Below are positions 1 through 64,000 of a stretch of 64,000 bases of DNA, in pieces. Numbering within the stretch: the stretch's first letter is position 1; the number at the start of each line of letters is the position of its first letter. The DNA is from a phage. Location of the stretch: the sequence record OZ346201.1, one strand, 5' to 3'. The notes beneath the pieces are model-generated. The model was not told the DNA's origin. It saw only the letters and a list, made by a program, of their open reading frames with translations, and ran no database searches. Made by a program: the position numbers and the translations under genes.

Positions 1-2
1 AG

Positions 3-1718
3 CAGACTGAAAGTACCTGTATTGTTGCAGATAACAACTGTTGTATTAACCGTTTAGTGTCAAGAACATATGGAGGTATGGCTGGGTGCATTTGGGAAAC
101 AGTTGACAAGTATGACCATTTCGGTATTGGGTTTGATGATCACTATGAGATGAGAAACACCAAGCTTTGGTTCAGAATGTCAATAACCAACGCCAGCAAC
201 TTCTCCACTCCTGAAAAGATGATTATGACTGTAGACCTTGTTGATGGCACAATCATCTATGTTCCTTTAGCTCAATATGCTGTCAGCATCTCAGAGGATA
301 AAAATGTTGCAGAAATTCATATTGATTTTGAGGACTGCGTCGGGATGGACCAGAACAACAACATGATGGGTGTTGATCCTCGGCAGGTGAGAAGGATTTT
401 AATACCACTTATGCCTAAAGACTGGGTAAGTAATAGCACAGATCCAAGAACGGAAAATGTAGAGTGTGAGTTGCGCCTAGATCTGCTTCAGCCAGACACA
501 GGCTGGAAAATGATGCAACTTAATAATATCCAGGTGAGAGAGCACGACGTTGGGATCTGCACCGCATATGACGATATGTGGAACGTGTCCCCTTTAAGGG
601 TGTTGAACAATATCAAGCGTCTGGGCTATACCGGAACCATAAACCATTATGTTGGTATGAGTCATTATTATGACTACACATGGTCAGGAACCCAATGGTC
701 TATAAACAGAACAGGAGCGCTAAACGCTGCAGCTTATAAATGGCATGATGATTTTATGTACAATGCCAAACGACATAACTTCGACGTTATGCAATCTGTA
801 AGTTTTGAGCTTTTCAGCGATGCCTGCCCGTTGGAATGGACCCAAAGAGACTGGAACGATAACTACGCTAAAACAGGGTATACACCTTGTAGCTACCTCC
901 TGTCTCCAACCATTGAAGAGGGTATGAATTTCCTTACTGCAGTATTTAAGAATTTTGCATCAGCCGCTATGAGAAACAACCTGCCAGTGATTATGCAGGT
1001 TGGTGAACCGTGGTGGTGGTACAATACCGATACTCGTAGACCTTGTATTTATGATTACCCTACAAAACAGGCGTTTTATGATGAGACAGGCGAGTATGCA
1101 TTAGATATTGGGACTATTGACGATCCTAAAACTGGCGGTGTTTACGATAAGTATGTAGCATTTTGTCGTGGTAAGCTTGGCGCTCGTATTGCGGCTATTT
1201 CAAAGGCAATAAAGGCACACGCTGCATCAGCTCAGATGACAGCTCTGCTGTTTTTCCCAACCATTATGGAAACCGAGCTTACGCAAAAGCTTAACCTTGC
1301 TGACCAATATAAAAAGGAAGCAGGTGCTCTTGATTTCTTCTGCACCGAGTGCTACGATTGGGTGATGCAGGGAGGTATTGAAAAGGCAAAAGAGTCTGTA
1401 AACATACCTATCGTTAAGTTAGGTTGGCAACCGTCTGAAATACAATACCTTGCAGGGTTCGTTCCTAGTAAAGAGCTTGCTCCGGTATATGGTTACGACC
1501 CAACCAGGAATTACCAAGAATTTTTATGGAGATGTATTTGCGGAAACATGGCAACTATAGAGTATAGATATCCTGAGGTAAAACAGTATGTGTGGGCATA
1601 CCCGCAAGTAATGTCTGACAGCATCACTGTTACCGCTAGAGATTCTACCGTGCTTCATATGGGGCAGGTTGCTCTGAAAGGGTATGTAGAAGATGTTGTC
1701 CCGCCAGACTTCTCATAA
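3..1718 (+). CDS. hypothetical virion-associated protein (5' end cut by window edge)
   Basis: Frame is open back to position 3 with no upstream stop; lies directly upstream of tail-fibre genes; no catalytic motif recognised. Confidence 0.55.
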   Translation, partial: QTESTCIVADNNCCINRLVSRTYGGMAGCIWETVDKYDHFGIGFDDHYEMRNTKLWFRMSITNASNFSTPEKMIMTVDLVDGTIIYVPLAQYAVSISEDKNVAEIHIDFEDCVGMDQNNNMMGVDPRQVRRILIPLMPKDWVSNSTDPRTENVECELRLDLLQPDTGWKMMQLNNIQVREHDVGICTAYDDMWNVSPLRVLNNIKRLGYTGTINHYVGMSHYYDYTWSGTQWSINRTGALNAAAYKWHDDFMYNAKRHNFDVMQSVSFELFSDACPLEWTQRDWNDNYAKTGYTPCSYLLSPTIEEGMNFLTAVFKNFASAAMRNNLPVIMQVGEPWWWYNTDTRRPCIYDYPTKQAFYDETGEYALDIGTIDDPKTGGVYDKYVAFCRGKLGARIAAISKAIKAHAASAQMTALLFFPTIMETELTQKLNLADQYKKEAGALDFFCTECYDWVMQGGIEKAKESVNIPIVKLGWQPSEIQYLAGFVPSKELAPVYGYDPTRNYQEFLWRCICGNMATIEYRYPEVKQYVWAYPQVMSDSITVTARDSTVLHMGQVALKGYVEDVVPPDFS

Positions 1719-1730
1719 TCAGGAGATAAA

Positions 1731-2771
1731 ATGTCAAAACCTAGTTTTCCATTAGAGATTTGGGCAGAGGAGGATCAGGTTCTGCCTAACACCCACAGAC
1801 AGAACAGGCTACGCCCGATTGATGATTTGTGGAGAAAAGGTTGGGATCTTGGTCAAAAGCCCTCATGTGAAGAACTTAACTATATTTTCAATATGCTCGG
1901 GACTTGGGCAAAATACATCGCTGACGAGCAGATCCCCGCTCAAGAAGGCCGTTATCTGGTACGTGATAATAACTTGAGTGATCTTTTGAACATTCCTGTT
2001 GCCCGTAGAAACCTTGGGATTATTACTAAGGAAGAGGCAGACGCCAGGTATGTAAAAGTTACAGGTGATACAATGACAGGCCCATTGGGTTTGCAACGTA
2101 TCAACTTTAAAGCTGCCGAGTCAGATAAGGCTTGGATAGAGACAACTATTGGCCCAGATAAGACAACTCTCGACTTTGGGTTAAGTGATAATACCGGGTC
2201 GTTTGATGATGGTGGTACATCTACAGTGGATGCGTTCCGTTGGAGATTCCAGCCAACTCAGCCGGATATTAATCCAGAGTTCACTTTGATGTACCTTAAC
2301 GCGATCACGGCTAACCGTGCGCTGTTGAAAGTGGTAGGCAATGTTGAAGTTGTCGATAACATGAGGTGCAATAACCTTACTATCAGCAATACAGCGACAT
2401 TCACCAACTGTAATGTGGCTAGTCAGTTGACGGCTGGGTCAGTGTATGTTAATGGTGGTGCAAGTTGTGACAGTATGGTTGTAAGAAGCCAGCACTGTGT
2501 TGTCGGTAACAGAAATGTGGTTCGCTCTGTGAACGGAGTGACGGCTAACGGTAACGGTGATGTAACGATCACTATCCCGCAGACAGGTGTGCAAGACATC
2601 AGAATCGGTGCAAGACTTGTGGACGGAGTTTCTGAATCTCCAATCCGCAACGGCTACGTTGTCACAGGCTGGCATTTCGGTGACAAAAAAGAGATGCGTG
2701 GTTCAACCTACTGGGCAGGACCTTTACAAAAACTTGTAAATGGTCAATGGATCACTGTTAATTATGCATAG
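1731..2771 (+). CDS. tail fibre protein, paralog 1
   Basis: SD AGGAGA upstream of ATG; shares N-terminus (P-x-[ED]-IWA..QD-VL-NT), central RWRFQP / NAITANRA and C-terminal QKLVNGQWIT-x-YA with the ORF at 3786..4829; central region divergent. Confidence 0.75.
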   Translation: MSKPSFPLEIWAEEDQVLPNTHRQNRLRPIDDLWRKGWDLGQKPSCEELNYIFNMLGTWAKYIADEQIPAQEGRYLVRDNNLSDLLNIPVARRNLGIITKEEADARYVKVTGDTMTGPLGLQRINFKAAESDKAWIETTIGPDKTTLDFGLSDNTGSFDDGGTSTVDAFRWRFQPTQPDINPEFTLMYLNAITANRALLKVVGNVEVVDNMRCNNLTISNTATFTNCNVASQLTAGSVYVNGGASCDSMVVRSQHCVVGNRNVVRSVNGVTANGNGDVTITIPQTGVQDIRIGARLVDGVSESPIRNGYVVTGWHFGDKKEMRGSTYWAGPLQKLVNGQWITVNYA

Positions 2772-2785
2772 ATCGGAGGACTAGC

Positions 2786-3370
2786 ATGAAAATACTTCAA
2801 GAGTTTAAACTTTACCAACCGGGATCTGGCGAATACCGCACCAACAAGGAAACCAAGGAGCTGACCCCTCAAGAGGTTGAGGATTACACAGCATACACTG
2901 GGTATTTTTTACGTAATGATGATGGCGATTGGTATGTGCAGTCACGAACATTACGACAAGAAAATCCGGGGTGTATCTTCCTACTTGTTGACGAGAAGGG
3001 AATTCTTAAGACATCTACAGAAGAACCTGATGCCTTATGGCCTGCTCCAGGTCTTCGTGTGGTTATCGCCAAAAAAGAAGAGGTACCAGAAAACATTATG
3101 CTTCACCACGACGCTTTGCGTTTAGTTGGTGATGAATTTGTCACAGACAATGAATTCTTTGTTCAACAGGCAGAGGGTGTCATAGAGACAGAACTTGCTT
3201 GGGCTACTGCTAGAATTGGTGCCTATCAAGACATGATTGACCTTGAATATGATCTTACTGATGACCAGAAACGTAACATCAGAGATTTGAAAATGTACAG
3301 GGTAAAACTTCTTGAAATAGATACATCTAAAGCCCCTGACATTTTCTTCCCGGAGCGACCTACCCTCTAA
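2786..3370 (+). CDS. hypothetical protein (tail-fibre associated)
   Basis: SD GGAGGA 6 nt before ATG; sits between the two fibre paralogs. Confidence 0.55.
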   Translation: MKILQEFKLYQPGSGEYRTNKETKELTPQEVEDYTAYTGYFLRNDDGDWYVQSRTLRQENPGCIFLLVDEKGILKTSTEEPDALWPAPGLRVVIAKKEEVPENIMLHHDALRLVGDEFVTDNEFFVQQAEGVIETELAWATARIGAYQDMIDLEYDLTDDQKRNIRDLKMYRVKLLEIDTSKAPDIFFPERPTL

Positions 3371-3381
3371 GAGGAGGTGTT

Positions 3382-3696
3382 GTGGAGTTGGATTTGGCGG
3401 CATTGTACGGTATCTGCATGGGTACCGTTGTCCCGATCTGTGTATGGGCTTTCAACCAGTGGCACACCAAATGGAAAGGCATTTCCAAGAGGTTGGATGA
3501 ACTGGAGAAAGACCTCATCTTAGTGAAAAACAGTATGGTTACAAAAGATAAACTTGATTCCGTTATCGAGACCCGGTTAAGTAAGCTAGAGGCCGATATT
3601 AACGACCTTAAGCAGGATGTCAGGACAGATGTCTCCGGTATCCGAGCTGATGTACAAAAGATTTTGCACATGCTCGTAGAGCATAGTAAAAGGTAA
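3382..3696 (+). CDS. membrane-anchored coiled-coil protein
   Basis: GTG start preceded by GAGGAGG; hydrophobic N-terminal segment followed by heptad-like charged region. Confidence 0.5.
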   Translation: MELDLAALYGICMGTVVPICVWAFNQWHTKWKGISKRLDELEKDLILVKNSMVTKDKLDSVIETRLSKLEADINDLKQDVRTDVSGIRADVQKILHMLVEHSKR

Positions 3697-3785
3697 ACAA
3701 AGGTCAGAACGGAAAGGACTCTGTTCTTGCATTTTGTTCCCTAAAGTGTTAAAATAGTCCTAAGGAATTTTCTCAGGAGAACGTG

Positions 3786-4829
3786 ATGACTAAACCAGTT
3801 ATCCCTCTTGATATTTGGGCCAATCAGGATGTTGTGCTTGAAAATACGGGAGAGTTGAATAAGTCTCAACCAAAAAAAGAAGAGAGATTGAAAGGTTGGG
3901 ATATGACACAAAGAGTGGCATGTGAAGTTGTTAACTTTGAACTTCACATGCTTTCTGCGTGGTTGAAGCATTTAACAGAAGATGTTGTCCCAGGATGGGA
4001 TAATAGATTCTTAAGGGTCACTAATAATCTAGCAGACGTTCCAGACAAAGCTGCTGCACGTCAAGTTCTCAATGTATACTCACCTGAAGAAATGGACGAT
4101 CTATATGTTGACAAGTCTGGAGACATAATGACTCAGACTCAAACTTTAGGTCTTCAAAGAATCGAGTTTGCATCTGCGTCAACAGACAGTGCGGCAATAT
4201 ATACCACCATAACTCCAGACAAGACGACGATGGATTTCTGGATTATGGACAACATCGGTGGTGCTGACGGCACAGACCTTGATGATCCTTCTCACCAAAT
4301 AGATGGGTTCCGTTGGAGATTTCAACCTTCTGGTGGGCAGCCTGTGTTTTCAGCTATGAAGCTCAATGCTATAACTGCCAACCGTGCAAGACTGGCTATC
4401 CAAGGAAATCTTGAATGCAACGATGCAAAAAGTTCCTCTGCAAATGCCAATGCGGTCACGATACCAAGAGCCACTGTTAATGGACAACAATCCTGCGGAA
4501 GCGCTCAAATAGGTGGAAGAGTTGATTGTAACGATGAAACCGTCAGGGGCCAATATGCAACAGTTGGTGGAAGAAACGTGGTCCGCAGGGTAAATGGTAA
4601 CGGCGCAGACAGTAGTGGTAACCTTACTATTCCTATGCCTAGCAGAGGGGTTGATGATGTAAGGATAGCAAACCGTTTCAAAACCACCTACAGAGAGTCA
4701 AGAGTCTACCCTGGACATGTGATGTGCTCTGGTAACTACGCTTATAAACACCCTTATCAAGGTGATTACTGGACAGGTGCTATCCAAAAACTTGTAAATG
4801 GTCAATGGATCACTATATCTTATGCTTAA
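3786..4829 (+). CDS. tail fibre protein, paralog 2
   Basis: SD AGGAGA; conserved N- and C-terminal ends shared with 1731..2771, different central domain; ATG at 3786 preferred over GTG at 3783. Confidence 0.75.
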   Translation: MTKPVIPLDIWANQDVVLENTGELNKSQPKKEERLKGWDMTQRVACEVVNFELHMLSAWLKHLTEDVVPGWDNRFLRVTNNLADVPDKAAARQVLNVYSPEEMDDLYVDKSGDIMTQTQTLGLQRIEFASASTDSAAIYTTITPDKTTMDFWIMDNIGGADGTDLDDPSHQIDGFRWRFQPSGGQPVFSAMKLNAITANRARLAIQGNLECNDAKSSSANANAVTIPRATVNGQQSCGSAQIGGRVDCNDETVRGQYATVGGRNVVRRVNGNGADSSGNLTIPMPSRGVDDVRIANRFKTTYRESRVYPGHVMCSGNYAYKHPYQGDYWTGAIQKLVNGQWITISYA

Positions 4830-4840
4830 AAAGAGGGTAA

Positions 4841-5107
4841 ATGAAACTAACTCAGTTTTTATGGGGACTGGTTGCGGCATCTGATGACCCTACGAAAGTA
4901 TCCCAAACTAAGCTATGGTCGAACATAGGCATGGCGGTGATGACTGGGGTGTTTATTCATATGGGGTATAATGATACGCTTCCTGAATGGTATGCGTGGA
5001 TATACGCGCCTTCAGTAGCTTGCCCCCAGCTTATTAGCAAATTCATCTCGCTCCGGTGGGGTTGCCAGCACCCTGACCACGTTAAAAACGAAGAGCAAAA
5101 AGCTTAA
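4841..5107 (+). CDS. small membrane protein (holin-like candidate, unproven)
   Basis: 88 aa with hydrophobic segments, SD GAGGG; embedded in fibre module. Confidence 0.45.
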   Translation: MKLTQFLWGLVAASDDPTKVSQTKLWSNIGMAVMTGVFIHMGYNDTLPEWYAWIYAPSVACPQLISKFISLRWGCQHPDHVKNEEQKA

Positions 5108-5116
5108 GGAGAAATC

Positions 5117-6862
5117 ATGGCGCAAGACATGACAAGCTTTGAGCAGGCGGTAGATCAAGTAATTGTTGATTCTGAACGTTTGCACCTGATTGTCAACGGT
5201 AACGCTGTGGATGAAGTTGTCGTAGAGGATGGGACCACCATCCCTACGGTACGAAAAGCCATGCTTGACACCCTTTATTTTAAAACGCCACCGATCCCTT
5301 GGGCGTATGGTGCATCCACAACAGTTTTTAACCAGCTGTACGAGTTTAAAGGGGACACAGGCCCTCAGTGGTGGTACGCTCCCGCAGCATCAAAATCTAA
5401 CCCGGTTAGAATGCCAGCAGATCCTTCACAATCTCCAAACTGGAGATTATATACCGATTCTGCAGTAATGGCAAAATACTACGCAAAACTTAACAGTCCG
5501 AGGTTCGAAGGTGACCCGCGAGTACCTACGCCTCCAATGGACGACAAATCCGAGTCTATAGCAAACACAGAGTTTGTTGTTGACTATGTGGATAGCATAT
5601 TTGAAGCCATGGAGGGAATGAAAGTTACTGTAGGGTCTTTGGTGGTAAAAGGTCTTACAGAACTTGCTAACACTATAGTTGGTGGCACACTCACCTTACA
5701 TGGGCCTGTTAATGGAGCAGATTCTACTGCACGCTTCAGGAACCTAATCCTCACGGCAAATACTTCTACACTTACTTTTGCGTGGAGTGATCCTAAGCAT
5801 GCAGACTGGAGAAGCACAGAGCTGCAACCTCATGAAGTGTCCACCCACAGGGTTATAGCTGACACTATAACTTCTGGGAAACCAGTGGCTAATAATAACG
5901 ATGTGCATTTTGATGGTCTAGGTAATAACTTTTTTGACTACGTGTACATTCGTGGTAATGCCATGAAGGCAGCAACCGAACCGACATTGCAGGTAGATGG
6001 AACCACCAGGGTTAAGAACCTTGAGGTGACAGGCACTGTTACAGGGATAACATACTCTGTCGATGGCACCATGATCTACCCTAGCTATATTGAAAGCACG
6101 GGTGATGCATTGATAAATGGCGATTTGGAGGTTGGCGGGTCTGTAGTTATTCGAGGTACAGCCTCTATCCAAAATATAGCTCTGAATACTCTAAGAGTCA
6201 ATGAGCGTGCAACTTTTGAAGGAGAAGGGCTTACAGCCAATAAAGGTACAATTACCGAGCTGACCACCACCACTTTAACTGCAACAACTGCAAACTCTGA
6301 AAACTGCAACATTACCAGAAACTTGCAGGTAAATGGAGATGTTAGTTTAAACGCCGCAGGGACTGGCACCACCTACCTTCACAATCTTGAAATATCCGGC
6401 ACAGTGACCGGATGGCTGCCAGACTTCTCTAATGTCAACTTTGTCTGTAATGGCATTAACTCCAGTGGTAAGATAACCACCTCTCAAGAAATTGAGGCTG
6501 GTAAAACCATCACTGCCCCTACTTTCCACGCAGGAAAGGTAGATTTTGACTTAGAGGAGGTTGACGCGTCCAGTGGGACATGGACACCTAACGGGCAGGC
6601 CAGTATGTATGTTGTCCACGCTAAAGGGGATTTTACAATAGGTCAGTGGCCTGGGACATCAGCGGAAGATAAACCTTATCCATTCACTGCAGTTATCTAT
6701 GTCATTCAGGATGCTGTAGGTCACAACGTGACTTTGCACGATAAGTATGCTATCCTGTCGGCAACACCTGTTATTAACAACAGGGCTAACAGTGTTACCT
6801 TGCTGCAATTAACGTATTGTGGTGTTGGTGATATTGTAGACGTAGTAATTGCACAACGTTAA
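5117..6862 (+). CDS. tail fibre / tail spike-like protein
   Basis: 581 aa, Thr/Gly/Asn-rich repetitive beta-type segments, SD AAGGAGA; followed by terminator. Confidence 0.65.
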   Translation: MAQDMTSFEQAVDQVIVDSERLHLIVNGNAVDEVVVEDGTTIPTVRKAMLDTLYFKTPPIPWAYGASTTVFNQLYEFKGDTGPQWWYAPAASKSNPVRMPADPSQSPNWRLYTDSAVMAKYYAKLNSPRFEGDPRVPTPPMDDKSESIANTEFVVDYVDSIFEAMEGMKVTVGSLVVKGLTELANTIVGGTLTLHGPVNGADSTARFRNLILTANTSTLTFAWSDPKHADWRSTELQPHEVSTHRVIADTITSGKPVANNNDVHFDGLGNNFFDYVYIRGNAMKAATEPTLQVDGTTRVKNLEVTGTVTGITYSVDGTMIYPSYIESTGDALINGDLEVGGSVVIRGTASIQNIALNTLRVNERATFEGEGLTANKGTITELTTTTLTATTANSENCNITRNLQVNGDVSLNAAGTGTTYLHNLEISGTVTGWLPDFSNVNFVCNGINSSGKITTSQEIEAGKTITAPTFHAGKVDFDLEEVDASSGTWTPNGQASMYVVHAKGDFTIGQWPGTSAEDKPYPFTAVIYVIQDAVGHNVTLHDKYAILSATPVINNRANSVTLLQLTYCGVGDIVDVVIAQR

Positions 6863-6871
6863 TATATCTAA

Positions 6872-6896
6872 CCGCTCCTGACGGGGCGGTTTTCTT
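6872..6896 (+). terminator. rho-independent terminator
   Basis: CCGCTCC..GGGGCGG hairpin followed by TTTTCTT. Confidence 0.6.
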
Positions 6897-6910
6897 ATCT
6901 GGAGAACACA

Positions 6911-9900
6911 ATGCTTCCAATCCCTTTGCTAAAACTTGGTCGTCATTTCCTCGATAAGAGGGGTGGAATTAAGGAACTTGCTGTTCTGTCATACCCAATA
7001 GACAACAGTGATGGTACAAGCAACACAGTATCCTATGTAAATAGCTTGGCTATACTTTTTGATGATGGTCAGCTTAATATTACGGGCTATAACAAGTTCG
7101 GGGAGTGTCGCACTGGGGATCGTAACCCTATAAACTACCCAAGCGAAACAGCCTGGAATGTTGATCATGTGTGGAGAGCAGACCGTGCGTTTGTGATCCG
7201 GACTTTTGATAACCAGTTTTTCTACATCGGCTGCACTGCAGGTCTTATCGGATCCACTGCGGCAGGCGGTAATGATGTTTGCGTAAACGAGTGGACACCT
7301 CTTCCGGAACAGATTGTTAAAGGGTTGCACCTTGACACCCACCCAGAGCGCCTTATTGAGGTGATGGGTGGTATTAACAACACTGTCTGGGTTATTGCAG
7401 AGGCAGAAGGCACTGGCATACTTAAACTATATGGATCTGGTAACAACACCTACGGATCTTTGCATGTAGATAAAAATCAGCATGCAACCCCTGTAAAGAT
7501 TGGTGAGACATCGGAAAATCCGGAAACAGGTCCTTGGAAAAACCCAAGCATCAACTGCGAGGTGCATGACAACTCTGTTATTTTCGGTGGTCCTAGAGGC
7601 TTCTGGATTGCTGGATACGACTTTCTAAGAAATAACAGTAGAAACGACCTTGTTTGGCCTCCTGTGCAGATTACTCGTAACGATTTGAGGGGCATTCCTG
7701 CAGATGAAGAGTGGAAAGGGTTTATGTGCGGTCCTAACGGGGCAATAATTGCCACACAGAGGATGCACAAACCAAATGACCAGCAGCTTGTTAACGTATT
7801 CTACGGGCAAGACGTTTGGGGAGATGACACGTGGCGTTCCTTAAATATCACCTACACCCATGAGGTGATAATGGCTCGTGGATACGGCACAAGTGGCATT
7901 TTCTTCAATAATGGCACTAAACAGTATCGTGGATTCTCTCGCAACTTGTGTAATGATATTGGTGCACAATCTGCAAACAATAGCCCTAGGGCTAATTTTA
8001 TCCACTATCAGGCTCTTGCTACAGCTAAATATGTTGAGCAACGCCTGCCAGTTAGCTGGACAGAGAGTGTTTATTTCCAAGGCATCCACAGGGAAGGTTT
8101 CTTAGGAACCTTTACTGTTGTTAATGGCAAACTTTGGTGGTCAGGCATCCCAAGGGGGAGTTTTGCAGGATCTAACAACCTCTTTGGCGGCAGACTTAAC
8201 AGCCAAGGGTTCACAGAGATTCCGGAGAATTGGTATAAAAATGTCCCGGTAGATAGCTGGGGTATCGAAGACATCTTTGATGTCAATGGTGTGAGCAATG
8301 TTAGCAACATTTACATCGGAGATACTGTCAAGATGAAATTGAAACCTCAGCCGGAGGGTGCTACGTTCATTATTGACAAGATTGAGTTGGTAAATGCTGC
8401 AGGCACTGTTGTTACAGATGCAAACTATCAGTTCTCCACTAACTGGAACCATGGTGGTGCTAACGAAGTTGTGGTCACCCAGTATAACCGTAACATCAAC
8501 AGACGTGGTTTGTATTCTATCAAGATCACCTACCATGACAAGCATGGCACTGGAAGAACCTATACGACAAGAACTTTGAACTGGAACACTATAGTTCCTG
8601 CGTATCCGTCCAACGGCAAGTGGCATACCGTTGGTAGAAACAAGCAGTTCCATGTTAACGATACTGTATACTTTGGGCTGAATGGGACCCAGCCTGCAGT
8701 AGAAGGGGATACATCGTATATGGTCAGACTCCACAGAATGGATGCTGGATCAGTCACTTATGATGTGACCCAAGAGATCTACGATCAAAGACGTGCCACG
8801 TATGACAATATTGTAAAAACACAAGCCTTGTGGGAGTTCAATCCTAATGGCAAGGGTGGTAAAATGTTGCAGGTTAATGAGCAGAACGGAACGTCGTTGA
8901 CTGTTCACGAACACCCAGACCCTTGGCCTGATCCTGGAAAACCTCGCCCGGGAGCTCGTACACTGAAAATTGTCAGCCATGATGCAGGATATTTCGGAAT
9001 ACGCTGGGAAGCTACAGTAAGATATGTCGACGGGACAACAAACAACATAGGGATTACACTTGGCGGCACTAGTGAAGATAACTCGCTGAAAATTGCCTAC
9101 ACGCCCAGAGGTATCTCTATTGATAGTATGGATGTTGTTCGCAATGGCTACGGCGATGTGAATGTCAAAGTTACTCTTGGCGAACATCTTGGTGGGGAAA
9201 GGATCATCATGTATACCTTTGATCATGATCCACGCACCAATGGAACTTATGCAAATCAGGCATGGAGTTACCTGATAAATGCACCTGAGCCGAATACTAA
9301 AGAGTTCTACTATGGTATGAAGCGAGATGTGTGCAAGAAAACAGGAACACATGACTGGATTGCTATCTGCGTTAAAGATGAGCGCACAGCTTGGGATGAG
9401 CCTGTTAACAGATGGTTCATAGGTATTCCTACCAGAAGTGATAAGTATGTCGCAGAATATATTGTATGCATGGGCGGTACCAACCTAAACATGTGTTGGA
9501 ACGAAGATGTAAACAAATACTCTGATTATGACTATATGAGGGATTACTCTTGTAATTTGTGGTTTAACCAAACTACAGGTTACCCTCCAAGACAGGCGAG
9601 AGTAAACCCTGCAATCTTCACAGACACGCAGGTTTTCTTGACAAAACAGGCCAACGAGGTTCAGACCTTCAAGAATAAATACGCTCCTAACAAGTGGTTC
9701 TACAACTGTTACGGCGCATTTTTCTGGGGACCTGGTGAGTTACCTGGTGGGGGATCTTGCTTGAATGAGGCAACTTACGCAAGTGACTACATCATGGGGC
9801 AGGTCAAGAAGTATAAGATAATCCCCGGTCCTGAGACTTTGGGCAATGCCGTTGACCCTTATATCATCATGACTGCACTGAGATCAAACATGGATGGGAC

Positions 9901-12547
9901 ATCCATGTCCATGCAAATTCCGGTAACAAACGGATACAAACGTGTTGTGATGATCATTAAGTGCGACCTGATAGGTAAACAAGTTCTTGCAGAAAACGGG
10001 ACATCCACACATCCTTTTGAGATCGCTCTGCACTATCAGTTTGCTGACTCACCTTTTGCAGGGGATAAGAGAATATCTGATACAGACGCACAGCGTTGTA
10101 AGAAAGTATTGTTGGGTGCAGGTTGGTGGTGGTATGAGTTTGATTTAACAGACAAATTCACCGACACGTCTAAAGTTGTAACAGGACTTCGTCTAGACCT
10201 TGGCGAGAACATGCACAAAGCTGTTTGTGATGGCACCTATGGTGACCCTACAATATACCTAAAATATGTTTCTTTTGAGCATCCGGAAGATGTTGTCTAC
10301 GGTCCAAAACTGAGATTGTTTGGCAGCTGGATTGCAAAAGATAGGGTAGGCATGGGTAAGAAGGTAAGAGGGCTCTTGGTTGATGCAGGAACAGAAGACA
10401 TGCTGGTTAATGCAGTGTGGCCTGAATTACCTGGGACTCAGTGGGACAACTCAGCCAAATCTATAAACTGGTTTAACATTCATAGGGCCATGTGGACCAC
10501 TAACTGCTACTTGTGGAGAGAGCTTAACGATCAGGCCTTTGGATTCAGCGATGGTAGAAGGATGGCGATCATTTGCTGGACAACACTGCAAAGATGTTAT
10601 GACCATGACTATGAGATTGGGGGCAGGGCATGGAAAAATATCAGGGATAGAATCATAACCAATTTTGCAGACGACAACGGTGGTGGAGCACATAACTTTG
10701 GCACAAGCCGACTCATCCATTTGAACGGATCCTCAGCCTACAAGAAAGAAGGTTACTCTGGGTCTATGATCGAGTGGGGTCTGGTGAAAGATGCTCGCGT
10801 ATTGATGGGCCAGCAACTTGCTGCCGCAATAGGTCCCAGCGCAGTGCAGTCGGTTAAACCAGCGTGGTTCGATATTCCATTGTGGTCACCCGGAACACCG
10901 GGAACTGCTGCAATCAACCCTACCACTGGGGATCTAGAAATCTCCTGGGAGGACTTGAAGCAGGTCGGTGGTTGGGACAAAACAGGGTACCAGGTTCAGT
11001 GGTGGAGAGCTGATGGATCTTTAGCTGCTGATGAGTTTGTTAAGGACAATTTCTACACTATGTCCTCTGCAAAAGCACAGCAATTATTTGGTCAGGCAAC
11101 TCCGTCAACGATCACCATGTCTATGTGCTGTAAAGACAACAGGACTGGAGCTTTGGGGCCAAGGGTTGCTAAAGTTTTCTCAGGTATTAAATGGAATCTA
11201 CCTGTCCAAAGTATTTCATGGAAGCAAATAGGTGATAACAAGCTGCTGGTTACCCCTGCCTGTCAGTTCAACGCAACTCTTAACGTTGATCCTGCTGTTG
11301 CGGCAAACTCAGCTAAAGCTTCTGACTTCTCTGTGTCTAACACTGCTATGGCAGATGTGAGGAAGATTGACACGCTGAACGCCAGAATTACCTGTAAAAA
11401 CACTTATGGCACATTCCAGATCATCAACAACTTCACAGATGCTGATTCTAAGGTAGTGAGGACAGCAAGCCAGACTTTGAGTTTAGGAACTCTGGCCTAT
11501 GCGGCCCTAATCACTGAACAGTCGGCAACACTCCAAGGAGGTGGTGTAGGCAAGTCCATTACAACACCTGTGTGGAAGCCAAATGAGTGGGTTGTGTTTG
11601 ATTTGACTGTGGACTTCTCCAGCGATAATAACTGGACATGGGTAAGGAATTGTTTGTCACAGTTGATGGGCGGTCCAAGCTCCGTTAGTGATAGTCACGA
11701 CTCTACTGACCCGAGTGTGTTCCAGGTAGGTAAAACTCACCCAGAGACTGGAGAAACGTTGCCTGACAGGAAGTATGCTTTGGTTTGCATCTCTTACGGG
11801 AAGGCAGATGTCACCTTCTCAGGGACACACACTTATAACGGAACCTACAACTTCTCAAGGAAGTATAGTCTCAAAGCAGGGAACATTATAGACGAGGTTG
11901 GTGTGCTGTATAATCCGGGCAACGGCATAGGGATTGTTGGTGGTAAACTGCAGATGCAGGAACCTTCTATTACCCCTTCCAACGTATCCGGGATTAGAAA
12001 GACTTGGGAAAGTAGTAATACCAACATTGCAACAGTGGATGCCACCACAGGACTGGTAACATTTAAAGCTACTGGGAATGTCACCATAAAGTTTGTAGTT
12101 ACAGATGATGCAGGGCGCAAAACGTCTTCAACATCTTTTACTGTCAAACAGATGGCACCACAGTGGAGAATGTGGATAGGTACAGCAACAAACGGGGCAT
12201 ACCCTAATCCGGCAGGTACTTCTGGTATGAAGACTTTCTCTACAAGCAAACCGATGGAGTACGGCAGCGGTCCTAAGGTAGGGCAGATGGTGTACTTTGG
12301 TGCGTATATTCCTGAAATTATAGGGCTTCCGAGAAGTCAGCTTCAGTTGCTGTTTGGGGCTGGTGTTGACGATCTTGCCACTTTCGGGTATAGCGACAAC
12401 ATCGAGGCTGCAAGGAGTTCAGGATGGGTAGGGTTCAGAATGGAGTCTGGAAAGGAAGGCAGGATTCTAGGGACAGCCTCTATAGGTGTTATGTTCCCTG
12501 GTGACCAGCAGTATCGTCTAGAAGCCTACGCAACCTTTTCTCGTTAA
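6911..12547 (+). CDS. large tail fibre / receptor-binding structural protein with Ig-like domain
   Basis: 1878-aa ORF; C-terminal region has a bacterial Ig-like (Big_2-type) stretch (..IATVDATTGLVTFKATGNVTIKFVVTDDAGR..); no polymerase motifs. Confidence 0.7.
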   Translation: MLPIPLLKLGRHFLDKRGGIKELAVLSYPIDNSDGTSNTVSYVNSLAILFDDGQLNITGYNKFGECRTGDRNPINYPSETAWNVDHVWRADRAFVIRTFDNQFFYIGCTAGLIGSTAAGGNDVCVNEWTPLPEQIVKGLHLDTHPERLIEVMGGINNTVWVIAEAEGTGILKLYGSGNNTYGSLHVDKNQHATPVKIGETSENPETGPWKNPSINCEVHDNSVIFGGPRGFWIAGYDFLRNNSRNDLVWPPVQITRNDLRGIPADEEWKGFMCGPNGAIIATQRMHKPNDQQLVNVFYGQDVWGDDTWRSLNITYTHEVIMARGYGTSGIFFNNGTKQYRGFSRNLCNDIGAQSANNSPRANFIHYQALATAKYVEQRLPVSWTESVYFQGIHREGFLGTFTVVNGKLWWSGIPRGSFAGSNNLFGGRLNSQGFTEIPENWYKNVPVDSWGIEDIFDVNGVSNVSNIYIGDTVKMKLKPQPEGATFIIDKIELVNAAGTVVTDANYQFSTNWNHGGANEVVVTQYNRNINRRGLYSIKITYHDKHGTGRTYTTRTLNWNTIVPAYPSNGKWHTVGRNKQFHVNDTVYFGLNGTQPAVEGDTSYMVRLHRMDAGSVTYDVTQEIYDQRRATYDNIVKTQALWEFNPNGKGGKMLQVNEQNGTSLTVHEHPDPWPDPGKPRPGARTLKIVSHDAGYFGIRWEATVRYVDGTTNNIGITLGGTSEDNSLKIAYTPRGISIDSMDVVRNGYGDVNVKVTLGEHLGGERIIMYTFDHDPRTNGTYANQAWSYLINAPEPNTKEFYYGMKRDVCKKTGTHDWIAICVKDERTAWDEPVNRWFIGIPTRSDKYVAEYIVCMGGTNLNMCWNEDVNKYSDYDYMRDYSCNLWFNQTTGYPPRQARVNPAIFTDTQVFLTKQANEVQTFKNKYAPNKWFYNCYGAFFWGPGELPGGGSCLNEATYASDYIMGQVKKYKIIPGPETLGNAVDPYIIMTALRSNMDGTSMSMQIPVTNGYKRVVMIIKCDLIGKQVLAENGTSTHPFEIALHYQFADSPFAGDKRISDTDAQRCKKVLLGAGWWWYEFDLTDKFTDTSKVVTGLRLDLGENMHKAVCDGTYGDPTIYLKYVSFEHPEDVVYGPKLRLFGSWIAKDRVGMGKKVRGLLVDAGTEDMLVNAVWPELPGTQWDNSAKSINWFNIHRAMWTTNCYLWRELNDQAFGFSDGRRMAIICWTTLQRCYDHDYEIGGRAWKNIRDRIITNFADDNGGGAHNFGTSRLIHLNGSSAYKKEGYSGSMIEWGLVKDARVLMGQQLAAAIGPSAVQSVKPAWFDIPLWSPGTPGTAAINPTTGDLEISWEDLKQVGGWDKTGYQVQWWRADGSLAADEFVKDNFYTMSSAKAQQLFGQATPSTITMSMCCKDNRTGALGPRVAKVFSGIKWNLPVQSISWKQIGDNKLLVTPACQFNATLNVDPAVAANSAKASDFSVSNTAMADVRKIDTLNARITCKNTYGTFQIINNFTDADSKVVRTASQTLSLGTLAYAALITEQSATLQGGGVGKSITTPVWKPNEWVVFDLTVDFSSDNNWTWVRNCLSQLMGGPSSVSDSHDSTDPSVFQVGKTHPETGETLPDRKYALVCISYGKADVTFSGTHTYNGTYNFSRKYSLKAGNIIDEVGVLYNPGNGIGIVGGKLQMQEPSITPSNVSGIRKTWESSNTNIATVDATTGLVTFKATGNVTIKFVVTDDAGRKTSSTSFTVKQMAPQWRMWIGTATNGAYPNPAGTSGMKTFSTSKPMEYGSGPKVGQMVYFGAYIPEIIGLPRSQLQLLFGAGVDDLATFGYSDNIEAARSSGWVGFRMESGKEGRILGTASIGVMFPGDQQYRLEAYATFSR

Positions 12548-12560
12548 CAAGGGGGTAAAT

Positions 12561-12590
12561 AAAAAGGGGCCAAACGGCCCCTTTCTTTTT
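12561..12590. terminator. bidirectional rho-independent terminator between convergent genes
   Basis: AGGGGCC-AAAC-GGCCCCT hairpin flanked by A-run and TTTCTTTTT. Confidence 0.85.
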
Positions 12591-12594
12591 ATAG

Positions 12595-12795
12595 TTAGTA
12601 ATACTCCCAACATGCCCCATCTTCAGACGGCTTGACGCGCTTACCTTTATGGTCAACATAGGTATAGCCACAACCTTCACAAATAACAGGTGCTGCATAG
12701 CCTTCCTTCCACTGATCCTCAGTGATCAATCCTTTCAGATCTCCGCAGTCACGACCAAACAACTCTTCAGAACAGTCTTTACAAAAATCAGCCAT
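12595..12795 (-). CDS. small Cys-rich zinc-ribbon-like protein
   Basis: 66 aa with CxxC ... CxxC pairs. Confidence 0.55.
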   Translation of the reverse strand: MADFCKDCSEELFGRDCGDLKGLITEDQWKEGYAAPVICEGCGYTYVDHKGKRVKPSEDGACWEYY

Positions 12796-12864
12796 CTCTA
12801 TCAGTCTCCATATTTAACCAATCTATATTACATATTGCCGAAGAAACAGTATTTCATTTCATCA

Positions 12865-13083
12865 TCACAGATCTCCAACAACTTCCCAAATACCCCAGTG
12901 AGCATCTATATCCTTGATAAAGTATCTTTCTCCACGGTTTGTCCACACACCTATCCCAACTTTACCATCTATCCCATTGTATACATCTGCCTCATACTCT
13001 TTGCCCGGTGTAAAGTGTACACCCATCATAAGGGCTGTTATTCCATTAGGATTTTTAAATTTAACAAATTTTACTTTGCTCAT
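12865..13083 (-). CDS. hypothetical protein
   Basis: 72-aa ORF in leftward block, tight spacing to neighbours. Confidence 0.5.
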   Translation of the reverse strand: MSKVKFVKFKNPNGITALMMGVHFTPGKEYEADVYNGIDGKVGIGVWTNRGERYFIKDIDAHWGIWEVVGDL

Positions 13084-13084
13084 A

Positions 13085-13414
13085 TTACTTAATCCTTGCA
13101 GTTACAGTAGCGCTATACCCCATGTAGTTATGAGACATAAAGAATGTAAGCCCTTTAAGTTCAGGATTCTTTCTAAGAAATCGTTTCAATTTTCGAATGC
13201 AATTAACACCATGATCATAGTTTGAGAAATTAAATTTAATACCCTGCTCCATCATAGTGCACACTTCTCCATGGGTATGCCATTGTCTATCGTGGTCACA
13301 AAACCAGTAACCAATACCTTCTTTTTCTTGGATATGCAATCCCCAAAATACTTTATGCATTGGATATTTTGGTTTTCTACCATGATAATGTAGTTTAATA
13401 TTCACATGTGCCAT
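13085..13414 (-). CDS. hypothetical His/Cys-rich protein
   Basis: 109-aa ORF; multiple His and Cys residues. Confidence 0.5.
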   Translation of the reverse strand: MAHVNIKLHYHGRKPKYPMHKVFWGLHIQEKEGIGYWFCDHDRQWHTHGEVCTMMEQGIKFNFSNYDHGVNCIRKLKRFLRKNPELKGLTFFMSHNYMGYSATVTARIK

Positions 13415-13583
13415 TTTTTTGTTACTCCGTTCTGTATCTGTGATAATGAGAATAGCAAACTGGGGTGTGTGCTGTCAACAACATTTTTAAGCGTTTTGGG
13501 GAAGTTTTTTGAAAGGTGGGTGTAATCACAAGAGAGGGTGGAGTTATTGAAGGCACAGGCCTCTTTTGAGGCCTTAAAATCGA

Positions 13584-13964
13584 TTATGACACTTTGACGT
13601 AGCGCTCTGACAGAGCTGGAAAGCCAAAAGCAGTACCTATACTACCGTATGCTACCCACCATTGAAGTTCATCGTGACACCATTTTCCGATCAGGAAGGT
13701 GCTGGAGTAGCGGGTCAGTATTTTGGCATAAGCTTTAGGGTCTGCATCTTCTGGGATAATGATACTTGGAACATCTTTGTTATGGCCACAGCAGCAGTTT
13801 AGAGTTTTCAATCCTGCCGCCCATAGACTCATGATAGGCTTAGCCATGCACTTATCAAGGCACACACGTTTTTTGCCGTCACGGAGCTTTTTAGGCACAT
13901 CAACGATAACATTTTGATGCTTGGCACCTTTCACTTTCCAATTATAGGATTTACACTTGCACAT
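13584..13964 (-). CDS. hypothetical Cys-rich protein
   Basis: 126 aa; CKCK...CxxxC...CCCGH cysteine clusters. Confidence 0.5.
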   Translation of the reverse strand: MCKCKSYNWKVKGAKHQNVIVDVPKKLRDGKKRVCLDKCMAKPIMSLWAAGLKTLNCCCGHNKDVPSIIIPEDADPKAYAKILTRYSSTFLIGKWCHDELQWWVAYGSIGTAFGFPALSERYVKVS

Positions 13965-13994
13965 TTAATCAGTCTCCATCTAGAAAGCAATACT

Positions 13995-14165
13995 TTACTT
14001 AAAATCTTTGTCACCTATTACGATTGCACGAATCCACTCATTGTGATGTTCAATGGCGGTAAGGTGTAACATAATGCAGTGATTGTCATTACCAAACACG
14101 GTGCGGTAAGCTTTAGCAGCACCATGATATAACTTCCACATCAGGTAATGATATCTTCGCCTCAT
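13995..14165 (-). CDS. small hypothetical protein (56 aa)
   Basis: ATG overlaps stop of upstream gene (ATGA); below the ORF-track length cut-off. Confidence 0.3.
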   Translation of the reverse strand: MRRRYHYLMWKLYHGAAKAYRTVFGNDNHCIMLHLTAIEHHNEWIRAIVIGDKDFK

Positions 14166-14641
14166 GGCTCTTTCTCCGGTTCAGGATCTGGGTAATCTTC
14201 AATAATAAAGGGCCATCCGTTCCGCTTAGCCTCAGACTTGTACTCAATCTCCTTCATTGCAAACTCTAACTGATTTTTAGCCGGAATACATGCCGGAGAA
14301 TCATCAACCCAGATATCTGGGTAGATATCAAACTGCGCCAGGTAGGATGCCTTCTGAACACCGCCAGTATAAAACACACCAACATCGAGCTCCTTGCGCC
14401 AATACTCAATGTCCACATTGTCTTGAGTAATGAATCGGAAAGTCACAAGGTATACTGTCCACCCCTCCTTCTTCAGGTCCCTGATCAGGCGGGAGAAGAT
14501 GAACGGACTCGCATTGAACGTTCCATCAAAGTCAATGGCAATGATGTGTGTGCCGTGGCGAGTCTCATATGGATTGCTTGTGGTAAGATTGCTGTAGTTA
14601 AAAGGAACTTCTTCCCCGCAGTAGCTGTAGTCCATATTCAC
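14162..14641 (-). CDS. HAD-superfamily phosphatase (nucleotidase-like)
   Basis: Motif I IAIDFDGTF (DxDGT) and C-terminal acidic WVDDSP motif. Confidence 0.7.
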   Translation of the reverse strand: MNMDYSYCGEEVPFNYSNLTTSNPYETRHGTHIIAIDFDGTFNASPFIFSRLIRDLKKEGWTVYLVTFRFITQDNVDIEYWRKELDVGVFYTGGVQKASYLAQFDIYPDIWVDDSPACIPAKNQLEFAMKEIEYKSEAKRNGWPFIIEDYPDPEPEKEP

Positions 14642-14913
14642 ACCTTCTCGTTGATAAATTTACGGGCGGTTTGGTGAGTTGTTTCTGCTGTCTTCAGAAT
14701 GATATTAATTTTATTGTCAAGATCATTCATCTCTGCAGTTAATTCAGGAATCTCTCCGGCATGCATAGTGAAATCATACATAGACATGCCCAGAATCTCA
14801 TTGATGCGGCGGTTGCATTCTGCAGCACGCTGGTTCATTTTCCAAGCTAACACCAAAGCCTCCTGCGTAGCCTCTAGTGCAAAATCTAATACATCGGCCT
14901 CTTCTTTCGTCAT
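14638..14913 (-). CDS. hypothetical protein
   Basis: 91-aa ORF, stop/start overlap with neighbour. Confidence 0.5.
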   Translation of the reverse strand: MTKEEADVLDFALEATQEALVLAWKMNQRAAECNRRINEILGMSMYDFTMHAGEIPELTAEMNDLDNKINIILKTAETTHQTARKFINEKV

Positions 14914-14968
14914 CTCAGTCTCTCCTGTTGTATTGTTGGTAGGTGCATGAACACCTTATATCTCACTT

Positions 14969-15535
14969 TTATTCAAACTGCAATAGTAAGTCCACCACCG
15001 CGCTAGGTCTGTCAACAAATTCCCCAGGTCCACATGCCCACAGAGGGTATCCGTCTACATACCGCCAAATCCAACCTGCAGTGTGGAGTTCGAGCAGGGC
15101 AGTACCGTCCTTACTGTCAACCACTCTTTCCCACAGTGTTGGGCAGCGAAGCTTGAGAATCGGATCACCTCCCTTATACCCGTCCATGTAGATACCCATT
15201 GCAAAGTTCAGCATCATCTTTTTGTGCACTGATCTCTTACTGAGGGTGCTCATCACTTCCTCTTTGTGAATGTTTGTAAGCTTCTCTTTGGCTACCCGCA
15301 GATCGTTGCAACCATTGTTCAGCAGATCTTCCAGACACTTGATCCGGAGGTCGTGAATGTCTTTGTCGTGTACCGTTGGCACAGGGTCGTAGCGGTATAG
15401 CACTGTTGATACAAGGTTGCTCGGGTGTGGGTCTGACAGCAACCCATAACCCCAATACTCTTCTGTATCTGAAAGGACAAGACACCCAATGTCTCTGTCA
15501 AGCTTTCCTGTGTTGTAAGCCACATTGACCGCCAT
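14969..15535 (-). CDS. hypothetical protein
   Basis: 188-aa ORF. Confidence 0.55.
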   Translation of the reverse strand: MAVNVAYNTGKLDRDIGCLVLSDTEEYWGYGLLSDPHPSNLVSTVLYRYDPVPTVHDKDIHDLRIKCLEDLLNNGCNDLRVAKEKLTNIHKEEVMSTLSKRSVHKKMMLNFAMGIYMDGYKGGDPILKLRCPTLWERVVDSKDGTALLELHTAGWIWRYVDGYPLWACGPGEFVDRPSAVVDLLLQFE

Positions 15536-15537
15536 GA

Positions 15538-15783
15538 CTATAGCTCCACTAGCAAAGTGCTTTCAAAGTGCCGTTCATGCAGACCGTTGTAAGGGACCAC
15601 TTCCACAACACCATCACGGACATACGGGGCCATCATAGTGGTATAATCTCCAAACGGGTTGGTATTGTCACTAACCACAACCACCTTCTGCCCTTCCTTG
15701 GCAGAGTGCCAAATAGATCTACACTTCATCAGGTGTTCGAGAGCTCCAGGTAAAATTTTGTTACGTTCTTTACGGGTCTTCAT
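15538..15783 (-). CDS. hypothetical protein
   Basis: 81-aa ORF, overlapping stop/start with next gene. Confidence 0.5.
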   Translation of the reverse strand: MKTRKERNKILPGALEHLMKCRSIWHSAKEGQKVVVVSDNTNPFGDYTTMMAPYVRDGVVEVVPYNGLHERHFESTLLVEL

Positions 15784-16229
15784 AACAGATATAGCTCCTT
15801 ATGAAAGTGGTCTTTTAATTTCTCACTGAGAAACTTCTTGATACCTTCCTCTAAAGTGTTTTCGATGTAGTCCAGCTTAACTGCTTCGATGGACATATCA
15901 TAGATTGCCAGCTCTAAGCTGTCAAGTCCCATCATAGCATGAACCATAAGATTTTCATCTTCAGATACATTCAGGGGACTTCCTATAACATCTGGAGGCA
16001 GAATAGTTTCCCAATTATTCTGGGTGGTAGTTCTCCCGCCATCTACTTTACGGCGCAGTTCGAATGTGTTCTTAGTGTAGAACACTTCATAAGAAACGAT
16101 ACGACTGTCACTCTCATAATAAACGAAGTTCAGGTAGGAGCCTAGCCGCAGTCGGCAAACTTCCACCCCAAACCATTGTTTCTTATAAGAATTCAGGCTA
16201 ATGCTGTCGCATTCACGTTTGCTCAACAC
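15780..16229 (-). CDS. hypothetical protein
   Basis: 149-aa ORF with GTG start. Confidence 0.5.
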   Translation of the reverse strand: MLSKRECDSISLNSYKKQWFGVEVCRLRLGSYLNFVYYESDSRIVSYEVFYTKNTFELRRKVDGGRTTTQNNWETILPPDVIGSPLNVSEDENLMVHAMMGLDSLELAIYDMSIEAVKLDYIENTLEEGIKKFLSEKLKDHFHKELYLL

Positions 16230-16245
16230 GGCTATCTCCTTTTTG

Positions 16246-16480
16246 TTAATCTTCGTAAATCAGGATTTCTGCTTTAGGTTTTCGTGCTTTCAGGTCCAGC
16301 TCTATCCAGTGCACCATAGCTGTTTCAAGAAAAACAGCTTGGATGCATCCGTCCTCAGCGTGCCCCCACCAACATAACGAGATCTTCACCTTCGTCATCT
16401 GCATCACGAACATAAAGAATCTCTCCAGATTCGAAGTCTTTCACAACCTGATTGCTAGATAATTTTCGAATTTTTGCCAT
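16246..16480 (-). pseudogene. fourth member of the 87-aa tandem paralog family, split by a frameshift
   Basis: ATG at 16480 gives MAKIRKLSSNQVVKDFESGEILYVRDADDEGEDLVMLVGAR*; the next frame continues ..AEDGCIQAVFLETAMVHWIELDLKARKPKAEILIYED*, matching the family C-terminus (TE-[LM]-D..I.ILGE); break is at a C5/G5 run near 16363-16367. Confidence 0.45.
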
Positions 16481-16481
16481 A

Positions 16482-16745
16482 TCAGAAACCCTCTAAAAAG
16501 CTCTTGTAGAAAACAATCTCAGTATCCACACCAGTCACAATCTTGTCGTTCCTGATTTCATCGGTAAGATAGGTGTCAAAACGCAGAACCTGTGTGGTGT
16601 TGTCACACATCCACTCAGCTGTGACCATTGCGAAAATCTTAGCATCTTCATTATCTGGTGTGAATGTTACCACCTCACCGCACTTAAACTTTTCGATAGG
16701 CTGAGTGTTAGCTTTCGGTTCTGCGATAGTGATTTTTGTGGTCAT
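16482..16745 (-). CDS. small protein, tandem paralog family member
   Basis: 87 aa; same length and pattern as the two following ORFs; 1-nt stop/start overlap. Confidence 0.6.
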   Translation of the reverse strand: MTTKITIAEPKANTQPIEKFKCGEVVTFTPDNEDAKIFAMVTAEWMCDNTTQVLRFDTYLTDEIRNDKIVTGVDTEIVFYKSFLEGF

Positions 16746-17008
16746 TATTCTCCTCCTTCTTTTGAATAGCTTGTCTCTCCAAGGATGGTAATTTTGGTGT
16801 CAAGCTCTGTAACTTTCATGTTTGGCGGCAGATCGTACAACTCATTATTTTCTAAATCGAACCCCCACACACAATGTTCTCCTGTTTTGACAATCATAAC
16901 TATGTTTTGAATGCCGTCTCCGTCGCAACTTACCACGGTCCCACACGGAAAACTGTCTGCACGCTTTTTGTTCTTCACCTTAGAATTGAATACAATGCTG
17001 GTAGCCAT
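16745..17008 (-). CDS. small protein, tandem paralog family member
   Basis: 87 aa; MAT.. N-terminus, G-T-VV core, TELD..ITILGE C-terminal motif. Confidence 0.6.
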   Translation of the reverse strand: MATSIVFNSKVKNKKRADSFPCGTVVSCDGDGIQNIVMIVKTGEHCVWGFDLENNELYDLPPNMKVTELDTKITILGETSYSKEGGE

Positions 17009-17271
17009 TATTGTTCCTCCACCATAACTTCGCCAAGAATTTCTATGCAGGCATCCATTTCTGTAACAACCAAACTGTGAGGTAGTTCTACAAACACCTT
17101 TCTGAACAGGTCAAATACCCCAACATATATGTTTGCAGGATGTGATTTTACAACAAGTGCTGTATTCACATCCCCAAGTTCATCAACAAACATCACCACA
17201 GTGCCCGGAGCTACTGAGGACAGATACTTCTTAGTTTTACGGTTTGATGCAAATTTTAACTCTGTTGCCAT
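17008..17271 (-). CDS. small protein, tandem paralog family member
   Basis: 87 aa; MATELKF.., ..TEMDACIEILGE..; head-to-tail with 16745..17008. Confidence 0.6.
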   Translation of the reverse strand: MATELKFASNRKTKKYLSSVAPGTVVMFVDELGDVNTALVVKSHPANIYVGVFDLFRKVFVELPHSLVVTEMDACIEILGEVMVEEQ

Positions 17272-17286
17272 AAATAACCTCCTCTC

Positions 17287-18768
17287 TTACTTAGCGTACT
17301 CGATTAATTCCACAGTTTTCCCAAAGCTCGGGATATAATTTTTATTATACCCCTCAGTGAGGACCCATAGAGTATCGTACTTTTTCCACTTGTTGTCAAC
17401 AACCTTTTGTTCAAAGTTATGCTCAAAGTATAGGTCGGTCAGGACGATGACATCTTTTGCATTAGGTATGTTGGCATCCAGATACTCGAACACGCAAGCA
17501 GCTGTTGTGCCCCATGTTGAGTGGACCTCATAGTTGATCATCTCGTCTATGTTGCCGCGAGTGTATACTTTAACCTCTCCAACCTCAGTTGACCAACAGA
17601 ACATTGTAACCTTAAACTCTTTATACAGATTGCACAATCCGGTGATTTCATTGAACATTTTCTTTAAAGTTCTTTGAGAGATCGAGCCAGAAACGTCTAA
17701 AGCCACCACAATATCTATAGTGTTTTCCGGATTACGACCAGGAACAATAACGTGCTGGTTCTTGTTTATAGCCCCAACTTTTCGCATTGTGCTGGTCAAA
17801 GACCCAGATCGGCGACCAGGTTTTCTGTAGGTCAGTTCGGCCTTTCTTTTAGACAACATACGTTGCTTAATGATGTCTATATAGTTGATTACAGGCTTAC
17901 CTCTGTTCTTGACAAACTCACGCACCGCCTCAGGGCAACGGCCTCCGGACGCTTGCATTGCTGCCTCCAGCATATCACCAGAGTCCTGCATGGCCTGATC
18001 TTTATCAGATTGGCTGATTACAGGTTGTGGCTGATCATACCCCATAGCCTTTCCAAGATTATCACTGGTGCCACCGTTCCCACTCATGTGATCATCGGTT
18101 TGTCGCTTATCACTTTGAGAGTTCTCACCTTTACCGTTCTTACTTTTACCGTTATTCTGATCTCTTTGCTTATCAAGAACTGCATAAACGTTCTCAGCAA
18201 TCCATCCATGAAACTTCATGTCGCAGTAGCAGCTGGCTAAGAAGCCAAAAGGCTTACCTTTCATGAACGTAGTGCTTTTCCCCTTCGGGAAGAAAACACA
18301 AGGAGGTTTGCTAAAGTCAACCACAAGGCCTGTGTTGATAACGTGATCACAAGCAATATTGAACAGTTCCGGCTCAAAGCTTTTACCACGGACTAGGTGA
18401 TCACAGATAATATGCCCCACCTCATGTGACAGAAGGAAGGCCACCTCTTTCACAGATTTTGGGGAATAGAAAACTTCAGCCATCTCAAACTGCTCGTCAG
18501 TTAGAGAAGCCTTAAGAATAGCCTTGCGTTCATCAGCCAATCCCATAATGAACTCAGGACTGTAATAGATGCGTTTATGGTCGGTTGCCATGGTGGAGCA
18601 CCATGTGTGGTTTTCTACGAACTGCAACCCTGACAGTAGTGTGCCATAAAACGGCAGCTTTTCAAGGAGATACATACGTGCAGCCTGCAACATTCTCAGG
18701 GCATCATCTTTCTGCGAGGCAATGATTTCTGAACTTCTGCTATCCATTAAAACTCCAGAAGGGGCCAT
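17287..18768 (-). CDS. vWA-domain protein with N-terminal HExxH metallopeptidase-like domain
   Basis: HEVGH motif (..AFLLSHEVGHIICDH..) in N-terminal half; MIDAS-like VVALDVSGSI (DxSxS) in C-terminal half. Confidence 0.75.
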   Translation of the reverse strand: MAPSGVLMDSRSSEIIASQKDDALRMLQAARMYLLEKLPFYGTLLSGLQFVENHTWCSTMATDHKRIYYSPEFIMGLADERKAILKASLTDEQFEMAEVFYSPKSVKEVAFLLSHEVGHIICDHLVRGKSFEPELFNIACDHVINTGLVVDFSKPPCVFFPKGKSTTFMKGKPFGFLASCYCDMKFHGWIAENVYAVLDKQRDQNNGKSKNGKGENSQSDKRQTDDHMSGNGGTSDNLGKAMGYDQPQPVISQSDKDQAMQDSGDMLEAAMQASGGRCPEAVREFVKNRGKPVINYIDIIKQRMLSKRKAELTYRKPGRRSGSLTSTMRKVGAINKNQHVIVPGRNPENTIDIVVALDVSGSISQRTLKKMFNEITGLCNLYKEFKVTMFCWSTEVGEVKVYTRGNIDEMINYEVHSTWGTTAACVFEYLDANIPNAKDVIVLTDLYFEHNFEQKVVDNKWKKYDTLWVLTEGYNKNYIPSFGKTVELIEYAK

Positions 18769-18780
18769 TGGCCCCTGTCA

Positions 18781-19575
18781 TTATTTAACGTGTTTGAAAA
18801 TACCTGCCAACTCGGTCATTGTCATGCGGGTGGTCTTCATAAGATCTGTCATAGCTTTCTCCATAATTGGAGATACTACCATAAAGTTTCCTTTAGTGAA
18901 ACCTTTATTCCAGTCGGTCACCAACAGGGGTTTAAGTCCAGCTCCAAGACGTTCACCAGTTAAAGCACAGCATTTGCGAATATACGAACTCTTAAATTGG
19001 CTGAACGACAGATCAACTTTCATACCTACATCGTAGAACGTTTGACAATAGAAAGTGTAAGCTTTGGCAATCTCAACATCATCAGGTAGTGCAGGAACCT
19101 CTTCTGTAAGCTCCTCTTCGACCTCCTGAGTCTCTTTTTCCTCTTCATGCACCTGTTGCGTCATTTCTTCAATCTCTTCTGTGATAGGCTCGTTTACAAT
19201 GTCGGAAATGTGCTTCTTGGGTGCACGATAAGTAACTTTAGACATCGGTAGCATATCTTCCTCCTCTTCTTCGTCAAAGAGTGCTAGTTTATCCTCTTCC
19301 GTTCCATATTGCAAGATGAAATCTTCAAAAGTATAATCACCTTTCAATTTCTCCATACGCTCTTCGCTCAGGTGGAGCATCATCTGCTGGACAATTTTTC
19401 GATCAGTTTCGTCTTTAATCAAGACTGCAGTCTTTTTATCTACCAGACAGTCCTTTAGAGAGTTGCATCTCAATCCCACCACACAACAGTTATCAACCGC
19501 ATAAGGACCTTCATCATCTATCCGCTCCAGAGATGGGTAGAAAGGATTCCCCAGCCCGTTTTCATCTGTGTGCAT
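18781..19575 (-). CDS. hypothetical acidic protein
   Basis: 264 aa with Glu-rich centre; first 23 codons lie inside the left arm of the 254-bp palindrome; has an internal LPMSKVTYRAP segment duplicated at the start of the ORF at 20791. Confidence 0.5.
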   Translation of the reverse strand: MHTDENGLGNPFYPSLERIDDEGPYAVDNCCVVGLRCNSLKDCLVDKKTAVLIKDETDRKIVQQMMLHLSEERMEKLKGDYTFEDFILQYGTEEDKLALFDEEEEEDMLPMSKVTYRAPKKHISDIVNEPITEEIEEMTQQVHEEEKETQEVEEELTEEVPALPDDVEIAKAYTFYCQTFYDVGMKVDLSFSQFKSSYIRKCCALTGERLGAGLKPLLVTDWNKGFTKGNFMVVSPIMEKAMTDLMKTTRMTMTELAGIFKHVK

Positions 19576-19760
19576 GTCAAAAGGTATAAGGGTATAGTCG
19601 CATACTCCATCTCCTAAAAGTTTTTTACCAAATATTTGGTAAAAAACTTTTAGGAGATGGAGTATGCGACTATACCCTTATACCTTTTGACATGCACACA
19701 GATGAAAACGGGCTGGGGAATCCTTTCTACCCATCTCTGGAGCGGATAGATGATGAAGGT
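19507..19760. repeat. perfect 254-bp palindrome (two 127-bp inverted arms, no spacer)
   Basis: Right arm 19634-19760 is the exact reverse complement of left arm 19507-19633, checked block by block; centre ACCAAAT|ATTTGGT. Confidence 0.9.
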
Positions 19761-20502
19761 TATTGAGCGTAGATTGGTATCTGGGTCTGATAAGTGGACA
19801 TATTTAGATAATGAAGGACACACCTATTCCAATGGGTATGTCGATATAAAAGTAGAATACGCGGTATCATACCGCCGGAGCGGTTCTGTAACTTTCAACT
19901 TCTCTGGAGGTTTTCGATCTCTGGCTACCTCACCTTTTGTTTCCTCAGAGGAGAAGTATGAGCTGCCATTTCTTTGGATGATGGCTAACGCGACAGGAAA
20001 AACCCCCGTTAGCATCCGAGTAAAATACAACTACAACGGATCTAGTAAGATCTATGCCGAAAGTGTCTCAGCAAGTTTTTATTTTGTGATGGGGGATGGA
20101 ATCCTCAAACATATAAAGATGTGCGATATGCATGATGTTATAAATGAAGTGACTGATAAGAATGTTCTAGTGAAAGACCTCAACAATTTTTATACACCCG
20201 GAGACTATTACGTCAGCCGTCCACTGTGCATCTTTAATGCCGCACACCCTCTAGGTGAGTATTTGATCGCCAATAGCGATATTGCCAATAACCGCTTCGA
20301 GGTAGCAAGAGTTCAGAATGAGGTATTGACATCTTGCAAGAGCGGTGATAAGTTTACCGAAGAAGAGATGGGTGTTTTAGAAATGATGGGATATAAGTGT
20401 AGCCTTTGGGTAGATGAGGTGTTCAATGATTGCATCTATGGACAGGATATTTACCCATTAAAGAAGTATACTGATTCCAGTTTAATTTACGCGGAGATTT
20501 GA
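19750..20502 (+). CDS. hypothetical protein
   Basis: 250-aa ORF; start codon lies in the last 11 nt of the palindrome right arm. Confidence 0.55.
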   Translation: MMKVIERRLVSGSDKWTYLDNEGHTYSNGYVDIKVEYAVSYRRSGSVTFNFSGGFRSLATSPFVSSEEKYELPFLWMMANATGKTPVSIRVKYNYNGSSKIYAESVSASFYFVMGDGILKHIKMCDMHDVINEVTDKNVLVKDLNNFYTPGDYYVSRPLCIFNAAHPLGEYLIANSDIANNRFEVARVQNEVLTSCKSGDKFTEEEMGVLEMMGYKCSLWVDEVFNDCIYGQDIYPLKKYTDSSLIYAEI

Positions 20503-20777
20503 CTATGATGAAGTCATGTGGTAGTGTATATTATGTTGGTGAGAATGTTCAGGCAGATAGTGTGTGGAAATCCATTAAGTCCACCACCGATGATGCCTTT
20601 CTGAGCGGGTTATGTTTTCCCAGCCCAGGGGACACTCTCCCTTACCCTGGAGATTTTGTTGTCAACAAGATGGACGGTTATACCGTGTGCCTGATGGTTG
20701 AAAAAATCTTTTTAGACACTAGACACAATCACCGTCTTGTGTTAAAATTTCAAGAATGTAAAATGACAATTGCCTAA
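20499..20777 (+). CDS. hypothetical protein
   Basis: 92-aa ORF overlapping stop of upstream gene. Confidence 0.5.
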   Translation: MTMMKSCGSVYYVGENVQADSVWKSIKSTTDDAFLSGLCFPSPGDTLPYPGDFVVNKMDGYTVCLMVEKIFLDTRHNHRLVLKFQECKMTIA

Positions 20778-20790
20778 GGAGACCTTGCCG

Positions 20791-21147
20791 ATGTCTAAAG
20801 TTACTTATCGTGCAGCTATTTACTGCAATGAACACCCAATCAATAATGATGGTCACTGCCTTTTTAAAGAAAATCAATTGGGCTGTATTGTCCTCCCTGA
20901 TGAAGGGGAAGGTTATCTGATTGCGTTGACAGGGTTTGAACCTGAAGCTCTGGAAGCCAATCTTGACTACCTGGTAGAGGAGGGTGCTGCAGACCTGGTT
21001 GCCAATGGCCTCTCCATAAGCCTTGACGAAGTGGAGCGCTTCATGGGCAATTACCGTGTAGTGCGTGAGTTTACTATCGAGGTGGAAACTCCCGAGTGGG
21101 GTAGCCATGAAACTAATGCCGAAGAAAAAGAAGAGGAGGTAGAATAA
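20791..21147 (+). CDS. hypothetical acidic protein
   Basis: ATG at 20791 with AAGGAGA 8 nt upstream preferred over track start 20770; N-terminus MSKVTYRA is encoded by a 27-bp segment also present inverted at 19222-19248. Confidence 0.5.
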   Translation: MSKVTYRAAIYCNEHPINNDGHCLFKENQLGCIVLPDEGEGYLIALTGFEPEALEANLDYLVEEGAADLVANGLSISLDEVERFMGNYRVVREFTIEVETPEWGSHETNAEEKEEEVE

Positions 21148-21404
21148 TGAAAGTGCAGATCTTGACTAATGCCGAGAAGATGTTTATTGAAGATACACCT
21201 TTTGAAGCTGGTGAGCTACAGTTCGTTTATTTTGTTGACTTAGATAAGGTGTTTCCTGCACTGAATCTAGGTTTGGATGAAGTTCCTCATAAGGTTTTGT
21301 GCCAAGTTGTTCGTGCCTTAGCGGCAGAGGGGGAGTTCCACACCCTTCAAGATATCCAGACCTACGGGTATCTTGAACTACAACGAGAAGAAGAGGTGGA
21401 CTGA
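21147..21404 (+). CDS. hypothetical protein
   Basis: 85-aa ORF, ATGA-type overlap with upstream gene. Confidence 0.5.
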   Translation: MKVQILTNAEKMFIEDTPFEAGELQFVYFVDLDKVFPALNLGLDEVPHKVLCQVVRALAAEGEFHTLQDIQTYGYLELQREEEVD

Positions 21405-21406
21405 TA

Positions 21407-21787
21407 ATGGCTCAGTGGAAGACAACAGTTGACCTTCATGATCAGTGGTTAGGACGCATCACTGAAGACGGGAAGCTAGTGGAGTGGGACAATAAGCATG
21501 TTAGCGAGTTGGCAAGTATTGTGGCTGGCAAGTTACGCTCCAAGTTCCCTGAACAACTGGATCCTGATAGTTCAAAGTTCGATCCTGAGTTAGAGGATGT
21601 TGTATACTACTTCGACACCGTTGATGACTACGACGCGTGGTTTGCAGCACGGGAGCTTTACCCACAAGGCTCTGCTATGCGCCAGATGGAAGAAGATTAT
21701 CCTCCGTGTGAGCAATTCAATAGTGCAATGACTTGCCTCTATGATTGGGCAGATAAGAACCTTGTCTGGATTCGGACTGCATTTTAG
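21407..21787 (+). CDS. hypothetical protein
   Basis: 126-aa ORF. Confidence 0.5.
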   Translation: MAQWKTTVDLHDQWLGRITEDGKLVEWDNKHVSELASIVAGKLRSKFPEQLDPDSSKFDPELEDVVYYFDTVDDYDAWFAARELYPQGSAMRQMEEDYPPCEQFNSAMTCLYDWADKNLVWIRTAF

Positions 21788-21831
21788 TGGGCAGGAATGG
21801 CGGCAAGGATGCTGCTTAAGGAGTAGTAGAG

Positions 21832-22101
21832 ATGTTATACCAGCAATATGAACTTCGTGCAGAAAAAGAGTTAAATTTTGACAAAGATATTCACAGATAT
21901 TATTATGGGAAAGTTAGAGGGCAAGCAAGAAAGTGTACTCCAACACTCTTTTATGCCAGCAGACGACTAGCGCCAGAAGAGGCAACAGCAGAAAGGGTTG
22001 CGTACAACTGGAGAGTCACGTATGATATTGACAGATTCGATGTGATATCTGTTTTGGAAAACTTTGAAAACACTTACACACAAGTAGAGGACTTTTACTA
22101 A
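21832..22101 (+). CDS. hypothetical protein
   Basis: 89-aa ORF. Confidence 0.5.
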   Translation: MLYQQYELRAEKELNFDKDIHRYYYGKVRGQARKCTPTLFYASRRLAPEEATAERVAYNWRVTYDIDRFDVISVLENFENTYTQVEDFY

Positions 22102-23285
22102 TGTCAAGAAACGTATTCGAAAGTGGTCAAATCACTGTCCGTGAGTTGCCAGCTATTATTCAGTTTGCCCAACGTCATAGCCGATCTGTCCTAATTTTGG
22201 GACCAATGGGTGTGGGTAAAAGCCAGGTGATGAAGCAGATCGCTGATAATATGTTCGGTGAGCGAGATGACAACCTTGTTGACGTGCGACTGTCAGATAA
22301 AGATCCTGCCGACTTATCTGGGCTACCTATCCCTGTAGAAGCGGATGGAACTACACGTACAGTGTTTGCAATTCCAGAATTTTGGCCTGCGGATCCTGAC
22401 TGGAGCGGAATTATCTTTCTGGATGAGCTCACTCATGCAGATAACTACCTGCAAAAGGTTGCAATGCAAATTATGCTTGACCACAAGTGCGGCACCTATG
22501 CATTCCCTAAGGGTTCTGTTTTTGTGGCTGCGGGTAACCGTTCTACAGATGGTGCGGTTCTTTCGGCGCTCGAAGCCCCTCTGGCTAACCGTTTTATCAT
22601 TGTAGAGGTTACAAGCAATGCAGAGGTGTTTATTGAGGACTACGCATTCCTCAACGGGGTTCACTCCTCTGTAATTGGGTATCTGAAAAGAGTTCCATCA
22701 GCTATTGATAATTATGAGGCTATGGCTGAGATTAATTGTCCATCTTTTGCCACACCACGATCTTGGGTTGCTGCATCTGACATCTTGCACGATTTTGACA
22801 GCGGTATTATTTCTGACGCTATGGCCCGTGTTCTTCTACAAGGTGCTATTGGTCACACTGCAGCGGTAGAGATCTGGACTTACCACACCAAGAAACGTAA
22901 TTTACCGGAAATCGGTCGGATTATGGCAGGTGGCTGCAAAGAATACGTAGGTCCTAAGCAGCCAGACATTTTGTGGATTCTTGGATCTGAAGGTTGTATC
23001 GCTATTCGCAATATGATGGAAAATGCAAGTATCTCCGACGAAGATCTTGTTAGCTGTGTGGCAAACTTCCTCGATTTCCTTTGGGAAAATTTCAAGGACG
23101 AGAACCGAGATTTTGTATTCTCAGTCTTTATGGCGATGATGAAACCTAACGCCTTAGGAAATGCCTTGCTTATCGGTAAAGGGCGTGACAAGATTGTTGC
23201 TCAGTTGATCAAAGCATATCCAAACCTGATGAAGATTGTAAAAGAGTTTGGTGAAGAGTTTAGCGCCATTTTGGCTAAAGCTTAA
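22101..23285 (+). CDS. MoxR/CobS-like AAA+ ATPase
   Basis: Walker A GPMGVGKSQ, Walker B IIFLDELTHAD, MoxR-type PLANRF segment. Confidence 0.8.
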   Translation: MSRNVFESGQITVRELPAIIQFAQRHSRSVLILGPMGVGKSQVMKQIADNMFGERDDNLVDVRLSDKDPADLSGLPIPVEADGTTRTVFAIPEFWPADPDWSGIIFLDELTHADNYLQKVAMQIMLDHKCGTYAFPKGSVFVAAGNRSTDGAVLSALEAPLANRFIIVEVTSNAEVFIEDYAFLNGVHSSVIGYLKRVPSAIDNYEAMAEINCPSFATPRSWVAASDILHDFDSGIISDAMARVLLQGAIGHTAAVEIWTYHTKKRNLPEIGRIMAGGCKEYVGPKQPDILWILGSEGCIAIRNMMENASISDEDLVSCVANFLDFLWENFKDENRDFVFSVFMAMMKPNALGNALLIGKGRDKIVAQLIKAYPNLMKIVKEFGEEFSAILAKA

Positions 23286-23294
23286 GGGGGTTGT

Positions 23295-23675
23295 ATGGCT
23301 AAAGTAGGTAAGCGGGGAAACTACCTGGTGGTATTGACCGAGGAGCCGGAGAAGGAGTACGAGTGCAGCTCCACTTGCGTGATCGATATCCGAGAAAAGG
23401 ATGTGGATGAAATCTGGTTTGAAATATTAGACGCTTGCGACAGCAGTGATTATTTCTTCATCTATGTCAACGATAAGGCTGGATTCTTCCATGACGACGG
23501 AGAGTTGCCGTATGAAATCTATGAACTTGTAGAGGCTTGCCATCGTGGAGATGCGGAGTTGTTTGGCCTACGGCTGAAAAGCGGTAAATTCTTCTATCAA
23601 GATGAGTGCATGAATCTTCATAACTTTGTAGAGGGAACTTGCAACGATGGAGAGATTTTGGCACACTACGATTAA
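23295..23675 (+). CDS. hypothetical protein
   Basis: 126-aa acidic ORF, SD GGGGG; followed by terminator. Confidence 0.5.
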   Translation: MAKVGKRGNYLVVLTEEPEKEYECSSTCVIDIREKDVDEIWFEILDACDSSDYFFIYVNDKAGFFHDDGELPYEIYELVEACHRGDAELFGLRLKSGKFFYQDECMNLHNFVEGTCNDGEILAHYD

Positions 23676-23688
23676 TTTCTAAGACCTC

Positions 23689-23712
23689 CCCCGCTTCGGC
23701 GGGGATTTTCTA
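23689..23712 (+). terminator. rho-independent terminator
   Basis: CCCCGC-TTCG-GCGGGG hairpin followed by ATTTTCTATTT. Confidence 0.75.
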
Positions 23713-23724
23713 TTTGGAGTCATT

Positions 23725-24225
23725 GTGAAAATTAAGATCTTTGCTATTATTTTGAGCGCACTTTTATCGCTGCCTGTTGTTGCAGCACCAAAACAAAAAG
23801 TATATCATACTTGCAAGCCATCAGATACTAAGGAAAACATTCTGGCATGCAATATCTACAGGGAAGCTAGAGGAGATGGCACGATGGGTATGCTGGCATC
23901 TGGGTTTGCCACACTAAACAGGAAATCCCACCCTAAATACCCAGACACTATAAGAAAGATTGTCTACCAACCTAACCAGTTTTCGTGGACAAACCACGGC
24001 AAAACTTTTAAGGTGACAGAAAAAGATTCATGGGATCACGCTAAAAGTCTTGCAAAGATGCTTCTAAAGGTCTATAATAACAACCATGTTGCATACATGG
24101 CTATGGACATAACAGGTGGAGCAACACACTACCATACAACCAAAGTACGACCGAAATGGGCAAAAAAGATGCAGAGGACAGCTCAATTCGGGAGCCATAT
24201 CTACTACAAGGAGCGCAATAAATGA
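23725..24225 (+). CDS. secreted SleB-like cell-wall hydrolase (lysis-enzyme candidate)
   Basis: GTG start; N-terminal signal peptide MKIKIFAIILSALLSLPVVAAP; ..CNIYREARGDG..YQPNQFSWT.. resembles the SleB / hydrolase_2 family. Confidence 0.65.
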   Translation: MKIKIFAIILSALLSLPVVAAPKQKVYHTCKPSDTKENILACNIYREARGDGTMGMLASGFATLNRKSHPKYPDTIRKIVYQPNQFSWTNHGKTFKVTEKDSWDHAKSLAKMLLKVYNNNHVAYMAMDITGGATHYHTTKVRPKWAKKMQRTAQFGSHIYYKERNK

Positions 24226-26204
24226 TCGTAAACAGTAATGAAACTAAAGCGGTACTAACCGGGAATATGGAGGTCACCAGGGGCTCAATTTCTCTGAACA
24301 AAGAGACTTTTGGGCTAATCATTAAAGGGATTTACGAAGATAAGGTGCTGGCAAGCTGCCGTGAACCAATCTTCAATGCCGTGGACTCCCATGTTGAGTC
24401 TGGACGGGGTGATGTACCGATCATTATTCACTCTCCTACAGACCTTGAACCATACTTCTTTGTGCAGGACGTTGGATTGGGCATGTCAGAAGAGATGGTC
24501 CGCAACACTTTCATGAACCTCGGGGAGTCAACCAAGCGCAACAGCAACGCTCTGGTAGGTAATAAAGGTGTTGGTTCAAAGGCTCCGTTCAGCATGGTGG
24601 ACACTTTCGATGTTATCAGTGTGCACAATGGTGTTGAAAGCACATATCTATTGTTCTTGGATCAGGGTATCCCAAACGTTACCAAGATCCGTGAGCGGAA
24701 GACTGAAGAGCACAACGGGGTAAAAGTTCAGTTCCATGTTAAGAAAGAGCATGTCCTGAAATATCGCACTGCTATTGCATCGTGCTTACGCTATGCGAAG
24801 TTTCCGTTCATCGTCACCGATCCTATGACCAGTAAGATGTTAGAAGGTGACAAGGTTGAGGCACAGTATCATTACGAGAAGGATGGCTGGAAAATGACCA
24901 TCCTGAAAGGTTATACCAGTTCTGATGAGAGCCGTGTTGTGATGGGTCACCAACCTTACCGCTCCAAGTTCCTGGAGACATTGACCGATTACCCTGCAAT
25001 CTGCGTGGAAATTCCTATTGGGGATTGCAATATTAACCCTGGGCGTGAATGGACCATAGAGGGCCATGACGACGGTGGATTCCAGGATCGCCTGGAGGCC
25101 TTTGTCAAAGAAGGTATACGTCTTCGCGGGGCAGAAGTTGTTGCAGAACTGGAGACGGCAAAAACCTCCGCAGAAGCACGTGAAATGATGAAGAATAGTG
25201 GAGTGTTCGGACACATCTTCGGCAAAAACTTTATGTGGAACCGTTGGGAAGAAACAGGGCTTGGCGACTTAGGCGATTGTGAAATTTTCGCTGGCGGCTT
25301 AAATAAAGGCCGCATAGGCTATGCTCGTTACGGAAAGTCGGAGTTCTTACGAGGTGTATACCTTGTATTTAACGACGGAGACGGCAAATATAACCGGAAT
25401 AAGTGTAACTACTTAAGCGAGATCACCGGACGCAACGTTTTCTATTGCCGGAACACGGATCTGGTGAAAGAGTTTAAAGAGGCGGCACACCATCCGTTCT
25501 TTGCAGATACGGTCAAATTGTTATCGGAGCTTCCACGCCGACCTGCGAAGAAAGGTGAAACCAAAACTCGATACGAGCCAGGCTACTGGGTTAAGAAGCT
25601 TAGAGAGGATGGCTACTTCCATCGTGAGCGCCTCACGAAGGCAGAGTTCAAGAAGATTAAGCATTGCATCCCTTATGAGGGGGATATCCAACGGGGAAGC
25701 TGCTGGCTGGGCCAGATGAGTAACATCTACCAGCAAAATTATGACCGTGTGCGTGCGGCACTCCAGATTCCTGAAGGGGAAGACCTGTACCTGGTATCAG
25801 AATCCCGTCTGCTTTGGACTGATCCTGATTGCCAGTATGTTACAGAGAAAAATGTGGAACATTTGTTGAAAGAGGACGCCTGGAAATTCTTACTGACTCG
25901 CGCAGCAAATGAAACTTCATATGACAACCTGTATAGACAATTAGGGAAAATTATCCCCATGCAGGATTTTGGAAATTATCGGCCACATTTCCACAAGTGG
26001 GAAGGTAACACCGCGTGGAAGCACAGTGAGCTAAATCATCGTGCCAAAATCTTAATCGCCAACCGGGTTAAGTGCGGGAAGGCCTATATTGCAAGATTGG
26101 AAAAGAAATATCCACTTTTGAAGCATGTGGGCTTGAAATATTGGGACACTTCTGCTATGATTGAATACCGTGAACTGATCGATACAAAGAATAACATCAA
26201 ATAA
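24222..26204 (+). CDS. rIIA: rIIA-like protein (GHKL ATPase fold)
   Basis: N-terminal region aligns with T4 rIIA: ..VQDVGLGMSEEM.. and GVGSKAPFSMVDTFDVISVH versus T4 [20 protein letters not shown]. Confidence 0.8.
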   Translation: MIVNSNETKAVLTGNMEVTRGSISLNKETFGLIIKGIYEDKVLASCREPIFNAVDSHVESGRGDVPIIIHSPTDLEPYFFVQDVGLGMSEEMVRNTFMNLGESTKRNSNALVGNKGVGSKAPFSMVDTFDVISVHNGVESTYLLFLDQGIPNVTKIRERKTEEHNGVKVQFHVKKEHVLKYRTAIASCLRYAKFPFIVTDPMTSKMLEGDKVEAQYHYEKDGWKMTILKGYTSSDESRVVMGHQPYRSKFLETLTDYPAICVEIPIGDCNINPGREWTIEGHDDGGFQDRLEAFVKEGIRLRGAEVVAELETAKTSAEAREMMKNSGVFGHIFGKNFMWNRWEETGLGDLGDCEIFAGGLNKGRIGYARYGKSEFLRGVYLVFNDGDGKYNRNKCNYLSEITGRNVFYCRNTDLVKEFKEAAHHPFFADTVKLLSELPRRPAKKGETKTRYEPGYWVKKLREDGYFHRERLTKAEFKKIKHCIPYEGDIQRGSCWLGQMSNIYQQNYDRVRAALQIPEGEDLYLVSESRLLWTDPDCQYVTEKNVEHLLKEDAWKFLLTRAANETSYDNLYRQLGKIIPMQDFGNYRPHFHKWEGNTAWKHSELNHRAKILIANRVKCGKAYIARLEKKYPLLKHVGLKYWDTSAMIEYRELIDTKNNIK

Positions 26205-26214
26205 GGAGACCAAG

Positions 26215-27420
26215 ATGATTTTCATCTACGAACATTTCAAAACCCGTAAAGAAGCACGAGACCGCCGTGCAGAACTTGAGAAGAAGGGTTTCACATGTGC
26301 CATTGAGAAAGGCGACACAACCTGGACACTGGCAGTGGGTGCCCCAGAGTTGTTCGATCCTGACCGTGACAGCGTCTGCTACACCCGTGAGGATTTTGAA
26401 ACCCGCGAAGAGGCCCGTTTATCCCGCTATGGATTGGAAGATAATGGTAAGTACGCCATGATCTTAGACTTAGGCGAAGGTTCCGTTAAACGTTGGGGCG
26501 TGGTATACCCACTGTGTGTTGTTCACGGTGTGGGGTTCACTGGGGTGGCAATCAAGTCAGAAGAACCTTTAGTAGAAGTTAAAGATCCGGTGCTGGAGGT
26601 GGTGAGCAGTGTGTCTCAGCAACAAACTCGAAGCATCGAGCCTTTGGTAGTTATTTGTGGGGAACTCCTCCAGATCACCTGCAACGAAGGCATTTTTGAA
26701 ATTCGCCGCAGCGAAAGTGAGGAAGTTTACCAGAAAGTCTTCGACCATATCTCTGTTCAGGAATATGACGAGGCAATTGGTGAAATCCTTGTCTGGCTGG
26801 AACGCAAGAATGAGTTCACCACACTTGCAGACAACCTGATCATGAAAGATGGTAAGCTCTACTACTACGGTGTAGAGATGCGATCCACCATTGCAAAGAA
26901 AATTGAGAAAGATTATGCAGACGGAACGCTGGATGACCGCTATGTGAAATTCCTCGTTCGCCTGCTACGCAATCCTTCTGCAAAATCTGTAAACATGCTC
27001 TACGATTTTATGCAGGCCAATGATATTCAGATTGCAGAAGATGGTCGAATCATTTGCTACAAAGGGGTTCAGTTTAACGGTAGCAAGTGGGTGGATTGGC
27101 ACAGTGGTAAAGTCCCACAATACCAAGGTGCTTTTGTATCCATGCCTCGTAACTTTGTAGAGGATGATCCTGAAGCTGCGTGCTCCTATGGCTTACACTG
27201 CGCCAGCAAAGAGTATGCGAAGAGCTACGGCACTGTAATGCCTGTCATGGTTGACCCTGCAGATGTGGTTAGTGTGCCATACCAACACAATAGCGCTAAG
27301 TGCCGTGCATGCCGCTATGAGATTGTGGTAGCTCCGGAAGCACGCAAGGACGGAGACCCGATTGAATACGTGGTTGACCGAGACGGTAACACTATCGACA
27401 TTCTTTACGAGGAGGCGTAA
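26215..27420 (+). CDS. rIIB: rIIB-like protein
   Basis: C-terminal block SYGLHCASKEY..ADVVSVPYQHNSAKCRACRYEIV matches T4 rIIB SYGLHVCSKSY..RDVVSIPIDYNDAKMRTCQYEVV; directly downstream of rIIA. Confidence 0.8.
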   Translation: MIFIYEHFKTRKEARDRRAELEKKGFTCAIEKGDTTWTLAVGAPELFDPDRDSVCYTREDFETREEARLSRYGLEDNGKYAMILDLGEGSVKRWGVVYPLCVVHGVGFTGVAIKSEEPLVEVKDPVLEVVSSVSQQQTRSIEPLVVICGELLQITCNEGIFEIRRSESEEVYQKVFDHISVQEYDEAIGEILVWLERKNEFTTLADNLIMKDGKLYYYGVEMRSTIAKKIEKDYADGTLDDRYVKFLVRLLRNPSAKSVNMLYDFMQANDIQIAEDGRIICYKGVQFNGSKWVDWHSGKVPQYQGAFVSMPRNFVEDDPEAACSYGLHCASKEYAKSYGTVMPVMVDPADVVSVPYQHNSAKCRACRYEIVVAPEARKDGDPIEYVVDRDGNTIDILYEEA

Positions 27421-28790
27421 TGGAAAAAGGGCAGTATGATGTAGGCACAGATGCTGCCCTCGTTGCAATCATGAGCGGTGAGAATGTCTTCGTTTCAGGA
27501 CCAGCAGGTTGTGGGAAGACGTACCTCATCAACATGATCCAGTCAATGTATGGAGACTCTTGCATAACGGTTGCCCCGACAGGGGTAGCCGCTTTAAACG
27601 TTAATGGAGCAACAGCACACCGAACCTTCGATCTTGCAGCAGGTGTGAGCATGGAGTCAGACTGGACCGCAATAAGGGCAAAAACAGCAAAGCCTTTGAA
27701 AAGCAAGGCATTTACCATCCTGATTATCGATGAAATCTCTATGATCCGTGCTGATAAGTTTATAGAGATGGATAGGAAACTTCGCTTCCTTCGAAAAAAT
27801 GACAAACCTTTCGGAGGCATACAGGTCATATTGTTTGGCGATTTTTACCAGGCACCTCCTGTTGTCTCTTCTATGGAGAAGGAAGCCTACTTCAACTTCT
27901 ACCATACAGACCTGTGTTGCTATACCGAATCTTGGAAAGAGCTTGACCTCCACAACATAGCCCTAATAGATCAGTTCCGACAGGAGTCTATTCGATTTGC
28001 CACAATGCTCAACTGTGTTCGTGAGGGTCGTCGCATAAAAGAGGTTGTAGCAGAACTTAATGCTCGCTGTTACAAAGGCGGTGTACCAACAGACGCTCTC
28101 ACAATTTGCGCCACCAACAAACAAGCAGAGGAAGTGAACAGAAGGTTCTATGATGCCATCAACGCCCCGGAGAAGGTATACACTGGGGAAATGAAGGGTA
28201 AGTTTCCCTCCACCCTGCCAGTTGAGCAGGAGATGAAGTTGAAAATTGGCATGAAAGTTATGATAACCGCCAACGATGTTGACCCGACGCACAAAGTACC
28301 TTATTATGTTAACGGAACACGTGCCACAATTGTTAAATTTAAGAACAAGGCGGTGGTGGTAGAGCTTGAAGATGGAACACAGGTTGACATAGAGCAGAGG
28401 TTGTGGGAGAATAACGAGTATAAGCCATCTCAGAGATACAACATTGCAGAAAGGAAGATGGAGAAGTTTATAGAGAGGGTAGTGATTGGGTCATACAAGC
28501 AACTTCCTCTGAAATCTGGGTACGCCGTAACATCTCATAAAAGTCAAGGACTTACGCTAGATTGTTACAACCTAGACCTTGGAAAGAACGGAGCTTTCTC
28601 TCCTGGGATGACGTATGTCGCTTTGAGCAGAGTTAAGACAATACAAGGAATAAACTTGTTGCGTCCACTAAGAGAAGTTGACATTATTGTTGACCCGCGA
28701 GTCGTAGAGTTTTACAATACAACATTCCCTGACTTAGACAAAATTGTCAGGAAAGATTTTGAAACCAGAGCCGAAGAGGGGGGCGTATGA
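27420..28790 (+). CDS. dda: Dda-like SF1 DNA helicase
   Basis: Walker A GPAGCGKT, Walker B IIDEISM, C-terminal VTSHKSQGLTLD and MTYVALSRVKT motifs as in T4 Dda. Confidence 0.75.
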   Translation: MEKGQYDVGTDAALVAIMSGENVFVSGPAGCGKTYLINMIQSMYGDSCITVAPTGVAALNVNGATAHRTFDLAAGVSMESDWTAIRAKTAKPLKSKAFTILIIDEISMIRADKFIEMDRKLRFLRKNDKPFGGIQVILFGDFYQAPPVVSSMEKEAYFNFYHTDLCCYTESWKELDLHNIALIDQFRQESIRFATMLNCVREGRRIKEVVAELNARCYKGGVPTDALTICATNKQAEEVNRRFYDAINAPEKVYTGEMKGKFPSTLPVEQEMKLKIGMKVMITANDVDPTHKVPYYVNGTRATIVKFKNKAVVVELEDGTQVDIEQRLWENNEYKPSQRYNIAERKMEKFIERVVIGSYKQLPLKSGYAVTSHKSQGLTLDCYNLDLGKNGAFSPGMTYVALSRVKTIQGINLLRPLREVDIIVDPRVVEFYNTTFPDLDKIVRKDFETRAEEGGV

Positions 28791-29128
28791 GTTTGTGGAG
28801 AAATATCGTTAACTACGTGTGTGGCAATCCAACTCCTGAAGAGAAGGATGTTGTGATTCACGATTTTACTAAAAGATCTCGTGAAAAAGATCTACTGCTA
28901 ACAAAGGTGACTGATAAAGATCCTGCAGTAGGGGACTGGGCAGGTTTTGCATTCACATCGGACAAATACACCTTTAACAAAGGTGACTACCTTGTTGTGG
29001 ATTTTAACGAAGACATCGAGGGTGCTGAACCTTACTATCAGACCCTTATTGTTGCAGGGTGTGTTGATCTCTCTGCAGGCATGCACAGTTTGATTCTTTT
29101 TGAGCTTGACTCTGAAGACCTTGAGTAG
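28787..29128 (+). CDS. hypothetical protein
   Basis: 113-aa ORF overlapping helicase stop. Confidence 0.5.
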   Translation: MSLWRNIVNYVCGNPTPEEKDVVIHDFTKRSREKDLLLTKVTDKDPAVGDWAGFAFTSDKYTFNKGDYLVVDFNEDIEGAEPYYQTLIVAGCVDLSAGMHSLILFELDSEDLE

Positions 29129-29189
29129 TAAGATGTGAGTATAAAGGGGAGGCCTCCTCCCCACAAAAAACTAAGGAGAGCACCAAACG

Positions 29190-30518
29190 ATGAGCAAAAC
29201 CAAATTAGAACTTACCTGGATAGGTAAAAACGAGCGCAAAAAATTAGAGCCACACATTTTGTTAGAAGACCCGAGCAAGTCTTATCACGCCAGCCAAAAA
29301 GTGACCGAAAACGATATTTTTGATAATAAACTGATTTTTGGCGATAACTTATTAGCATTGAAGGCGCTAGAGCAAGAATATGCAGGCAAAGTGAAGTGTG
29401 TTTACATAGACCCACCATTCAACACCGGGAGGGCTTTTGAGCACTACGATGATAGTCTGGAGCATTCCATTTGGCTGGGCTTAATGAGGGATAGGTTAGA
29501 AATAATTCGTAATCTTCTAAGTGATGACGGGGTAATATTCGTTCACTTAGATGATTGCGAAATGGCGTATTTAAAAGTTTTGATGGACGAGATTTTTGGT
29601 CGTGCAAATCAGTTAAATACCATATCGATGACCACAAATTCCCCTTCGGGATTTAAGGCAACAGGAGCCACAGTTTTCTCCACAGCAAACTTTTTGCTTG
29701 TATATGCAAAAGATCGCACCCAGAAACCGCTTAACAAAATCTATATACCTAAAGGGTATGATACCGGATATAACAAATACCTATTAAACCCGGATGATCA
29801 TTATAAAAATTGGACGTGGTGCGGTATTGCCGATGCGTTTGCAAAGGCCAATGGCTATAAAGATGCAAAAGAAGCCAAGAAAAAACTGCCTGACACATTC
29901 GATGATGAATTAGCACAATTTGCAATTGATAATGCAGAACGTGTATTTCAATCTGTTGCAATTGGTGGTGGTGCTAAAATAAAGAGAAAAGAAACTATAG
30001 AGAAGTCAAAGAAAGATAGGGATAAGGTTTATGTACATCCAAATGAGGATGTTGAAGGATTTTATATCGCAAATGGTAGGCAAATGGTCTTTTACTCCAA
30101 CAGGCTTTTGGAAATTGACGGTGATATGCAACCTGCGGAACTAATAACTGATGTTTGGACAGACATTAGTTGGAATGGAATAGCAAATGAAGGCGGCGTT
30201 AGTTTCAAAAATGGGAAAAAACCAGAAGCGCTTTTGAAGCGGATTTTCGAAATGTGTACGCGAGAAGGTGATTTGGTATTGGATTCATTCGGTGGTTCGG
30301 GAACTACTGCCGCTGTAGCTCACAAGATGAAAAGACGTTGGATCTCCATCGAGATTGGTGATCATTGCCATACCCATATTATTCCGCGCTTGGAAAAAGT
30401 GATCGATGGGGAAGATCAAGGTGGTATTTCTAAGTCTGTAAACTGGCAAGGTGGTGGTGGCTTCCGTTATTACAAACTTGCCCCGACCTTAATTGCGAAA
30501 GATAAGTCTGATCAATAA
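29190..30518 (+). CDS. DNA methyltransferase, beta-class amino-MTase (N6-adenine or N4-cytosine)
   Basis: Catalytic DPPF (..VYIDPPFNTG..) precedes AdoMet motif FGGSGTT; SD AAGGAGA. Confidence 0.8.
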   Translation: MSKTKLELTWIGKNERKKLEPHILLEDPSKSYHASQKVTENDIFDNKLIFGDNLLALKALEQEYAGKVKCVYIDPPFNTGRAFEHYDDSLEHSIWLGLMRDRLEIIRNLLSDDGVIFVHLDDCEMAYLKVLMDEIFGRANQLNTISMTTNSPSGFKATGATVFSTANFLLVYAKDRTQKPLNKIYIPKGYDTGYNKYLLNPDDHYKNWTWCGIADAFAKANGYKDAKEAKKKLPDTFDDELAQFAIDNAERVFQSVAIGGGAKIKRKETIEKSKKDRDKVYVHPNEDVEGFYIANGRQMVFYSNRLLEIDGDMQPAELITDVWTDISWNGIANEGGVSFKNGKKPEALLKRIFEMCTREGDLVLDSFGGSGTTAAVAHKMKRRWISIEIGDHCHTHIIPRLEKVIDGEDQGGISKSVNWQGGGGFRYYKLAPTLIAKDKSDQ

Positions 30519-30531
30519 AGAGTACAATCAA

Positions 30532-30837
30532 ATGATGAAACGTTATAAACCATACACTTTTGAAATCGATTTCGAACTTGACGATATGTTCACTGTAGAA
30601 GCTCAGGCAGTTGTCCAGTTGCCAGACCCGGAGTGCCGTGATTCTGATGTTGACTATTACGGATTTAGACAGATCACTGATGTGCATGTTTACCACAACG
30701 GTGAAGAGGTGGACTTCCACCAACTGCCAAACGATATTCGCCACTCAATTTACAAACGTGCAGCCCGTGAACTAGAGTCCTATCTGGATGCAGCGACGAC
30801 AGCAGCTGCATTTGCCGAAGAAGTGGGAGGTTTCTGA
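30532..30837 (+). CDS. hypothetical protein
   Basis: ATG at 30532 after the MTase stop preferred to track start 30493. Confidence 0.5.
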   Translation: MMKRYKPYTFEIDFELDDMFTVEAQAVVQLPDPECRDSDVDYYGFRQITDVHVYHNGEEVDFHQLPNDIRHSIYKRAARELESYLDAATTAAAFAEEVGGF

Positions 30838-31235
30838 TGATTACAGGTGTGAAGATTCTCCAATACCACTTAACCAAATTGGAAGATGCTGAAAAAGAGC
30901 TTGCAGAAGTTCTGAATAGTGGATATACTTTGCTATCATGCGCCTGCTCAGACACCTACGTTGTGTGGACACTTATCCGGAAGGAAGAGCCTGCAGGGAT
31001 CTTGGTGCCAAACCCTAAGATTATTAGTGAGGTGGATGACTATTCCCAGGACGGCCTGCCAGAAGGCTGGGAAGTATGGGAAGGTGGTGAAAACCCTGCA
31101 CCAGGTAAGTGGGTAAAATATAAACTACGTAGTGGTGCACAGTACGCTGACTACTCTGATGACCTAGACTGGAGTCATTCTTCACCAGGATCGTCTGCAA
31201 GTTCATATGATATCGTTGCTTTTCAGGAAGAATAA
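30837..31235 (+). CDS. hypothetical protein
   Basis: 132-aa ORF, ATGA overlap. Confidence 0.5.
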   Translation: MITGVKILQYHLTKLEDAEKELAEVLNSGYTLLSCACSDTYVVWTLIRKEEPAGILVPNPKIISEVDDYSQDGLPEGWEVWEGGENPAPGKWVKYKLRSGAQYADYSDDLDWSHSSPGSSASSYDIVAFQEE

Positions 31236-31247
31236 GGAGATAGTGTT

Positions 31248-31730
31248 ATGTCAGCTTTTATGTGGAAAGTAGGTTACGCAGCTCCTGAAATGTGTGAGGC
31301 TTGCTTTGTGAAAATAGGCCGCGAGGATATCGACAAAGTGATCCTTAAGTTTCGTGATGTGGCTGTGATCGGCAACCGAGTGCTTAAGCACTTAAAGAAT
31401 TTGAAGCTCACCAAAAAGAAATTCTTCGGGCTTTTCGAAGAGAAAGTTGATGCTTGGACCCATTGCATTCAGGAAGCTAAATCTCACTACAGCGCTATCG
31501 TTACCCCAGAACGGGTAGCCAAGATGGAAGGATTCATCAACAGCACAGAGTTTGAGTGCCTGAAAGCTGCACTTGATAGTTATCCGAAATGCCTCAAGCA
31601 CTTGGACAAGTATGTAGAAAAGGATGGGGAAATGTACCTAACCCTGGACGCATATTATGAGATGCAAGAAATTTTAAATTTAGATTTGACATTGGTATCC
31701 ACCGAGTATACAATAGGTATCCGGGTTTAA
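31248..31730 (+). CDS. hypothetical protein
   Basis: 160-aa ORF, SD AAGGAGA. Confidence 0.55.
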   Translation: MSAFMWKVGYAAPEMCEACFVKIGREDIDKVILKFRDVAVIGNRVLKHLKNLKLTKKKFFGLFEEKVDAWTHCIQEAKSHYSAIVTPERVAKMEGFINSTEFECLKAALDSYPKCLKHLDKYVEKDGEMYLTLDAYYEMQEILNLDLTLVSTEYTIGIRV

Positions 31731-31736
31731 CACTAG

Positions 31737-31763
31737 GCCCTGCCCGAAAGGGTGGGGCTTTTT
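31737..31763 (+). terminator. rho-independent terminator (same sequence family as 42127-42155)
   Basis: GCCCTGCCC-GAAA-GGGTGGGGC hairpin followed by TTTTT. Confidence 0.8.
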
Positions 31764-31781
31764 GCATTAGGAGACAGCAAA

Positions 31782-32546
31782 TTGAAATTTATCTACAAAG
31801 AACACTACCACAAAGGTGTTGTGTGGAGCCTGTTTGACGGATCTGGTGGTGCAGTCATTGACTGGGCAAAAGCTGGGTATCTGTGCCTGTGCTTTAATGC
31901 AGAAGGTGCTGATCACGGCAGTTATGCAGAGGTGATAACCGATCATCCCAACATTCACTATGTGGATTATTGGATTGACCCATGGTTCCCTCAGGAAACT
32001 TTTTGCATGTACCCAGCTCCAGACTTTATTCTTGCATTTCCTCCGTGCACGCATTTAGCGGTATCAGGTGCTGCACATTTTAAGAAAAAGCTGGCTAAGG
32101 ATCCTTTGATCCAAATTAATGCTGTAAAGGATGCTCGGGTTGCGGAAGAGTTGGGAGAGATTTACGATTGCCCGTGGCATGTAGAGAATCCTGTAGGGGT
32201 TATGTCCACACTGTGGCGAAAACCTGATTACCGTTTTCATCCTTCGGATTATGGTGGGTATTTACCGGAGGATGATGTAAACCCCTGGTTTCCTGAATTT
32301 ATAGCTCCACGTGATGCCTATCCAAAAATAACTTGCGGCTGGATAGGCAATGGATTTATAATCCCGGCCACAAAACCTGTCCCGCAAATAGTTGACGCGG
32401 TTAGCGGGTATTCCATGCAACACGCCAAGCTGGGTGGAAAGAGTGCAAGAACGAAGATGATCCGAAGCCTCACGCCACGTGGCTGGGCAAAAGCCGTATT
32501 CTTAGCAAACGAGCCTGTAGTAAGGAGCAGAATTAATGGGAAGTAA
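31782..32546 (+). CDS. short DNA cytosine-C5 methyltransferase-like protein
   Basis: Motif I-like LFDGSGG, motif IV-like FPPC (catalytic Cys), motif VI-like HVENPVG; TTG start at 31782 with AGGAGA 7 nt upstream preferred over track GTG at 31752, which lies inside the terminator hairpin. Confidence 0.6.
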   Translation: MKFIYKEHYHKGVVWSLFDGSGGAVIDWAKAGYLCLCFNAEGADHGSYAEVITDHPNIHYVDYWIDPWFPQETFCMYPAPDFILAFPPCTHLAVSGAAHFKKKLAKDPLIQINAVKDARVAEELGEIYDCPWHVENPVGVMSTLWRKPDYRFHPSDYGGYLPEDDVNPWFPEFIAPRDAYPKITCGWIGNGFIIPATKPVPQIVDAVSGYSMQHAKLGGKSARTKMIRSLTPRGWAKAVFLANEPVVRSRINGK

Positions 32547-34614
32547 ATTTATGGCATCTGCATACAACCGTTTCGGTGAGCCAAACCCGAAAGCAACTAA
32601 GTATAAAAGTGGGGGAAGTGTGAAACGAGACTATCGTGATGAAAAAGAGGTTGAAACTGTAGAGACTGTTTTAGAAAATACTAAAATCGTCCCTGTCCCA
32701 CAACAAAATATCGGTCTGATGGCTGCACAATATTTTGGTGTGCGATCAGCATTATCCCAAGAAGATGGTGTGACAGTCACTGCAACATATTTCCCATATT
32801 ACGACCGCTACGGAAATCTGTCCGGTTTCAAAAAGCGTGACTGGACGATTCCTAAAGAGCAAAGAGGCCATTTCTCCGTTGTTGGCATAGTAAAGGCTAA
32901 CTCTCAGATGTTTGGTCAAAAGCTGTGTGCATCTTCCAACAACCGTAAGCAGATTAACGTTTGTGAGGGAGAAGGTGATGTTATTGCAGCATGGCAGGCT
33001 GCATATCAGATACAAGTAAAAGGGATTCTCACCAACGCTAAAGCCCCGGCAAAGGTGAAACAGTGGGCTAAAGAGGTCCAGGACGGGATCGATGCAGTTA
33101 TCAACGGTGGCGATCTGGCAGGAAAACCATGCCTGCCTTTTGTTGGAATTAACTGTGGATGTGCAAACGCAGTAGATACTTTTGCAAACAATGAGAAGTT
33201 TATCCGTAGCTATGGAACAGTTGTGCTGGCAATGGATAACGATGCAGCTAACGAGGTAGAGAAGCAAAAACACGTCATTAAAGGTGTTGAGGCCACGCAC
33301 AATATCGCAGCATTTTTGATGGCTGATAACGTTTACCACGTAGAATACCCTGGTGAAGTAAATGACCCTGACGGGGTAAAAGATATCCGTGACATGCTGA
33401 AGGCTAAAAAGCTGGAAGATATTGTCAACATGTTCCGGCACCCTGTTAAATATGTGCCTGATGCTGTGTCGGATTTAGAAGACTTCTCTATCGAGTCTTT
33501 GCGGAAAAAGACTTCCAACGGGGTAGATATCAGCGCAGAGTTCCCAAAACTGCAAAAAATGCTAAAAGGCTTGCACAAAGGGACACTCGTAATGCTTACA
33601 GGGCCATCAGGGGGCGGTAAAACAACTGTAGCTAAAAAACTGGAACATTGTATTGCAAGATACCTAATGGACCCGACATGCCCGAAGGCTGATGACTATG
33701 AAGAGGATGATCGTCTATGTATGATCCATCTTGAGGAGGACCCGGAGGAAGCAATTAACTCCTTGTATGCAAACCAGTTAGGGTTTGATGTTAAAGAGTT
33801 TGTTGAAGATCCTAGCCAGTTTTTAACTGATCAAGAACACGCAGAGATTCACCAATCATGGGCAAAAGCTGGAAAAATCAAAGTGTTCAAACATTTCGGA
33901 TCTATTCCGGTGGACGAGTTGATTACCAAGCTTAAGCAAATGGTTTGCCTGTACCATTGCCGTTATATTGTGCTGGATCACCTGTCCATGGTAATTTCAG
34001 GGCTTAATGTTAAGGATGAGCGAAAAGAACTGGACATGGCTATGACTCAGCTGGCTGCGTTTTGTAAGCAGTTTAACGTGTTTATCTTAGTGATCGCTCA
34101 CCTCAAACGTACAGAGATTGTGCCTCCTAAGGACAAGGATGGTAACCCGTTACCTTTCTGGTATCCTGTGCGAAAAGAGAATTTGCGAGGATCGGCGGGG
34201 CTTGAACAGTTGAGTTGGGTAGTCATAGGTGTCGAGGCCGAAGAAATGGTGGATCGTTCTCGTGGACGTGTCCGTCTGGTAGGTCTTAAAAACCGTCCAG
34301 CAAAAACTTTAGGTATTGCTGACACTTTGGTTATGGACCCGCACACAGGTAAGTTCCATGATGCCAGTAATTGGTACTGGGACAAAGAAATGCAAATGTT
34401 TACAGACGGAGAAGGTGGGGAGGTTGTTTGGAGACCTCAGGCTATGTTTGAGGATCAGGAGCATGCAGTTGTAGAAACACCTATGGGCAAGGTTGTGGCT
34501 GATAAGGTTGTAACTCCTACTGTTAAGCCTGTTGACACGCAGGAAGACCTCCAGTACGATGATCCATCCTCTGACCCGGTCCCTGGTTTTGAGGATGATG
34601 AAACGCCTTTTTAA
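32536..34614 (+). CDS. bifunctional primase-helicase (T7 gp4-like: TOPRIM plus DnaB-type helicase)
   Basis: TOPRIM acidic motif VVLAMDNDAANE; helicase Walker A LTGPSGGGKTT and DnaB-like C-terminal motifs. Confidence 0.8.
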   Translation: MGSKFMASAYNRFGEPNPKATKYKSGGSVKRDYRDEKEVETVETVLENTKIVPVPQQNIGLMAAQYFGVRSALSQEDGVTVTATYFPYYDRYGNLSGFKKRDWTIPKEQRGHFSVVGIVKANSQMFGQKLCASSNNRKQINVCEGEGDVIAAWQAAYQIQVKGILTNAKAPAKVKQWAKEVQDGIDAVINGGDLAGKPCLPFVGINCGCANAVDTFANNEKFIRSYGTVVLAMDNDAANEVEKQKHVIKGVEATHNIAAFLMADNVYHVEYPGEVNDPDGVKDIRDMLKAKKLEDIVNMFRHPVKYVPDAVSDLEDFSIESLRKKTSNGVDISAEFPKLQKMLKGLHKGTLVMLTGPSGGGKTTVAKKLEHCIARYLMDPTCPKADDYEEDDRLCMIHLEEDPEEAINSLYANQLGFDVKEFVEDPSQFLTDQEHAEIHQSWAKAGKIKVFKHFGSIPVDELITKLKQMVCLYHCRYIVLDHLSMVISGLNVKDERKELDMAMTQLAAFCKQFNVFILVIAHLKRTEIVPPKDKDGNPLPFWYPVRKENLRGSAGLEQLSWVVIGVEAEEMVDRSRGRVRLVGLKNRPAKTLGIADTLVMDPHTGKFHDASNWYWDKEMQMFTDGEGGEVVWRPQAMFEDQEHAVVETPMGKVVADKVVTPTVKPVDTQEDLQYDDPSSDPVPGFEDDETPF

Positions 34615-34672
34615 TGTTTAACAAAGAGTGGGAGGGGTAGTACAACCGCCTCCCCTTTAAGGAGAACTGTAT

Positions 34673-37012
34673 ATGAGTATGTGGTCTTTCGATTTTGAGT
34701 CATCCGGTTTGCTGGAAGACCCAGATCTTTATTATCACTGCGGTCTGTTTAAAGAGCTGAATAAGAACCGTTTTATGCTGTTCCTTCCTCTAAATGACCG
34801 CACACACTACTCCGAGGAGGATATAGAAAAGGCTAAGAACTTCATTCTGTCAAAGAAAACTCTTTATAAAGATTTTGAAGTTCGCATAGCAGATTTTTCG
34901 GAGTTGGAAGGTTGGCTTACAGGCAATTCTGACTGGTCACCAACAGCTTTGAACTGCCATAACTGCTACAGTTATGACTTTATGCTAATGGAAAGATTAT
35001 CCGGTATTCATTTTGATATGTTCCGTGATCCTAAATGCATGGGGACTATCAACGACCACCAGGTTAACCTGTTTGATACGTTGGCTATGAGCCGAATCTT
35101 GTGGCCTGATCGCCCTTTACCAAAAGGTTGTCCGGACGCTGTATTCAACCCGGTTACTAAGAAAATGCAACCTGTTGGTCCTCACGGCCTTATGGCATGG
35201 GGCTACGCCCTTGGTAACCAGAAAGTTCAAATTGATGACTGGCGCGATCTTCCGTTGTGGAAGTATGTGGATCGTGTATTCGAGGACGTTATCATCCAGG
35301 AGCTGCTCTGGAAAGAGCTGGTAGCGGAATCAAAAGGTGTATTCTACGGCAAATCTGACATGCAGAACTTTATGTACGATCCAGCCAAAGAGAAGCCGAA
35401 AGGGTTCAAGAAGATCACCTGGAAGAACGCATTACGTCGAGGCATGCTGCAGCACTTCCTGATGGAGCTGCAGGCCCGTCAGGGTGTATACTTCGACATA
35501 GATGGAGCTATTGCTTTACGTGACCGTTGCGATGCGTGGATGAAAGAAATCGCTGATCGTGTTGAACCACAACTACCTTTAAAAGAGCTGTCAATGTCTC
35601 AGCGGCCCAAGTTCCCTGAAAAGCCGTTTAACCAAGACGGGACAATCTCTAATAATGGTTGGAAATGGTTAAAAGATAAGCTTGGCTATCCTGTAGACAT
35701 GAGTGCTTTAGAGTTCAAAGCCCCGCCTAAGCGAGCATTTACCTCTACAGGAGATGTCAGCAAGATGGGGATAAAATGGTGTGAAGAGATGGGCTGCAAA
35801 GACCCCGATAAGATGGCTGATTTCTTGAGAGGCTATATTAAGGGCACCTCCACACCACAACCCTTACCTAAAGAGCTGATGGATCAGGCAATAAGTGATC
35901 TGCAGCAGAAGCGAATGCCTGACTGCAAGATACCTATGAAAATCAGCAATCAGGACGACATCAAGCGATACCTAATCAGTGCTGGTTGGCTCCCAACAAT
36001 GTGGAGAACTAAAGATGTAACTAAAGACAGCAAGAAGAAAGCTTTACCTGATGCAGATGTTGATGCACGAGTATATGCATATATGGACGAGCTTTTGGAG
36101 TCAGAGTATTGTGACCTAATTATCAACTTCTGGAACAAAACTGATGCTAAGTTCCAGACAACCGTGCACAAGTTCCGAAGCTTTCCTAACTCCGAAAGGA
36201 TTAAAAAGGAAGTATTCGGGAAAATACGTAGAAAAGCCAGGGCACTTATTACTTCTCCGCAACTGAAAGATACGTTTGGACACCTATGCCCAAATCTTGA
36301 AAAATTGAACGGAGAGATGGCTAAAGATATCGTCTTGTGGTTATCATTGCGAAACCGCAGATCGGTCCTTGATCCAATCAAGGAGGATAAGGTTGATACT
36401 GGTCTTCTTAATCACCCACGTTTGAAGATTGACCATAAGCTTCCTGCTAAAAGCTCTGGATTAACAAACACTTCCAGACAGAAACACAGTATTTGTGCAA
36501 ACATGCCTAAACCATCTCCTAAAGTGGTTATGGGTAAAGAGATGCGTAGTCTGTGGGGTGTTCCTCCGGGATACTTTGAGATTGGTATTGACGGGTCCAA
36601 CTTAGAACAGCTTATCGGGGCTTGGGGTGCCTTTGAGTTCGACAACGGCCTGTATTATGATGTTGTAAGTAACGGAGACGCACACCAAAACAATGCTGAG
36701 GCATATACAAAAGTGGCAGGCAGAGAGGTGTCCCGTAACGACGGTAAACCTATCACGTATGGGGTTATGTACGGGGCACAAAAAGATAAAGTTGCAGATA
36801 TGTTGGACATCTCCCCAGAGTTACAGGTGTTTGATGGACTCTGGGATGCCAACCCAGGTCTTAAGGGGCGCAAAGAGGATCTGGAGAAATTCTGGAAGCA
36901 ACAGGTAAGAAGTTTATCTACTCTTTTGATGGTCATGCTATCTGGACCCGATCTAAACACTCTTTACTTAATGCATACCAACAAAATGGCGGTGCATCGT
37001 TGTGTGACTTAG
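34673..37012 (+). CDS. DNA polymerase, family A, with 3'-5' exonuclease (reading frame breaks near 36900)
   Basis: Exo I FDFESSGL; Pol A motif A DGSNLEQ and motif B REVSRNDGKPITYGVMYGAQ; polymerase similarity continues in another frame from about 36901 to the stop at 37093-37095 (..FDGHAIW..NAYQQNGGASLCD..WYDEGV..). Confidence 0.75.
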   Translation: MSMWSFDFESSGLLEDPDLYYHCGLFKELNKNRFMLFLPLNDRTHYSEEDIEKAKNFILSKKTLYKDFEVRIADFSELEGWLTGNSDWSPTALNCHNCYSYDFMLMERLSGIHFDMFRDPKCMGTINDHQVNLFDTLAMSRILWPDRPLPKGCPDAVFNPVTKKMQPVGPHGLMAWGYALGNQKVQIDDWRDLPLWKYVDRVFEDVIIQELLWKELVAESKGVFYGKSDMQNFMYDPAKEKPKGFKKITWKNALRRGMLQHFLMELQARQGVYFDIDGAIALRDRCDAWMKEIADRVEPQLPLKELSMSQRPKFPEKPFNQDGTISNNGWKWLKDKLGYPVDMSALEFKAPPKRAFTSTGDVSKMGIKWCEEMGCKDPDKMADFLRGYIKGTSTPQPLPKELMDQAISDLQQKRMPDCKIPMKISNQDDIKRYLISAGWLPTMWRTKDVTKDSKKKALPDADVDARVYAYMDELLESEYCDLIINFWNKTDAKFQTTVHKFRSFPNSERIKKEVFGKIRRKARALITSPQLKDTFGHLCPNLEKLNGEMAKDIVLWLSLRNRRSVLDPIKEDKVDTGLLNHPRLKIDHKLPAKSSGLTNTSRQKHSICANMPKPSPKVVMGKEMRSLWGVPPGYFEIGIDGSNLEQLIGAWGAFEFDNGLYYDVVSNGDAHQNNAEAYTKVAGREVSRNDGKPITYGVMYGAQKDKVADMLDISPELQVFDGLWDANPGLKGRKEDLEKFWKQQVRSLSTLLMVMLSGPDLNTLYLMHTNKMAVHRCVT

Positions 37013-37095
37013 TTGGAATACTCATGCACCACCAGATGGTGAAGCGTGGGTGGTACGATGAAGGTGTTCGTCGTATTATTTATTACCATAAATAA

Positions 37096-37361
37096 CATTG
37101 TGGCTTCATAGAGTAATCTATGTCGAATAACCTCTTTAACTGCGGGAAGCCTAAACCTTATGGCAAGGTAATCCGCAACGAAGCGCTCAAAAGAGCGAAC
37201 GCTCAGAGGCCATTCCGAAAGGAAGTAGACCAGCAAGTGCGGTCGAAATGGGAGGATTCCTGTGGTTGCTTATCATAGGAATATGAGATGGTCCGATCCT
37301 ACGTGAAAACGTATGGCTATGCACGTAATGGTGCGGGTAGCTTAACGACCTACCTGAACTA
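37096..37361 (+). other. intervening segment inside the split DNA polymerase gene (intron or insertion candidate)
   Basis: Lies between the polymerase body and the ORF carrying the Pol A C-terminus; stops in the relevant frames; contains a ~52-codon ORF (MSNNLFNCGKPKPYG..). Confidence 0.4.
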
Positions 37362-37718
37362 TTGGATGAGTACCAACTTCAAGTGCCTGACACACCGAAG
37401 TATAAGACTGTGTACACCTTCGACACAATTGAAGAACTGGAAGCATTTAAGGCAGAGCAGGAAGCCAAACTTCATGTGTTCGACGGTCATAAGTACAAAA
37501 AGGCACGCAAGGATGAGGACGGAAACGAAGTGGTTGACAGAGACGGAAACACGGTGTACGATCCTATCCTGAACGATGACGGAAAGCTTGAACTTATCTG
37601 GAGCCCTGTGGGTGAAATGGTGGTACATTGCTTCTGGCAAGCTTCTAAAATGATGGGAGTCCCGTTCCAGATCACAGGTGAATACTTGTGTGGTCGTAAT
37701 TGGGGTGATTGTCACTAA
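37362..37718 (+). CDS. ORF carrying the DNA polymerase A C-terminal segment
   Basis: Ends ..MMGVPFQITGEYLCGRNWGDCH, matching the Pol I family C-terminus (..VEVGSGENWDQAH); third reading frame relative to the polymerase body. Confidence 0.55.
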   Translation: MDEYQLQVPDTPKYKTVYTFDTIEELEAFKAEQEAKLHVFDGHKYKKARKDEDGNEVVDRDGNTVYDPILNDDGKLELIWSPVGEMVVHCFWQASKMMGVPFQITGEYLCGRNWGDCH

Positions 37719-37767
37719 TGTAAACTATCAACACATGGAAGTGTTGTTGAGCAAAGAGGAGACTTTT

Positions 37768-38052
37768 ATGGTAGTAGAACCAACAAAAACATTTACATCC
37801 ATGACTATCCCTGTTATTATGCAGGTGGAGTGTGTTCAGGTATCTCAAGTGTGGCCTGGCACCAAAATCCCAACAGGGCCTGATTTCTTTCAGGTTGGGA
37901 AAGTGTACAATGTCTGGAAGGCACCAGATTGTTACCCTTTCATTAAAGATGACCGTGGGATGCTGTGGTATCTTGGAAATGACTTGACACTGCACCTTGG
38001 GAATGCTATTATTGCAGTATTCAGACTTAACAAGAAGGAGACCGATCAATGA
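37768..38052 (+). CDS. small protein, paralog family B
   Basis: ATG at 37768 with AAAGAGGAG upstream; shares F..GK.Y.V...D..G..WY motif with the next two ORFs. Confidence 0.55.
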   Translation: MVVEPTKTFTSMTIPVIMQVECVQVSQVWPGTKIPTGPDFFQVGKVYNVWKAPDCYPFIKDDRGMLWYLGNDLTLHLGNAIIAVFRLNKKETDQ

Positions 38053-38276
38053 CGACTTTGGTTAAAGCCACCTTTGTAGAAGAAAAGATGACAGACATGT
38101 CATTCTTTAAAGAAGGAAAGACCTACGAGGTTTATTACGATAAAGCTCGTGCAAACAAAATGATTAAAGACGAGGAAGGGGTTGACTGGTATATCTCTCA
38201 CCTGGCAAACGGTGAGTATCATATCTACGGAACCACTTTGCTTGCCAAGTTTGTAGTTGTTGAAGAGGACCTATGA
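38049..38276 (+). CDS. small protein, paralog family B
   Basis: 75 aa; ..FFKEGKTYEVYYDKA..DEEGVDWYISHLANGEYHIYG.. Confidence 0.55.
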   Translation: MTTLVKATFVEEKMTDMSFFKEGKTYEVYYDKARANKMIKDEEGVDWYISHLANGEYHIYGTTLLAKFVVVEEDL

Positions 38277-38467
38277 AAGTAAAGTATCTTGCTGAAGGTA
38301 TGAATAGGTATTTTACCCTTGGTGAAGAATATTGGCCCTTTACAAACAACGGCGATGTCTACGTGAAAGATAATTTCGGCACGCCGTGGTTTCTGCACTC
38401 TAATGGGCTGGGATACTCCATTTACTGCGGTGCAGTGAACAACACAACTCTTGCAGAGTTCGTTTAG
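38273..38467 (+). CDS. small protein, paralog family B
   Basis: 64 aa; ..FTLGEEYWPF..DNFGTPWFLHSNGLGYSIY.. Confidence 0.55.
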   Translation: MKVKYLAEGMNRYFTLGEEYWPFTNNGDVYVKDNFGTPWFLHSNGLGYSIYCGAVNNTTLAEFV

Positions 38468-38477
38468 AGGAGGTAGG

Positions 38478-38849
38478 ATGTTAGTAAAAGGTACCCACAC
38501 AGTCAAACAACGTATTGAAGTTGAGATTGATGATTGTGAGCTGAAGCATATTTTACGGTCATGCTCCAACGTTTTGCTCCTTAGTATTCTTCAGGAGCGA
38601 GCGGAGAACGAGTTCTTAAATGCATTGGCAGGCCGTCCCGGTGACTTCTGTGTGCGTAAGCGTGGTGACAACAAGTCGTGGTTGTGGGAGATCGATGCCG
38701 ACTGGGATTACCACAAAAATGAGGGTATAGATGAGCCTATTCGTGAACTGACGGACAAAGAGATTCAGATGTACAATGAAGTTTGTCATTGGGCAACACG
38801 CCAACAAATTTACCTAGACCCTGTGTGGCTGATTGAAAATAGTCGTTGA
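38478..38849 (+). CDS. hypothetical protein
   Basis: ATG 38478 after GAGGAGG; stop codon lies inside the -35 of the next promoter. Confidence 0.5.
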   Translation: MLVKGTHTVKQRIEVEIDDCELKHILRSCSNVLLLSILQERAENEFLNALAGRPGDFCVRKRGDNKSWLWEIDADWDYHKNEGIDEPIRELTDKEIQMYNEVCHWATRQQIYLDPVWLIENSR

Positions 38850-38874
38850 CAAGAAGTAAGGTTAGATGTAAGAT
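38846..38874 (+). promoter_or_regulatory. sigma70-type promoter
   Basis: TTGACA-N17-TAAGAT with upstream AAAATAGTCG. Confidence 0.6.
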
Positions 38875-38925
38875 ACTCCTCACAAACAGAGTATTGATTG
38901 TTAAATAATTAAGGAGACCTCTAAG

Positions 38926-39180
38926 ATGAAAATCATGTTGAAACCAGAATGCGTTGCAAACGACCGAGCTTTTAAAGATTGCACACTTGGCGCTACTTAT
39001 GAAGCAGAGTTTTGTGAGAACCCTTTGGTAAAAGCCCTTTTGGAAGAAGGGGCCCCTCTATCACAAGAAGAGCTTGATGAGCTGGAAAACTCAGCACAGT
39101 GCCTTACCTTTAAAGATGATGAAGGAGACTCTGTCTGGTGCACTGTTAACGAAGTAGTTTTTGTAAAAACTGAACATTAA
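38926..39180 (+). CDS. small protein, paralog family C
   Basis: 84 aa; SD AAGGAGA; shares K..D.AF.DCT...Y..DD.GD.V.CT..E pattern with 39244..39504. Confidence 0.55.
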   Translation: MKIMLKPECVANDRAFKDCTLGATYEAEFCENPLVKALLEEGAPLSQEELDELENSAQCLTFKDDEGDSVWCTVNEVVFVKTEH

Positions 39181-39183
39181 TAC

Positions 39184-39212
39184 TTGACAACAGCGATAGG
39201 ACCTAATACAAT
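39184..39212 (+). promoter_or_regulatory. sigma70-type promoter
   Basis: TTGACA-N17-TACAAT. Confidence 0.65.
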
Positions 39213-39243
39213 GGTCCTATCAAAACGAAAGGGGACCACAGCA

Positions 39244-39504
39244 ATGACCAAACAATATCAACGAATTAAAGCCAAGGTTAAGCCAGACTATCTAGAGAAG
39301 GACTCTGCTTTTCGGGACTGCACAGCTGACAAAGTTTACACAGGGGCCGTCCTGTTGAACGATAAACTTGAAGTAGATGTGCTGGGTAAAGAGGCCGTTA
39401 TCGAGGATGACAACGGTGACTGTGTTTTCTGCACCACACGAGAGCTAGAAGTCTTAGAATATTTCGGTGAAATCTTCAACTCCTTAGACGACGAGGAAGC
39501 GTGA
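39244..39504 (+). CDS. small protein, paralog family C
   Basis: ATG 39244 downstream of promoter; track start 39184 would overlap the promoter. Confidence 0.55.
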   Translation: MTKQYQRIKAKVKPDYLEKDSAFRDCTADKVYTGAVLLNDKLEVDVLGKEAVIEDDNGDCVFCTTRELEVLEYFGEIFNSLDDEEA

Positions 39505-39893
39505 TGAAAAATATTTGGGATATCGATATCTTTGAAGCCTCTAAGCTTGACGGTGCTGATGGAGTGATTATGGTGTCTGATGGCAAGGCAACACTAACTT
39601 CCGGAGATATCATCTATGCCTTGGACGAGCTGGCGCTTCTGAAATCTACCGGTAACACTTTGGAGGAGCGTCTTCAAGGATTCGCTTTCAAAGAAGGTAC
39701 AAATACAGCCATGATGTGCACCACACGGACAGTCCAGGTTGGTAACGGTGTCTATATGATTATTGCTGTGTGTCCTAAATTCAGCAACGTCAACAAAGAT
39801 GATGCTGACGCGGTCAACGATGTGGTTGTTCTCTTCGTGGGTGACGCTATGGCAGATCTGATGAATGCAGGAGAAGCAGCAAATGAAGACTGA
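39501..39893 (+). CDS. hypothetical protein
   Basis: 130-aa ORF. Confidence 0.5.
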   Translation: MMKNIWDIDIFEASKLDGADGVIMVSDGKATLTSGDIIYALDELALLKSTGNTLEERLQGFAFKEGTNTAMMCTTRTVQVGNGVYMIIAVCPKFSNVNKDDADAVNDVVVLFVGDAMADLMNAGEAANED

Positions 39894-40185
39894 AAACATC
39901 ACCCCAGCAGGGTTCTTAAAAGTATACCGTGAACTGCTATATACTACAGAGGACAGTGTTCTAGAGTATCCAGAATATCTTTTGCTGTATAAGTATCTGC
40001 AGGAGGCTGGTGAAAATCTGCCAGTTAGTGCAGAAGGTGGTCCAAACTGGATATACAGCGCATGGAGAAAGGTTGACATTCTCCCAAACCCAGGTAAAGA
40101 TATGGTAGTTTGGCAGCTTATCAACAACATCGGGATTCCAATCTTTGATGAAGCTGTTAAAATCTATTTTGAACTTGACGATTAA
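39883..40185 (+). CDS. hypothetical protein
   Basis: ATG 39883 with AGGAGA 9 nt upstream preferred over track start 39865. Confidence 0.5.
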   Translation: MKTENITPAGFLKVYRELLYTTEDSVLEYPEYLLLYKYLQEAGENLPVSAEGGPNWIYSAWRKVDILPNPGKDMVVWQLINNIGIPIFDEAVKIYFELDD

Positions 40186-40202
40186 TATCAGGAGACCTTA
40201 AG

Positions 40203-40448
40203 ATGACTGAAGCAGTTGCTCGCGCAGGACAGAAAGTACGTTGTGTTGAAGTAGGTTTTGGTGGCAAAGGGTGTCAAAACTTGACTCAAGGCAAGGAATA
40301 TGCTGTTATCTCTGGTGGTGGCGACGAAAGTATTGTGTTCGAGGGTCACATCCTGGATGCTGAAAACTTTGAAATCTTTGACGACGATGGGGATCCGATC
40401 ACCTGCCTGCTGGACGGGAATTGGGGAACTTTCGAAGTGATTGGCTAA
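40203..40448 (+). CDS. hypothetical small protein
   Basis: 81 aa, SD CAGGAGA. Confidence 0.5.
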   Translation: MTEAVARAGQKVRCVEVGFGGKGCQNLTQGKEYAVISGGGDESIVFEGHILDAENFEIFDDDGDPITCLLDGNWGTFEVIG

Positions 40449-40531
40449 CAAATACCTATTGTAATTTACAGAAGGGGATGCTAAAATAGTGTCTCCTTCT
40501 ATGTTGTTCAAATAAAATCGGAGATTCCATA

Positions 40532-40900
40532 ATGGAACAAATGAACGATCAAGAGTCGGTTGCGATGAACGAGCAAGAACAACCTCAAGAATTTTTCTTA
40601 GGGTTAAGTAAAGATCAAGTGTCTCTTTTGCTAGTGCTTTCTTCTTTCATGGGAAGACTTCAGGAGCTCACACAACAACCGGAGGCTGAACAATTATTTC
40701 AGGCTCTGCGTGAAGAAGAAAAATATCGTCGTTTGGACTATGCCTTAGGTTGGGTAGCTCAACAACGAGATATGCTGATGGCCCTCTCTGGGACCACAAG
40801 TTTTGCAATGGGCCTGTTGGCTCAAGTTCAGGACAAATTAATTCAAGCAGGGTTTGCACACACGGCAAACACTAACGAAGAACAAGGAGACAAAGAATGA
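40532..40900 (+). CDS. hypothetical protein
   Basis: 122-aa ORF, SD GGAGA, immediately upstream of SSB gene. Confidence 0.5.
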   Translation: MEQMNDQESVAMNEQEQPQEFFLGLSKDQVSLLLVLSSFMGRLQELTQQPEAEQLFQALREEEKYRRLDYALGWVAQQRDMLMALSGTTSFAMGLLAQVQDKLIQAGFAHTANTNEEQGDKE

Positions 40901-42111
40901 GCGTTATTCAACAATTCGCTAACCCGATGAATCCGCGTGAAACTGTTTTACTGGCTCACGGCATGATTAAACGCGTCAGCATCAAGCCTATCAAAGGTGC
41001 TGATCCTACAACAGGTATTAAAACCACTGTGTGGCAAGGTAAGAAAATTGAATCCAGCCACACCATCTCTTTACTGATTTCTGAACTGGATTCCTCTGAT
41101 AACCTACTTCAAGGTGGTGAAGAAGTTTGGATCAGTATGGGCGATAAGCTGCTTAAACCGGGTCATCAAGACTCTGTCTCTGTTAAAATTGATGACAAGT
41201 GGGAAACCGTAACGCCAGGATGGATCGTAAATATTCCTTTGAAGGCAAACGAGCATAACGGTAAGACCTATTACAAAGGCTCACTGGCTAAGATGGTTAA
41301 GCTGGGTGTAGGAGAGGCTCCAGCAGCGACTCAGCAGCAAAAACAGCAACAAGGTGTACAATCACAAGGCCAGAAGCAGAATGCCAATCAGGACGTTTTA
41401 CGCATCTATGGCGATGTGACTCAGATTGTTGGCAACGTGGTTACTGTCAATGACCACAAGATTGGCGAAGGTGCTATGGTTGTCACCGATGAGCAGCTTA
41501 AAGATCTGGTGGTAGGTGGTCGTGTTGCAGCCATTGTTGACAAAGACACCGGAAACATTATCAGTGGTTTCAAAGCCTACCCCCCTAAGGCAGAGAACGG
41601 CACTCAAGGCTCCGGTGGCAAGCGTAAATCCTCTTACGACCCTATCGGTGTGGAAACGGGGCATAGCATCAATGCGTTGCAGATCATCCTGGATCGCGGG
41701 TTTAAGGTAGACGACCCACTGGGCGTGGCTAAAACACTGCACGTAGTCACCATTGAGCTTAAGAAAGAGTATGCTCAGGCCACCAACCGAACTGAAGATG
41801 AAGTAGGTGCCAGTGTCGGTAATGCGGTGTTGAACGCTTGTCGCCGTATTGACAAGAAAACGAAAGTTGATGATTTTGCAGCGGCAATTACTGCAGAAGC
41901 AAAAGATGTCTTGACTAATCTGGCTGAGCCGTTGTACGATTGGATCAAGAACGGTGCTGGGTCAACTGACCATCAAGAACCTCAGGCTACCAAACAGGAA
42001 GCAGCTCCACAGCAAAACACTGTAGACGCTCCTCCTGTAAATGATGAGGAAGATGACCCAATGGATCAGAATCCAGCACAGTACTCCTTTGATGATGACA
42101 TCCCTTTTTAA
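40897..42111 (+). CDS. ssb: single-stranded DNA-binding protein with host-SSB-like acidic tail
   Basis: C-terminus ..YSFDDDIPF* matches the E. coli SSB tail DDDIPF; Gln/Gly-rich linker before it. Confidence 0.7.
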   Translation: MSVIQQFANPMNPRETVLLAHGMIKRVSIKPIKGADPTTGIKTTVWQGKKIESSHTISLLISELDSSDNLLQGGEEVWISMGDKLLKPGHQDSVSVKIDDKWETVTPGWIVNIPLKANEHNGKTYYKGSLAKMVKLGVGEAPAATQQQKQQQGVQSQGQKQNANQDVLRIYGDVTQIVGNVVTVNDHKIGEGAMVVTDEQLKDLVVGGRVAAIVDKDTGNIISGFKAYPPKAENGTQGSGGKRKSSYDPIGVETGHSINALQIILDRGFKVDDPLGVAKTLHVVTIELKKEYAQATNRTEDEVGASVGNAVLNACRRIDKKTKVDDFAAAITAEAKDVLTNLAEPLYDWIKNGAGSTDHQEPQATKQEAAPQQNTVDAPPVNDEEDDPMDQNPAQYSFDDDIPF

Positions 42112-42126
42112 CAATTAGTTAACATA

Positions 42127-42155
42127 GCCCTGCCCGAAAGGGTGGGGCATTTTTA
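42127..42155 (+). terminator. rho-independent terminator (near-identical to 31737-31763)
   Basis: GCCCTGCCC-GAAA-GGGTGGGGC followed by ATTTTTAT. Confidence 0.8.
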
Positions 42156-42173
42156 TATAAGGAGATCTGAAAA

Positions 42174-42590
42174 ATGACATTAGAAGATATCATTGTTAAA
42201 CCTGAGAACTATGACCAATACAACCTGTCAACTCAATCTGTAGACCTTGGATGCGCCACGGTCAGTGCGTGGCCGGTTAACGGAAAAGAGCTAGATAAAT
42301 GCTTAGAAGCTCACATGTCTATTAACAAGTTTCTGGATGAAAATACTCACTGGCTTGAGGGTGCAGGAGTATATGCTTCATGGTTGGAGAGTATGGGATT
42401 CGACTACCAATCTGAAGAAGGGTGGTGGAGCTATTTAGCTATCTGTCCAGAGACGCTACAATGCTTCATGAAATACTCTGAAGATTTAGAGTACCGGGCG
42501 GTGGTTGATAGTGCTATTGCCCGTTATAGCCGTAAACCTTTTTCCCACGACATTAAAACTGTGGAAGAGTTTGTTGAAGTTTTCTGTTGA
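42174..42590 (+). CDS. hypothetical protein
   Basis: 138-aa ORF, SD AAGGAGA. Confidence 0.55.
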   Translation: MTLEDIIVKPENYDQYNLSTQSVDLGCATVSAWPVNGKELDKCLEAHMSINKFLDENTHWLEGAGVYASWLESMGFDYQSEEGWWSYLAICPETLQCFMKYSEDLEYRAVVDSAIARYSRKPFSHDIKTVEEFVEVFC

Positions 42591-42686
42591 CACAGGTTGA
42601 AAGGTGTGCAATTATAACTTCATATGACTGGAGGACGTGATGAACGAAGAAAACTGGGATGTATAACTAACAGGAGGCCACTGCCC

Positions 42687-42884
42687 ATGATTTATCGAAT
42701 CCGTGTAAGAGAAGATGCACCAGGCTGTTACTTTGACTGGCGTGGGTGGTGGTTTCTCCACCCAATGGATGGACTCACAGATAGAATGCTGGATGCTGCC
42801 CTTTATACAGATACCGACATAGAGTATAATCTCTATCTGAAGGACGGTATAGATAACGGCCTGTTTGAAGCAATTCCTGTGTAA
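42687..42884 (+). CDS. hypothetical small protein
   Basis: ATG 42687 with CAGGAGG upstream preferred over track start 42624. Confidence 0.5.
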   Translation: MIYRIRVREDAPGCYFDWRGWWFLHPMDGLTDRMLDAALYTDTDIEYNLYLKDGIDNGLFEAIPV

Positions 42885-42952
42885 GAGACTGTGATAGCTA
42901 TGTTTTATGATCTTCCTGTAGCGCCACCACCTGTTGAACCCGGAGAACTAAG

Positions 42953-43378
42953 ATGATCTATGAAATGCCAAAACTGATTCGTGACGATGCCCAAAACGCT
43001 CACACCATTATTATGGGCAAACGCATGGATATTATTTGTCATAAAGATTTCTGGGAAGGAAGTTACTTCACAGAGTATTTTGGTAAACTGGATAATGGTC
43101 TGCTGATCCAGTTCTACACCGATGCGGAAAACAACATTCCCTGGGAGTTCGAAACTGAAGATATTCATAAACTTTTCACCTTCCTCGATATTAAGGTTAA
43201 GGCCAAGTTTGAAGAGGGTGAGTGCGACGATTGTGGATTTTATGAGGTAACAGATTTCTATCTTCCAAGTGGTAAGAACCTTTACTATGAAAGCCACTTC
43301 GGTAACTCAAATATGCCACAGTGCTGGACTGAGTTTTTTGAAATTGTGGAAGAGGAGCTGGCATATCGTGATTATTGA
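42953..43378 (+). CDS. hypothetical protein
   Basis: 141-aa ORF, SD GGAGAA. Confidence 0.55.
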   Translation: MIYEMPKLIRDDAQNAHTIIMGKRMDIICHKDFWEGSYFTEYFGKLDNGLLIQFYTDAENNIPWEFETEDIHKLFTFLDIKVKAKFEEGECDDCGFYEVTDFYLPSGKNLYYESHFGNSNMPQCWTEFFEIVEEELAYRDY

Positions 43379-43826
43379 TACTGTAGAGGGAGATTTAATC
43401 TCCCTTTTTAAGAGCGGTGCTGGTCACCTGATCCACGGTTGTAACTGCTTCCACACAATGGGTAAGGGTGTAGCAAAACAGATTGCCCGTGAGTTCCCTC
43501 AAGCATTGGAAGCTGATAAAATGACTATGCACGGTTGCCTAAGTAAACTGGGCGCGTTCTCCCGCTGGGAGCACTTATCTCCGAGAGGTATTGTCTACGG
43601 AATAAATCTGTATACTCAGTTCTACCCAGGGCCTAATGCTGAATATTTCTCAATACTGAAAGGCTTTGAGCGAGTCAATGAAGTATTTGAGGGGTCGATT
43701 TTACCATTCTACATCCCTAAGATCGGGTGCGGCATAGGTGGTTTGAAGTGGGAACATGTAGAGGACATTATTAACCTTGCCACTTTTGATATAGATATTA
43801 TCGTGGTGGAGTACAAAGAGTGTTGA
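43368..43826 (+). CDS. macro-domain protein (ADP-ribose binding / hydrolase candidate)
   Basis: ..IHGCNCFHTMGKGVAKQIAREFP.. matches the macro-domain nucleotide-binding motif (N-x-V-N..G-x-MGKG-[LV]-A..FP); GTG start at 43368 with GAGGAG upstream. Confidence 0.6.
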   Translation: MIIDTVEGDLISLFKSGAGHLIHGCNCFHTMGKGVAKQIAREFPQALEADKMTMHGCLSKLGAFSRWEHLSPRGIVYGINLYTQFYPGPNAEYFSILKGFERVNEVFEGSILPFYIPKIGCGIGGLKWEHVEDIINLATFDIDIIVVEYKEC

Positions 43827-43851
43827 CAGCTATATTTTAAGATGGTATAGT
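43823..43851 (+). promoter_or_regulatory. sigma70-type promoter
   Basis: TTGACA-N17-TATAGT; stop codon of the macro gene lies inside the -35. Confidence 0.65.
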
Positions 43852-43880
43852 CGCCACAACGATTAAGACAGAGGAGCACT

Positions 43881-44075
43881 ATGGAGACTAAAATCTTAAT
43901 TCTAGCTGTGATAGATACAACAGAAGGAGCCATGTTTGAATCTGCAGGAGGGTATTTCTACCTGCCCTATGGAAAAAGAACTTCCGAGCCGAGTAAAGAT
44001 TCAATCCTTAAAGTGTTCCCGTGTGCTTTCTGGCTGGAGATCTTGGTAGAAGATTGCAGAGGACTAGGGAGATAA
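43881..44075 (+). CDS. hypothetical small protein
   Basis: 64 aa, SD AGAGGAG. Confidence 0.5.
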   Translation: METKILILAVIDTTEGAMFESAGGYFYLPYGKRTSEPSKDSILKVFPCAFWLEILVEDCRGLGR

Positions 44076-44077
44076 TT

Positions 44078-44272
44078 ATGAGAAACAAGAAAGAGCTTTA
44101 CTCTGGTGAGTGGATAAACGATCAACAGGTAGGAGAGGTAACCTGCTTCCGGTGCTTTACTAGGTACAATCTTAAAACTGCACCAAAAAGTGTTCCAAAG
44201 ACTGACGGTTATTACATAAAAGAACCTCATTGCCCAAAATGCAAATGCCGATTATACTGGAGTAACCTGTAA
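44078..44272 (+). CDS. small zinc-ribbon protein
   Basis: CFRC ... CPKCKC pairs; ATG 44078 preferred to track start 44021. Confidence 0.5.
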   Translation: MRNKKELYSGEWINDQQVGEVTCFRCFTRYNLKTAPKSVPKTDGYYIKEPHCPKCKCRLYWSNL

Positions 44273-44276
44273 AAGA

Positions 44277-44304
44277 TTGACATCTGAAAACTGCGGTGTA
44301 TAAT
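44277..44304 (+). promoter_or_regulatory. sigma70-type promoter, consensus hexamers
   Basis: TTGACA-N16-TATAAT. Confidence 0.75.
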
Positions 44305-44335
44305 ATAAACATAAACTAGCAGAGAGTGATATATT

Positions 44336-44527
44336 ATGGTAATTTTTAATCGAGACGGTATCATAGTTAGACAGCACCCATTCCTTGAATACTATCAAAT
44401 TGAGCAATGGTGCTACGGGGATTGCAGTCACTCCTATGGGCAAAGTTGGGGATATCGCACAGTTTTTGAATCAACAGATCTTGATAAGGTAAGACAGAAA
44501 GTTTTAGAACTTATTAACAACAAGTGA
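44336..44527 (+). CDS. hypothetical small protein
   Basis: 63-aa ORF downstream of consensus promoter. Confidence 0.5.
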   Translation: MVIFNRDGIIVRQHPFLEYYQIEQWCYGDCSHSYGQSWGYRTVFESTDLDKVRQKVLELINNK

Positions 44528-44534
44528 GTATGAT

Positions 44535-44870
44535 ATGGTAACATTAGAAAGACGTAAAGCTATCGCCGCCACACTGGCAGACATCTTTTGGGAGTGCAAT
44601 TTAAAAGATACCCGATATTGTGGCGCATCTGTAGATGCATTATTCCCACGGCCCACTATTGTTGCAATGGGAAACCTGTCAAACGTGGTGTATGGAGCAT
44701 GGGACAAAGAAGGTGGATTTTATATCTGGCAACCTGACTACGGGACCTGGAAAGAGGTAAGGGGTGCGGATGACTTTGGGCCTGCAGTTGCCAAAACGAT
44801 GGATGGCTGGAAAATCTATGTCGGTAACGACATGAAGCTGAAAGGCGAGATTGTTTACTGGTTACCTTAA
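44535..44870 (+). CDS. hypothetical protein
   Basis: 111-aa ORF. Confidence 0.5.
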   Translation: MVTLERRKAIAATLADIFWECNLKDTRYCGASVDALFPRPTIVAMGNLSNVVYGAWDKEGGFYIWQPDYGTWKEVRGADDFGPAVAKTMDGWKIYVGNDMKLKGEIVYWLP

Positions 44871-44891
44871 TAAAACGCAGGAGATAAAGTT

Positions 44892-45137
44892 ATGAACAAA
44901 GGGTGGACATTTGTAGACGGCGTTAAAAACATGCCTCTAGGAAAGTATATTGTAGCCATGGCAGATGAGAATGGCAAGGTGGATTTCGGAGTTTGCGAGG
45001 TTGTTCTTGCAGGATCTGGTGACTATGCTCACAAAACTGGGATAATTAACGGTCATTTCTACTTTGATTACAACCCTGTTGTGGCGTATATGGCTATGCC
45101 AGAGTTCGAGCTCCCAAAGGAGGGTGCGGATGTTTAA
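44892..45137 (+). CDS. hypothetical small protein
   Basis: 81 aa, SD CAGGAGA. Confidence 0.5.
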   Translation: MNKGWTFVDGVKNMPLGKYIVAMADENGKVDFGVCEVVLAGSGDYAHKTGIINGHFYFDYNPVVAYMAMPEFELPKEGADV

Positions 45138-45327
45138 GCTTAAATCTGCATGGAACATCGCTGTGGGGGACGAGATCCGCATCCCAGGTGGAAAGACCAT
45201 TATGAAGATATCTCGTATCGAGTACGAAGGTGATCGTGTATTTCATATCTTTGCAGAAGATGGTCGAGAAATTTATATACAGGCAGGCTCTCACATCTAT
45301 ATTCGTAAGAAAGGGGACGACAAATGA
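45130..45327 (+). CDS. hypothetical small protein
   Basis: ATG 45130 with AAGGAGGG upstream. Confidence 0.45.
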   Translation: MFKLKSAWNIAVGDEIRIPGGKTIMKISRIEYEGDRVFHIFAEDGREIYIQAGSHIYIRKKGDDK

Positions 45328-45653
45328 CAGAGATCATCATTTCAACTGCAGGGTATGTGTTCCTGACAATCATTGCACTGACCATTCTGGTGGTGGTATA
45401 TGGAATTGTTATTCTCCCTATTCTTGAGACAATTAGTTTGTGTCGGTGTTGGAGAAAGGCTTACGGTCCACAGCCGTGGAAGGACTGGCCCCACCTGGTG
45501 CACATAGCGTTCTCTTATGCTTATGATCACGCCAGCAGTGCATGCATAACCGGGTATCACGCCCACAACTGGAGCTGGGAAGGGTTGAGGAAATGGAATG
45601 TTACAAAGACCATACCTCTGCGCATGTACAAACCTAAAAACAAAGACAGCTGA
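45324..45653 (+). CDS. membrane protein
   Basis: N-terminal hydrophobic helix TAGYVFLTIIALTILVVVYGIVILPIL. Confidence 0.5.
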   Translation: MTEIIISTAGYVFLTIIALTILVVVYGIVILPILETISLCRCWRKAYGPQPWKDWPHLVHIAFSYAYDHASSACITGYHAHNWSWEGLRKWNVTKTIPLRMYKPKNKDS

Positions 45654-45966
45654 TACTTGAAAATCCCTGGCATATCAAGTGTAAGGAGGATTTCTAAAAT
45701 GGATTTCCTCCTTTTGATATTTCACCGGGCCAGATATTTTAAAATTCTTAGAAAATCAGAAAATGGATCGAAAACTAAAATGGATTTTTCAAGACAGGCA
45801 CGATAAGATGTGCTGCTCATTCTATCGTTCGCACCGTACTTTAAGTCACTATTCCAGATTTTTCCGCACATACTCTCACCCTTCTACCAGAACTTTCCCA
45901 GCTTACCTCTGACCTTTTATAACAATAAGTCCATTATTATCAGAAAGTTTCGGCACATCTCTTTCG

Positions 45967-46140
45967 GTACTCGATCTGTTTTTCATTTCAAAGACCTGAT
46001 TTTCTGAAAATTTTTCTCGATAAATTTCTTAGTACTCGATCTGTTTTTCATTTCAAAGACCTGATTTTCTGAAAATTTTTCTCGATAAATTTCTTAGTAC
46101 TCGATCTGTTTTTCGTTTTCTGAATCGGATTTTCTGGAAA
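45967..46140. repeat. tandem 65-bp direct repeats (two exact copies plus degenerate copies), iteron-like
   Basis: Unit GTACTCGATCTGTTTTTCATTTCAAAGACCTGATTTTCTGAAAATTTTTCTCGATAAATTTCTTA at 45967-46031 and 46032-46096, then diverged copies with GATTTTCTGG / AAATGGATTTT submotifs. Confidence 0.85.
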
Positions 46141-46321
46141 TCGTTCCAGCTCTCGACCTGAAATTTTTGGGGACGAAATCGATTTTTCGTTTTCAGAAAT
46201 GGATTTTTAAAATTTCTATATGGGAATATTTTATGGGATACTGTTTTATAGGAAATTGTTACGGAGGGTAATTAGCATGCTAATTAAATTTATTAAATGC
46301 GAGGAGTTCTCATTTAGAATT

Positions 46322-46535
46322 TTGAATGATAATCATTCTCGTTTGCAGAATAACGGGCAGGCCCGGTGATTGTCTCCCGGCCCCTACTGCCCCGGCTTGT
46401 TATTATAGTATCACACAGGACAAAGAAAGCAAGGATTTTTTGCATAAATTTTTAAATGATAATGATAACCGTTCTCATTTTATGCAGCGCCCATCCCCGG
46501 TGGTTGTCTCCCCCGTCACCGGTGCCTGCCGTCCT
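46322..46535 (+). other. two copies of a conserved GC-rich structured element (candidate RNA structure or protein-binding site)
   Basis: AATGATAAT..GCAG..GGGCAGGCCCGGTGATTGTCTCCCGGCCCC at 46322-46395 and a diverged copy at 46452-46535; nested hairpin GGGCAG..CCGG-loop-CCGG..CTGCCC; third copy inverted at 56134-56162. Confidence 0.45.
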
Positions 46536-46735
46536 TTCGATAGGTATATCGTGCCACCTGGCGGGGCCGCTGTCAACACTTTTCAAAAAATTTTTCTAAC
46601 CTGATGCGCTAACCGCTGCAACCTGGCGGGGTCAGCCTGGCAGGACCTAACTGACCGGGTAGGAGAGAATGAAGGCTTGTAAACCTGGTGGGCCTATGCT
46701 ACAGGATAGGTAACAATTGAAGAGGAGGTACAAAA

Positions 46736-46903
46736 ATGAAAGGTAATATGATCCCCCTAGAAAATGTAGCTATTAATGACGCTGAGGCTATCGCCCTGGT
46801 TGAAAAGGCTATGGCGGGAGCGTTGGAACATAAAGAAGAGTACGAAAAATGGTGGTTAACCTGGCGGGGGCGGCAGGTGGATTCTATCATAAAAATAATT
46901 TAA
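46736..46903 (+). CDS. hypothetical small protein (55 aa)
   Basis: ATG preceded by GAAGAGGAGG; below track length cut-off. Confidence 0.4.
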   Translation: MKGNMIPLENVAINDAEAIALVEKAMAGALEHKEEYEKWWLTWRGRQVDSIIKII

Positions 46904-46911
46904 AATAGTCG

Positions 46912-46939
46912 TTGACAACAAGGTTAATCATGGTATTAT
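46912..46939 (+). promoter_or_regulatory. sigma70-type promoter
   Basis: AAAATAGTCG-TTGACA-N16-TATTAT. Confidence 0.6.
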
Positions 46940-46989
46940 TACCCTACAAGGTGAACAACACCGCACTAACCAGTAAAGAGGATAAATTT

Positions 46990-47187
46990 ATGAACGCATA
47001 CGGGATCAAAGTACGTCGCAACACTCGCCAGGTGGTCACCAATCAAGTGATTTGCCGGGTGGATGTAACCATCAACAACGGGCAAGGCCTTTATAAATTT
47101 CGTCGCGGTCATAGCTATACCCTGCAACAGCTTAATCGTTGCGCCCTGACAAAAGGTCAGATCAACCATTGGTTTAATAAAAAATAA
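46990..47187 (+). CDS. hypothetical small basic protein
   Basis: ATG 46990 with AAGAGGA upstream; track start 46912 would overlap the promoter. Confidence 0.5.
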   Translation: MNAYGIKVRRNTRQVVTNQVICRVDVTINNGQGLYKFRRGHSYTLQQLNRCALTKGQINHWFNKK

Positions 47188-47190
47188 GTA

Positions 47191-47219
47191 TTGACATACA
47201 GTCCGACACCAAATACACT
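47191..47219 (+). promoter_or_regulatory. sigma70-type promoter
   Basis: TTGACA-N17-TACACT. Confidence 0.55.
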
Positions 47220-47251
47220 AAAAGCACAAAAGACACTAAGAGGATAAAATC

Positions 47252-47650
47252 ATGAAAACCACTACCTTTAATTTTGATAATGCAGACTTTTCTTTTTCTG
47301 ATGTCAAGAACTGCCGCCGTGATCGTGGATTTTACAAGGCTTATAATCTGGTGGGCCTGGACGATGACAATAATTTGCACGAAGTAGCTGAGATCCGGTA
47401 TTATGCCGCCGCCAGCGGTAACACTAACTACTGCGTTTTTTGGATACACGACAACAAGAACAATAAGTACGGTTATACTGGTGGCAAGGCGAGCGGTCAC
47501 GGTTACGATAAAGCTAATGCAGCACTTGAGAGCGCATTAAATGCTATGGGGATCACTGCCAACGGCTGGATCTATGAAGAAGAGTTTTTGTCGGCACTTG
47601 CTGACCACCTGGGCTATAAAAAGCACATTGTAACATGCGCCCACGAATAA
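47252..47650 (+). CDS. hypothetical protein
   Basis: 132-aa ORF, SD AAGAGGA. Confidence 0.55.
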   Translation: MKTTTFNFDNADFSFSDVKNCRRDRGFYKAYNLVGLDDDNNLHEVAEIRYYAAASGNTNYCVFWIHDNKNNKYGYTGGKASGHGYDKANAALESALNAMGITANGWIYEEEFLSALADHLGYKKHIVTCAHE

Positions 47651-47656
47651 AAATTG

Positions 47657-47684
47657 TTGACACGCTGCAAAATTCAAGTAAACT
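47657..47684 (+). promoter_or_regulatory. sigma70-type promoter
   Basis: TTGACA-N16-TAAACT. Confidence 0.55.
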
Positions 47685-47732
47685 AGTCACAAAAGGCGGG
47701 AATGTTTCCCGCCAACACAAAGGAAAAAGATC

Positions 47733-48137
47733 ATGAATAAGAACGTACGCCGCATCATGAACGAACTGGCAAACGATGAAAAAATTATTGACATGCATTT
47801 GATCAACATTTGCCGCCGTTGTGTAACATACAACAACCGCGCCGCAAAAGCGCGTGAGATGAACGCAAAAGGCACCTTAAAGCCATTCCAGGTGGTGGTA
47901 AAGGCCATTAAAGATGTAACTAATACGGCAAACCAGGTACAGGGGAACACCAACGAGAGTACCAATATTGATCCGGCTTACATCATGAAACGGATCCGGA
48001 CCTGCAAGAACAAAGAGCAAGTGTATAATGTCATAGACTGGTTGGATTCTATGGGCGATGTGGTGTACAATAGATTCTCGGCAGCTATTGAGATCCAGCT
48101 TGACAGGTTAGACGGTAAAGTACTTAAAACTTACTAA
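47733..48137 (+). CDS. hypothetical protein
   Basis: 134-aa ORF, SD AAGGAAA. Confidence 0.55.
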   Translation: MNKNVRRIMNELANDEKIIDMHLINICRRCVTYNNRAAKAREMNAKGTLKPFQVVVKAIKDVTNTANQVQGNTNESTNIDPAYIMKRIRTCKNKEQVYNVIDWLDSMGDVVYNRFSAAIEIQLDRLDGKVLKTY

Positions 48138-48138
48138 A

Positions 48139-48185
48139 TTTATTTTTAGATGGCCTTGACTCCAGGGCCATCAATAAAGTAAATT
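48139..48185 (+). repeat. repeated intergenic element, copy 1 (promoter-like hairpin)
   Basis: TTATTTTTAGATGGCCTTGACTCCAGGGCCATCAATAAAGTAAATT; stem ATGGCC/GGCCAT with TTGACT in loop. Confidence 0.8.
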
Positions 48186-48217
48186 AATCTCAGCTAAGCG
48201 AAAAAGGGGGCTTTAAG

Positions 48218-48337
48218 ATGAGCACTACACGCCAATACACAAAGGTAACTATTATCGCCTGCGTTGTCGGTTACATCCTGGCGCAAATGTTAATGAGTAG
48301 CGCTAACAGTTTTGCAAAATTTTTCTTAAATTTTTAA
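48218..48337 (+). CDS. small hydrophobic peptide (39 aa)
   Basis: ATG after AAAAGGGGG; single predicted TM segment. Confidence 0.35.
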   Translation: MSTTRQYTKVTIIACVVGYILAQMLMSSANSFAKFFLNF

Positions 48338-48365
48338 TTGACAAGCTAACTTAGATTGATATACT
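48338..48365 (+). promoter_or_regulatory. sigma70-type promoter
   Basis: TTGACA-N16-TATACT. Confidence 0.65.
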
Positions 48366-48416
48366 TAAACACGTAAACGGGAAAACTTCCCAGAACACAC
48401 AAAAGGAGAAAACACC

Positions 48417-48758
48417 ATGACTACTATGGCCGCCGCAGAAAAAGCTATTCAGATCGCCGCACTGAAAAAACAGATCGCAGACCTTGAGAACAAGATCGAT
48501 AACTTTGAAATCGACGAGGACAAGTACGACGAAAACTATGATGAATGGTTAGACGAGATCTACGGCGAAATTATGATCGGAAACATTTCTTTTCTTCCGT
48601 CGCGTATCCTCAAGGAGCTAGATCCTATCGCTTACCGCTGCGGATTTAGCGACTACATCGACAGCCTGGATATTGAGGACGATGAAGAATACCAGGAATT
48701 ACAGACAGAGTTAGAAGAAGCAAAAGAAGAGCTTGCAGAACTGGAAGAAAACGAGTAA
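48417..48758 (+). CDS. highly acidic coiled-coil protein (DNA-mimic candidate)
   Basis: 113 aa with dense Asp/Glu runs (..DIEDDEEYQELQTELEEAKEELAELEENE*). Confidence 0.55.
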   Translation: MTTMAAAEKAIQIAALKKQIADLENKIDNFEIDEDKYDENYDEWLDEIYGEIMIGNISFLPSRILKELDPIAYRCGFSDYIDSLDIEDDEEYQELQTELEEAKEELAELEENE

Positions 48759-48760
48759 GA

Positions 48761-48805
48761 TTATTTTTAGATGGCCTTGACTCCAGGGCCATCAATAAAG
48801 TAAAC
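48761..48805 (+). repeat. repeated intergenic element, copy 2
   Basis: Identical core to copy 1: TTATTTTTAGATGGCCTTGACTCCAGGGCCATCAATAAAGTAAA. Confidence 0.8.
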
Positions 48806-48847
48806 TTTATACTGTTAACACTGAACTAATGCATAGGAGTTAAAACC

Positions 48848-49093
48848 ATGGCAGCACTAATCACCAAATATTATGCCCCTACCAACACCAAAAGCGCCCG
48901 TATCATGGTAAAAGGCTTCGGACGTAAAAAGGTGTACACCTGGGATTATGCCTTAGACACGGAAGACAACTACACCAACGCGATGACCGATTTTATTAAT
49001 GATCTGAACACGCGGATCTTGACAAATTATAAAATTACCGATATTGCCTATATAGGGGAAGGCGGGATCTGTTTTGTCGGTATCGTCAAATAA
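48848..49093 (+). CDS. hypothetical small protein
   Basis: 81-aa ORF. Confidence 0.5.
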   Translation: MAALITKYYAPTNTKSARIMVKGFGRKKVYTWDYALDTEDNYTNAMTDFINDLNTRILTNYKITDIAYIGEGGICFVGIVK

Positions 49094-49140
49094 GCTGTTT
49101 TTTCGGTGGTCCTGGTAGCAGGGCCATCTATAAAGATAGT
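49094..49140 (+). repeat. repeated intergenic element, diverged copy
   Basis: ..GGTGGTCCTGGTAGCAGGGCCATCTATAAAGATAGTTTA.. keeps CAGGGCCATC-ATAAAG core. Confidence 0.5.
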
Positions 49141-49168
49141 TTATCAATACAATGAAAGGAGAAAGTAC

Positions 49169-49522
49169 ATGATCAGCGGGGCAAGTTTTATTATTGGCGC
49201 TATTGCTACGGCTTTAATTGTAAACAAGATCCAATCTAAAAACGAAAAAGATAGCAACGCCCTTACAGAATACCCGTTTTGGGTATTCAACGACAATGAA
49301 GACTATATTATCAAGTACAAGAATGAGAAGGGCGACCAGGTAACACCGCGACCGATCCCGGCTTACAAGATGCAAGAAACACTATACCGCCTAAAGGCTG
49401 GAGGCGCAAAAATCGTAGACTTTTGGGGATACGATCACACAGATCAGGAAGTTATAAAGCGCCGTATCCGGGCTATTCAGGCCAATATTGAAGTTAGCAA
49501 GGGGGGAATATATGAAGATTAA
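49169..49522 (+). CDS. membrane-anchored protein
   Basis: ATG 49169 with AAAGGAGAAAG upstream; N-terminal TM helix. Confidence 0.5.
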   Translation: MISGASFIIGAIATALIVNKIQSKNEKDSNALTEYPFWVFNDNEDYIIKYKNEKGDQVTPRPIPAYKMQETLYRLKAGGAKIVDFWGYDHTDQEVIKRRIRAIQANIEVSKGGIYED

Positions 49523-49709
49523 TTTTGAGAAGATTGTAAAGCGATCTCATGCTTCCGAAGAGCTGCCGGAACGCCGCCAGCGCAACAATAAACTGAATAA
49601 GCCAAAAAGATTTGGGAAGATCTGGCGGAATCATTATGATCGCAAATTACCGGGCCTGCTTTTGGAACGTGAACGACAGGCGGAACGATACCGCCACAAA
49701 GGCAAATAA
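49512..49709 (+). CDS. small basic protein
   Basis: 65 aa, Arg/Lys-rich; ATG 49512. Confidence 0.45.
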   Translation: MKINFEKIVKRSHASEELPERRQRNNKLNKPKRFGKIWRNHYDRKLPGLLLERERQAERYRHKGK

Positions 49710-49717
49710 CAACCAAC

Positions 49718-49745
49718 GCCCCGCCATTGTGCGGGGCTTTTTATT
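49718..49745 (+). terminator. rho-independent terminator
   Basis: GCCCCGC-CATTGT-GCGGGGC hairpin followed by TTTTTATTT. Confidence 0.85.
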
Positions 49746-49890
49746 TCTATCCTACGAATAGCGCCCCTGGTTGGCCCTGTAAGCGCCAAAAAGGCCCCAC
49801 CTATGCAATCGCCCACCTTTAACCTGAAAACATCGCTTAGGGCCGTTTTATGGCGTTAAAAATATCATTGACAGTGATTTTATTTAAAGC

Positions 49891-49918
49891 TTGACATCTT
49901 AAACAGGTTAGCTATACT
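49891..49918 (+). promoter_or_regulatory. sigma70-type promoter
   Basis: TTGACA-N16-TATACT; second TTGACA 23 nt upstream. Confidence 0.65.
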
Positions 49919-49952
49919 AACCACATCAAAGAGAGAGAAAGGAGTAAACGCC

Positions 49953-50213
49953 ATGCGTAAATTAAAAAATTTTGATAAAGTTGATGTTGTCCTGAATAAT
50001 TTTTACTACTGCAACAACAAGGCCATTTGGTGGCGTGATAGTTCCACCGATAAAGTCAAGGCGCGCTTTCTCCAGGGGCACTGGCAAGGCCGCCCAGTGA
50101 TTAAAATCATGGGGCAATTGGTAGCGTTTAAAAATTGCCGCCGTGTTGATGACGTTGAAGAGATCTTGAATATTTTACGCCACAATAATTTAAAAAATAG
50201 TGTTGACAAGTAA
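49953..50213 (+). CDS. hypothetical small protein
   Basis: 86 aa, SD AAAGGAG. Confidence 0.5.
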   Translation: MRKLKNFDKVDVVLNNFYYCNNKAIWWRDSSTDKVKARFLQGHWQGRPVIKIMGQLVAFKNCRRVDDVEEILNILRHNNLKNSVDK

Positions 50214-50230
50214 ATCTCAATAAGTATACT
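50203..50230 (+). promoter_or_regulatory. sigma70-type promoter
   Basis: AAAATAGTG-TTGACA-N16-TATACT; overlaps stop of upstream gene. Confidence 0.65.
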
Positions 50231-50287
50231 TAAGCACACAGGCGGGAAGTTTTCCCGCCACTAACAAAGAAAATAGGAGAAAATATC

Positions 50288-50911
50288 ATGACCACCGTTA
50301 ACATTACCACAGGTTGCAATTTATCTTTCGACGTGCTGACCGACGAACAAAAAGAAAAAGCTGTTGAAATGGTCCGCGAAAGAGAAGAACACAGCGGGGA
50401 TAACTTTTTTGCAGAAAGTGTAATTGAATACTATAAAGAATATGTTTTTCCAGAGTACGGGCTTGAAGATACCAAGGTACAGTGGTCCGGCTTTTGGTGT
50501 CAAGGCGACGGCGCATCAATTAGCGCTGAAAATGTAAACTTAGAAAAATTCTTGCGTAAGGTTAAAGCGCTTACAAAATTTCGCTCAATTAGACACTTGT
50601 TCGGCACAATGCACGATGGCGAACTATCAGCCAGCGTTGAACGTATCCCGTTTAGCCATTATCATCACGAAAACACAATAGGCGGGTGCATCGATACCAA
50701 CTGGCTAGACCTGACCACCAAGCAAGAGGATAAAATTGAAGAGCTGGAAGAGCTGATCACCGAGACGGTACGGGAGCTATCCCGCAAGGTTTACGTAGAC
50801 CTGGAGCAGGCCTATCTTGAACAATTCACTACCGAAAACCTGATCGGCCTTATCGAGGCCAATGATTGGCGGTTTGATGTGGATGAGTATGGCGAGATGA
50901 CTTTTTCATAA
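50288..50911 (+). CDS. acidic hypothetical protein
   Basis: 207 aa, Glu/Asp-rich, SD AGGAGA. Confidence 0.55.
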   Translation: MTTVNITTGCNLSFDVLTDEQKEKAVEMVREREEHSGDNFFAESVIEYYKEYVFPEYGLEDTKVQWSGFWCQGDGASISAENVNLEKFLRKVKALTKFRSIRHLFGTMHDGELSASVERIPFSHYHHENTIGGCIDTNWLDLTTKQEDKIEELEELITETVRELSRKVYVDLEQAYLEQFTTENLIGLIEANDWRFDVDEYGEMTFS

Positions 50912-50918
50912 ATAAAGT

Positions 50919-50946
50919 GTTGCAATAACCTAAAAACCTGCTATAT
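50919..50946 (+). promoter_or_regulatory. sigma70-type promoter (weaker -35)
   Basis: TTGCAA-N16-TATATT. Confidence 0.45.
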
Positions 50947-51000
50947 TAAAACTCAAGGGGCAAGACGTTTGCCCCCACACAAAACAAAGAGGAAAACATC

Positions 51001-51381
51001 ATGAAAAACACTACTAAAGCTATTGACACCGTTATGTTTAACCTGGTTACCTTTCGCGAGGATATGAAAGATCTTCCACGTGAAACAGTGTGCGATCACA
51101 TTGAAAACTATCGCAAACTAATCAAAGAGTTGCCTTTAAAACGTGACCAGTATGCGGCTAACGCCATGCTTAATGCCATGATCAAAAAGATGATTCAGTG
51201 TGATTTAACTCTGGCCTATGACTATGCGGGTGGTCGTTTTGCAGTATACAATCAGCCCGTGCCCGGTATGGGCACCACCGAAGAATTGCACGCGCTCAAT
51301 CTAAAACAAGACGTATGGGATAACATGCCCCGCGTGGTGGTGTGGGCAGAAAGCGGAAAGATTTACGGCGATAATTTTTAA
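51001..51381 (+). CDS. hypothetical protein
   Basis: 126-aa ORF, SD AAGAGGA. Confidence 0.55.
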   Translation: MKNTTKAIDTVMFNLVTFREDMKDLPRETVCDHIENYRKLIKELPLKRDQYAANAMLNAMIKKMIQCDLTLAYDYAGGRFAVYNQPVPGMGTTEELHALNLKQDVWDNMPRVVVWAESGKIYGDNF

Positions 51382-51390
51382 TCAGGTAAC

Positions 51391-51417
51391 AGGCGGCATA
51401 TTTGCCGCCTTATTGTT
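51391..51417 (+). terminator. hairpin terminator
   Basis: AGGCGGCA-TATT-TGCCGCCT followed by TATTGTT. Confidence 0.55.
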
Positions 51418-51445
51418 AAACAGAGTTGCAAAAGAGGTACATAGA

Positions 51446-51817
51446 ATGGAATTTATTATTTTGGCTGTAGTAGTTGCCTTGTTCAACGCCTGGATCGCTG
51501 GCAAGATGGGTAGATCCGCCTTTTTATGGTTTATTATATCTATTTTCCTGGGGGTGGTTGCAACTATTGTACTTGTTATCCTTGCAATTGTTGACAAGGG
51601 GAATAATAGAAAGGGTAAAGTATTTTCAGACCTGTACGACGCTCAAACGTTTGTCAACGCCTATTATAGTGATCTTCCAGTCTCCCTACGCTGCAGCCTG
51701 GCACAACAAGTTTTCGATGAGGCTAAAACCAGAGATCAAGCCCATGAGATATGTTTAACTGAGGCGGATCGCCTATTTGAGAGGAATAGAAAATATGTGG
51801 GCCAACCGTTTAAATAA
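51446..51817 (+). CDS. membrane protein (two predicted TM helices)
   Basis: MEFIILAVVVALFNAWIAG.. and FLWFIISIFLGVVATIVLVILAIV; ATG 51446 with AAGAGG upstream. Confidence 0.5.
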   Translation: MEFIILAVVVALFNAWIAGKMGRSAFLWFIISIFLGVVATIVLVILAIVDKGNNRKGKVFSDLYDAQTFVNAYYSDLPVSLRCSLAQQVFDEAKTRDQAHEICLTEADRLFERNRKYVGQPFK

Positions 51818-52040
51818 TGCCACGTTAATTAATCCCTTTAGTGAAGATTTGAAGCCAGCCGCCTGGCGTGATGGATTCAATAACGAACGCTTTATTTTCA
51901 AGCCTGATCTTGAGGAATTTTATAACAATGGATCGAACAACAGCGGAGATAATTTTTCTTGGGATGTGCGTGGTGATGGTACTCCTGGGGGCCATTGTAA
52001 ACCACGTCACTACTACCAGGAGGAAAGAGGGAGACGATGA
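51795..52040 (+). CDS. hypothetical small protein
   Basis: ATG 51795 with GAGAGGAA upstream; overlaps end of previous ORF. Confidence 0.4.
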   Translation: MWANRLNNATLINPFSEDLKPAAWRDGFNNERFIFKPDLEEFYNNGSNNSGDNFSWDVRGDGTPGGHCKPRHYYQEERGRR

Positions 52041-52156
52041 CAACCAAGGATAAGCCCCGTACCGATAAGGCGCGCCGGGTTATGGTATGGCTTGAGATCA
52101 TCGCCCTTGAAATATTGCTAGGCGTAGGGATGTACTTTATCGCTGTAAGTAACTAA
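52037..52156 (+). CDS. small hydrophobic peptide (39 aa)
   Basis: ATGA overlap with upstream ORF; C-terminal TM segment; followed by terminator. Confidence 0.35.
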   Translation: MTTKDKPRTDKARRVMVWLEIIALEILLGVGMYFIAVSN

Positions 52157-52160
52157 GAGC

Positions 52161-52188
52161 GGCCCCCGATCATGGGGGCCTATCTTTT
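52161..52188 (+). terminator. rho-independent terminator
   Basis: GGCCCCC-GATCAT-GGGGGCC followed by TATCTTTT. Confidence 0.75.
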
Positions 52189-52209
52189 AAAAAATTTTTC
52201 TTCCGGGGT

Positions 52210-52238
52210 GTTGCAATCCGGTCCGGAATGTGGATAAT
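52210..52238 (+). promoter_or_regulatory. sigma70-type promoter (weaker -35)
   Basis: TTGCAA-N16/17-GATAAT. Confidence 0.45.
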
Positions 52239-52294
52239 AACAATCAACGGGGAGCTAATCCCCACCACCACAAAAACCAGAAAGGAGAAACAAA

Positions 52295-52495
52295 ATGAGC
52301 AACAATATCCGCGTTATTAACTTCAAAAAAGAAGAAAAAATTGCCGTGCTGATTGACGGTCAAGAAATCTTCAAGGGCGACTATGAAGATCATCAAACGG
52401 CGATTAGTATCACTCGCGTGATTGGTTATCATAATTTCTACCCCCAAGGCGCTGAGGCAGCAGTTAAACGAATCAAAGAGATTGTAGGCCTGTAA
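52295..52495 (+). CDS. hypothetical small protein
   Basis: 66 aa, SD AAAGGAGAAA. Confidence 0.5.
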   Translation: MSNNIRVINFKKEEKIAVLIDGQEIFKGDYEDHQTAISITRVIGYHNFYPQGAEAAVKRIKEIVGL

Positions 52496-52548
52496 AATTT
52501 ATTTTTAGATGGCCTTGACTTCAGGGCCATCGATAAAGTAAATTTAAA
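52496..52548 (+). repeat. repeated intergenic element, copy 3
   Basis: AATTTATTTTTAGATGGCCTTGACTTCAGGGCCATCGATAAAGTAAATTT; two substitutions relative to copies 1 and 2. Confidence 0.8.
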
Positions 52549-52588
52549 CCCTGTTAAAATACCACGCAGTTAACAAGGAGTGATAGAC

Positions 52589-52888
52589 ATGTTTATCCAG
52601 GCTAATAATCTTTATTTCTTTGATGGTCAGATCGTAGATGGTGTGGAAGTGGAGATCACCGGGTGCCCTGGCGGTCAGGCTATGACTTTTCGGAATAATG
52701 CCTTTGATGATTCTCATATCGTTATGAGAATGGAAGTTACGAAGCTGGACGACAAGAAAACACTTATTGACTATTCTGTGAAAGATCATCCAGACTACCG
52801 CATGATCCATGGTGATTTGTGCATTGTTGACCGTGACAAGGTGGGCGGCATTGTGATCGCTATTGTGAACGATGTTTTCTCAAACTAA
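52589..52888 (+). CDS. hypothetical protein
   Basis: ATG 52589 with AAGGAG upstream. Confidence 0.5.
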   Translation: MFIQANNLYFFDGQIVDGVEVEITGCPGGQAMTFRNNAFDDSHIVMRMEVTKLDDKKTLIDYSVKDHPDYRMIHGDLCIVDRDKVGGIVIAIVNDVFSN

Positions 52889-52905
52889 TTTCAGCAGGCG
52901 ATTTT

Positions 52906-53256
52906 ATGAAAGTCAAACTATATTACCTTAATGAGCTTAACCCCCTTGCCCAGGTCCGCGCCCTAGCTAATACCTTGATTTGTGAGAAATCTGTATATTG
53001 TGTTGAGCTTAACGCCATGCGTGAACGTCTCAAAGGTGGTTACTTTGACATCCATGCTGCAATCAACGGCCTGAATATGGAATTTATACGCTTACGTAAC
53101 AGCCGCCGGAATCTGGCAAGAATGGAACAAGATCCGGCCCACCTTCGTAAGCTGGTTATTGAAAATCATCTGATGTTTAATGCCGAGGGTGATTATTACC
53201 ATTTTCACCGCAAACGCTGGTACCGTGGCGGCAATACAGGCAAGAATGCAAAATAA
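52906..53256 (+). CDS. hypothetical protein
   Basis: 116-aa ORF; followed by AGGCCC..GGGCCT hairpin and a strong terminator. Confidence 0.5.
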   Translation: MKVKLYYLNELNPLAQVRALANTLICEKSVYCVELNAMRERLKGGYFDIHAAINGLNMEFIRLRNSRRNLARMEQDPAHLRKLVIENHLMFNAEGDYYHFHRKRWYRGGNTGKNAK

Positions 53257-53291
53257 GGCCCCTAGCAGGGCCTGCAGCAATATAATCACAT

Positions 53292-53326
53292 AAAGGCCAT
53301 GCGGTTGCATGGCCTTTATTATTTTG
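53292..53326 (+). terminator. rho-independent terminator
   Basis: AAAGGCCATGC-GGTT-GCATGGCCTTT hairpin followed by ATTATTTT. Confidence 0.85.
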
Positions 53327-53373
53327 GCGTTACAACGGCATACGGGGCGCTTAAAAAATTTTTAAAGAAGTAC

Positions 53374-53401
53374 TTGCATCATTCCCGACAATATGGATAA
53401 T
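53374..53401 (+). promoter_or_regulatory. sigma70-type promoter (weaker)
   Basis: TTGCAT-N16-GATAAT. Confidence 0.4.
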
Positions 53402-53458
53402 AAGAGTTGTCGAGGGGGAGGCCCCCAATCGTTGACCAGATAGATAGGAGTTAAAATC

Positions 53459-53743
53459 ATGGCTATTGTTACCGCTGGCGATGTAGTAGAAATGGAAGCA
53501 AAATACTTAAAAGCGGGTATGCACATCCTACGGAATGATCAAGAGCTATTATTAACGATGGTTGACTATAATCACGGCCAGGATTATCCAAGCATCGACT
53601 ACTTTTTTGAGTATGTTGATGAAGAGTTGAAAGAGGATGAGGCCTATTGCGGTGAGTTCTGCAACTTCTTTTGTCCTGATGAGGTTGTAAAGGTTATTTA
53701 TCAACCTGGCGTAGCTTTCCCGCTGCACGCTATCAATAAATAA
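53459..53743 (+). CDS. hypothetical acidic small protein
   Basis: 94 aa; followed by ACCTGGCGGGGCC-GAAAA-GGCCCC hairpin. Confidence 0.5.
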   Translation: MAIVTAGDVVEMEAKYLKAGMHILRNDQELLLTMVDYNHGQDYPSIDYFFEYVDEELKEDEAYCGEFCNFFCPDEVVKVIYQPGVAFPLHAINK

Positions 53744-53798
53744 ACCTGGCGGGGCCGAAAAGGCCCCCAATTATGAAAATAAAGAGAGGCAAATCATC

Positions 53799-54032
53799 AT
53801 GATGGAACAAATTAAACGCGCCGAGGCTATTAATGGCAACGTGATCTATTTTGTCAGCAAAAACGAAAAAGGCGTACCATATGCGGCAGTAATAGTACAA
53901 CCTGACGGCGATTATTGGTTTACTGTGTACGGCGCTTATTCTTTTGGGCGTCCAGTGCATGATAAAATTTTGAAAGTAGCGAACCCTACCGGGAAGAATA
54001 TCACAGCAGAAAAATTTTTTGAAAATAGTTGA
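53799..54032 (+). CDS. hypothetical small protein
   Basis: 77 aa; stop codon TGA embedded in the -35 TTGACA of the next promoter. Confidence 0.5.
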   Translation: MMEQIKRAEAINGNVIYFVSKNEKGVPYAAVIVQPDGDYWFTVYGAYSFGRPVHDKILKVANPTGKNITAEKFFENS

Positions 54033-54056
54033 CATGACCATATAAGACTGTAATAT
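54029..54056 (+). promoter_or_regulatory. sigma70-type promoter
   Basis: AAAATAGT-TGACA-N16-TAATAT. Confidence 0.6.
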
Positions 54057-54107
54057 ATAAATCAAAGGGGGCAACGAACCCCACCAACTACAAAGAGGAT
54101 AAAAATC

Positions 54108-54287
54108 ATGGCTATTATTGCAAAGACTGAGATCATAGGCTTAGATTCTATTCTCCTCGCATATGAGGAAGCTATAGAAATGTATGTGGTTTCCTATGGT
54201 GAGTATATCCGTGAATATAAATCTATTGATCTGGCTTTTGAATGTTATATCCGCCAGGTTAATAAAGCGTACGATGATTATCGTTAA
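54108..54287 (+). CDS. hypothetical small protein (59 aa)
   Basis: ATG after AAAGAGGATAAAAATC; just below track cut-off. Confidence 0.45.
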   Translation: MAIIAKTEIIGLDSILLAYEEAIEMYVVSYGEYIREYKSIDLAFECYIRQVNKAYDDYR

Positions 54288-54294
54288 AATAGTT

Positions 54295-54323
54295 TGACAA
54301 CAGCCATCTTACAAAGCATAATA
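54295..54323 (+). promoter_or_regulatory. sigma70-type promoter
   Basis: AAAATAGT-TTGACA-N17-CATAAT. Confidence 0.6.
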
Positions 54324-54374
54324 CATAAGGCGGTGGAATGGTCCGCCACCTGGAACAAAGAAGAGGTAAACACC

Positions 54375-54620
54375 ATGAAAAGCAATAAAGGTTATAACGG
54401 TTACAAAAACAAAACTCATTGGAATGTAAGCCTTTGGATTAATAACGATGAGTCATTGTACCGGTTGGCCCAAGGCTTTATTAACGCCAATGCTAATCGT
54501 AATGATGCGGCGCGGGATATGATGCTTTTTCTGGAGCTAACCGGACAAGATAAGACCCTGGACGGCTTCAAGTACAGCACTACGGCGATCCGTGCCGCGA
54601 TGGTTGGAATGAAACACTAA
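54375..54620 (+). CDS. hypothetical small protein
   Basis: ATG 54375 with AAGAGGTAAA upstream; track start 54294 would overlap the promoter. Confidence 0.5.
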   Translation: MKSNKGYNGYKNKTHWNVSLWINNDESLYRLAQGFINANANRNDAARDMMLFLELTGQDKTLDGFKYSTTAIRAAMVGMKH

Positions 54621-54697
54621 AAGCACATAGCTGCCTTACCCTGGGGCTGTGGTAGCGGCCCCATGAATAAGGTTACTAACAGAAGAGAATAAACACC

Positions 54698-54802
54698 ATG
54701 AAACAGAAATTAATCGATGCAGTGATCTTGGTTATTGCCCTGGGTATTGGCCTGATTGCAACCATGTCTAATATGATCTTGTCTTCCAACGGTATCGGGT
54801 GA
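54698..54802 (+). CDS. small hydrophobic peptide (34 aa)
   Basis: Single TM-like segment; weak SD. Confidence 0.3.
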   Translation: MKQKLIDAVILVIALGIGLIATMSNMILSSNGIG

Positions 54803-54811
54803 GGTTGGCAA

Positions 54812-55027
54812 ATGATCACTAACAAAACAGGCAAAACGGAATTTTTACGCAACTTACAGATCGGCAAGCCTGAGATCTGGTACTGCACTAAAACACCGCG
54901 TGACGAAATGAAAGACTTCACCGCCACGCTGCAACGGGTAAAGATATCTATCACGCAGAAAAAGGCCTTACTAGTGGTGGAAGGGGAGATCCCCCAAACC
55001 GTTGTTATAGTTGATCGTACAGCATAG
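54812..55027 (+). CDS. hypothetical small protein
   Basis: 71-aa ORF. Confidence 0.45.
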   Translation: MITNKTGKTEFLRNLQIGKPEIWYCTKTPRDEMKDFTATLQRVKISITQKKALLVVEGEIPQTVVIVDRTA

Positions 55028-55118
55028 TTTAATTTATACAGATACCTGAAAATTAACCAACAAAGCATAAACAGGCGGTTACCGCCGCCTTAAACGTAGC
55101 AGAAAGAGGATAGGCACA

Positions 55119-55403
55119 ATGAAAAAGATGATCGCAGTGGTTACCCTGGTTGTTGGACTTAATGCGCCTGTAATGGCTAAAGAGCTGGCAAAAGAGGTTA
55201 ATCTAACGGATATTCATGCCGTCAATCAAATCGGGGTTACTTATCGCTTATGCCTTGCCGCTAAAACTTTTAAGGACGGCACAACAGAGTACTACGGATT
55301 CGAGGGTATCCGGTGCGGTGAGCTTGCTCGCGACCTTAAGGAAGATCCAGACCTGGAGGATCTGCCCATAACCGTGAACGGGAAAACTTACGTGAACCGT
55401 TAA
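55119..55403 (+). CDS. secreted small protein (signal peptide)
   Basis: N-terminus MKKMIAVVTLVVGLNAPVMA followed by polar mature region; SD AAAGAGGA. Confidence 0.55.
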   Translation: MKKMIAVVTLVVGLNAPVMAKELAKEVNLTDIHAVNQIGVTYRLCLAAKTFKDGTTEYYGFEGIRCGELARDLKEDPDLEDLPITVNGKTYVNR

Positions 55404-55405
55404 CC

Positions 55406-55540
55406 ATGAGAAAGATAATTATTACCATGGGGATCGTGGCGGCAATGTTGGCGATCTTTCCCTTTATGGTTAGGTATGTGCTGATTAATGTTGTCCTGGT
55501 AGTCAGCGATCTGGTGTTATATATTAACTCATTGTTTTAG
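55406..55540 (+). CDS. small hydrophobic peptide (44 aa)
   Basis: Overlaps stop of upstream gene; two hydrophobic stretches; no clear SD. Confidence 0.3.
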   Translation: MRKIIITMGIVAAMLAIFPFMVRYVLINVVLVVSDLVLYINSLF

Positions 55541-55548
55541 GCGCGATA

Positions 55549-55740
55549 ATGACAGCGGAAGAAGTTAAAAAAGTACTGGCGGTACTGCGTTATCATAATC
55601 ATTGCAAGGTGAAGAATGATCCTGATTATCTTGATTCATCCCTTGAAGAGGATACACTACAAGCCATAAGCAACATGCAAGAATTGCTTAAGCGTATGAC
55701 AGAGAAAAACCGACCGGACTACATAGGGGGTAAAATATGA
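55549..55740 (+). CDS. hypothetical small protein
   Basis: 63-aa ORF. Confidence 0.45.
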   Translation: MTAEEVKKVLAVLRYHNHCKVKNDPDYLDSSLEEDTLQAISNMQELLKRMTEKNRPDYIGGKI

Positions 55741-56048
55741 TCGCTATTACGCCAACCGTTTTAGATTGGTATCGGCAACGCATAGCGCCTCCGCTGGCTA
55801 TCTTCAAAGATGCGGAAGCAAAACAACGCCGGATCTCAATACATGAGATCATCAACCTTAACGCTGGAGGCACACCATACCGCCCAGGACCTGGCCGTGA
55901 GATGGACAATACATTGGCGATCCTGAAGATACGCCGTAAACGGTCCTCCCTTACGCTGGATTCATTACACACAATGCAGTCTCCGTTCCAGGTGACTGGG
56001 AAACGGATCGCCAGGTCCTGGACAAAGGCCAATGACCGGACCGTATAA
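55737..56048 (+). CDS. hypothetical protein
   Basis: 103-aa ORF, ATGA overlap. Confidence 0.5.
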   Translation: MIAITPTVLDWYRQRIAPPLAIFKDAEAKQRRISIHEIINLNAGGTPYRPGPGREMDNTLAILKIRRKRSSLTLDSLHTMQSPFQVTGKRIARSWTKANDRTV

Positions 56049-56183
56049 ATAAAAAGTGTTTTGGTACTGATTTTGGGGTTGACTTGTTCGGCCCCTTTTG
56101 CTATTCTTATTAAACGGGCGGCACTTGGGAACAGGGGGAGACAATCACCAGGCCTGCCTGTCATATAAGAACTATAAAAACCG

Positions 56184-56212
56184 TTGACATCTGCCAGGGG
56201 GTGGGGTAACAT
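56184..56212 (+). promoter_or_regulatory. sigma70-type promoter
   Basis: TTGACA-N17-TAACAT. Confidence 0.5.
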
Positions 56213-56266
56213 TTATCTTGAAGGGGCAAAGGTGCCCACACAACAACCAGAAGAGAGGAAAACACT

Positions 56267-56539
56267 ATGTCAAGCTGGATTAATCAAGAAGTCGAATCAC
56301 GTTTTAATGCTATTTGGGATCTCATCGAAAAAGAAGACGGCACATCAAGCCCCTACCTCAACAATTTGGAATTCCATTTTGTGGAAGCGATGAACGCAGA
56401 ACATGATCACGAAGGTGGTGCGGACGAGTTCGCTAAAGGGTATGGCTTCAACAATGCCAACGAAATGATCGAGGCGGTTGTACTCCAGGCTGAGGAAGAT
56501 TATCAATTAAAAACGCTTGAATTCTGCCGCCGCAAGTAA
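56267..56539 (+). CDS. hypothetical acidic small protein
   Basis: 90 aa, SD AGAGAGGAAAA. Confidence 0.5.
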   Translation: MSSWINQEVESRFNAIWDLIEKEDGTSSPYLNNLEFHFVEAMNAEHDHEGGADEFAKGYGFNNANEMIEAVVLQAEEDYQLKTLEFCRRK

Positions 56540-56599
56540 TAAGATAATGACACGGGCCGGGAGGCCCACTAATCAGAACCACACAAAGAGGTAAACATC

Positions 56600-56863
56600 A
56601 TGAAACGTCTTGATCAGCTTAAACTAGTTCAGTACATGGCCTACAAAGTTCTTGAAGTCCAAAAAGGTAGCAAAAAAGAGGTTTGCGAGAAAGCGTACAA
56701 GATCTTTACCCGTAAAAAAGATGATTGGATGTTACGCCAGACCAAAAAAGCCGATATCTTGGGGTACCTGGAAGAAGAGATCCGACTTGAAGAGCAAGAA
56801 GAGATCCGCCGCAGTGAGGCAGATTATCAGGCAGCCTGGGAAAACTGGATGAGCAACAAATAA
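56600..56863 (+). CDS. hypothetical small protein
   Basis: 87 aa, SD AAAGAGG. Confidence 0.5.
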   Translation: MKRLDQLKLVQYMAYKVLEVQKGSKKEVCEKAYKIFTRKKDDWMLRQTKKADILGYLEEEIRLEEQEEIRRSEADYQAAWENWMSNK

Positions 56864-56930
56864 TACAACAAGTTGCACGATCAGGGGGCAATAAAGCCCC
56901 TTGATCACATAAAAATTATGCTATCCTTGG

Positions 56931-56959
56931 TTGACAAGGATCGGCAGTTTTGCTATATT
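56931..56959 (+). promoter_or_regulatory. sigma70-type promoter
   Basis: TTGACA-N17-TATATT. Confidence 0.65.
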
Positions 56960-57007
56960 CTTTTTGAAGGGAAGTTGTAAGAAAATTAACTAAGAGGTAA
57001 AAACACC

Positions 57008-57427
57008 ATGAACATTAAATCTAATAATCCGGCATATAGCTTTGATAACGCTTTTTGTCACGGTCCGGCGGCGAAAGGATTCGAAATCGATGGTAAACTA
57101 ATTATTGTCAATGTTGACGGGGAAGAGGTTGCAGTATATCCGGTGGCAGACGTAAAAAGCCGTTTACAATGCCGCATGGATGTTACCGCCTATCAGCTTG
57201 ATCCGGTCCGCATAGTTGCCCTGGTCCTGGAAGAAGAAATTAAAGCCATGCACCATAGCAACAGATTTATTGGTGACGCGCAGGATAATATGAAAGTATG
57301 CCGCCATAAAGTTAATGAAGTGCTTAAAGAGTACGGCTATAAAGATCTTATGATCAAACGTGAGGAAAAATTCCGCTACCGTAACGACCTGGCAAATCGG
57401 ATTTTTGAAATATACGAATCATTATAA
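57008..57427 (+). CDS. hypothetical protein
   Basis: 139 aa, SD AAGAGG; last rightward gene before the 2.4-kb non-coding region. Confidence 0.55.
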   Translation: MNIKSNNPAYSFDNAFCHGPAAKGFEIDGKLIIVNVDGEEVAVYPVADVKSRLQCRMDVTAYQLDPVRIVALVLEEEIKAMHHSNRFIGDAQDNMKVCRHKVNEVLKEYGYKDLMIKREEKFRYRNDLANRIFEIYESL

Positions 57428-57446
57428 TTTTTTAACTGAATTATCA

Positions 57447-57470
57447 AGGGGCTTAGGCCCCTTTCTTTTT
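57447..57470 (+). terminator. rho-independent terminator
   Basis: AGGGGC-TTAG-GCCCCT followed by TTCTTTTT. Confidence 0.85.
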
Positions 57471-57479
57471 GTCTGCTCT

Positions 57480-59880
57480 TCCCCCTACCATAAACGGCCC
57501 TACCTGGCAAGTGGAATAATTGACGAGCCATCAATCCCACACACTGTACAAATATACATGTAAAATAACTATTGCATAACCTTTCATTGTGTGGTAGCGG
57601 TGCTATTTTTTACCTGTTTTCCTTCCAAAATTGCACGTAATGCAGCTATTGCACAAAATTTAACCTGATGCACATCTCCAATATCCTGTCAACAACTAAA
57701 AATCTTTATAAGTCATACACTTACACAGCATCGAAAGCGTGTTCTACGCGAAAAATCGAGTATAACTATAGCCGCCAGATCTCAGAATTCACGTACGCAC
57801 GCCATTCTATAGCCTGCAAAGTATTTATTCCAACCACAGAATAACGGAATAGTCAATACCTGAATAAAATAATTATTCGTTTAAACTGCATAACATAAAT
57901 CAGCTCAGGTGTCAACATTTTTCGTAAACAGTCTGAAATTGTCACTGTGAGTTATCATAAACAGAGAAATCTTTAGTCGTATAATGTTTACTGTACGTTA
58001 CTATACTGACTGGAATCATTAGATGACTAATAGAAAGATAAGAAATAATTAACAATACAATTATTTTACCTGTAACAATAAGACAACTATGCAAACGAAT
58101 GGCATGGCGCGACGGAGTCGCGACATAATATAAAAGCAGTAACCATCACCCCCGTGATGGTTTGTCTGCAATCTATTAATCAGATCATAGTTGCCTTGTA
58201 TTCAGTTAATCATGACATAATAAGCAAGGCAACTATAGATCTGCTAATAGTTGCCCTGCTTTTATATTATGTCATATATTATTAACTTGTTAATTGTTAA
58301 CTTGCTAATTGTTTTCATGCAAACGAATGTCATGGCTTATCCTATCTGTGTAAACAGTTAAGGTGTAAACTATCCAGGCGTAAACAGTCTATGCGGGAAC
58401 AATCTATACGTGAACAGTGAAACATGAAATAATAACAGTCGTTATTGTGTCGAAAGTGTATAAGGTGTCAGACAAGTTTTTCTCCTCTTTGTCAAGTGCT
58501 GCATGAAAAATTTACAAGCTTGTATGGTAGCATTTTTGCGGCCCTGTTTACATTCAGCGATGTATGTATAATCCTTGTTGTGTGGGCGTTTAGACGTCTA
58601 GACGGTCAGAAGTCTGCAGGTTAATACCTAATCTATCGGCTGCTAACTATATCCCACACAAATAGTAAGAAATATAATTGTTATGTGCGTAAACAGTAAC
58701 TCATGTTATCAATCCCTGTATGTATCGCCAGTGGTGCGCATAATGGGTATTATGTTAAATTGCCCGTAATGATAACTATTCTCACAATGATAGGTATTCT
58801 CATTCACTCCCACAAGATAGGTTGCAAATGTTGTGCCACTGTGTGAACGGCCTAACCTATTAATTTGCCTCACTGCCTCGATATTTGAGAATTGTTATAA
58901 GAATGAGAAGTATTCCCATTTCGTCCGCCTGGCAGCACTCCAGTCGCTACCGCTCATGACAGGGCAGAACTAGACCCTCTTCAGATATTTCTGGCTGACT
59001 CTTCAGGTCTGTGTGGGAAAAGCCAACCTCTCCGGCGGCGGGGAGGGGGTCAATTAAAAAAAATTACGTGGTGCATGAAGCGCTCTTCAGGTAAGGCATG
59101 TGTTATGGGATGAAACCCTCTTCAGGCAATGATATTTGTGGGTGTGATATTTGCTGGAAAGCCAGATATGACGGGACTCCTGGCGGGGCAGGGGTAGTAC
59201 AGACAGGGAAAATATGGGGGATGTAGTTGGGGAAATTGATCAGACAGGTAGAGTATGGAATATGTTACAAGTATGTTAAATAGGGAGGATGAATATCTGC
59301 AGGATTTGTGTGTAAAATCAAAGACTTAAGTGGTGTTGTGGTATTTTCTATAAATAATTCAAGTTTAATAGGTAATATTTGTCTCTATCCACTTTGTGTG
59401 GTAAACAGATTCAGATGAAATTGGTTTACAAGTGTATACATAATATACAAATTAAAGATACAAGAAACCCCCCTCCCCCTTCGGCTACCATTCACCTTTT
59501 CCTCTGACTGGTACTTAAACACTTATTCAGACTCTTCAGGTTATCACCCATATATCATATGGCAGTGACTGGTGTCCTCCGGCCCCTCTTTCGTCACCCG
59601 TCCGCTTCGCCATGCTAATGCCATAGCCAATGGTTCGGTTGTTCACTCTGTTCACTCAGGTGTATCTCCATACCCCTTCAAACCGAAGAGACAAAATCCT
59701 AATTACTCGGTAAAAGAAAAGAGAAGAACTTAATTTTATCAGGATAGGCAAGAATGTCAAGGCATGACTGCTCACTAAACAAGCAAACAGTCATGTGTGG
59801 AAGGTAAGTGATTGTGGTGGTGGGAAATTTAGTTGAAAGATGTGTTATAGGTGCGCTTCCAGCACTTTGGCCGGGCAGCT
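57480..59880. other. 2.4-kb ORF-free, repeat-rich region between convergent gene blocks (candidate origin / packaging / control region)
   Basis: No ORF of 60 aa or more on either strand; six CTCTTCAG(G) copies (58.97-60.18 kb); about nine GTAAACAG-like copies (57.9-59.4 kb); inverted TAGTTGCC and GACATAATA motifs at 58.1-58.3 kb. Confidence 0.6.
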
Positions 59881-59889
59881 AATTGTGTG

Positions 59890-60105
59890 TCAGTCCAGCG
59901 GTTCATCCTCTACTTCACTGAAATCAATGTTCATGGTCTCCTCCCAACCATCGATCTCAGCACAAGAGTGGAGTTCTTTAGGGTTTACTCCCAAAGCCTC
60001 AGCAACAGAGTCTATATTTAACACCTCTGGCAGGTATGATTCATCGAATTCAAGGTAAATCAGGCCACGAGTGTTGTCAGCTCCACCAAATATCTCTATC
60101 TTCAT
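59890..60105 (-). CDS. hypothetical acidic small protein
   Basis: 71 aa, SD GAGGAG upstream on minus strand. Confidence 0.5.
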   Translation of the reverse strand: MKIEIFGGADNTRGLIYLEFDESYLPEVLNIDSVAEALGVNPKELHSCAEIDGWEETMNIDFSEVEDEPLD

Positions 60106-60224
60106 GAAATCTCCTCTGGAAATGAGAGTGTGAACAGGGTTTTATACGTTCTAATGCACAGGAATTATACACGTTTGCCTCTTCAGGCCATGCTTTAGCA
60201 TGAGGAACTTGTGGGCTCGGTGCT

Positions 60225-60437
60225 TCATAGTCTACCACCTCTGAACTCTTCGTGCTCAGGCATAATAGAGAACCAGATATCTACGATGTCCTCCCACGTC
60301 AGGTCATCAGCCTCAGGATCTGTCTGGGACGAAGATGAAGAGTCCTCAGAATCTAAGTTTTCCTCTTTAACTGGCTCATCCAAGGGACATATGGTCACTC
60401 CTTCGGATGTCTCTTCAGATGCATGTGTGTTGATCAT
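60225..60437 (-). CDS. highly acidic small protein
   Basis: 70 aa, Asp/Glu/Ser-rich. Confidence 0.45.
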   Translation of the reverse strand: MINTHASEETSEGVTICPLDEPVKEENLDSEDSSSSSQTDPEADDLTWEDIVDIWFSIMPEHEEFRGGRL

Positions 60438-60744
60438 GTTCCCCCCGTGAGTATTCCGGCAACAGCCGCTATGGAAGTAATGATCATCAGGATCACCACT
60501 AAAACTTCAGACAATGTTCTCATTGTGTATTCCATATTCTCCAAACTGTGTGTGGATACTATCACGGGAGCGGTAATGTGTCAACAGCAACGCCGCGAGG
60601 GTTTGGTTAAAATCCGAGCGTATGGTGATTTGGGTCAAAACGGACGTGCGTTCTCGCTACGCTCGAAAGAGAGACTTGTTTGTAGAAAGCTCTTAAACGC
60701 TCTGTAACGAGATTATCTGTCCAAGGTATGCAATCGTGCACCAG

Positions 60745-60773
60745 ATAAAGAAAAGGACGCCACAGAGCGTCCT
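60745..60773 (-). terminator. minus-strand hairpin terminator
   Basis: AGGACGC-CACAGAG-GCGTCCT stem with T-rich tract on the minus strand. Confidence 0.5.
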
Positions 60774-60797
60774 AGGTGTCTTAAATTTGATATTTTG

Positions 60798-61109
60798 CTA
60801 TACCCATGAGGGCTTATCAAGGTTGGAGTAGCTGAAAGGTGTCAAAAGGTGACTGTCAAAATCCCTCAAACTATCCAAATCTTTTTCCTCGTCCTGACAC
60901 CATCTGTGCCTACATTTATTGTTGTAGTGCATAGAATGCATAGCGTTCTGCAACTTAACAGGTACAAGTGATTCAGGAGTAGATAGTATTGTTGGGTATG
61001 CCAGAATCACCTCAAACAGTGGAAACACATCGAAACTAAAGTCTATCTCTGCAGAGGTTGATGGCATATAGGAGTATTTAGCCGCCTTTGTAGACATAAT
61101 CCACCTCAC
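60798..61109 (-). CDS. hypothetical protein
   Basis: 103-aa ORF. Confidence 0.5.
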   Translation of the reverse strand: MRWIMSTKAAKYSYMPSTSAEIDFSFDVFPLFEVILAYPTILSTPESLVPVKLQNAMHSMHYNNKCRHRWCQDEEKDLDSLRDFDSHLLTPFSYSNLDKPSWV

Positions 61110-61432
61110 ACAGGTTTGATAATACCTTTACCGAATAATTCTTCGTATCTAATCTTATCCGGATCCCACTCTTGGATAATTTCGAAGACAATATCCAACC
61201 CAGGGATAATCACTTCTCCAGTGTCAAGTTTGGCAAGAACAAAACCAGAAGGCTGAATGGTTTCCCAGTTGCGCCGATTGGAATAGAAGACCTCGAAAAT
61301 ATCGCCGACCTTTATCTGTTGATCAAGATGTTCAAGATTCTCTTTCATATAGACGCAGCGGATTTTTCGTGCAGGCCAGAGACCACCTGCATCACGTTCA
61401 TTTAGCTCTTTTACAGTAATCGGTATACCCAT
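61106..61432 (-). CDS. hypothetical protein
   Basis: 108-aa ORF, overlapping stop/start. Confidence 0.5.
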   Translation of the reverse strand: MGIPITVKELNERDAGGLWPARKIRCVYMKENLEHLDQQIKVGDIFEVFYSNRRNWETIQPSGFVLAKLDTGEVIIPGLDIVFEIIQEWDPDKIRYEELFGKGIIKPV

Positions 61433-61454
61433 CTCAAATCTCCTTCATAGATAG

Positions 61455-61480
61455 AAAAAAGAGGGGCCCAAGCCCCCTCT
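61455..61480 (-). terminator. minus-strand rho-independent terminator
   Basis: GAGGGG..CCCCTC hairpin with A6 on plus strand (T6 on minus) downstream of 61487..61792. Confidence 0.7.
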
Positions 61481-61486
61481 TTGTCA

Positions 61487-61792
61487 TTATTCTACAGAGC
61501 GTTTGAACAGAATGTCTGCCTCAGACATGTGCTCAACCTCTTCTTCGATTTTAGCGCGACGTTTTTCAGCCTCATAGCGAATATCGAACTCGGTAGCCAC
61601 CAGAGATTTGATGAATTTAGGAGAATACAGGTGATCCTGCTTCTCAACGAGAATGATATCCTTAATGGCATCTTTCAGATCTTTAATCTGAAGTTGGAGT
61701 TCTACCAGTTCTTCGATTGTTTTGCGAAGGCGATCACGCTCTGCAGTGTCAGAAGGAAGAGAGGTGAACAGTTCAACTTTAGATTTAGCCAT
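61487..61792 (-). CDS. hypothetical coiled-coil protein
   Basis: 101 aa, charged heptad-like sequence. Confidence 0.5.
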   Translation of the reverse strand: MAKSKVELFTSLPSDTAERDRLRKTIEELVELQLQIKDLKDAIKDIILVEKQDHLYSPKFIKSLVATEFDIRYEAEKRRAKIEEEVEHMSEADILFKRSVE

Positions 61793-61820
61793 AGTAAGAG
61801 TCTCCTTATGTTGTTTTAAA

Positions 61821-62072
61821 TTAACGTTCTACAAAAATACCGTTCAGTTCAATAACCAGGAATTTCTGGTCTTCACTATCGTCTCGTGCCAGCACCTCAC
61901 AGACGTATCGGTCATCCCCATCATCATCGCAGTCAAATACAAGACTGAGGACTTTATCATGGTAAACCTTCGCCACTACCGCCTCGTAAGTATTGCCGAT
62001 TGTGAATCCAAGATAATCTCCGATGCATTTGACAACAACATGGTCTCCAGCATTTAAGTCAATCTTCGTCAT
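61821..62072 (-). CDS. hypothetical small protein
   Basis: ATG at 62072 with AAGGAG 7 nt upstream preferred over longer track ORF (to 62138). Confidence 0.45.
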   Translation of the reverse strand: MTKIDLNAGDHVVVKCIGDYLGFTIGNTYEAVVAKVYHDKVLSLVFDCDDDGDDRYVCEVLARDDSEDQKFLVIELNGIFVER

Positions 62073-62199
62073 TACTGCGCTCCTTGGGTAATAATACTGT
62101 ATGTAAAACTTTAACCAGAGATGTGAATAACGCCCCAAAACACACCGATAGCGCTAAAACAGACAAGGCCATCATTAAAGCTTCAGTAAAATCAGTCAT
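62059..62199 (-). CDS. small hydrophobic peptide (46 aa)
   Basis: GAGGTGAGGA before ATG; one TM-like segment. Confidence 0.35.
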   Translation of the reverse strand: MTDFTEALMMALSVLALSVCFGALFTSLVKVLHTVLLPKERSNDED

Positions 62200-62227
62200 T
62201 CCTCACCTCTTGTTAGTCACTGTACTA

Positions 62228-62491
62228 TCATTTATCCTTGTCGTCAAGAACTTTTTTAAATCTTTCAGGGATATCTCCCGTTCTTAGATAGTTCATGACC
62301 TCGCAAGGTTCCCACTTGAATTTCTTACAGAGCAGGGCGGCTGAGATTGTTTCATTGCGAAAAGAAAGGATATTAATATCCCACTCTGAGAACCCCAACT
62401 TCCGAAGGGTAGCTACAGAAATCCTCACCGCAACCCAGCAGCAAAAACATGCAACAAACGCCACTGCTACAACCCACATCAGGATGTTCAT
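62228..62491 (-). CDS. membrane-anchored small protein
   Basis: 87 aa; N-terminal hydrophobic helix; SD AAGGTG. Confidence 0.5.
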   Translation of the reverse strand: MNILMWVVAVAFVACFCCWVAVRISVATLRKLGFSEWDINILSFRNETISAALLCKKFKWEPCEVMNYLRTGDIPERFKKVLDDKDK

Positions 62492-62580
62492 ATAAGCACC
62501 TTACTGAAATACAAGACACAGTGTTAAGGTTACTGACCAGCAAATAATTAACAGTGCCGTTGCAACCTTTGCAAGATTTA

Positions 62581-62868
62581 TCATAGTGCCTCTAAGATTT
62601 CATATCCTTCGGGTCGGAATACAAGCCACTCCGTGGCTCCGTTTGGTCGATACGCTTTATACAGAACAACCTGGTCTCGGCACATGCACATGGCTACATA
62701 GTTTTCATCCACACCTGCAGCCTGCATTGCATCTTCTTCTCCGGCAACTGCTTTGCTTACAACTTCCTTGGTAGGCAGGTGTGCGATCAGCTCGTCACCA
62801 TCATTAATTCCAAAATGGCTGAGTTCGCCGTTGGTATCTTTAATCTTAATCTTAACCAGATCTTTCAT
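62581..62868 (-). CDS. hypothetical small protein
   Basis: 95-aa ORF. Confidence 0.5.
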   Translation of the reverse strand: MKDLVKIKIKDTNGELSHFGINDGDELIAHLPTKEVVSKAVAGEEDAMQAAGVDENYVAMCMCRDQVVLYKAYRPNGATEWLVFRPEGYEILEAL

Positions 62869-63197
62869 TAGTCTTCCCCCAGGTTCAAAGGTCCTAAGAT
62901 TTCATATGCCAGATTAGAAGTTACAAGAGGGTCTTCTGCGTCTTTAGTATTATACCACCCGTGAATAACCAGAGTCCCACTTTGTTTCATGTCCAACTGG
63001 AACTCTTCTGCCGTTTCCTCATCCAGCTCCAAGATTTCCATAAGGTATTTGATGTTAGGGAGGTATGCAGCTGTTACAGTCCCCTCTACCAGACCTTCAG
63101 GCCAACCTACATCTGGATGACAAGTAGGAACCAGGTTGGTCAGCTTAATGGTGTACGCTTTTTCTGCACGAGCCTTCAGTAACGGGTCAATCTTCAT
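62868..63197 (-). CDS. hypothetical protein
   Basis: 109-aa ORF, 1-nt stop/start overlap. Confidence 0.5.
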   Translation of the reverse strand: MKIDPLLKARAEKAYTIKLTNLVPTCHPDVGWPEGLVEGTVTAAYLPNIKYLMEILELDEETAEEFQLDMKQSGTLVIHGWYNTKDAEDPLVTSNLAYEILGPLNLGED

Positions 63198-63547
63198 TAT
63201 TCGTCCTCCTCTTCGGTACCTGCTTCCAGTAATAAGTTAAGAATATCTTCTGCACAAGGTTCATAGAACTCTTGGCCTTCATTATCGATGATTTTGTAGT
63301 CATCTCCACGAATAATCAGGGGATCACTATCAAAATTATCGAGACCTTTAACAACGACAACACGATCGATTGCCATCATTGTAAGAACTTTATCGACATC
63401 TTCCTCTGCTACACCATACTGCAGCAGAATGTCTTTGGTAGGAGGAACAGCATCCACCACAACGCCGTTACCAAAACCTTCTGGAAGTTTAGCTAAAATA
63501 TCTTCCGGAACCACATTCACATCAAAACCGGTAATTTCTACTTTCAT
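63197..63547 (-). CDS. small acidic protein, paralog family D
   Basis: 116 aa; shares ..EED[VI]...L.M[ML]..D..V.V.G.. pattern with 63548..63808. Confidence 0.5.
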   Translation of the reverse strand: MKVEITGFDVNVVPEDILAKLPEGFGNGVVVDAVPPTKDILLQYGVAEEDVDKVLTMMAIDRVVVVKGLDNFDSDPLIIRGDDYKIIDNEGQEFYEPCAEDILNLLLEAGTEEEDE

Positions 63548-63808
63548 TTACAGCACCTCTTCGTCAACTACTTCATAAAAATGGCCTGGGATTGCAATAG
63601 CGTTCTCACCTTCACCTACAAACACAGTTCCGTCAAGAATCAACATCATAAGAATTTCTGTAATATCCTCTTCCGGAACGTTGCCAAAACCTTTAATCAG
63701 CTCGTAGGTTGGAATATTTACCTCTAAGATGTCACCATCTTTAGAACGGAAATCAACACCGTCCTGAATCTCTGCCGTTTCAAGGTTTTTCAATTTAATC
63801 TTCATCAA
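63548..63808 (-). CDS. small acidic protein, paralog family D
   Basis: 86 aa; tandem with 63197..63547. Confidence 0.5.
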   Translation of the reverse strand: MMKIKLKNLETAEIQDGVDFRSKDGDILEVNIPTYELIKGFGNVPEEDITEILMMLILDGTVFVGEGENAIAIPGHFYEVVDEEVL

Positions 63809-63837
63809 TCGGTCCCCTGTCTTGTTAAGATGAAGGT

Positions 63838-63866
63838 ATTATTTCACACAGGGTTGGCGTTGTCAA
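63838..63866 (-). promoter_or_regulatory. minus-strand sigma70-type promoter
   Basis: Minus strand reads TTGACA-N17-AATAAT upstream of the gene at 63548..63808. Confidence 0.5.
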
Positions 63867-64000
63867 CACCTGTGTGCAAGAAAATTACTGAAACAGTGCG
63901 GATAAATTACCTTCTGGTGGGAACTTATCTGCCAAAAACGGTGTTAGCACAGTAGCCTTCTGAAGATCTGGGGTCCACTCGTTGTTCAGAACATCCCAGT

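Follow-up and report, generated by a model that had tools for sequence, protein, structure and literature searches.

How a complete enzyme can be encoded by a DNA polymerase gene that lies in three reading frames is the question raised by one locus of the phage record OZ346201.1. The 64,000-nt stretch analysed here (the window) belongs to a Vequintavirus, an rV5-like phage of E. coli. It is 94-98% identical to rV5, and a tRNA scan of it found none. An earlier note, made from the sequence alone, had reported that the polymerase ORF 34673..37012 leaves the polymerase-like sequence near 36900, that the similarity continues in the adjacent frame (GKKFIYSFDGHAIW...NAYQQNGGASLCD...WYDEGVRRIIYYHK) up to a stop at 37093-37095, and that a third-frame ORF, 37362..37718, terminates in GEYLCGRNWGDCH. 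These observations were confirmed, with the point of departure located near 36896. The gene was found to be interrupted by a self-splicing group I intron and by a frameshift, which are two separate and unrelated interruptions.

Both interruptions fall in one and the same gene, which encodes a DNA polymerase of family A (T7-like). Over 732 aa the product of the exon-1 ORF is 98.9% identical to the polymerase ORF of rV5, and a match to the T7 polymerase was found (E = 2e-13, residues 633-811, ending in HDE). PHROG 17 and PHROG 8888, both 'DNA polymerase', were matched at 1e-94 and 1e-139, respectively, and the spliced product aligned with PHROG 8888 from end to end (profile positions 1-295 of 295). 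The PHROG and T7-structure matches were used because the Pfam match of the whole protein to DNA_pol_A (PF00476) was weak (23.1 bits, below the cut-off of 34.3). Homology extends across motifs A, B and C and includes the catalytic HDE. A polymerase match was found in 674 phage records, and a single uninterrupted protein of 925 aa spans the junction in the intronless sister phages. The product of the 118-aa ORF starting three bases upstream of exon 2 is present on 176 public contigs, where it is named 'DNA polymerase' or 'hypothetical protein'.

The segment between the two coding parts, previously put at about 500 bp, is an intron of 275 nt (37090-37364). The search for a group I core with Rfam, which the earlier note had proposed, gave a match to RF00028 of 64.7 bits against a gathering cut-off of 50 (E = 4e-14), covering model positions 1-253 of 253 at 37080-37315. 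Alignment to related phage polymerases, proposed likewise, fixed the intron ends and located the lost G of the frameshift. The ends are set exactly by closely related intronless phages, which read ...TAT TAC CAT/GAY GAR... (the slash marks the insertion point); L004 and L005 served as the intronless alleles for placing the boundaries. Typing phage 14, naam and many others, whose polymerases are 97.9% identical, have intronless alleles that run colinear with the window and lack precisely these 275 nt. The 5' splice site lies after U37089, and the intronless alleles end the same exon at ...TATTACCAT. Excision joins ...IIYYH to DEYQLQV... and rebuilds motif C (HDE), exon 2 opening with its DE; the intronless phages have the spliced YYH/DEYQLQV as uninterrupted sequence. 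The rebuilt HDE aligns with H653-D654-E655 of T7 in a single stretch through VHDEIQV, and it is this H/DE that forms the true motif C, in place of the YDE previously read in WYDEGV. The insertion point between the His and Asp codons corresponds to T7 H653/D654 and to 881/882 of E. coli Pol I. The C-terminal part of the polymerase had been rightly assigned to the ORF 37362..37718, with the correction that exon 2 begins three bases inside it. An intein was rejected, as an in-frame UAA stands two codons past the junction and the frame of exon 2 differs from that at the end of exon 1. Coordinates of all features are collected in the table.

Table. Features of the interrupted polymerase gene and its intron (positions in the window)
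Feature	Position	Strand	Basis or remark
Polymerase exon 1, original-frame part (M1..W741), with exonuclease region and motifs A and B	34673..36895	+	ORF list; rV5, PHROG and T7 alignments
In-frame patch, ELGQRVIDAL of relatives to ELQVFDGL	36821..36838	+	Alignments; unique to the window
Frameshift site, GG against GGG of relatives (TTC TGG GAA GCA)	36894..36895	+	Alignments to relatives
Polymerase exon 1, part moved to the adjacent frame, (E)ATGKKFIY...RRIIYYH	36896..37089	+	Intronless alleles; translations of relatives
Group I intron, IA2-type, 275 nt, without homing-endonuclease ORF	37090..37364	+	RF00028; intronless alleles; covariation
P1	37086-37091/37098-37103	+	U37089·G37100 wobble; CCAU/AA with UUGUGG
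P2	37107-37122	+	
Mechanical ORF, 52 aa, wholly within intron RNA	37120..37278	+	No Pfam match; overlaps conserved paired core P4-P8
P3	37131-37136/37250-37255	+	
P4-P5	37141-37177	+	
P6/P6a	37178-37202	+	
P7	37208-37212/37289-37293	+	
P7.1	37213-37224	+	UUCC-GAAA-GGAA
GUA linker between P7.1 and P7.2	37225-37227	+	
P7.2	37228-37244	+	
P8	37256-37282	+	
Mechanical ORF, 94 aa, starting in 3' part of intron and continuing out of frame in exon 2	37288..37572	+	No Pfam match
P9	37298-37316	+	
P9.1	37321-37334	+	
P9.2	37335-37355	+	
Second G-run shortening, GGG against GGGG in all E. coli-phage copies	37335..37337	+	Unique to the window among E. coli-phage copies
Intron terminal G	37364	+	
Polymerase exon 2, DEYQLQV... 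to GRNWGDCH	37365..37718	+	Intronless alleles; alignments; stop 37716-37718

The secondary structure was examined by covariation in six homologous ORF-less introns at the same site, from Vequintavirus, Avunavirus and Vibrio phages. Over 71 pairs, 98.1% of 425 cells were paired, and 28 of the pairs showed changes on both sides. Neither the pairing nor the two-sided changes were matched in any of 500 shuffles, and slid-control pairing reached just 32-42%. Covariation supports the core helices P3-P9 and, with them, the P3/P7 pseudoknot. P1 is invariant in all six homologues together with its wobble pair, in which the last exon base, U37089, pairs with G37100; the terminal G37364 (omega-G) directly before exon 2 is likewise kept in all six. 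The P7 pseudoknot helix is 100% paired, with one compensatory change that is specific to the window copy. Between P7 and P3' the intron possesses P7.1 and P7.2 linked by G-U-A, an arrangement described as the hallmark of subgroup IA2 (PMC3428280). P7.1 has only 4 bp in the window copy, and covariation support for this region comes from P7.2, which has two covarying pairs. A helix predicted by RNAalifold (277-283/350-356) was dropped, as it competes with the canonical and better-supported P7, and a hairpin first guessed at the 3' end (GCUAU/GUAGC) was replaced by P9.1 and P9.2 on the basis of covariation. The Rfam match above cut-off, the exact intronless alleles, the covariation and the restored HDE establish the identity, boundaries and structure of the intron and the protein that it interrupts, and they fully support the self-splicing intron listed among the explanations in the earlier note.

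The only ORF contained in the intron, of 52 aa, has no match to any Pfam family, and no intron-encoded endonuclease ORF was found. Both this ORF, whose rV5 counterpart bears the name hypothetical ORF 227, and the 94-aa ORF, which corresponds to ORF 226 of rV5, are most likely spurious.

Introns of the window type, 99.6% identical, were found in rV5 (NC_011041, 126785-127060; identity across the whole intron) and at least 22 other records; examples among other Vequintavirus genomes are RudolfGeigy (MZ501102), MaxTheCat, LL12 and PDX. No exact copy was found; the best matches, all of 276 nt among those listed, were 99.6% identical. The rV5-type copies share with the window the insertion site, the flanking exon codons and the lack of an ORF, and differ from it by one G at the P9.1/P9.2 junction, where the window has GGG and not GGGG. 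The RudolfGeigy record gives the polymerase CDS as a join of two pieces; subtracting the intron of 276 nt from its 3054-nt span leaves 2778 nt, as long as the CDS of the intronless phages. The intron is likewise annotated through a spliced CDS in BASEL-collection records. In the rV5 reference record it is unannotated, and two polymerase fragments and two small ORFs within the intron are given instead. The 2013 paper on rV5 described a 775-aa polymerase and reported introns in the terminase gene only (PMC3606486).

A longer allele with a homologous ribozyme core occupies the same site in APECc02, FFH2, CM1, HeinrichReichert and others. It comprises 842 nt, its P6 region contains an HNH ORF of about 168 aa, and its P5 and P7.1 extensions are longer; against the window it shows compensatory changes in P2, P8 and P9, and its exon 2 has the same synonymous codons as the window (GAT GAG TAC CAA). 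The HNH-containing introns of L003 and L011 were undetected in the Rfam search at the gathering cut-off, presumably due to the large ORF insert, and their homology was established by alignment in place of Rfam. The site exists in three allelic states: intronless, with the short intron, and with the 842-nt intron bearing the HNH ORF. The window copy cannot promote its own homing because it has no endonuclease gene.

Outside this group, the T7-like phages PhiI and W31 (AY769989, AY769990) have a polymerase intron at site 881 by the numbering of E. coli Pol I (PMC3428280), which is the H/D junction of motif C, as in the window. Those introns, likened here by description only, also lie in a family A phage polymerase and belong to subgroup IA2; they carry an HNH ORF in P6a, like the APECc02-type allele and unlike the ORF-less window copy, and their hosts are podoviruses. 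In Pectobacterium phage CB7 (Certrevirus, Vequintavirinae) a blastn match of 75% identity over 73% of the query falls in the polymerase/HNH region; the polymerase gene of CB7 has two HNH-containing introns. Splicing of the CB7 polymerase introns was shown by RT-PCR (PMC7344957), and by analogy the window's own copy is expected to splice as well. SPO1, SP82, Bastille and Pf-WMP3 also have self-splicing group I introns in conserved catalytic regions of family A polymerases, and these code for nicking HNH enzymes such as I-HmuI. Their insertion site is position 674 in the fingers subdomain, which is not the site used in the window (PMC3428280).

The second interruption is the loss of one G from a GGG run, where the window reads TTCTGGAAGC. 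GGG is present at the site in all nine aligned relatives. The missing base had earlier been placed at CAGGTAAG near 36903; all relatives put it in the GGG run of TTC TGG GAA GCA. Insertion of a G at CAGGTAAG does restore the frame, but KQQ then replaces the conserved EAT, and FWEATGK is invariant, other genera included. With the G put back into the run, the translation of the displaced part of exon 1 equals the sequence of the relatives. A 91-nt window sequence over the frameshift was matched exactly by none of 104 phage records, the best matches (98.9%) differing by the one-base gap only. In the 181 codons past the shift, read in the frame of the relatives, the differences are almost all synonymous (15 synonymous and 0 non-synonymous against L003 and L004; 16 and 1 against L005). 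These codons remain under purifying selection, which argues against the long-standing pseudogene considered previously. The frameshifted 779-aa product was looked up among 15 billion collected proteins and not found. A search of IMG/VR for the one-G-short sequence gave no match, and the sole vequintavirus contig there has GGG at the site. All rV5 ORFs of at least 200 aa with a counterpart in the window are unbroken there, with differences at ORF ends only.

Two other changes unique to the window lie nearby. In the patch at 36821-36838, two codons are deleted whole, three changes are synonymous and two are non-synonymous. The patch is shared by none of 105 phage records and had no match in IMG/VR or JGI metagenome contigs. 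It does not compensate for the frameshift, as its net change of -6 nt is in frame, and a small inversion was set aside since comparison by eye with the reverse-complemented rV5 segment revealed no match. The shortened G run at 37335-37337 lies in the intron at the P9.1/P9.2 junction, 441 nt from the frameshift, and leaves the reading frame unaffected; the Vibrio phage homologues have GGG at this position too. The patch and both G losses fall within about 515 nt around the point of intron insertion. The region is not simply of low quality, because the patch looks like real codon-wise divergence, with the loss of entire codons and synonymous changes at third bases. The few frame-breaking indels in the rest of the assembly make an isolated error less expected and point to a local cause. 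One-base loss in a homopolymer is a typical base-calling error. The missing G is most likely a sequencing or assembly error, a fresh mutation being less likely. Sequencing error, which had been named in the earlier note, is the best-supported reading of the frameshift.

If the missing G were real, it would be a fresh loss-of-function frameshift, in the genome or in the dominant molecule of the sequenced sample, giving a 779-aa protein without motif C; it could have arisen in a defective variant or a mixed population, or through mutagenic repair close to the site of intron insertion. The given sequence does contain the shift, the large genes are otherwise clean, so that random error is not especially expected, and of the three clustered changes at least the patch looks biological. 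Against this stand a polymerase kept in all relatives and presumably essential to a lytic phage, the lack of any decay downstream, the GGG in every inspected relative, with no phage record matching the site exactly, and the typical nature of such a loss as a base-calling error. A real loss is considered unlikely. Less probable still is that the patch and both G losses are all genuine, as scars of error-prone double-strand-break repair in a polymerase-defective genome that persists by complementation. The trigger in that case would be the homing endonuclease of a co-infecting sister phage, and persistence would be in a mixed phage population.

Two readings in which the sequence as written yields a working enzyme are both considered extremely improbable. 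Programmed ribosomal frameshifting or transcriptional slippage could give full-length polymerase by a shift anywhere in the 148 nt (36865-37012) over which the two frames overlap. Neither a slippery X XXY YYZ heptamer nor a homopolymer of at least five bases occurs in that interval, re-pairing of tRNA-Trp from UGG to CUG would probably be poor, and the region is in one frame in every relative; we know of no precedent for recoding in this polymerase family. Alternatively, the exon-1 and exon-2 products might assemble as two polypeptides without RNA splicing, as the split gp43 of some T4-like phages does. The exon-2 ORF has a possible TTG start at 37362, and many GenBank records list two separate 'DNA polymerase' CDSs. 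The break, however, splits the catalytic motif C, separating H from DE, and the sister phages without the intron encode one continuous protein of 925 aa. Between the exons lies a covarying group I ribozyme with the U·G pair and terminal G, the bases upstream of 37362 (CCTACCTGAACTA) contain no Shine-Dalgarno, and a homologous intron splices in CB7 (PMC7344957). The two-polypeptide polymerase raised in the earlier note is not supported by these observations.

The full account that we consider probable is a group I intron at H/DE together with one G lost from GGG, most likely as an artefact. The pre-mRNA would fold into the P1-P9.2 ribozyme, and an external guanosine would attack after U37089, which takes part in the U·G wobble of P1. 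Exon 1, its 3'-OH now free, would then attack after the terminal G37364, while a short P10 helix (GAUG with CAUU) may keep exon 2 in place. The predicted junction is ...TATTACCAT/GATGAGTAC..., and the ligated mRNA would code for ...RRIIYYHDEYQLQV...GRNWGDCH; unspliced RNA would be translated only as far as the UAA, two codons past the 5' splice site. Without an endonuclease ORF the intron would be passive, a descendant or ancestor of the mobile HNH-carrying form of the sister phages. The missing G would be one of a local error cluster with the second lost G at 37335-37337, and the real phage would have a normal polymerase of about 923 aa.

The intron is already known in kind from many sister phages, and nothing about it is new here. 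Its value is mainly for annotation: the gene should be entered as join(34673..37089, 37365..37718), a single spliced CDS with a flag for the frameshift, and the small intron ORFs should be removed; the rV5 reference record is still fragmented in the same way. The locus provides a natural series at H/DE of the intronless, ORF-less and HNH-carrying states, and the same site is also occupied in Vibrio phages. Without adding a new principle, the series illustrates the cycle of homing-endonuclease gain and loss.

Two things interrupt the family A DNA polymerase gene, namely an already known, passive intron of group IA2 at the H/DE junction of motif C and a single-base homopolymer loss that is probably not biological. 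The ORF 34673..37012, the continuation of polymerase-like sequence in the adjacent frame up to the stop at 37093-37095 and the ORF 37362..37718, in which the GEYLCGRNWGDCH terminus sits, were all recovered in the ORF list and raw sequence. The earlier note had described them accurately except for three details, namely the missing base, the segment size and motif C. The region 34673-37800 shows 98.4% identity to Escherichia phage rV5 (Vequintavirus) and is matched by 136 phage records. rV5 shows 90-97% identity to the whole window, and the closest record in the phage collection reaches at most about 96% identity over 25 kb. No tRNA genes were found in the window (1-64000).

A group I intron search had been proposed for the intervening segment. 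Rfam scan of the whole window identified RF00028 at 37080-37315 (64.7 bits, cut-off 50, E = 4e-14, full model covered), and no other Rfam family exceeded its threshold anywhere in the 64 kb. A tblastn survey using the predicted spliced C-terminal 233 aa of the polymerase sorted polymerases about 97-98% identical to each other or to the query into three allelic states (Table). Alignment with two intronless genomes placed the gap exactly at 37090-37364, with the exon junction reading ...TAT TAC CAT / GAY GAR TAY CAR.... The intron is therefore 275 nt long, against the approximately 500 bp estimated before, and exon 2 starts at 37365. The segment is a group I intron, and is predicted to splice itself. 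The self-splicing intron reading of the earlier note is supported by the Rfam match, the intronless alleles, covariation and the restoration of HDE on joining the exons.

Table. Polymerase alleles and sequence changes in the window and its relatives
Feature	Window position	Compared with	Remark
Patch, 6 nt shorter	36821-36838	rV5, RudolfGeigy	
One G lost from GGG of TTC TGG GAA, GG left	36894-36895	rV5, RudolfGeigy	cause of frameshift
One G lost from GGGG	37335-37337	rV5, RudolfGeigy	intron, P9.1/P9.2 junction
A deletion and separated A insertion	near 29.15 kb	rV5	non-coding, uncompensated
Extra C of rV5 itself, polymerase codon 6	34687	rV5	uncompensated
Intronless allele			one-piece match, 705 nt; e.g. 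O157 typing phage 14, naam, V18, slur16, Murica
Short-intron allele			two-piece match, 981 nt; e.g. MaxTheCat, RudolfGeigy, LL12, PDX
HNH-intron allele			two-piece match, ~1547 nt, annotated HNH homing endonuclease inside; e.g. APECc02, FFH2, CM1

For structure analysis, the window copy was aligned with homologous ORF-less introns present at the same H|DE site in five other phages: JLBYU08 and SYGMH1 (further Vequintavirus lineages), Avunavirus 24-2-1, and the Vibrio phages K460 and qdvp001. RNAalifold recovered P1, P2, P3, P4-P6, P7.2, P8, P9, P9.1 and P9.2; the canonical P7 pseudoknot was put in manually and one competing helix was taken out. In this hand-edited structure, standard pairs account for 98.1% of 425 cells, and of the 71 pairs 28 have changed on both sides. 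These pairing and covariation values were reached in none of 500 shuffles, and pairing fell to 32-42% when the partners were slid by 1-3 columns. P1 is formed by CCAU/AA with UUGUGG, the last exon base U37089 lying opposite G37100, and G37364 is the final intron base. P7 (GGCCA/UGGUC) shows a compensatory change from U-A to C-G specifically in the rV5-type copy. The window intron also contains UUCC-GAAA-GGAA followed by GUA and P7.2, which fits the P7.1-GUA-P7.2 signature of subgroup IA2 (PMC3428280). A putative 4-bp P10 can be drawn between GAUG of exon 2 and CAUU at 37096-37099.

Joining of the exons gives ...GWYDEGVRRIIYYH followed by DEYQLQVPD..., which would rebuild motif C. In a phmmer search of solved structures, the joined product aligned in a single stretch to T7 DNA polymerase (...yyhdeyql over ...wvhdeiqv), the HDE corresponding to T7 H653-D654-E655 (704-residue numbering). 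Hence, the intron divides H and DE of motif C, and the WYDEGV formerly taken for this motif lies 12 residues upstream of the true H|DE. YYHDEYQLQV is unbroken in the polymerases of other genera (Seunavirus FENT2, Mydovirus VIK251). The corrected spliced protein matched PHROG 8888 'DNA polymerase' over 1-295/295 of the profile, a match that runs through both the shift and the exon junction, and its Pfam DNA_pol_A match was sub-threshold only.

Comparison with rV5 and RudolfGeigy revealed three changes in the polymerase region which are the window's own. The intronic G loss is harmless because of its position at the P9.1/P9.2 junction and because Vibrio homologues also read GGG there. The frameshifting loss lies slightly upstream of the site near 36903 suggested before. 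All nine relatives fetched have GGG at this site, a 181-nt window query spans 188 nt in 40/40 relatives among the matches listed, and a 91-nt query across the site had an exact match in none of 104 records. FWEATGK is unchanged even in other genera. The 181 codons past the shift show no decay, with synonymous to non-synonymous ratios of 15:0, 15:0, 16:1 and 7:1 in the frame of the relatives. All rV5 ORFs of at least 200 aa with a window counterpart are unbroken in the window, differing at ORF ends only. From about 25 to 44 kb, the two G losses and three other items (Table) make up all uncompensated indels relative to rV5. Lytic phages need their replicative polymerase, and base calling is well known to drop single bases from G runs, so an artefact or assembly problem is the favored and quite likely cause, the loss probably not being biological. 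A real, very recent mutation is rather improbable. Decoding of the shift by recoding is highly unlikely, since the 148-nt overlap of the two frames contains neither a slippery heptamer nor a homopolymer of five or more bases, and an enzyme made of two polypeptides is hardly to be expected.

The artefact reading carries a caveat because the neighbouring patch looks like genuine divergence, not noise, as judged from its composition. It lacks two whole codons (GGA, AGG), carries three synonymous changes at third bases and two non-synonymous ones, and converts ELGQRVIDAL, a segment conserved across genera, to ELQVFDGL. The patch was absent from 105 phage records, IMG/VR and metagenome contigs. It may have come by recombination from a lineage not yet sampled, may be a variant favored by selection, or may reflect faulty assembly at this spot.

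In practice, the annotation should read join(34673..37089, 37365..37718) and carry a flag for the frameshift. Other irregular ORFs were also observed. On the minus strand at 53552-54074, a 185-aa rV5 ORF becomes two ORFs in the window; a C run (~53764) and a G run (~54072) differ there by single-base indels, hinting at a possible second homopolymer-associated frameshift. The ORF at 17287-18768 (minus strand) has 493 aa against 448 aa in rV5; the C-terminal ends diverge past a single-base difference near 17499, and either genome may hold the correct frame. In the rV5 record (NC_011041), the extra C splits the polymerase N-terminus into ORF 229 and ORF 228 (locus 1501-1604), and hypothetical ORFs 227 and 226 lie within or overlap the intron (locus 3956-4409). 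Both appear to be artefacts of the reference, in its sequence and its annotation.

rV5 and at least 22 further records carry the same intron at 99.6% identity with one gap. In the APECc02-type allele, the P6 region of this ribozyme holds an HNH ORF, and compensatory changes relative to the window copy occur in P2, P8 and P9. T7 D654 is equivalent to Pol I D882 in the standard correspondence, so Pol I position 881 marks the same H/D junction. This is the E. coli Pol I position of the polymerase introns of the T7-like phages PhiI and W31, which are IA2 introns with an HNH ORF in P6a (PMC3428280). Splicing of the homologous polymerase intron of Pectobacterium phage CB7 was demonstrated by RT-PCR (PMC7344957). 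In records of the BASEL collection, the polymerase is given as a join of two pieces; according to the BASEL paper, comparative annotation was used to set intron boundaries. The original rV5 paper gave a 775-aa polymerase and reported introns in the terminase gene only (PMC3606486), and the RefSeq record still has the polymerase in two fragments, along with two small intron-internal ORFs. The window intron is thus of a kind and place already described, and its sequence is, but for the one gap, already public.

Exon 2 opens with GAT GAG TAC CAA (37365-37376) in all intron-containing alleles and with GAC GAA TAT CAG in intronless alleles, so that each of the four codons differs synonymously. This contrast is consistent with co-conversion during homing or with endonuclease target protection; the U at exon-2 position 3 of intron-containing alleles would lengthen P10. 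In other genera of Vequintavirinae, the polymerase genes of Klebsiella phage vB_Kpn_K54_rec6 and Escherichia phage 24-2-1 have two intervening segments each, and in rec6 three HNH endonuclease genes lie within or adjoining the gene. Across the subfamily, the polymerase gene forms a mobile-intron hotspot.

Follow-up and report, generated by a model that had tools for sequence, protein, structure and literature searches.

How are several dozen very short genes, all pointing the same way, transcribed in a phage genome, and what does the DNA between them do? The window analysed here, a stretch of 64,000 nucleotides from record OZ346201.1, comes from a Vequintavirus, an rV5-like coliphage with 96% identity to phage AlexBoehm, and it raises this question 3' of the DNA polymerase gene, where a block at 37768-57463 holds 57 genes, every one on the + strand. 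By the gene coordinates transferred from the AlexBoehm annotation, the products have a median length of 86 aa and 38 of the 57 are no longer than 100 aa. A Pfam scan of 30 of these proteins left 28 without any family (ORFans), the remaining two having a Macro domain and DUF7249, respectively. This stretch of about 19 kb, 19% of it non-coding, has gene-sized indels relative to related phages and is a hyperplastic ORFan region housing promoter cassettes. The reading favored here, to which we give a probability of about 60%, is that the block contains 19 or more PeSL-type (promoter-early stem-loop) cassettes, in which the hairpin probably stabilizes the 5' end of the mRNA.

The promoter array

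The original prediction counted at least 17 promoters of the form TTGACA-N16/17-TAxxxT. The array itself is real, but the count does not stand, as the strict pattern TTGACA-N16-18-TAnnnT, searched on the + strand from 38846 to 56959, has 13 matches (38846, 39184, 43823, 44277, 46912, 47191, 47657, 48338, 49891, 50203, 54029, 56184 and 56931), all on the coding strand and every one with a spacer of 16 or 17 nt, against 0.38 +/- 0.6 (maximum 3) in dinucleotide shuffles. Two further sites with a perfect -35 box and a non-TA -10 box (42587, AATTAT; 54294, CATAAT) bring the total to 15, and four with TTGCAA, TTGCAT or TTGAAT as the -35 box (50920, 52211, 53374 and 56517) bring it to 19, with the mild selection bias that these four were picked out partly via their hairpins. 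The upstream context said to be shared by many of the promoters is indeed there, since AAAATAG occurs seven times in the block and five of the copies lie immediately 5' of a TTGACA.

Across 8-10 relatives, 2% of the alignment columns are variable in the -35 boxes, the same as in the ATG start codons, and the figures for -10 boxes, spacers and leaders are 11%, 32% and 29%. This conservation supports reading the sites as functional host sigma70-type promoters. That AT-rich intergenic DNA had produced the matches by chance is scarcely credible; a loose consensus scan does find 72 sites where 42 are expected, which makes noise of most weak matches, but the strict matches exceed expectation by far, are intergenic and are strand-specific, with 15 of 25 + strand TTGACA hexamers in the non-coding 19% of the block as against 0 of 10 for the - strand. 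The conservation data refute a chance origin, as far as can be done short of experiment. The same promoters are already given in the rV5 paper (PMC3606486) and its GenBank record, and are not new.

The cassettes, all on the + strand, would be built in a common order. First comes the upstream stop codon, in or beside an A-rich tract resembling an UP element (AAAATAGTnG) or inside the -35 box, followed by TTGACA, 16-17 nt and TAnnnT, to be read by unmodified host sigma70 RNA polymerase. In about half, a G/C-rich hairpin follows 9-11 nt past the -10 box. The last part before the ATG is an unstructured leader, poor in U and rich in A and C, that carries a Shine-Dalgarno sequence. Leader length is bimodal, with unstructured leaders of 23-28 nt and longer ones of 42-51 nt in which a hairpin starts at predicted +1 to +8. 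The RNA start is itself a prediction, about 7 nt past the -10 box, on which both "5'-terminal" and "early" rest.

Unstructured short leaders are found in the cassettes at 43823-43883 (TTGACA-N17-(TG)TATAGT; 23 nt), 44277-44338 (the perfect consensus TTGACA-N16-TATAAT; 25 nt; rV5 P205), which drives a 63-aa gene at 44336-44527, 47191-47254 (TTGACA-N17-TACACT; 26 nt; P195) and 49891-49955 (TTGACA-N16-TATACT; 28 nt; P186). The sequence AAAATAGTCG precedes TTGACA-N17-TAAGAT at 38846-38928 (ATG at 38926; P220), with a 45-nt leader lacking a strong hairpin, as well as TTGACA-N16-(TG)TATTAT at 46912-46992, where the 44-nt leader has only a weak 4-bp hairpin. The cassette at 56931-57010 (TTGACA-N17-(TG)TATATT; P164) has a 42-nt leader without a stable hairpin, and that at 42587-42689 (TTGACA-N17-(TG)AATTAT; ATG at 42687) has a weak -10 box. 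At 39184-39246 (TTGACA-N17-TACAAT; missing from the rV5 list), the -10 box is enclosed by a 9-bp inverted repeat (39195-39221); the gene start annotated in AlexBoehm (39211) falls inside that box, and translation probably begins at the ATG at 39244.

Stop codons and transcription units

It had also been claimed that in five cases the stop codon of the upstream gene overlaps or abuts the -35 hexamer, and the coordinates bear out all five. The stops at 38847-38849, 43824-43826 (the end of the Macro-domain gene) and 54030-54032 are the TGA within TTGACA, the TAA at 48335-48337 adjoins the hexamer, and the TAA at 50211-50213 lies in the spacer, 2 nt past it. To these can be added a TGA within TTGACA at 42588-42590 and another at 56185-56187, the latter ending a doubtful 29-aa ORF, and a spacer TAA at 56537-56539. 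TGA is the stop codon of just 7 of the 57 genes, and in five of the seven it belongs to a -35 box. A rate of 5 in 15 for TGA in the -35 box is what a random reading phase gives (1 in 3) once a gene reaches the box. The non-random part is the abutment, as 12 of the 19 promoters overlap an upstream stop or begin no more than 8 nt from one; at 47191, for example, the upstream TAA ends 3 nt 5' of the -35 box. The stops inside -35 boxes are a by-product of the tight packing of the cassettes, with no separate mechanism.

The proposal that every small gene forms a transcription unit of its own is not supported, as 19 promoters and about seven intrinsic terminators serve 57 genes. The runs from one promoter to the next hold 1, 7, 3, 2, 9, 1, 1, 2, 4, 1, 1, 4, 3, 2, 1, 8, 1, 1 and 1 genes, and one promoter per gene is reached only in sub-clusters such as 46.9-50.3 kb. 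The + strand terminators are at 42127-42158 (GC stem and T-run; rV5 t213), 49718-49747 (3' of the gene ending at 49709), 51391-51420 (t184), 52161-52190 (t181), 53290-53329 (t177) and 57446-57473 (t164), the last closing the block, with a terminator-like hairpin and T-run at 56075-56105.

Promoter-proximal hairpins

What is new here is a hairpin at a fixed position after the promoter in about half of the 19 cassettes. In ten of them, a G/C hairpin begins 9-11 nt past the -10 box, at about +3 to +5 of the predicted RNA. For 10 of the 19 promoters, the first 40 nt past the -10 box fold with a minimum free energy (MFE) no higher than -8 kcal/mol, a level that 22% of background 40-mers reach (binomial p = 0.004); in the strict-TTGACA set, 6 of 15 have a hairpin.

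The strongest shuffle z-scores belong to GGCGGGAAgttTTCCCGCC (50241-50259; z = -4.5), in the cassette at 50203-50290 (AAAAATAGTG then TTGACA-N16-TATACT; P185), and GGCGGGAAtgtTTCCCGCC (47695-47713; z = -4.3), which precedes an A/C-rich leader at 47657-47735 (TTGACA-N16-TAAACT; P194), both beginning 10 nt past the -10 box. Three cassettes missing from the rV5 list have weak -35 boxes, namely 50920-51003 (TTGCAA-N16-(TG)TATATT) with GGGGCAAgacgtTTGCCCC (50957-50975; 9 nt past the -10 box; z = -3.2), 52211-52297 (TTGCAA-N16-GATAAT), after the terminator at 52161-52180, with GGGGAgctaaTCCCC (52249-52263; 10 nt past; z = -2.5), and 53374-53461 (TTGCAT-N16-GATAAT), after the terminator at 53290-53319, with GGGGGaggCCCCC (53414-53426; z = -0.5), in which GGGGG/CCCCC is GGAGG/CCTCC in the relative L004. 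The weak promoter at 56517-56602 (TTGAAT-N17-TAAGAT) is followed after 8 nt by GGGCCgggaGGCCC (56554-56567; z = -2.4), that at 56184-56269 (TTGACA-N17-TAACAT; P168) by GGGCAaaggTGCCC (56224-56237; z = -1.9), and that at 54029-54110 (GAAAATAG then TTGACA-N16-TAATAT; P174) by a hairpin at 54067-54082 (z = -2.0). At 48338-48419 (TTGACA-N16-(TG)TATACT; P192), the hairpin is GGGAAaacTTCCC (48379-48391; z = -1.0), and at 54294-54377 (AAAATAGT then TTGACA-N17-CATAAT; missing from the rV5 list) it is GGCGGTGG..CCGCCACC (54329-54350), ahead of the DUF7249 gene (54375-54620, + strand), which is missing from rV5. Three hairpins are weak by z-score, those of 48338, 53374 and 54294.

A survey of 13 genomes, Justusliebigvirus and Phapecoctavirus among them, yields 103 hairpins anchored to promoters (45 distinct), of which 78% start 9-11 nt past the -10 box, with a mode of 10. 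Loops vary 2.6 times more than stems, and natural variants change the MFE by a mean of +0.01 kcal/mol, where random substitutions in equal number cost 4.5 kcal/mol (Wilcoxon p = 7e-14, n = 48), so that, judged from these natural variants, hairpin stability is under selection. Column-wise covariation was not significant (42% of 45 changed cells still pair, against 31-53% in slid controls), and among the hairpins tested two-sided compensatory change was found only in the inverted repeat at 39184 (GGACC/GGTCC to GGGCC/GGCCC). The internal non-Watson-Crick positions, five G.T and one A.C, weakly favor the sense strand as the one that folds.

The role of these hairpins is probably to stabilize the mRNA 5' end. 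Stabilization of E. coli mRNA by 5' secondary structure, acting via RppH and RNase E, is established (PMC3997798), and a base-paired 5' end would hinder RppH and 5'-end-dependent RNase E and so make the short mRNAs more stable; when transcription reads through from upstream, these hairpins would lie between cistrons and may act as barriers there too. A rather unlikely alternative, which is also the original proposal for PeSLs, makes the stem-loops attenuators or insulators that damp upstream read-through, leaving each promoter to set the level of its own gene. An RB49 stem-loop cut lacZ expression as strongly as rrnB T1 (PMC2839356), and some stem-loops of the window cannot be 5'-terminal; the repeat at 39184 spans the -10 box. 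Like motif B and a hairpin near 56885-56905, it lies 5' of any predicted start, where an effect would be possible on read-through RNA only. Motif B, probably a cassette class with a stem-loop around the -35 box, consists at 48136-48185 of a TAA, a T-rich tract and the stem GATGGCC/GGCCATC, then AATAAAGTAAATT, with a TTGACT in the loop that can also be read as TTGACT-N18-TAAATT. Copies at 48757-48806 and 52495-52544 are 94% and 96% identical to it, and a variant at 49092-49141 has the stem GGTGGTCC/GGGCCATC, with two G.U pairs valid on the sense strand only and no -35-like box in the loop (all four on the + strand). Two further genes, at 53799 and 55119, have a GC hairpin on their 5' side but no recognizable promoter. 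The ten promoter-proximal hairpins, however, have no U tract, and because the leaders after them are 9% T they are not intrinsic terminators. Lying 3' of the predicted start of their own promoter, they would attenuate their own transcript too; attenuation does not call for a start so narrowly confined to 9-11 nt past the -10 box, and the block has separate canonical terminators.

It is very improbable that the palindromes are DNA operators or RNA hairpins bound by a phage-encoded regulator to switch early genes off or retune them. The stem GGCGGGAA/TTCCCGCC does recur in two window cassettes and in many of phi92-like phages and Phapecoctavirus, at about +4 to +24, where a roadblock classically sits, but thirty distinct stems occupy the same position, loops vary freely and can even be found as their reverse complement, the DNA palindrome is interrupted at G.T positions, stability rather than sequence is what selection preserves, and no regulator was identified.

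Module exchange at cassettes

Because parts of the cassettes are repeated (A/T plus TTGACA, stem-loops, leader with SD-ATG), they would serve as break-and-join points at which gene-sized modules are gained, lost and exchanged, including with T4-like Krischviruses. Sequence comparison places such joining at cassettes for several junctions, four of about 10 indel events being flanked by cassette repeats; at the indels of g115, g123 and g125, cassette-derived repeats were looked for and none were found. One trace is a double -35 "scar" (49860-49896, + strand), with TTGACA at 49868 and 49891, in which an orphan A/T plus TTGACA half-promoter stands 23 nt 5' of the complete one and the relative L004 has 540 bp extra exactly between both boxes. 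In rV5, an extra gene is bordered by the repeat that here forms the leader at 56568-56603, and the promoter at 56931 with its gene (57008-57427) forms a module between GC stem-loops (~56885-56905 and 57446-57463) that is missing from the relatives L003 and L015. The ORF at 44336-44527 shares 89% protein and 84.7% DNA identity with ORF260 of Phi1, with homology bounded by the SD/ATG on one side and the stop codon on the other.

Another reading is that the hairpins have no function in expression and persist as recombination hot spots or passengers of cassettes spreading by recombination. Whole hairpins are inverted in three cassettes, one indel has stem-loops at both ends, and RB49 mini-circle crossovers mapped within a stem-loop (PMC2839356). 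This is improbable, as the constant distance to the -10 box, seen in two phage subfamilies, and the stability kept despite mutational decay argue for selection at each locus.

Timing of expression

Early expression of the array is plausible by analogy, because it matches published inferences for rV5, Certrevirus and the PeSLs of T4-like phages; the reading as an early region of short ORFs has been published for Certrevirus. A search of the literature on rV5-like phages for transcriptome, TSS, timing or half-life data found none. The promoters may instead be real and fire throughout infection, with host RNA polymerase not reprogrammed and the block no distinct early region, which is possible if on the doubtful side. 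The rV5 authors found sigma70-like promoters genome-wide and considered that polymerase modification might not occur and that such promoters might act all through infection (PMC3606486), and the window has consensus sites outside the block at 21878, 31686, 37984, 59760(-) and 60584(-). Against this, the same authors described a candidate anti-sigma factor resembling Srd and, 5' of structural genes, a T4-late-like motif (PMC3606486), and promoter density peaks among short ORFans, as in the Certrevirus and T4-like PeSL regions read as early. A late-motif scan of this DNA gave no discrimination.

Comparison with known PeSLs

The PeSLs of T4-like phages are mobile and lie in ORFan-rich hyperplastic regions, and their anatomy is a stop codon in an AT-rich tract, a sigma70 consensus, a variably placed polyG/polyC stem-loop, an SD and an ATG (PMC2839356). 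The cassettes of the window match this published anatomy (PMC2839356), although their similarity to one another extends over 20-50 nt, whereas about 100 bp is described for the PeSLs of RB49. The AAAATAG..TTGACA context is common to them and the PeSLs of Phi1, and the layout of promoter, hairpin and leader is the same in phi92-like and Phapecoctavirus genomes.

The promoter array and its setting

Across the 20 kb around the array, the window is 95.9% identical to the Escherichia phage AlexBoehm, and 317 phage records match this region, nearly all of them from rV5-like Vequintavirus. An IMG/VR scan with a 207-aa protein as query yielded only two close relatives, so GenBank phage records were used instead for comparison. 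Some 20 records in GenBank that bear the name 'Campylobacter phage' (UNVERIFIED, with C. jejuni given as the host) are 92–95% identical to the block of genes studied here and are classed as Vequintavirus; their host labels are probably wrong or the product of contamination. When the AlexBoehm annotation is transferred onto the window, the block comprises 57 genes, all on the + strand, that span 37768–57427 directly downstream of the DNA polymerase gene. Their products are small, with a median of 86 aa and 38 of the 57 at 100 aa or less, and no Pfam family was assigned to 28 of the 30 that were scanned. One of the two exceptions is a Macro-domain protein (43368–43823, + strand; PF01661, E = 1.3e-7; PHROG 335 'phosphatase'), labelled in the rV5 annotation as a homologue of Tk.4 of RB49, and the other is a DUF7249 protein (gene 54375–54620). 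The Macro-domain protein may remove ADP-ribose, which would make its gene a candidate for counter-defence. As to the wider proposal that the block is an anti-defence island, the Pfam and PHROG scans of the 30 proteins were uninformative and gave it no support, though it is a reasonable guess. A tRNA scan of the window found none.

The spacing pattern TTGACA-N16-18-TAnnnT occurs 25 times in the whole window, where 2.7 are expected, and within the interval first picked out (38846–56959) there are 13 such strict sites on the + strand against 0.38 +/- 0.6 in 500 dinucleotide shuffles. The non-coding 19% of the block holds 15 of the 25 TTGACA hexamers on the + strand and none of the 10 on the − strand, and five of the seven copies of AAAATAG in the block stand immediately 5' of TTGACA. 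Two further sites, 42587 and 54294, have a perfect −35 box and a non-TA −10 box, and four more (50920, 52211, 53374 and 56517) have TTGCAA, TTGCAT or TTGAAT as the −35 box. The original prediction of a dense array is thus well founded, although its figure of at least 17 promoters of the strict pattern is too high: there are 13 strict sites, 15 when only the −10 box is loosened and 19 with a relaxed −35 box as well.

These 19 promoter units, here called cassettes and named by the first base of the −35 box, were each found in 8–10 related genomes at 75–100% identity and aligned. Only 2% of columns vary in the −35 box, the same as in the ATG, compared with 11% in the −10 box, 17% in the 20 nt upstream, 29% in the leader and 32% in the spacer. 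With the −35 box as invariant as the start codons and spacers and leaders variable, purifying selection is strong and centred on the promoter elements themselves. The interpretation of the sites as conserved sigma70-type promoters holds, but that of each small gene as an independent unit does not: successive inter-promoter runs contain 1, 7, 3, 2, 9, 1, 1, 2, 4, 1, 1, 4, 3, 2, 1, 8, 1, 1 and 1 genes, and the block has seven canonical terminators. The 'late' motif of rV5, TGGTAAAATA, has 19 matches in the window against 6.6 expected, yet it is present inside the block too and so does not separate temporal classes. Neither RNA-seq nor transcription start data were found in the literature on rV5-like, phi92 or PVP-SE1 phages, and a PNAS 2026 paper on the BASEL collection mentions the Vequintavirinae only for daunorubicin sensitivity.

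Much of this array was already on record. The rV5 paper (Kropinski et al. 2013, PMC3606486) lists 33 predicted sigma70-like promoters, and its Table S4 also covers sites outside the interval at 37984, 31686 and 60584 (− strand). Ten of our 13 strict sites are orthologues of its P220, P205, P195, P194, P192, P186, P185, P174, P168 and P164, and GenBank DQ832317 carries 'Sigma70-type promoter' features for P220, P205, P195A/B, P192, P186, P168 and P164. Nine of the 19 sites are absent from the rV5 list (39184, 42587, 43823, 46912, 50920, 52211, 53374, 54294 and 56517). For the Certrevirus phages CB7 and CR3, Buttimer et al. (2020) gave the promoter as AAAA(N3)TGTTGAC(N19)TATAAT, with the same UP-like context, concentration among short hypothetical ORFs and reading as a 'likely early gene region'. 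Both the original observation and its interpretation, the AAAATAGT context included, have therefore been published, and since the array is annotated for the type phage, the promoters in themselves add little. The rV5 and Certrevirus papers treat the promoters alone, without their conservation across genomes, a hairpin at a fixed offset, the stop-codon overlaps or a role in gene shuffling.

Stop codons and gene starts

The promoters abut the genes upstream of them. All five stop codons that had been placed within or against a −35 box are there or close by: three are TGAs within TTGACA, the TAA at 48335 directly adjoins the hexamer, and that at 50211 falls in the spacer, 2 nt beyond it. Embedded TGAs at 42588 and 56185 and a spacer stop at 56537 can be added to that list. 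The TGA of the Macro-domain gene is the stop embedded in the −35 box at 43823. Only seven of the 57 genes end in TGA, and for five of the seven that codon is the TGA of a −35 box; five embedded TGAs among 15 boxes is what a random reading phase gives once a gene reaches the box. What does stand out as regular is the close packing, in which 12 of the 19 promoters overlap the upstream stop or start no more than 8 nt from it.

Several annotated starts in the block lie inside −10 boxes and are probably wrong, the genes having been called too long. The AlexBoehm start at 39211, for the gene after the promoter at 39184, falls within the −10 hexamer, and an in-frame ATG 33 nt downstream, at 39244, with the Shine-Dalgarno sequence AAAGGGGA, fits the promoter better.

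Hairpins after the −10 box

Inspection of all intergenic gaps revealed a G/C-rich hairpin soon after the −10 box in many cassettes. With transcription assumed to begin 7 nt past the −10 box, there are two kinds of leader, one of 23–28 nt with an MFE of 0 and no structure, and one of 42–51 nt with a hairpin that begins between predicted +1 and +8, mostly from +3 to about +6. The shuffle z-scores of the hairpin leaders are −4.3 (47657), −1.0 (48338), −4.5 (50203), −3.2 (50920), −2.5 (52211), −0.5 (53374), −2.0 (54029), −1.3 (54294), −1.9 (56184) and −2.4 (56517). At 10 of 19 promoters the 40 nt past the −10 box fold with an MFE of at most −8 kcal/mol, compared with 22% of background 40-mers (p = 0.004). 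The leader that follows the hairpin is unstructured and poor in U (A 55%, C 20%, G 16%, T 9%), and the Shine-Dalgarno sequence is left unpaired.

Familiar explanations for such hairpins were considered and set aside. Intrinsic terminators would have a U tract, which none of the ten promoter-proximal hairpins has, the leaders being only 9% T; the seven canonical terminators lie elsewhere in the block. A terminator on the antisense strand was rejected since distant relatives have CACATAG before the hairpin, not an A-run. Nor do the hairpins resemble a lambda-type nut/boxB site, as the loops are their most variable part (57% of columns) and three of the hairpins are found inverted. Rfam at gathering thresholds matched nothing in the block, its one hit here being a group I intron upstream. 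GC hairpins at 53756–53773 and 55073–55090 (+ strand) also sit in the leaders of genes 53799 and 55119, although no sigma70 promoter can be recognised ahead of them; very weak promoters may precede these two, or else the hairpins may have a role in read-through or processed transcripts as well.

Conservation of the hairpins

Across relatives, 57% of loop columns vary compared with 22% of stem columns, and every orthologous variant folds into a hairpin at the unchanged place. In three cassettes (47657, 50203 and 50920) the hairpin of some relatives is exactly the reverse complement of the one in the window, with the loop flipped and the stem unchanged. The flipped hairpins are those at 47695–47713 relative to the compared genome L004, at 50241–50259 relative to L001, L002 and L012–L016, and at 50957–50975 relative to L012. 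Such inversion of the whole hairpin is the mark left by template switching or by recombination inside the palindrome.

Strict column-wise covariation among orthologues was not significant: a change is seen in 45 of 448 pair cells, and pairing survives in 42% of the changed cells, compared with 31–53% in slid controls. Two-sided compensatory changes occur only in an inverted repeat that brackets the −10 box of the promoter at 39184. Because stems built of a G-run and a C-run can re-pair in shifted registers, retention of stability was tested in place of covariation. The natural variants differ by a mean of +0.01 kcal/mol, while random substitutions in equal number cost 4.5 kcal/mol (Wilcoxon p = 7e-14, an optimistic value because the variants are phylogenetically non-independent), and 27 of 48 natural variants outperform at least 90% of random mutants. 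The hairpin at its fixed offset is thus under selection for stability. Internal non-Watson–Crick positions are G.T five times and A.C once, which weakly favours a structure on the sense strand. A covariance model for the hairpins was dropped, as MAFFT aligned the stem families GGCGGGAA.. and GGGCGGCA.. one column out of step with each other and no single consensus structure was valid.

The same composite is seen at a greater distance. A phi92-like Justusliebigvirus (L017) and a Phapecoctavirus (L018) have only about 10% of the block DNA in common with the window, and their cassettes are more stereotyped still: an A-rich tract, TTGACA-N16/17-TAnnnT, (gtat)CACATAG, a hairpin of the form GGCGGGAA..TTCCCGCC or GGGCGGCA..TGCCGCTC, an A/C-rich leader, a Shine-Dalgarno sequence and ATG. 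Pooling 13 genomes gives 103 promoter-anchored hairpins, with 45 distinct sequences and 30 distinct stems, of which 78% begin 9–11 nt past the −10 box.

Possible gene shuffling at the cassettes

Around ten gene-sized indels distinguish the block from ten relatives. Some of their junctions lie at cassette repeats, which flank four indels, while three others have no repeat, in a tally over ten relatives. At 49868/49891, L004 has an extra 540 bp between two A/T-plus-TTGACA boxes, where the window keeps a double −35 'scar'. The leader repeat at 56568–56603, ACTAATCA..CACAAAGAGG..ATG, stands on both sides of a gene that rV5 has in addition. The gene at 54375–54620 is flanked by TAAACACCATGAAA, and a promoter-plus-gene module at 56902–57447 has GC stem-loops on both flanks. 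The longest repeats within the genome are 50 nt (94–96%, the element called motif B below), 34 nt (79%) and 25 nt (92%), with leader repeats of 20–31 nt. At 42107, rV5, L004 and L012 have an extra 585–638 bp that is absent here and from AlexBoehm, and which in rV5 is annotated as endonuclease VII (ORF213); this segment is probably a free-standing mobile nuclease gene.

One gene in the block has a close counterpart in a distant lineage. The 63-aa product encoded behind the perfect-consensus promoter at 44277 has 89% protein identity to ORF260 of Phi1, the phage in which promoter-early stem-loops (PeSLs) were defined (PMC2839356). DNA identity with Phi1 (EF437941, 2495–2696) is 84.7% and is confined to 44330–44531, the homology ending at the Shine-Dalgarno/ATG on one side and at the stop codon on the other, with unrelated flanks. 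This combination of high identity and unrelated flanks indicates, from the sequence comparison, a recent transfer of a single gene between unrelated myovirus lineages, namely this phage group and the Krischviruses (Phi1, RB49-like). In Phi1, three tandem copies of AACCGAAAATAAGTTGTTGACAAGTAC precede ORF260, and the rV5 record notes similarity to RB49 for four further ORFs of the block.

Motif B, in four copies at 48136, 48757, 49092 and 52495, consists in order of an upstream TAA, a T-rich tract, a 7–8 bp stem GATGGCC/GGCCATC with TTGACT in the loop, and AATAAAGTAAAYT. All four copies are retained in those close relatives whose compared locus spans the site, with variation in the loop; among stem-pair cells in orthologues, 157 of 160 are unchanged, two have become another standard pair and one is broken. 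In the third copy, two changes relative to the rest create G.U pairs valid on the sense strand only. The element can also be read as TTGACT-N18-TAAAYT, and with low confidence we suggest that it may be a class of cassette in which the stem-loop is wrapped around the −35 box.

Other elements in the window

A group I intron interrupts the DNA polymerase gene at 37080–37315 (+ strand; Rfam RF00028, 64.7 bits, E = 4e-14), the first exon ORF running from 34673 to 37012 and the second ending at 37718. AlexBoehm has the polymerase CDS as two joined pieces with a putative homing endonuclease gene within the span; no such gene was noted in the intron of the window. Within the block, a tandem array at 45957–46207 has a 65-nt unit in 2.3 near-perfect copies (98% matches) with degenerate copies on both sides. 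It sits in a 364-nt gap after the gene ending at 45653, where AlexBoehm annotates two tiny ORFs, and collinearity with many relatives breaks at 46133, inside this region; the array could be a set of iterons or a recombination hot spot.

Where the + and − strand gene blocks converge (about 57470–59700), some 2.3 kb is poor in ORFs, was called 'non-coding' by the rV5 authors and has no Rfam match. As a near-consensus − strand promoter (TTGACA-N16-TAAAAT, first base 59760) points into it, this stretch may give rise to a long non-coding RNA or contain small genes missing from the annotation. Behind the consensus promoter at 31686 (P231 of rV5; element 31686–31760, + strand), about 21 nt past the −10 box, comes a strong terminator made up of GGCCCTGCCCgaaaGGGTGGGGC and a T-run; the terminator stem is near-identical to that of the terminator at 42127–42148 (+ strand). 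The predicted transcript of this promoter would end after some 45–50 nt unless read through, as a small RNA or a promoter–terminator composite.

Proposed function

In the mechanism that seems most likely, unmodified host polymerase would initiate about 7 nt past the −10 box early in infection, and the hairpin would form the 5' end of the mRNA and impede RppH and the 5' sensor of RNase E. The boldest reading, to which we give roughly one chance in three, is that the hairpin 9–11 nt past the −10 box may be a dedicated 5'-end protection module for early mRNAs, and that the same cassette may serve as a recombination joint that moves ORFans across unrelated lineages. Such a module would be common to the Vequintavirinae and Stephanstirmvirinae, selected for stability and not for sequence, and coupled to a U-depleted leader; the exchange between the rV5-like phages and the Krischvirus would be an example of the cassette as a joint.

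The consensus promoter, the 5' hairpin (+3 to +5) and the U-poor leader recur more than 100 times in 13 genomes. If the reading is true, short early messages would outlast host, or phage-accelerated, mRNA decay that depends on the 5' end, and the composite would allow a direct test of whether phage early genes are selected for protection of the mRNA 5' end, besides supplying ready-made expression parts. PeSL-type cassettes, if that extension holds, would not be confined to T4-like phages and would provide a 'plug-and-play' format for swaps of small accessory genes among unrelated virulent coliphages, which bears on the turnover of host-takeover and counter-defence gene repertoires.

Comparison with known systems

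A 5' stem-loop acts as an mRNA stabiliser in the T7 phi10 transcripts. In E. coli it is established that structure at the 5' end of an mRNA blocks RppH and the 5' sensor of RNase E (PMC3997798, which cites work by Emory, Bouvet and Belasco). The ompA and papA leaders (Emory, Bouvet and Belasco 1992) have the layout predicted for the cassettes, with a stable hairpin near the 5' end followed by an unstructured leader and an accessible Shine-Dalgarno sequence. Unlike those stabilisers, the 5' end here is a predicted one, and the hairpins are repeated and modular at about half of the block promoters, not part of a single-gene leader.

The nearest parallel is with the PeSLs of RB49 and Phi1 (PMC2839356, PMC4122927), in which an upstream stop in an AT-rich tract is followed by a strong sigma70 promoter, a polyG/polyC stem-loop, a Shine-Dalgarno sequence and ATG. 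The stem-loop takes one of five positions, downstream of the −10 box included, and PeSLs are concentrated in hyperplastic, ORFan-rich regions, whose genes are shuffled by recombination from one PeSL to another (PMC2839356, PMC4122927). They have been described for the T4-like phages RB49/Phi1, PST and nt-1 (Arbiol et al. 2010; Comeau et al. 2014), and the searchable literature discusses them for T4-like phages only. The cassettes studied here match this anatomy, down to G-run/C-run stem-loops with G.T pairs, and also the ORFan-rich hyperplastic setting; the four indels that break at cassette repeats may be a further parallel, and Phi1's own cassettes have the AAAATAG..TTGACA context of the block. 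The original view of PeSLs, that the stem-loops attenuate read-through, is a live rival to 5'-end protection and probably fits those stem-loops that lie upstream of predicted starts. In RB49 and Phi1 the stem-loop usually separates the two boxes or covers the −10 box, whereas here it is mostly 9–11 nt past the −10 box. The similarity of about 100 bp between PeSL cassettes has no counterpart here, where 20–50 nt are shared, and the lineage differs, being Vequintavirinae/Stephanstirmvirinae in place of the Straboviridae. The promoter–hairpin composite and its PeSL-like behaviour are new for this lineage, neither having been described in it before.

Follow-up and report, generated by a model that had tools for sequence, protein, structure and literature searches.

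DarT2 ADP-ribosylates thymidine in single-stranded DNA and blocks replication. In a HIDEN-SEQ screen of phage T4 on a DarTG2 host, tk.4 was the single match, a clean tk.4 knockout was DarTG2-sensitive and the gene was renamed adfM for anti-DarT factor macrodomain; the evidence in that work is genetic and the removal of ADP-ribose from DNA is its proposal (bioRxiv 10.1101/2025.11.20.689424). The T4 gene is dispensable on K-12. T2 and T4 do not need the NADAR factor AdfN for their resistance to DarTG2; AdfN acts on guanine adducts only, and NADAR is the fold with which DarG1 and AdfN hydrolyse guanine-ADPr on DNA. A second phage protein called AdfM, gp104 of PhiKZ, takes DarT2-installed ADP-ribose off DNA in vitro, protects the phage and is imported into the phage nucleus (PMC13309987). 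The antitoxin DarG (Thermus aquaticus, PDB 5M31/5M3E; Mycobacterium tuberculosis, 5M3I) combines its macrodomain with a C-terminal DarT-binding domain and has darT as its neighbour; its K80A variant is inactive. SCO6735 of Streptomyces coelicolor (PDB 5E3B), an orphan protein resembling DarG, carries a glutamine, Q85, at the position of DarG K80 and human TARG1 K84, hydrolyses thymidine-ADPr on DNA and neutralises DarT; Q85A, Q85E and N27S variants lose dT-ADPr-DNA hydrolysis completely or nearly so, and in the proposed mechanism the glutamine, held by Asn27, positions the distal ribose while a backbone-bound water serves as the proton donor (PMC9411070). A survey of viral NAD/ADPr systems found macrodomains in 41% of myoviruses.

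The locus described here lies in a 64-kb window (64,000 nucleotides of record OZ346201.1, the whole stretch of DNA that we analysed) from a Vequintavirus, an rV5-like E. coli myovirus with a genome of about 136 kb. It contains a macrodomain gene that is real and intact (Table 1). The 1.4 kb around the gene are 94–96% identical to ECP32, ECP26, NHEP1, FFH2 and other phages, with matches in 119 phage records. Translation from the GTG at 43368 gives a protein of 152 amino acids with the N-terminus MIIDTVEGDL, and the reading frame closes with the TGA at 43824–43826. The GTG start and the GAGGAG ribosome-binding site are invariant in three other Vequintaviruses (ECP32, rV5_ev147 and nimi), whose records annotate the same 459-nt coding sequence for the macrodomain gene, and the family N-terminus MIxxxVxGDL is kept out to T4 and T2 Tk.4. 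A longer in-frame reading frame from a GTG at 43269 was ruled out as the gene because it is at 43368 that ribosome-binding site, start codon and family N-terminus show conservation.

Table 1. Position of the macrodomain gene, its active-site segments and the adjacent features in the window.
Feature	Position	Strand	Details
Candidate promoter	42587..42615	+	TTGACA, 17 nt, AATTAT; 10/12 consensus with TG extension
Upstream ORF	42953..43378	+	141 aa, acidic (pI 4.4), PHROG 8157, function unknown
Shine-Dalgarno GAGGAG	43352..43357	+	10 nt 5' of the GTG start; read from sequence
Macrodomain gene, T4 tk.4/adfM orthologue	43368..43826	+	152 aa plus stop; ORF and translation
Loop 1 of the ADP-ribose pocket (predicted)	43431..43499	+	residues 22-44, IHGCNCFHTMGKGVAKQIAREFP; invariant H23, G24, N26, M31, G34, A36
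NLYTQ motif	43605..43619	+	residues 80-84; Q84 at the catalytic-Lys position
Loop 2, Gly-rich, diphosphate-binding (predicted)	43713..43742	+	residues 116-125, IPKIGCGIGG; invariant P117, I119, G120, G122
Sigma-70-type promoter (predicted), next transcription unit	43823..43851	+	TTGACA, 17 nt, TATAGT, TG extension; 11/12 consensus

Sequence relationships place the gene in the family of T4 Tk.4, which is very large in phages. The protein matches PHROG 335, labelled 'phosphatase', at E=1e-60, is 70% identical to RB49 Tk.4 over the full length and aligns end to end with T2 Tk.4 at 41% identity (E=7e-43), with identical statistics for the T4 record in tblastn. T4 Tk.4/AdfM and its T-even and Krischvirus orthologues fall in the same PHROG, have the same length and share the same invariant H, N, N and Q. 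Tk.4 of T4 and the window gene are also alike in being stand-alone genes of a presumed early region. T4 belongs to another phage subfamily, however, where tk.4 adjoins vs and tk, whereas the window gene is coupled to the acidic 141-aa ORF, and the DarTG2 phenotype within the family is that of T4 only. Relatives were found by tblastn in 2,810 of 50,697 phage records (ca. 5%), and an exhaustive profile search returned 1,262 clusters at 50% identity with E<1e-30 and 11,236 with E<1e-10, so that few accessory genes of large myoviruses are as widespread as this family. The copy in the original rV5 record is labelled 'Tk.4 conserved hypothetical protein' and those of sister phages 'macro domain protein', 'phosphatase' or 'Macro domain, Poa1p_like family'. 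Databases and literature thus already contain the gene, its macro fold and a probable anti-DarT role, this probable function having been published in 2025–2026, and the anti-DarT idea is not new because the GenBank records of sister phages already say macro domain protein or Tk.4. We consider the finding correct and ordinary, with nothing new in kind apart from the glutamine-site detail, which we flag for specialists.

The window protein is predicted to consist of one macrodomain, which stands alone and belongs to the ALC1/TARG1-like class. A macro-domain protein at this position had been proposed in a preliminary description of the window, and profile search, structure prediction and structure comparison all agree with it. 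The Pfam Macro profile (PF01661) is matched over its entire length (1–118 of 118) with 32 bits against a cut-off of 22 and E=1.3e-7. An AlphaFold2 model built with 44 family members reaches a pLDDT of 96.5 and a pTM of 0.91 and contains the three-layer alpha/beta/alpha macro fold. Foldseek searches of the PDB with this model returned TARG1, Poa1p and DarG macrodomains as top matches, with TM-scores up to 0.78–0.85, together with BT1257, and the family profile finds TARG1, Poa1p, DarG and SCO6735 among PDB sequences at E=1e-15 to 1e-18. In both structure and sequence the protein is nearer to TARG1, DarG and Poa1p than to the MacroD, PARG, viral and macroH2A classes, and the class assignment follows from the order of these fold matches. 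That the protein has a macro fold and processes ADP-ribose is, as a prediction, close to certain. Poa1p, BT1257 and TARG1 are equally distant from it, so that the substrate is not readable from homology alone.

The predicted ADP-ribose pocket contains a glutamine in place of the catalytic lysine of related macrodomains. The segment that had been quoted as the ADP-ribose-binding loop corresponds to loop 1, and the Gly-rich loop 2 is likewise present in the confidently modelled fold. All residues found invariant among 46 aligned relatives are intact in the window protein, namely H23, G24, N26, M31, G34, A36, N80, Q84, P117, I119, G120 and G122. The loop-1 asparagine N26 and the Gly-rich stretches G32-x-G34 and G120-x-G122-x-G124-G125 are therefore in place, most of these positions being family-invariant. 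Q84 is paired with the catalytic lysines of DarG (K80), TARG1 (K84) and PhiKZ AdfM (K78) in HMMER alignments to 5m3i and 4j5r and in a MAFFT alignment with gp104; the lysine contexts so aligned are FPTKKHW in M. tuberculosis DarG and ITKK in TARG1. All 245 aligned family representatives have glutamine here and none has lysine, and glutamine also occupies the position in all 81 sequences of a set made up of 80 bacterial genomic copies and the window protein. N26 aligns with N23 of PhiKZ AdfM, which has been equated with DarG N22 (PMC13309987). The counterparts of loop 2 are PRIGCGLDRL in TARG1 and PPLGVGNGGL in DarG, and in this alignment G124 falls at the position of TARG1 D125. The catalytic lysine of TARG1 and DarG and Asp125 of TARG1 are consequently both absent, being replaced by Q84 and G124, and the tryptophan of the DarG motif FPTKxxW (W83) is missing from the Tk.4 family.

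This substitution of glutamine for lysine is a known sub-type of the ALC1-like class, represented by SCO6735. H23, N26, K33 and Q84 of the window protein correspond to H24, N27, K34 and Q85 of SCO6735 with a constant offset of one, in agreement with the HMMER coordinates for 5E3B; the equivalence is transitive, combining the numbering, these coordinates and the published equation of Q85 with DarG K80 and TARG1 K84. We infer that the window protein fits a glutamine-dependent pattern of the SCO6735 type in which the glutamine would be buttressed by the loop-1 asparagine, with a histidine preceding that asparagine by two to three residues. The two proteins are also alike in being ALC1-like and stand-alone with no adjacent DarT. 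SCO6735 differs in being a bacterial chromosomal gene product expressed from a RecA-NDp promoter, shares only about 23% identity, carries a central loop with five additional residues (the HMMER coordinates give an excess of about five residues) and possesses an electropositive DNA channel as well as K89, where the window protein, which is mildly acidic (pI 5.6), has G88. An N-x-x-x-Q motif is likewise present in BT1257 of Bacteroides thetaiotaomicron (PDB 2FG1/2AFC), an uncharacterised structural-genomics protein with HICND in place of the HGCNC found here. The Tk.4-type active-site pattern H-G-C-N-C ... N-x-Y-T-Q may be of the SCO6735/BT1257 type. An invariant lysine-to-glutamine site in common with SCO6735 may be an underappreciated detail of the family, and through it the family is well suited to testing the lysine-independent mechanism proposed for SCO6735.

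The missing canonical lysine is also what favors a non-catalytic binder, which would work stoichiometrically by inhibiting DarT directly or by soaking up ADP-ribose-containing immune signals, the His-ADPR of type II Thoeris being one example. In vitro, DarT is still inhibited by the catalytically dead Q85A variant of SCO6735 (PMC9411070), ThsA macrodomains are sensors of His-ADPR and one fused relative of the window protein barely matches the ThsA_Macro model (26.5 bits). We nevertheless regard a mere binder as very unlikely because the SCO6735-like catalytic pattern is strictly conserved.

Similarity to TARG1 raises the question of whether the protein might instead erase mono-ADP-ribosylation from protein (Glu/Asp-linked) or RNA, laid down by ADP-ribosyltransferase defences of the host. 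In favor of this, TARG1 ranks with the best structural matches, Glu/Asp-ester specificity is the general rule in the ALC1-like class and SCO6735, which shares the glutamine-type site, also de-MARylates PARP1 E988Q (PMC9411070). However, the residues that TARG1 itself uses for catalysis, K84 and D125, are those absent from the window protein, and Tk.4 is not known to counter any defence aimed at protein or RNA; according to one report, T-even phages with tk.4 are still blocked by the mRNA ADP-ribosyltransferase CmdTAC (PMC11618068). As a replacement for DNA repair such an activity is quite improbable, and it could coexist with DNA repair instead.

Removal of ADP-ribose from DNA is supported by the matches of the protein in curated prokaryotic libraries, where DarG is its sole match. 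The scores are 51.8 bits for the PADLOC model (positions 4–141 of 329) and 47 bits for NCBIfam NF048014 (positions 3–143 of 338), the latter against an equivalog cut-off of 250 bits; T2 Tk.4 scores lower against the same DarG models, with 36 bits in PADLOC and 30 bits in NCBIfam. The region covered is the macrodomain portion, and the C-terminal DarT-binding domain and the darT neighbour of DarG are both absent here. PhiKZ gp104, which like the window protein is a phage-encoded stand-alone macrodomain, falls in contrast in the DarG clade: it scores 138 bits against the DarG model, keeps K78 and the FPTKxxW motif and matches DarG structures only. Since gp104 is a lysine-containing member of the DarG clade whose local identity to the window protein is only 24%, the two phage proteins called AdfM are different lineages of one class.

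The best-supported function of the gene is the reversal of DarT modification, because deletion of the T4 orthologue tk.4 gives DarTG2 sensitivity. Reversal of DarT-type DNA ADP-ribosylation had been put forward in the preliminary description, and Tk.4 orthology, the DarG-only matches and the SCO6735 pattern all argue for it; the other ideas raised there, interference with NAD-derived signals and with signalling by ADP-ribose derivatives, as by messengers of the Thoeris type, gained no support. In the mechanism we propose, host-type promoters would drive expression early in infection and the protein would bind the ADP-ribose that host DarT2 has put on thymidines of single-stranded phage DNA. 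The macrodomain would then hydrolyse the bond between base and ribose, ADP-ribose would be released, the DNA would become replicable again and the phage would escape the abortive defence exerted by DarTG2, the protein being in effect an orphan antitoxin. Catalysis would most likely take the lysine-independent route of SCO6735, with Q84, held by N26, positioning the distal ribose, a water activated beside the H23-G24 backbone doing the chemistry and the Gly-rich loops 32–34 and 120–125 holding the diphosphate. By analogy with T4 Tk.4 and SCO6735, we infer that the Vequintavirus protein would have the same target and use the same chemistry. Taken as a whole chain, the reading that the window protein strips ADP-ribose off phage DNA and so defeats DarTG2 is in our judgment rather probable. 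Weighing against it are the modest similarity to DarG, the absence of that protein's catalytic lysine and FPTKxxW tryptophan, the equal distances from Poa1p, BT1257 and TARG1, the housekeeping contexts of bacterial members and the mildly acidic character of the protein. The literature we searched contains no report of a Vequintavirus against DarTG2, including the HIDEN-SEQ library of Bas54 (Vequintavirinae). Should this reading be right, rV5-like phages come already equipped against DarTG2. They are widely considered as agents for therapy and for controlling E. coli O157; since DarTG2 is present in pathogenic E. coli, the gene would bear on host-range prediction.

Members of the Tk.4 family outside phage genomes and in fused form give further indications of function. 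In some metagenomic proteins the Tk.4-type macrodomain is joined to NADAR and DUF4326 domains, and these NADAR fusions fit a shared role in DNA de-ADP-ribosylation that would clear both thymine and guanine ADP-ribose adducts. Among the ORFs of the window no NADAR (AdfN-like) gene was found by phmmer with two NADAR domains and DUF4326, a search of low sensitivity that covered 64 of about 136 kb. At 80 bacterial loci no DarT or other ADP-ribosyltransferase was found beside the homologues in the form of a toxin-like cluster, and the recurrent neighbours, recognised by reading example sequences, are what we take to be lineage-specific housekeeping genes. An origin as an orphan antitoxin by way of DarT-adjacent bacterial homologues was set aside on this result. 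The occurrence of bacterial members in housekeeping contexts with no DarT neighbour suggests that antitoxin duty is not all that the family does.

These bacterial contexts are also one of the observations that favor an enzyme acting on small ADP-ribose derivatives and not in DNA repair, that is, an ADP-ribose-1''-phosphate phosphatase like yeast Poa1p or an O-acetyl-ADP-ribose deacetylase. The 'phosphatase' label mirrors a likeness to Poa1p (IHSCNC there, IHGCNC here), and H23 is common to both proteins (deposited Poa1p mutants affect H23, S30 and F152). The soluble derivatives cleared by an enzyme of this kind could be toxic compounds made by RES-type or TIR/sirtuin defences, or RNA repair could yield them as by-products. 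The label is purely homology-derived, however, the sole known phenotype in the family is the loss of DarTG2 resistance and the NADAR fusions point toward DNA adducts. Poa1p, an ADPr-1''-phosphate phosphatase, has a longer chain and is without the N..Q motif; at the position of Q84 it presumably has serine instead of glutamine, and N80 presumably has no counterpart in it, which counts against a Poa1p-like activity. We therefore consider a small-molecule substrate unlikely and retain the removal of ADP-ribose from phage DNA as the preferred reading.

A wider reading of the family, which we put forward tentatively and rate at somewhat below an even chance, is that Tk.4-type proteins form a distinct lysine-less, glutamine-dependent ALC1-like lineage, that anti-DarT2 macrodomains were recruited independently at least twice by phages and that the substrates of the glutamine type are perhaps broader. 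One recruitment may be represented by the lysine-type, DarG-derived AdfM of chimalliviruses and another by the glutamine-type Tk.4/AdfM of T-even, rV5-like and many other myoviruses. Activities of the glutamine type beyond those of DarG may comprise hydrolysis of protein Glu/Asp-ADPr or of other base adducts, or direct inhibition of DarT. A broader or different substrate range could also explain the retention of stand-alone copies at housekeeping loci in bacteria.

The macrodomain gene overlaps its upstream neighbour, as had been noted in the preliminary description; the overlap measures 11 nt (43368–43378). The upstream ORF adjoins the macrodomain gene in Vequintaviruses, and its Krischvirus homologues (40% identity) lie at positions well away from the tk.4 map region of RB49, the positions not being compared within one record. 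No Pfam or PADLOC match was obtained for this ORF, even at E<=10, and no likeness to DarG or to defence or anti-defence proteins was seen. A 'split DarG', in which the acidic upstream ORF would take the part of a DarT-binding, DNA-mimicking C-terminal domain, was rejected as unsupported given the lack of PADLOC and Pfam matches and the separation of the Krischvirus homologues from tk.4. Profile searches and the Krischvirus positions gave no evidence of a functional pairing between the upstream ORF and the macrodomain gene. The neighbouring ORFs of the macrodomain gene are small phage ORFs without Pfam or PADLOC matches.

Promoter-like sequences flank the gene on both sides. A scan revealed no terminator-like site between the promoter-like site at 42587–42615 and position 43826, and this combination suggests a three-gene unit (42687–42884, 42953–43378 and 43368–43826) that would be driven from that site. 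At its other end the macrodomain gene runs, again as previously described, into the next promoter, which is predicted to be a strong one; the TGA is part of its -35 hexamer TTGACA (43823–43828), and TATAGT ends at 43851. A comparison of four phages shows both hexamers of this promoter to be conserved and the spacer to be variable. The description of the surroundings as a small-gene region likewise stands, with many small genes on the + strand, and a consensus scan counted 24 sigma-70-like sites in 6.5 kb of this stretch against 12.3 +/- 3.9 expected. Judged from this promoter and gene content, the label 'early' for this stretch is plausible.

The macro gene (43368-43826, + strand) is translationally coupled to the acidic ORF that precedes it, for which searches of Pfam and PADLOC returned no match. 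Homologues of this acidic ORF at 40% identity are found in Krischvirus phages (RB49, JSE), where they lie far from the map position of RB49 tk.4, the Krischvirus orthologue of the macro gene, as judged from positions that do not come from a single record. Sixteen GenBank records titled 'Campylobacter phage' (host C. jejuni) match this E. coli Vequintavirus sequence at 42900-44300 of the window, and one of them, A13b, shares 95.7% amino-acid identity with the acidic ORF among the matches listed. A C. jejuni host label is strange for rV5-like genomes.

Downstream of the macro gene, the second of two small ORFs was called mechanically and probably begins at ATG 44078, immediately 3' of the 64-aa ORF. 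This reading of the sequence is based on the overlap between the two ORFs, on the partial coverage of the mechanical ORF by PHROG 4864 (residues 20-82 only) and Pfam Phage_zn_bind_2 (residues 39-81 only), and on the 195-nt CDS annotated at this position in the ECP32 and nimi records. The promoter that follows is among several strong host-type promoters in the 42.5-47 kb region, an arrangement of sequence elements that fits an early region.

Features surrounding the macro gene and in the ORF-poor stretch of the window
Feature	Coordinates	Description
Acidic ORF	42953-43378	141 aa, pI 4.4, PHROG 8157
64-aa ORF	43881-44075	precedes the mechanical ORF
Mechanical ORF	44021-44272	overlaps the small ORF before it
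Sigma-70 consensus promoter	44277-44304	perfect, 12/12 (TTGACA, 16 nt, TATAAT); between small + strand genes
Inverted repeat	58122-58139 / 58256-58273	perfect, 18 nt; inside the 57500-60400 stretch

Bacterial relatives of the HG[CA]NC type at about 40% identity are encoded in 352 stretches of a species-representative genome set, among them stretches from Desulfobacter, Ruegeria, Verrucomicrobiota and Bacteroidota. They are stand-alone genes with lineage-specific neighbors (80 loci examined, L007-L086). Read from example sequences rather than by database search, these neighbors look like housekeeping genes, and no adjoining DarT-like gene was seen among them. In some uncultured relatives (P0140, P0196 and P0206), a Tk.4-type macrodomain is joined to NADAR and/or DUF4326 in one polypeptide, a fusion that could act as a joint eraser of thymine and guanine ADP-ribose. 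The AlphaFold2 model of the macro-gene protein matches the BFVD entry A0A481YV05 (Marseillevirus LCMAC103, 302 aa) with a TM-score of 0.93 and 39% identity. This giant-virus Tk.4-like macrodomain is labelled 'SNF2 subfamily protein', recalling the SNF2-plus-macro architecture of ALC1.

The window also contains a stretch of about 3 kb (57500-60400) without any ORF longer than 80 aa. It marks a strand switch, with + strand genes ending at 57427 and - strand genes beginning at 60798. The GC content falls to 0.35 at 57.5-58.5 kb, and several further direct and inverted repeats accompany the 18-nt inverted repeat. A transposon screen of the Vequintavirinae phage Bas54 recorded no insertions across about 2 kb of intergenic sequence flanked by divergent genes (HIDEN-SEQ preprint, bioRxiv 10.1101/2025.11.20.689424). 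The ORF-poor stretch probably corresponds to that locus, and it may represent an origin or regulatory region.
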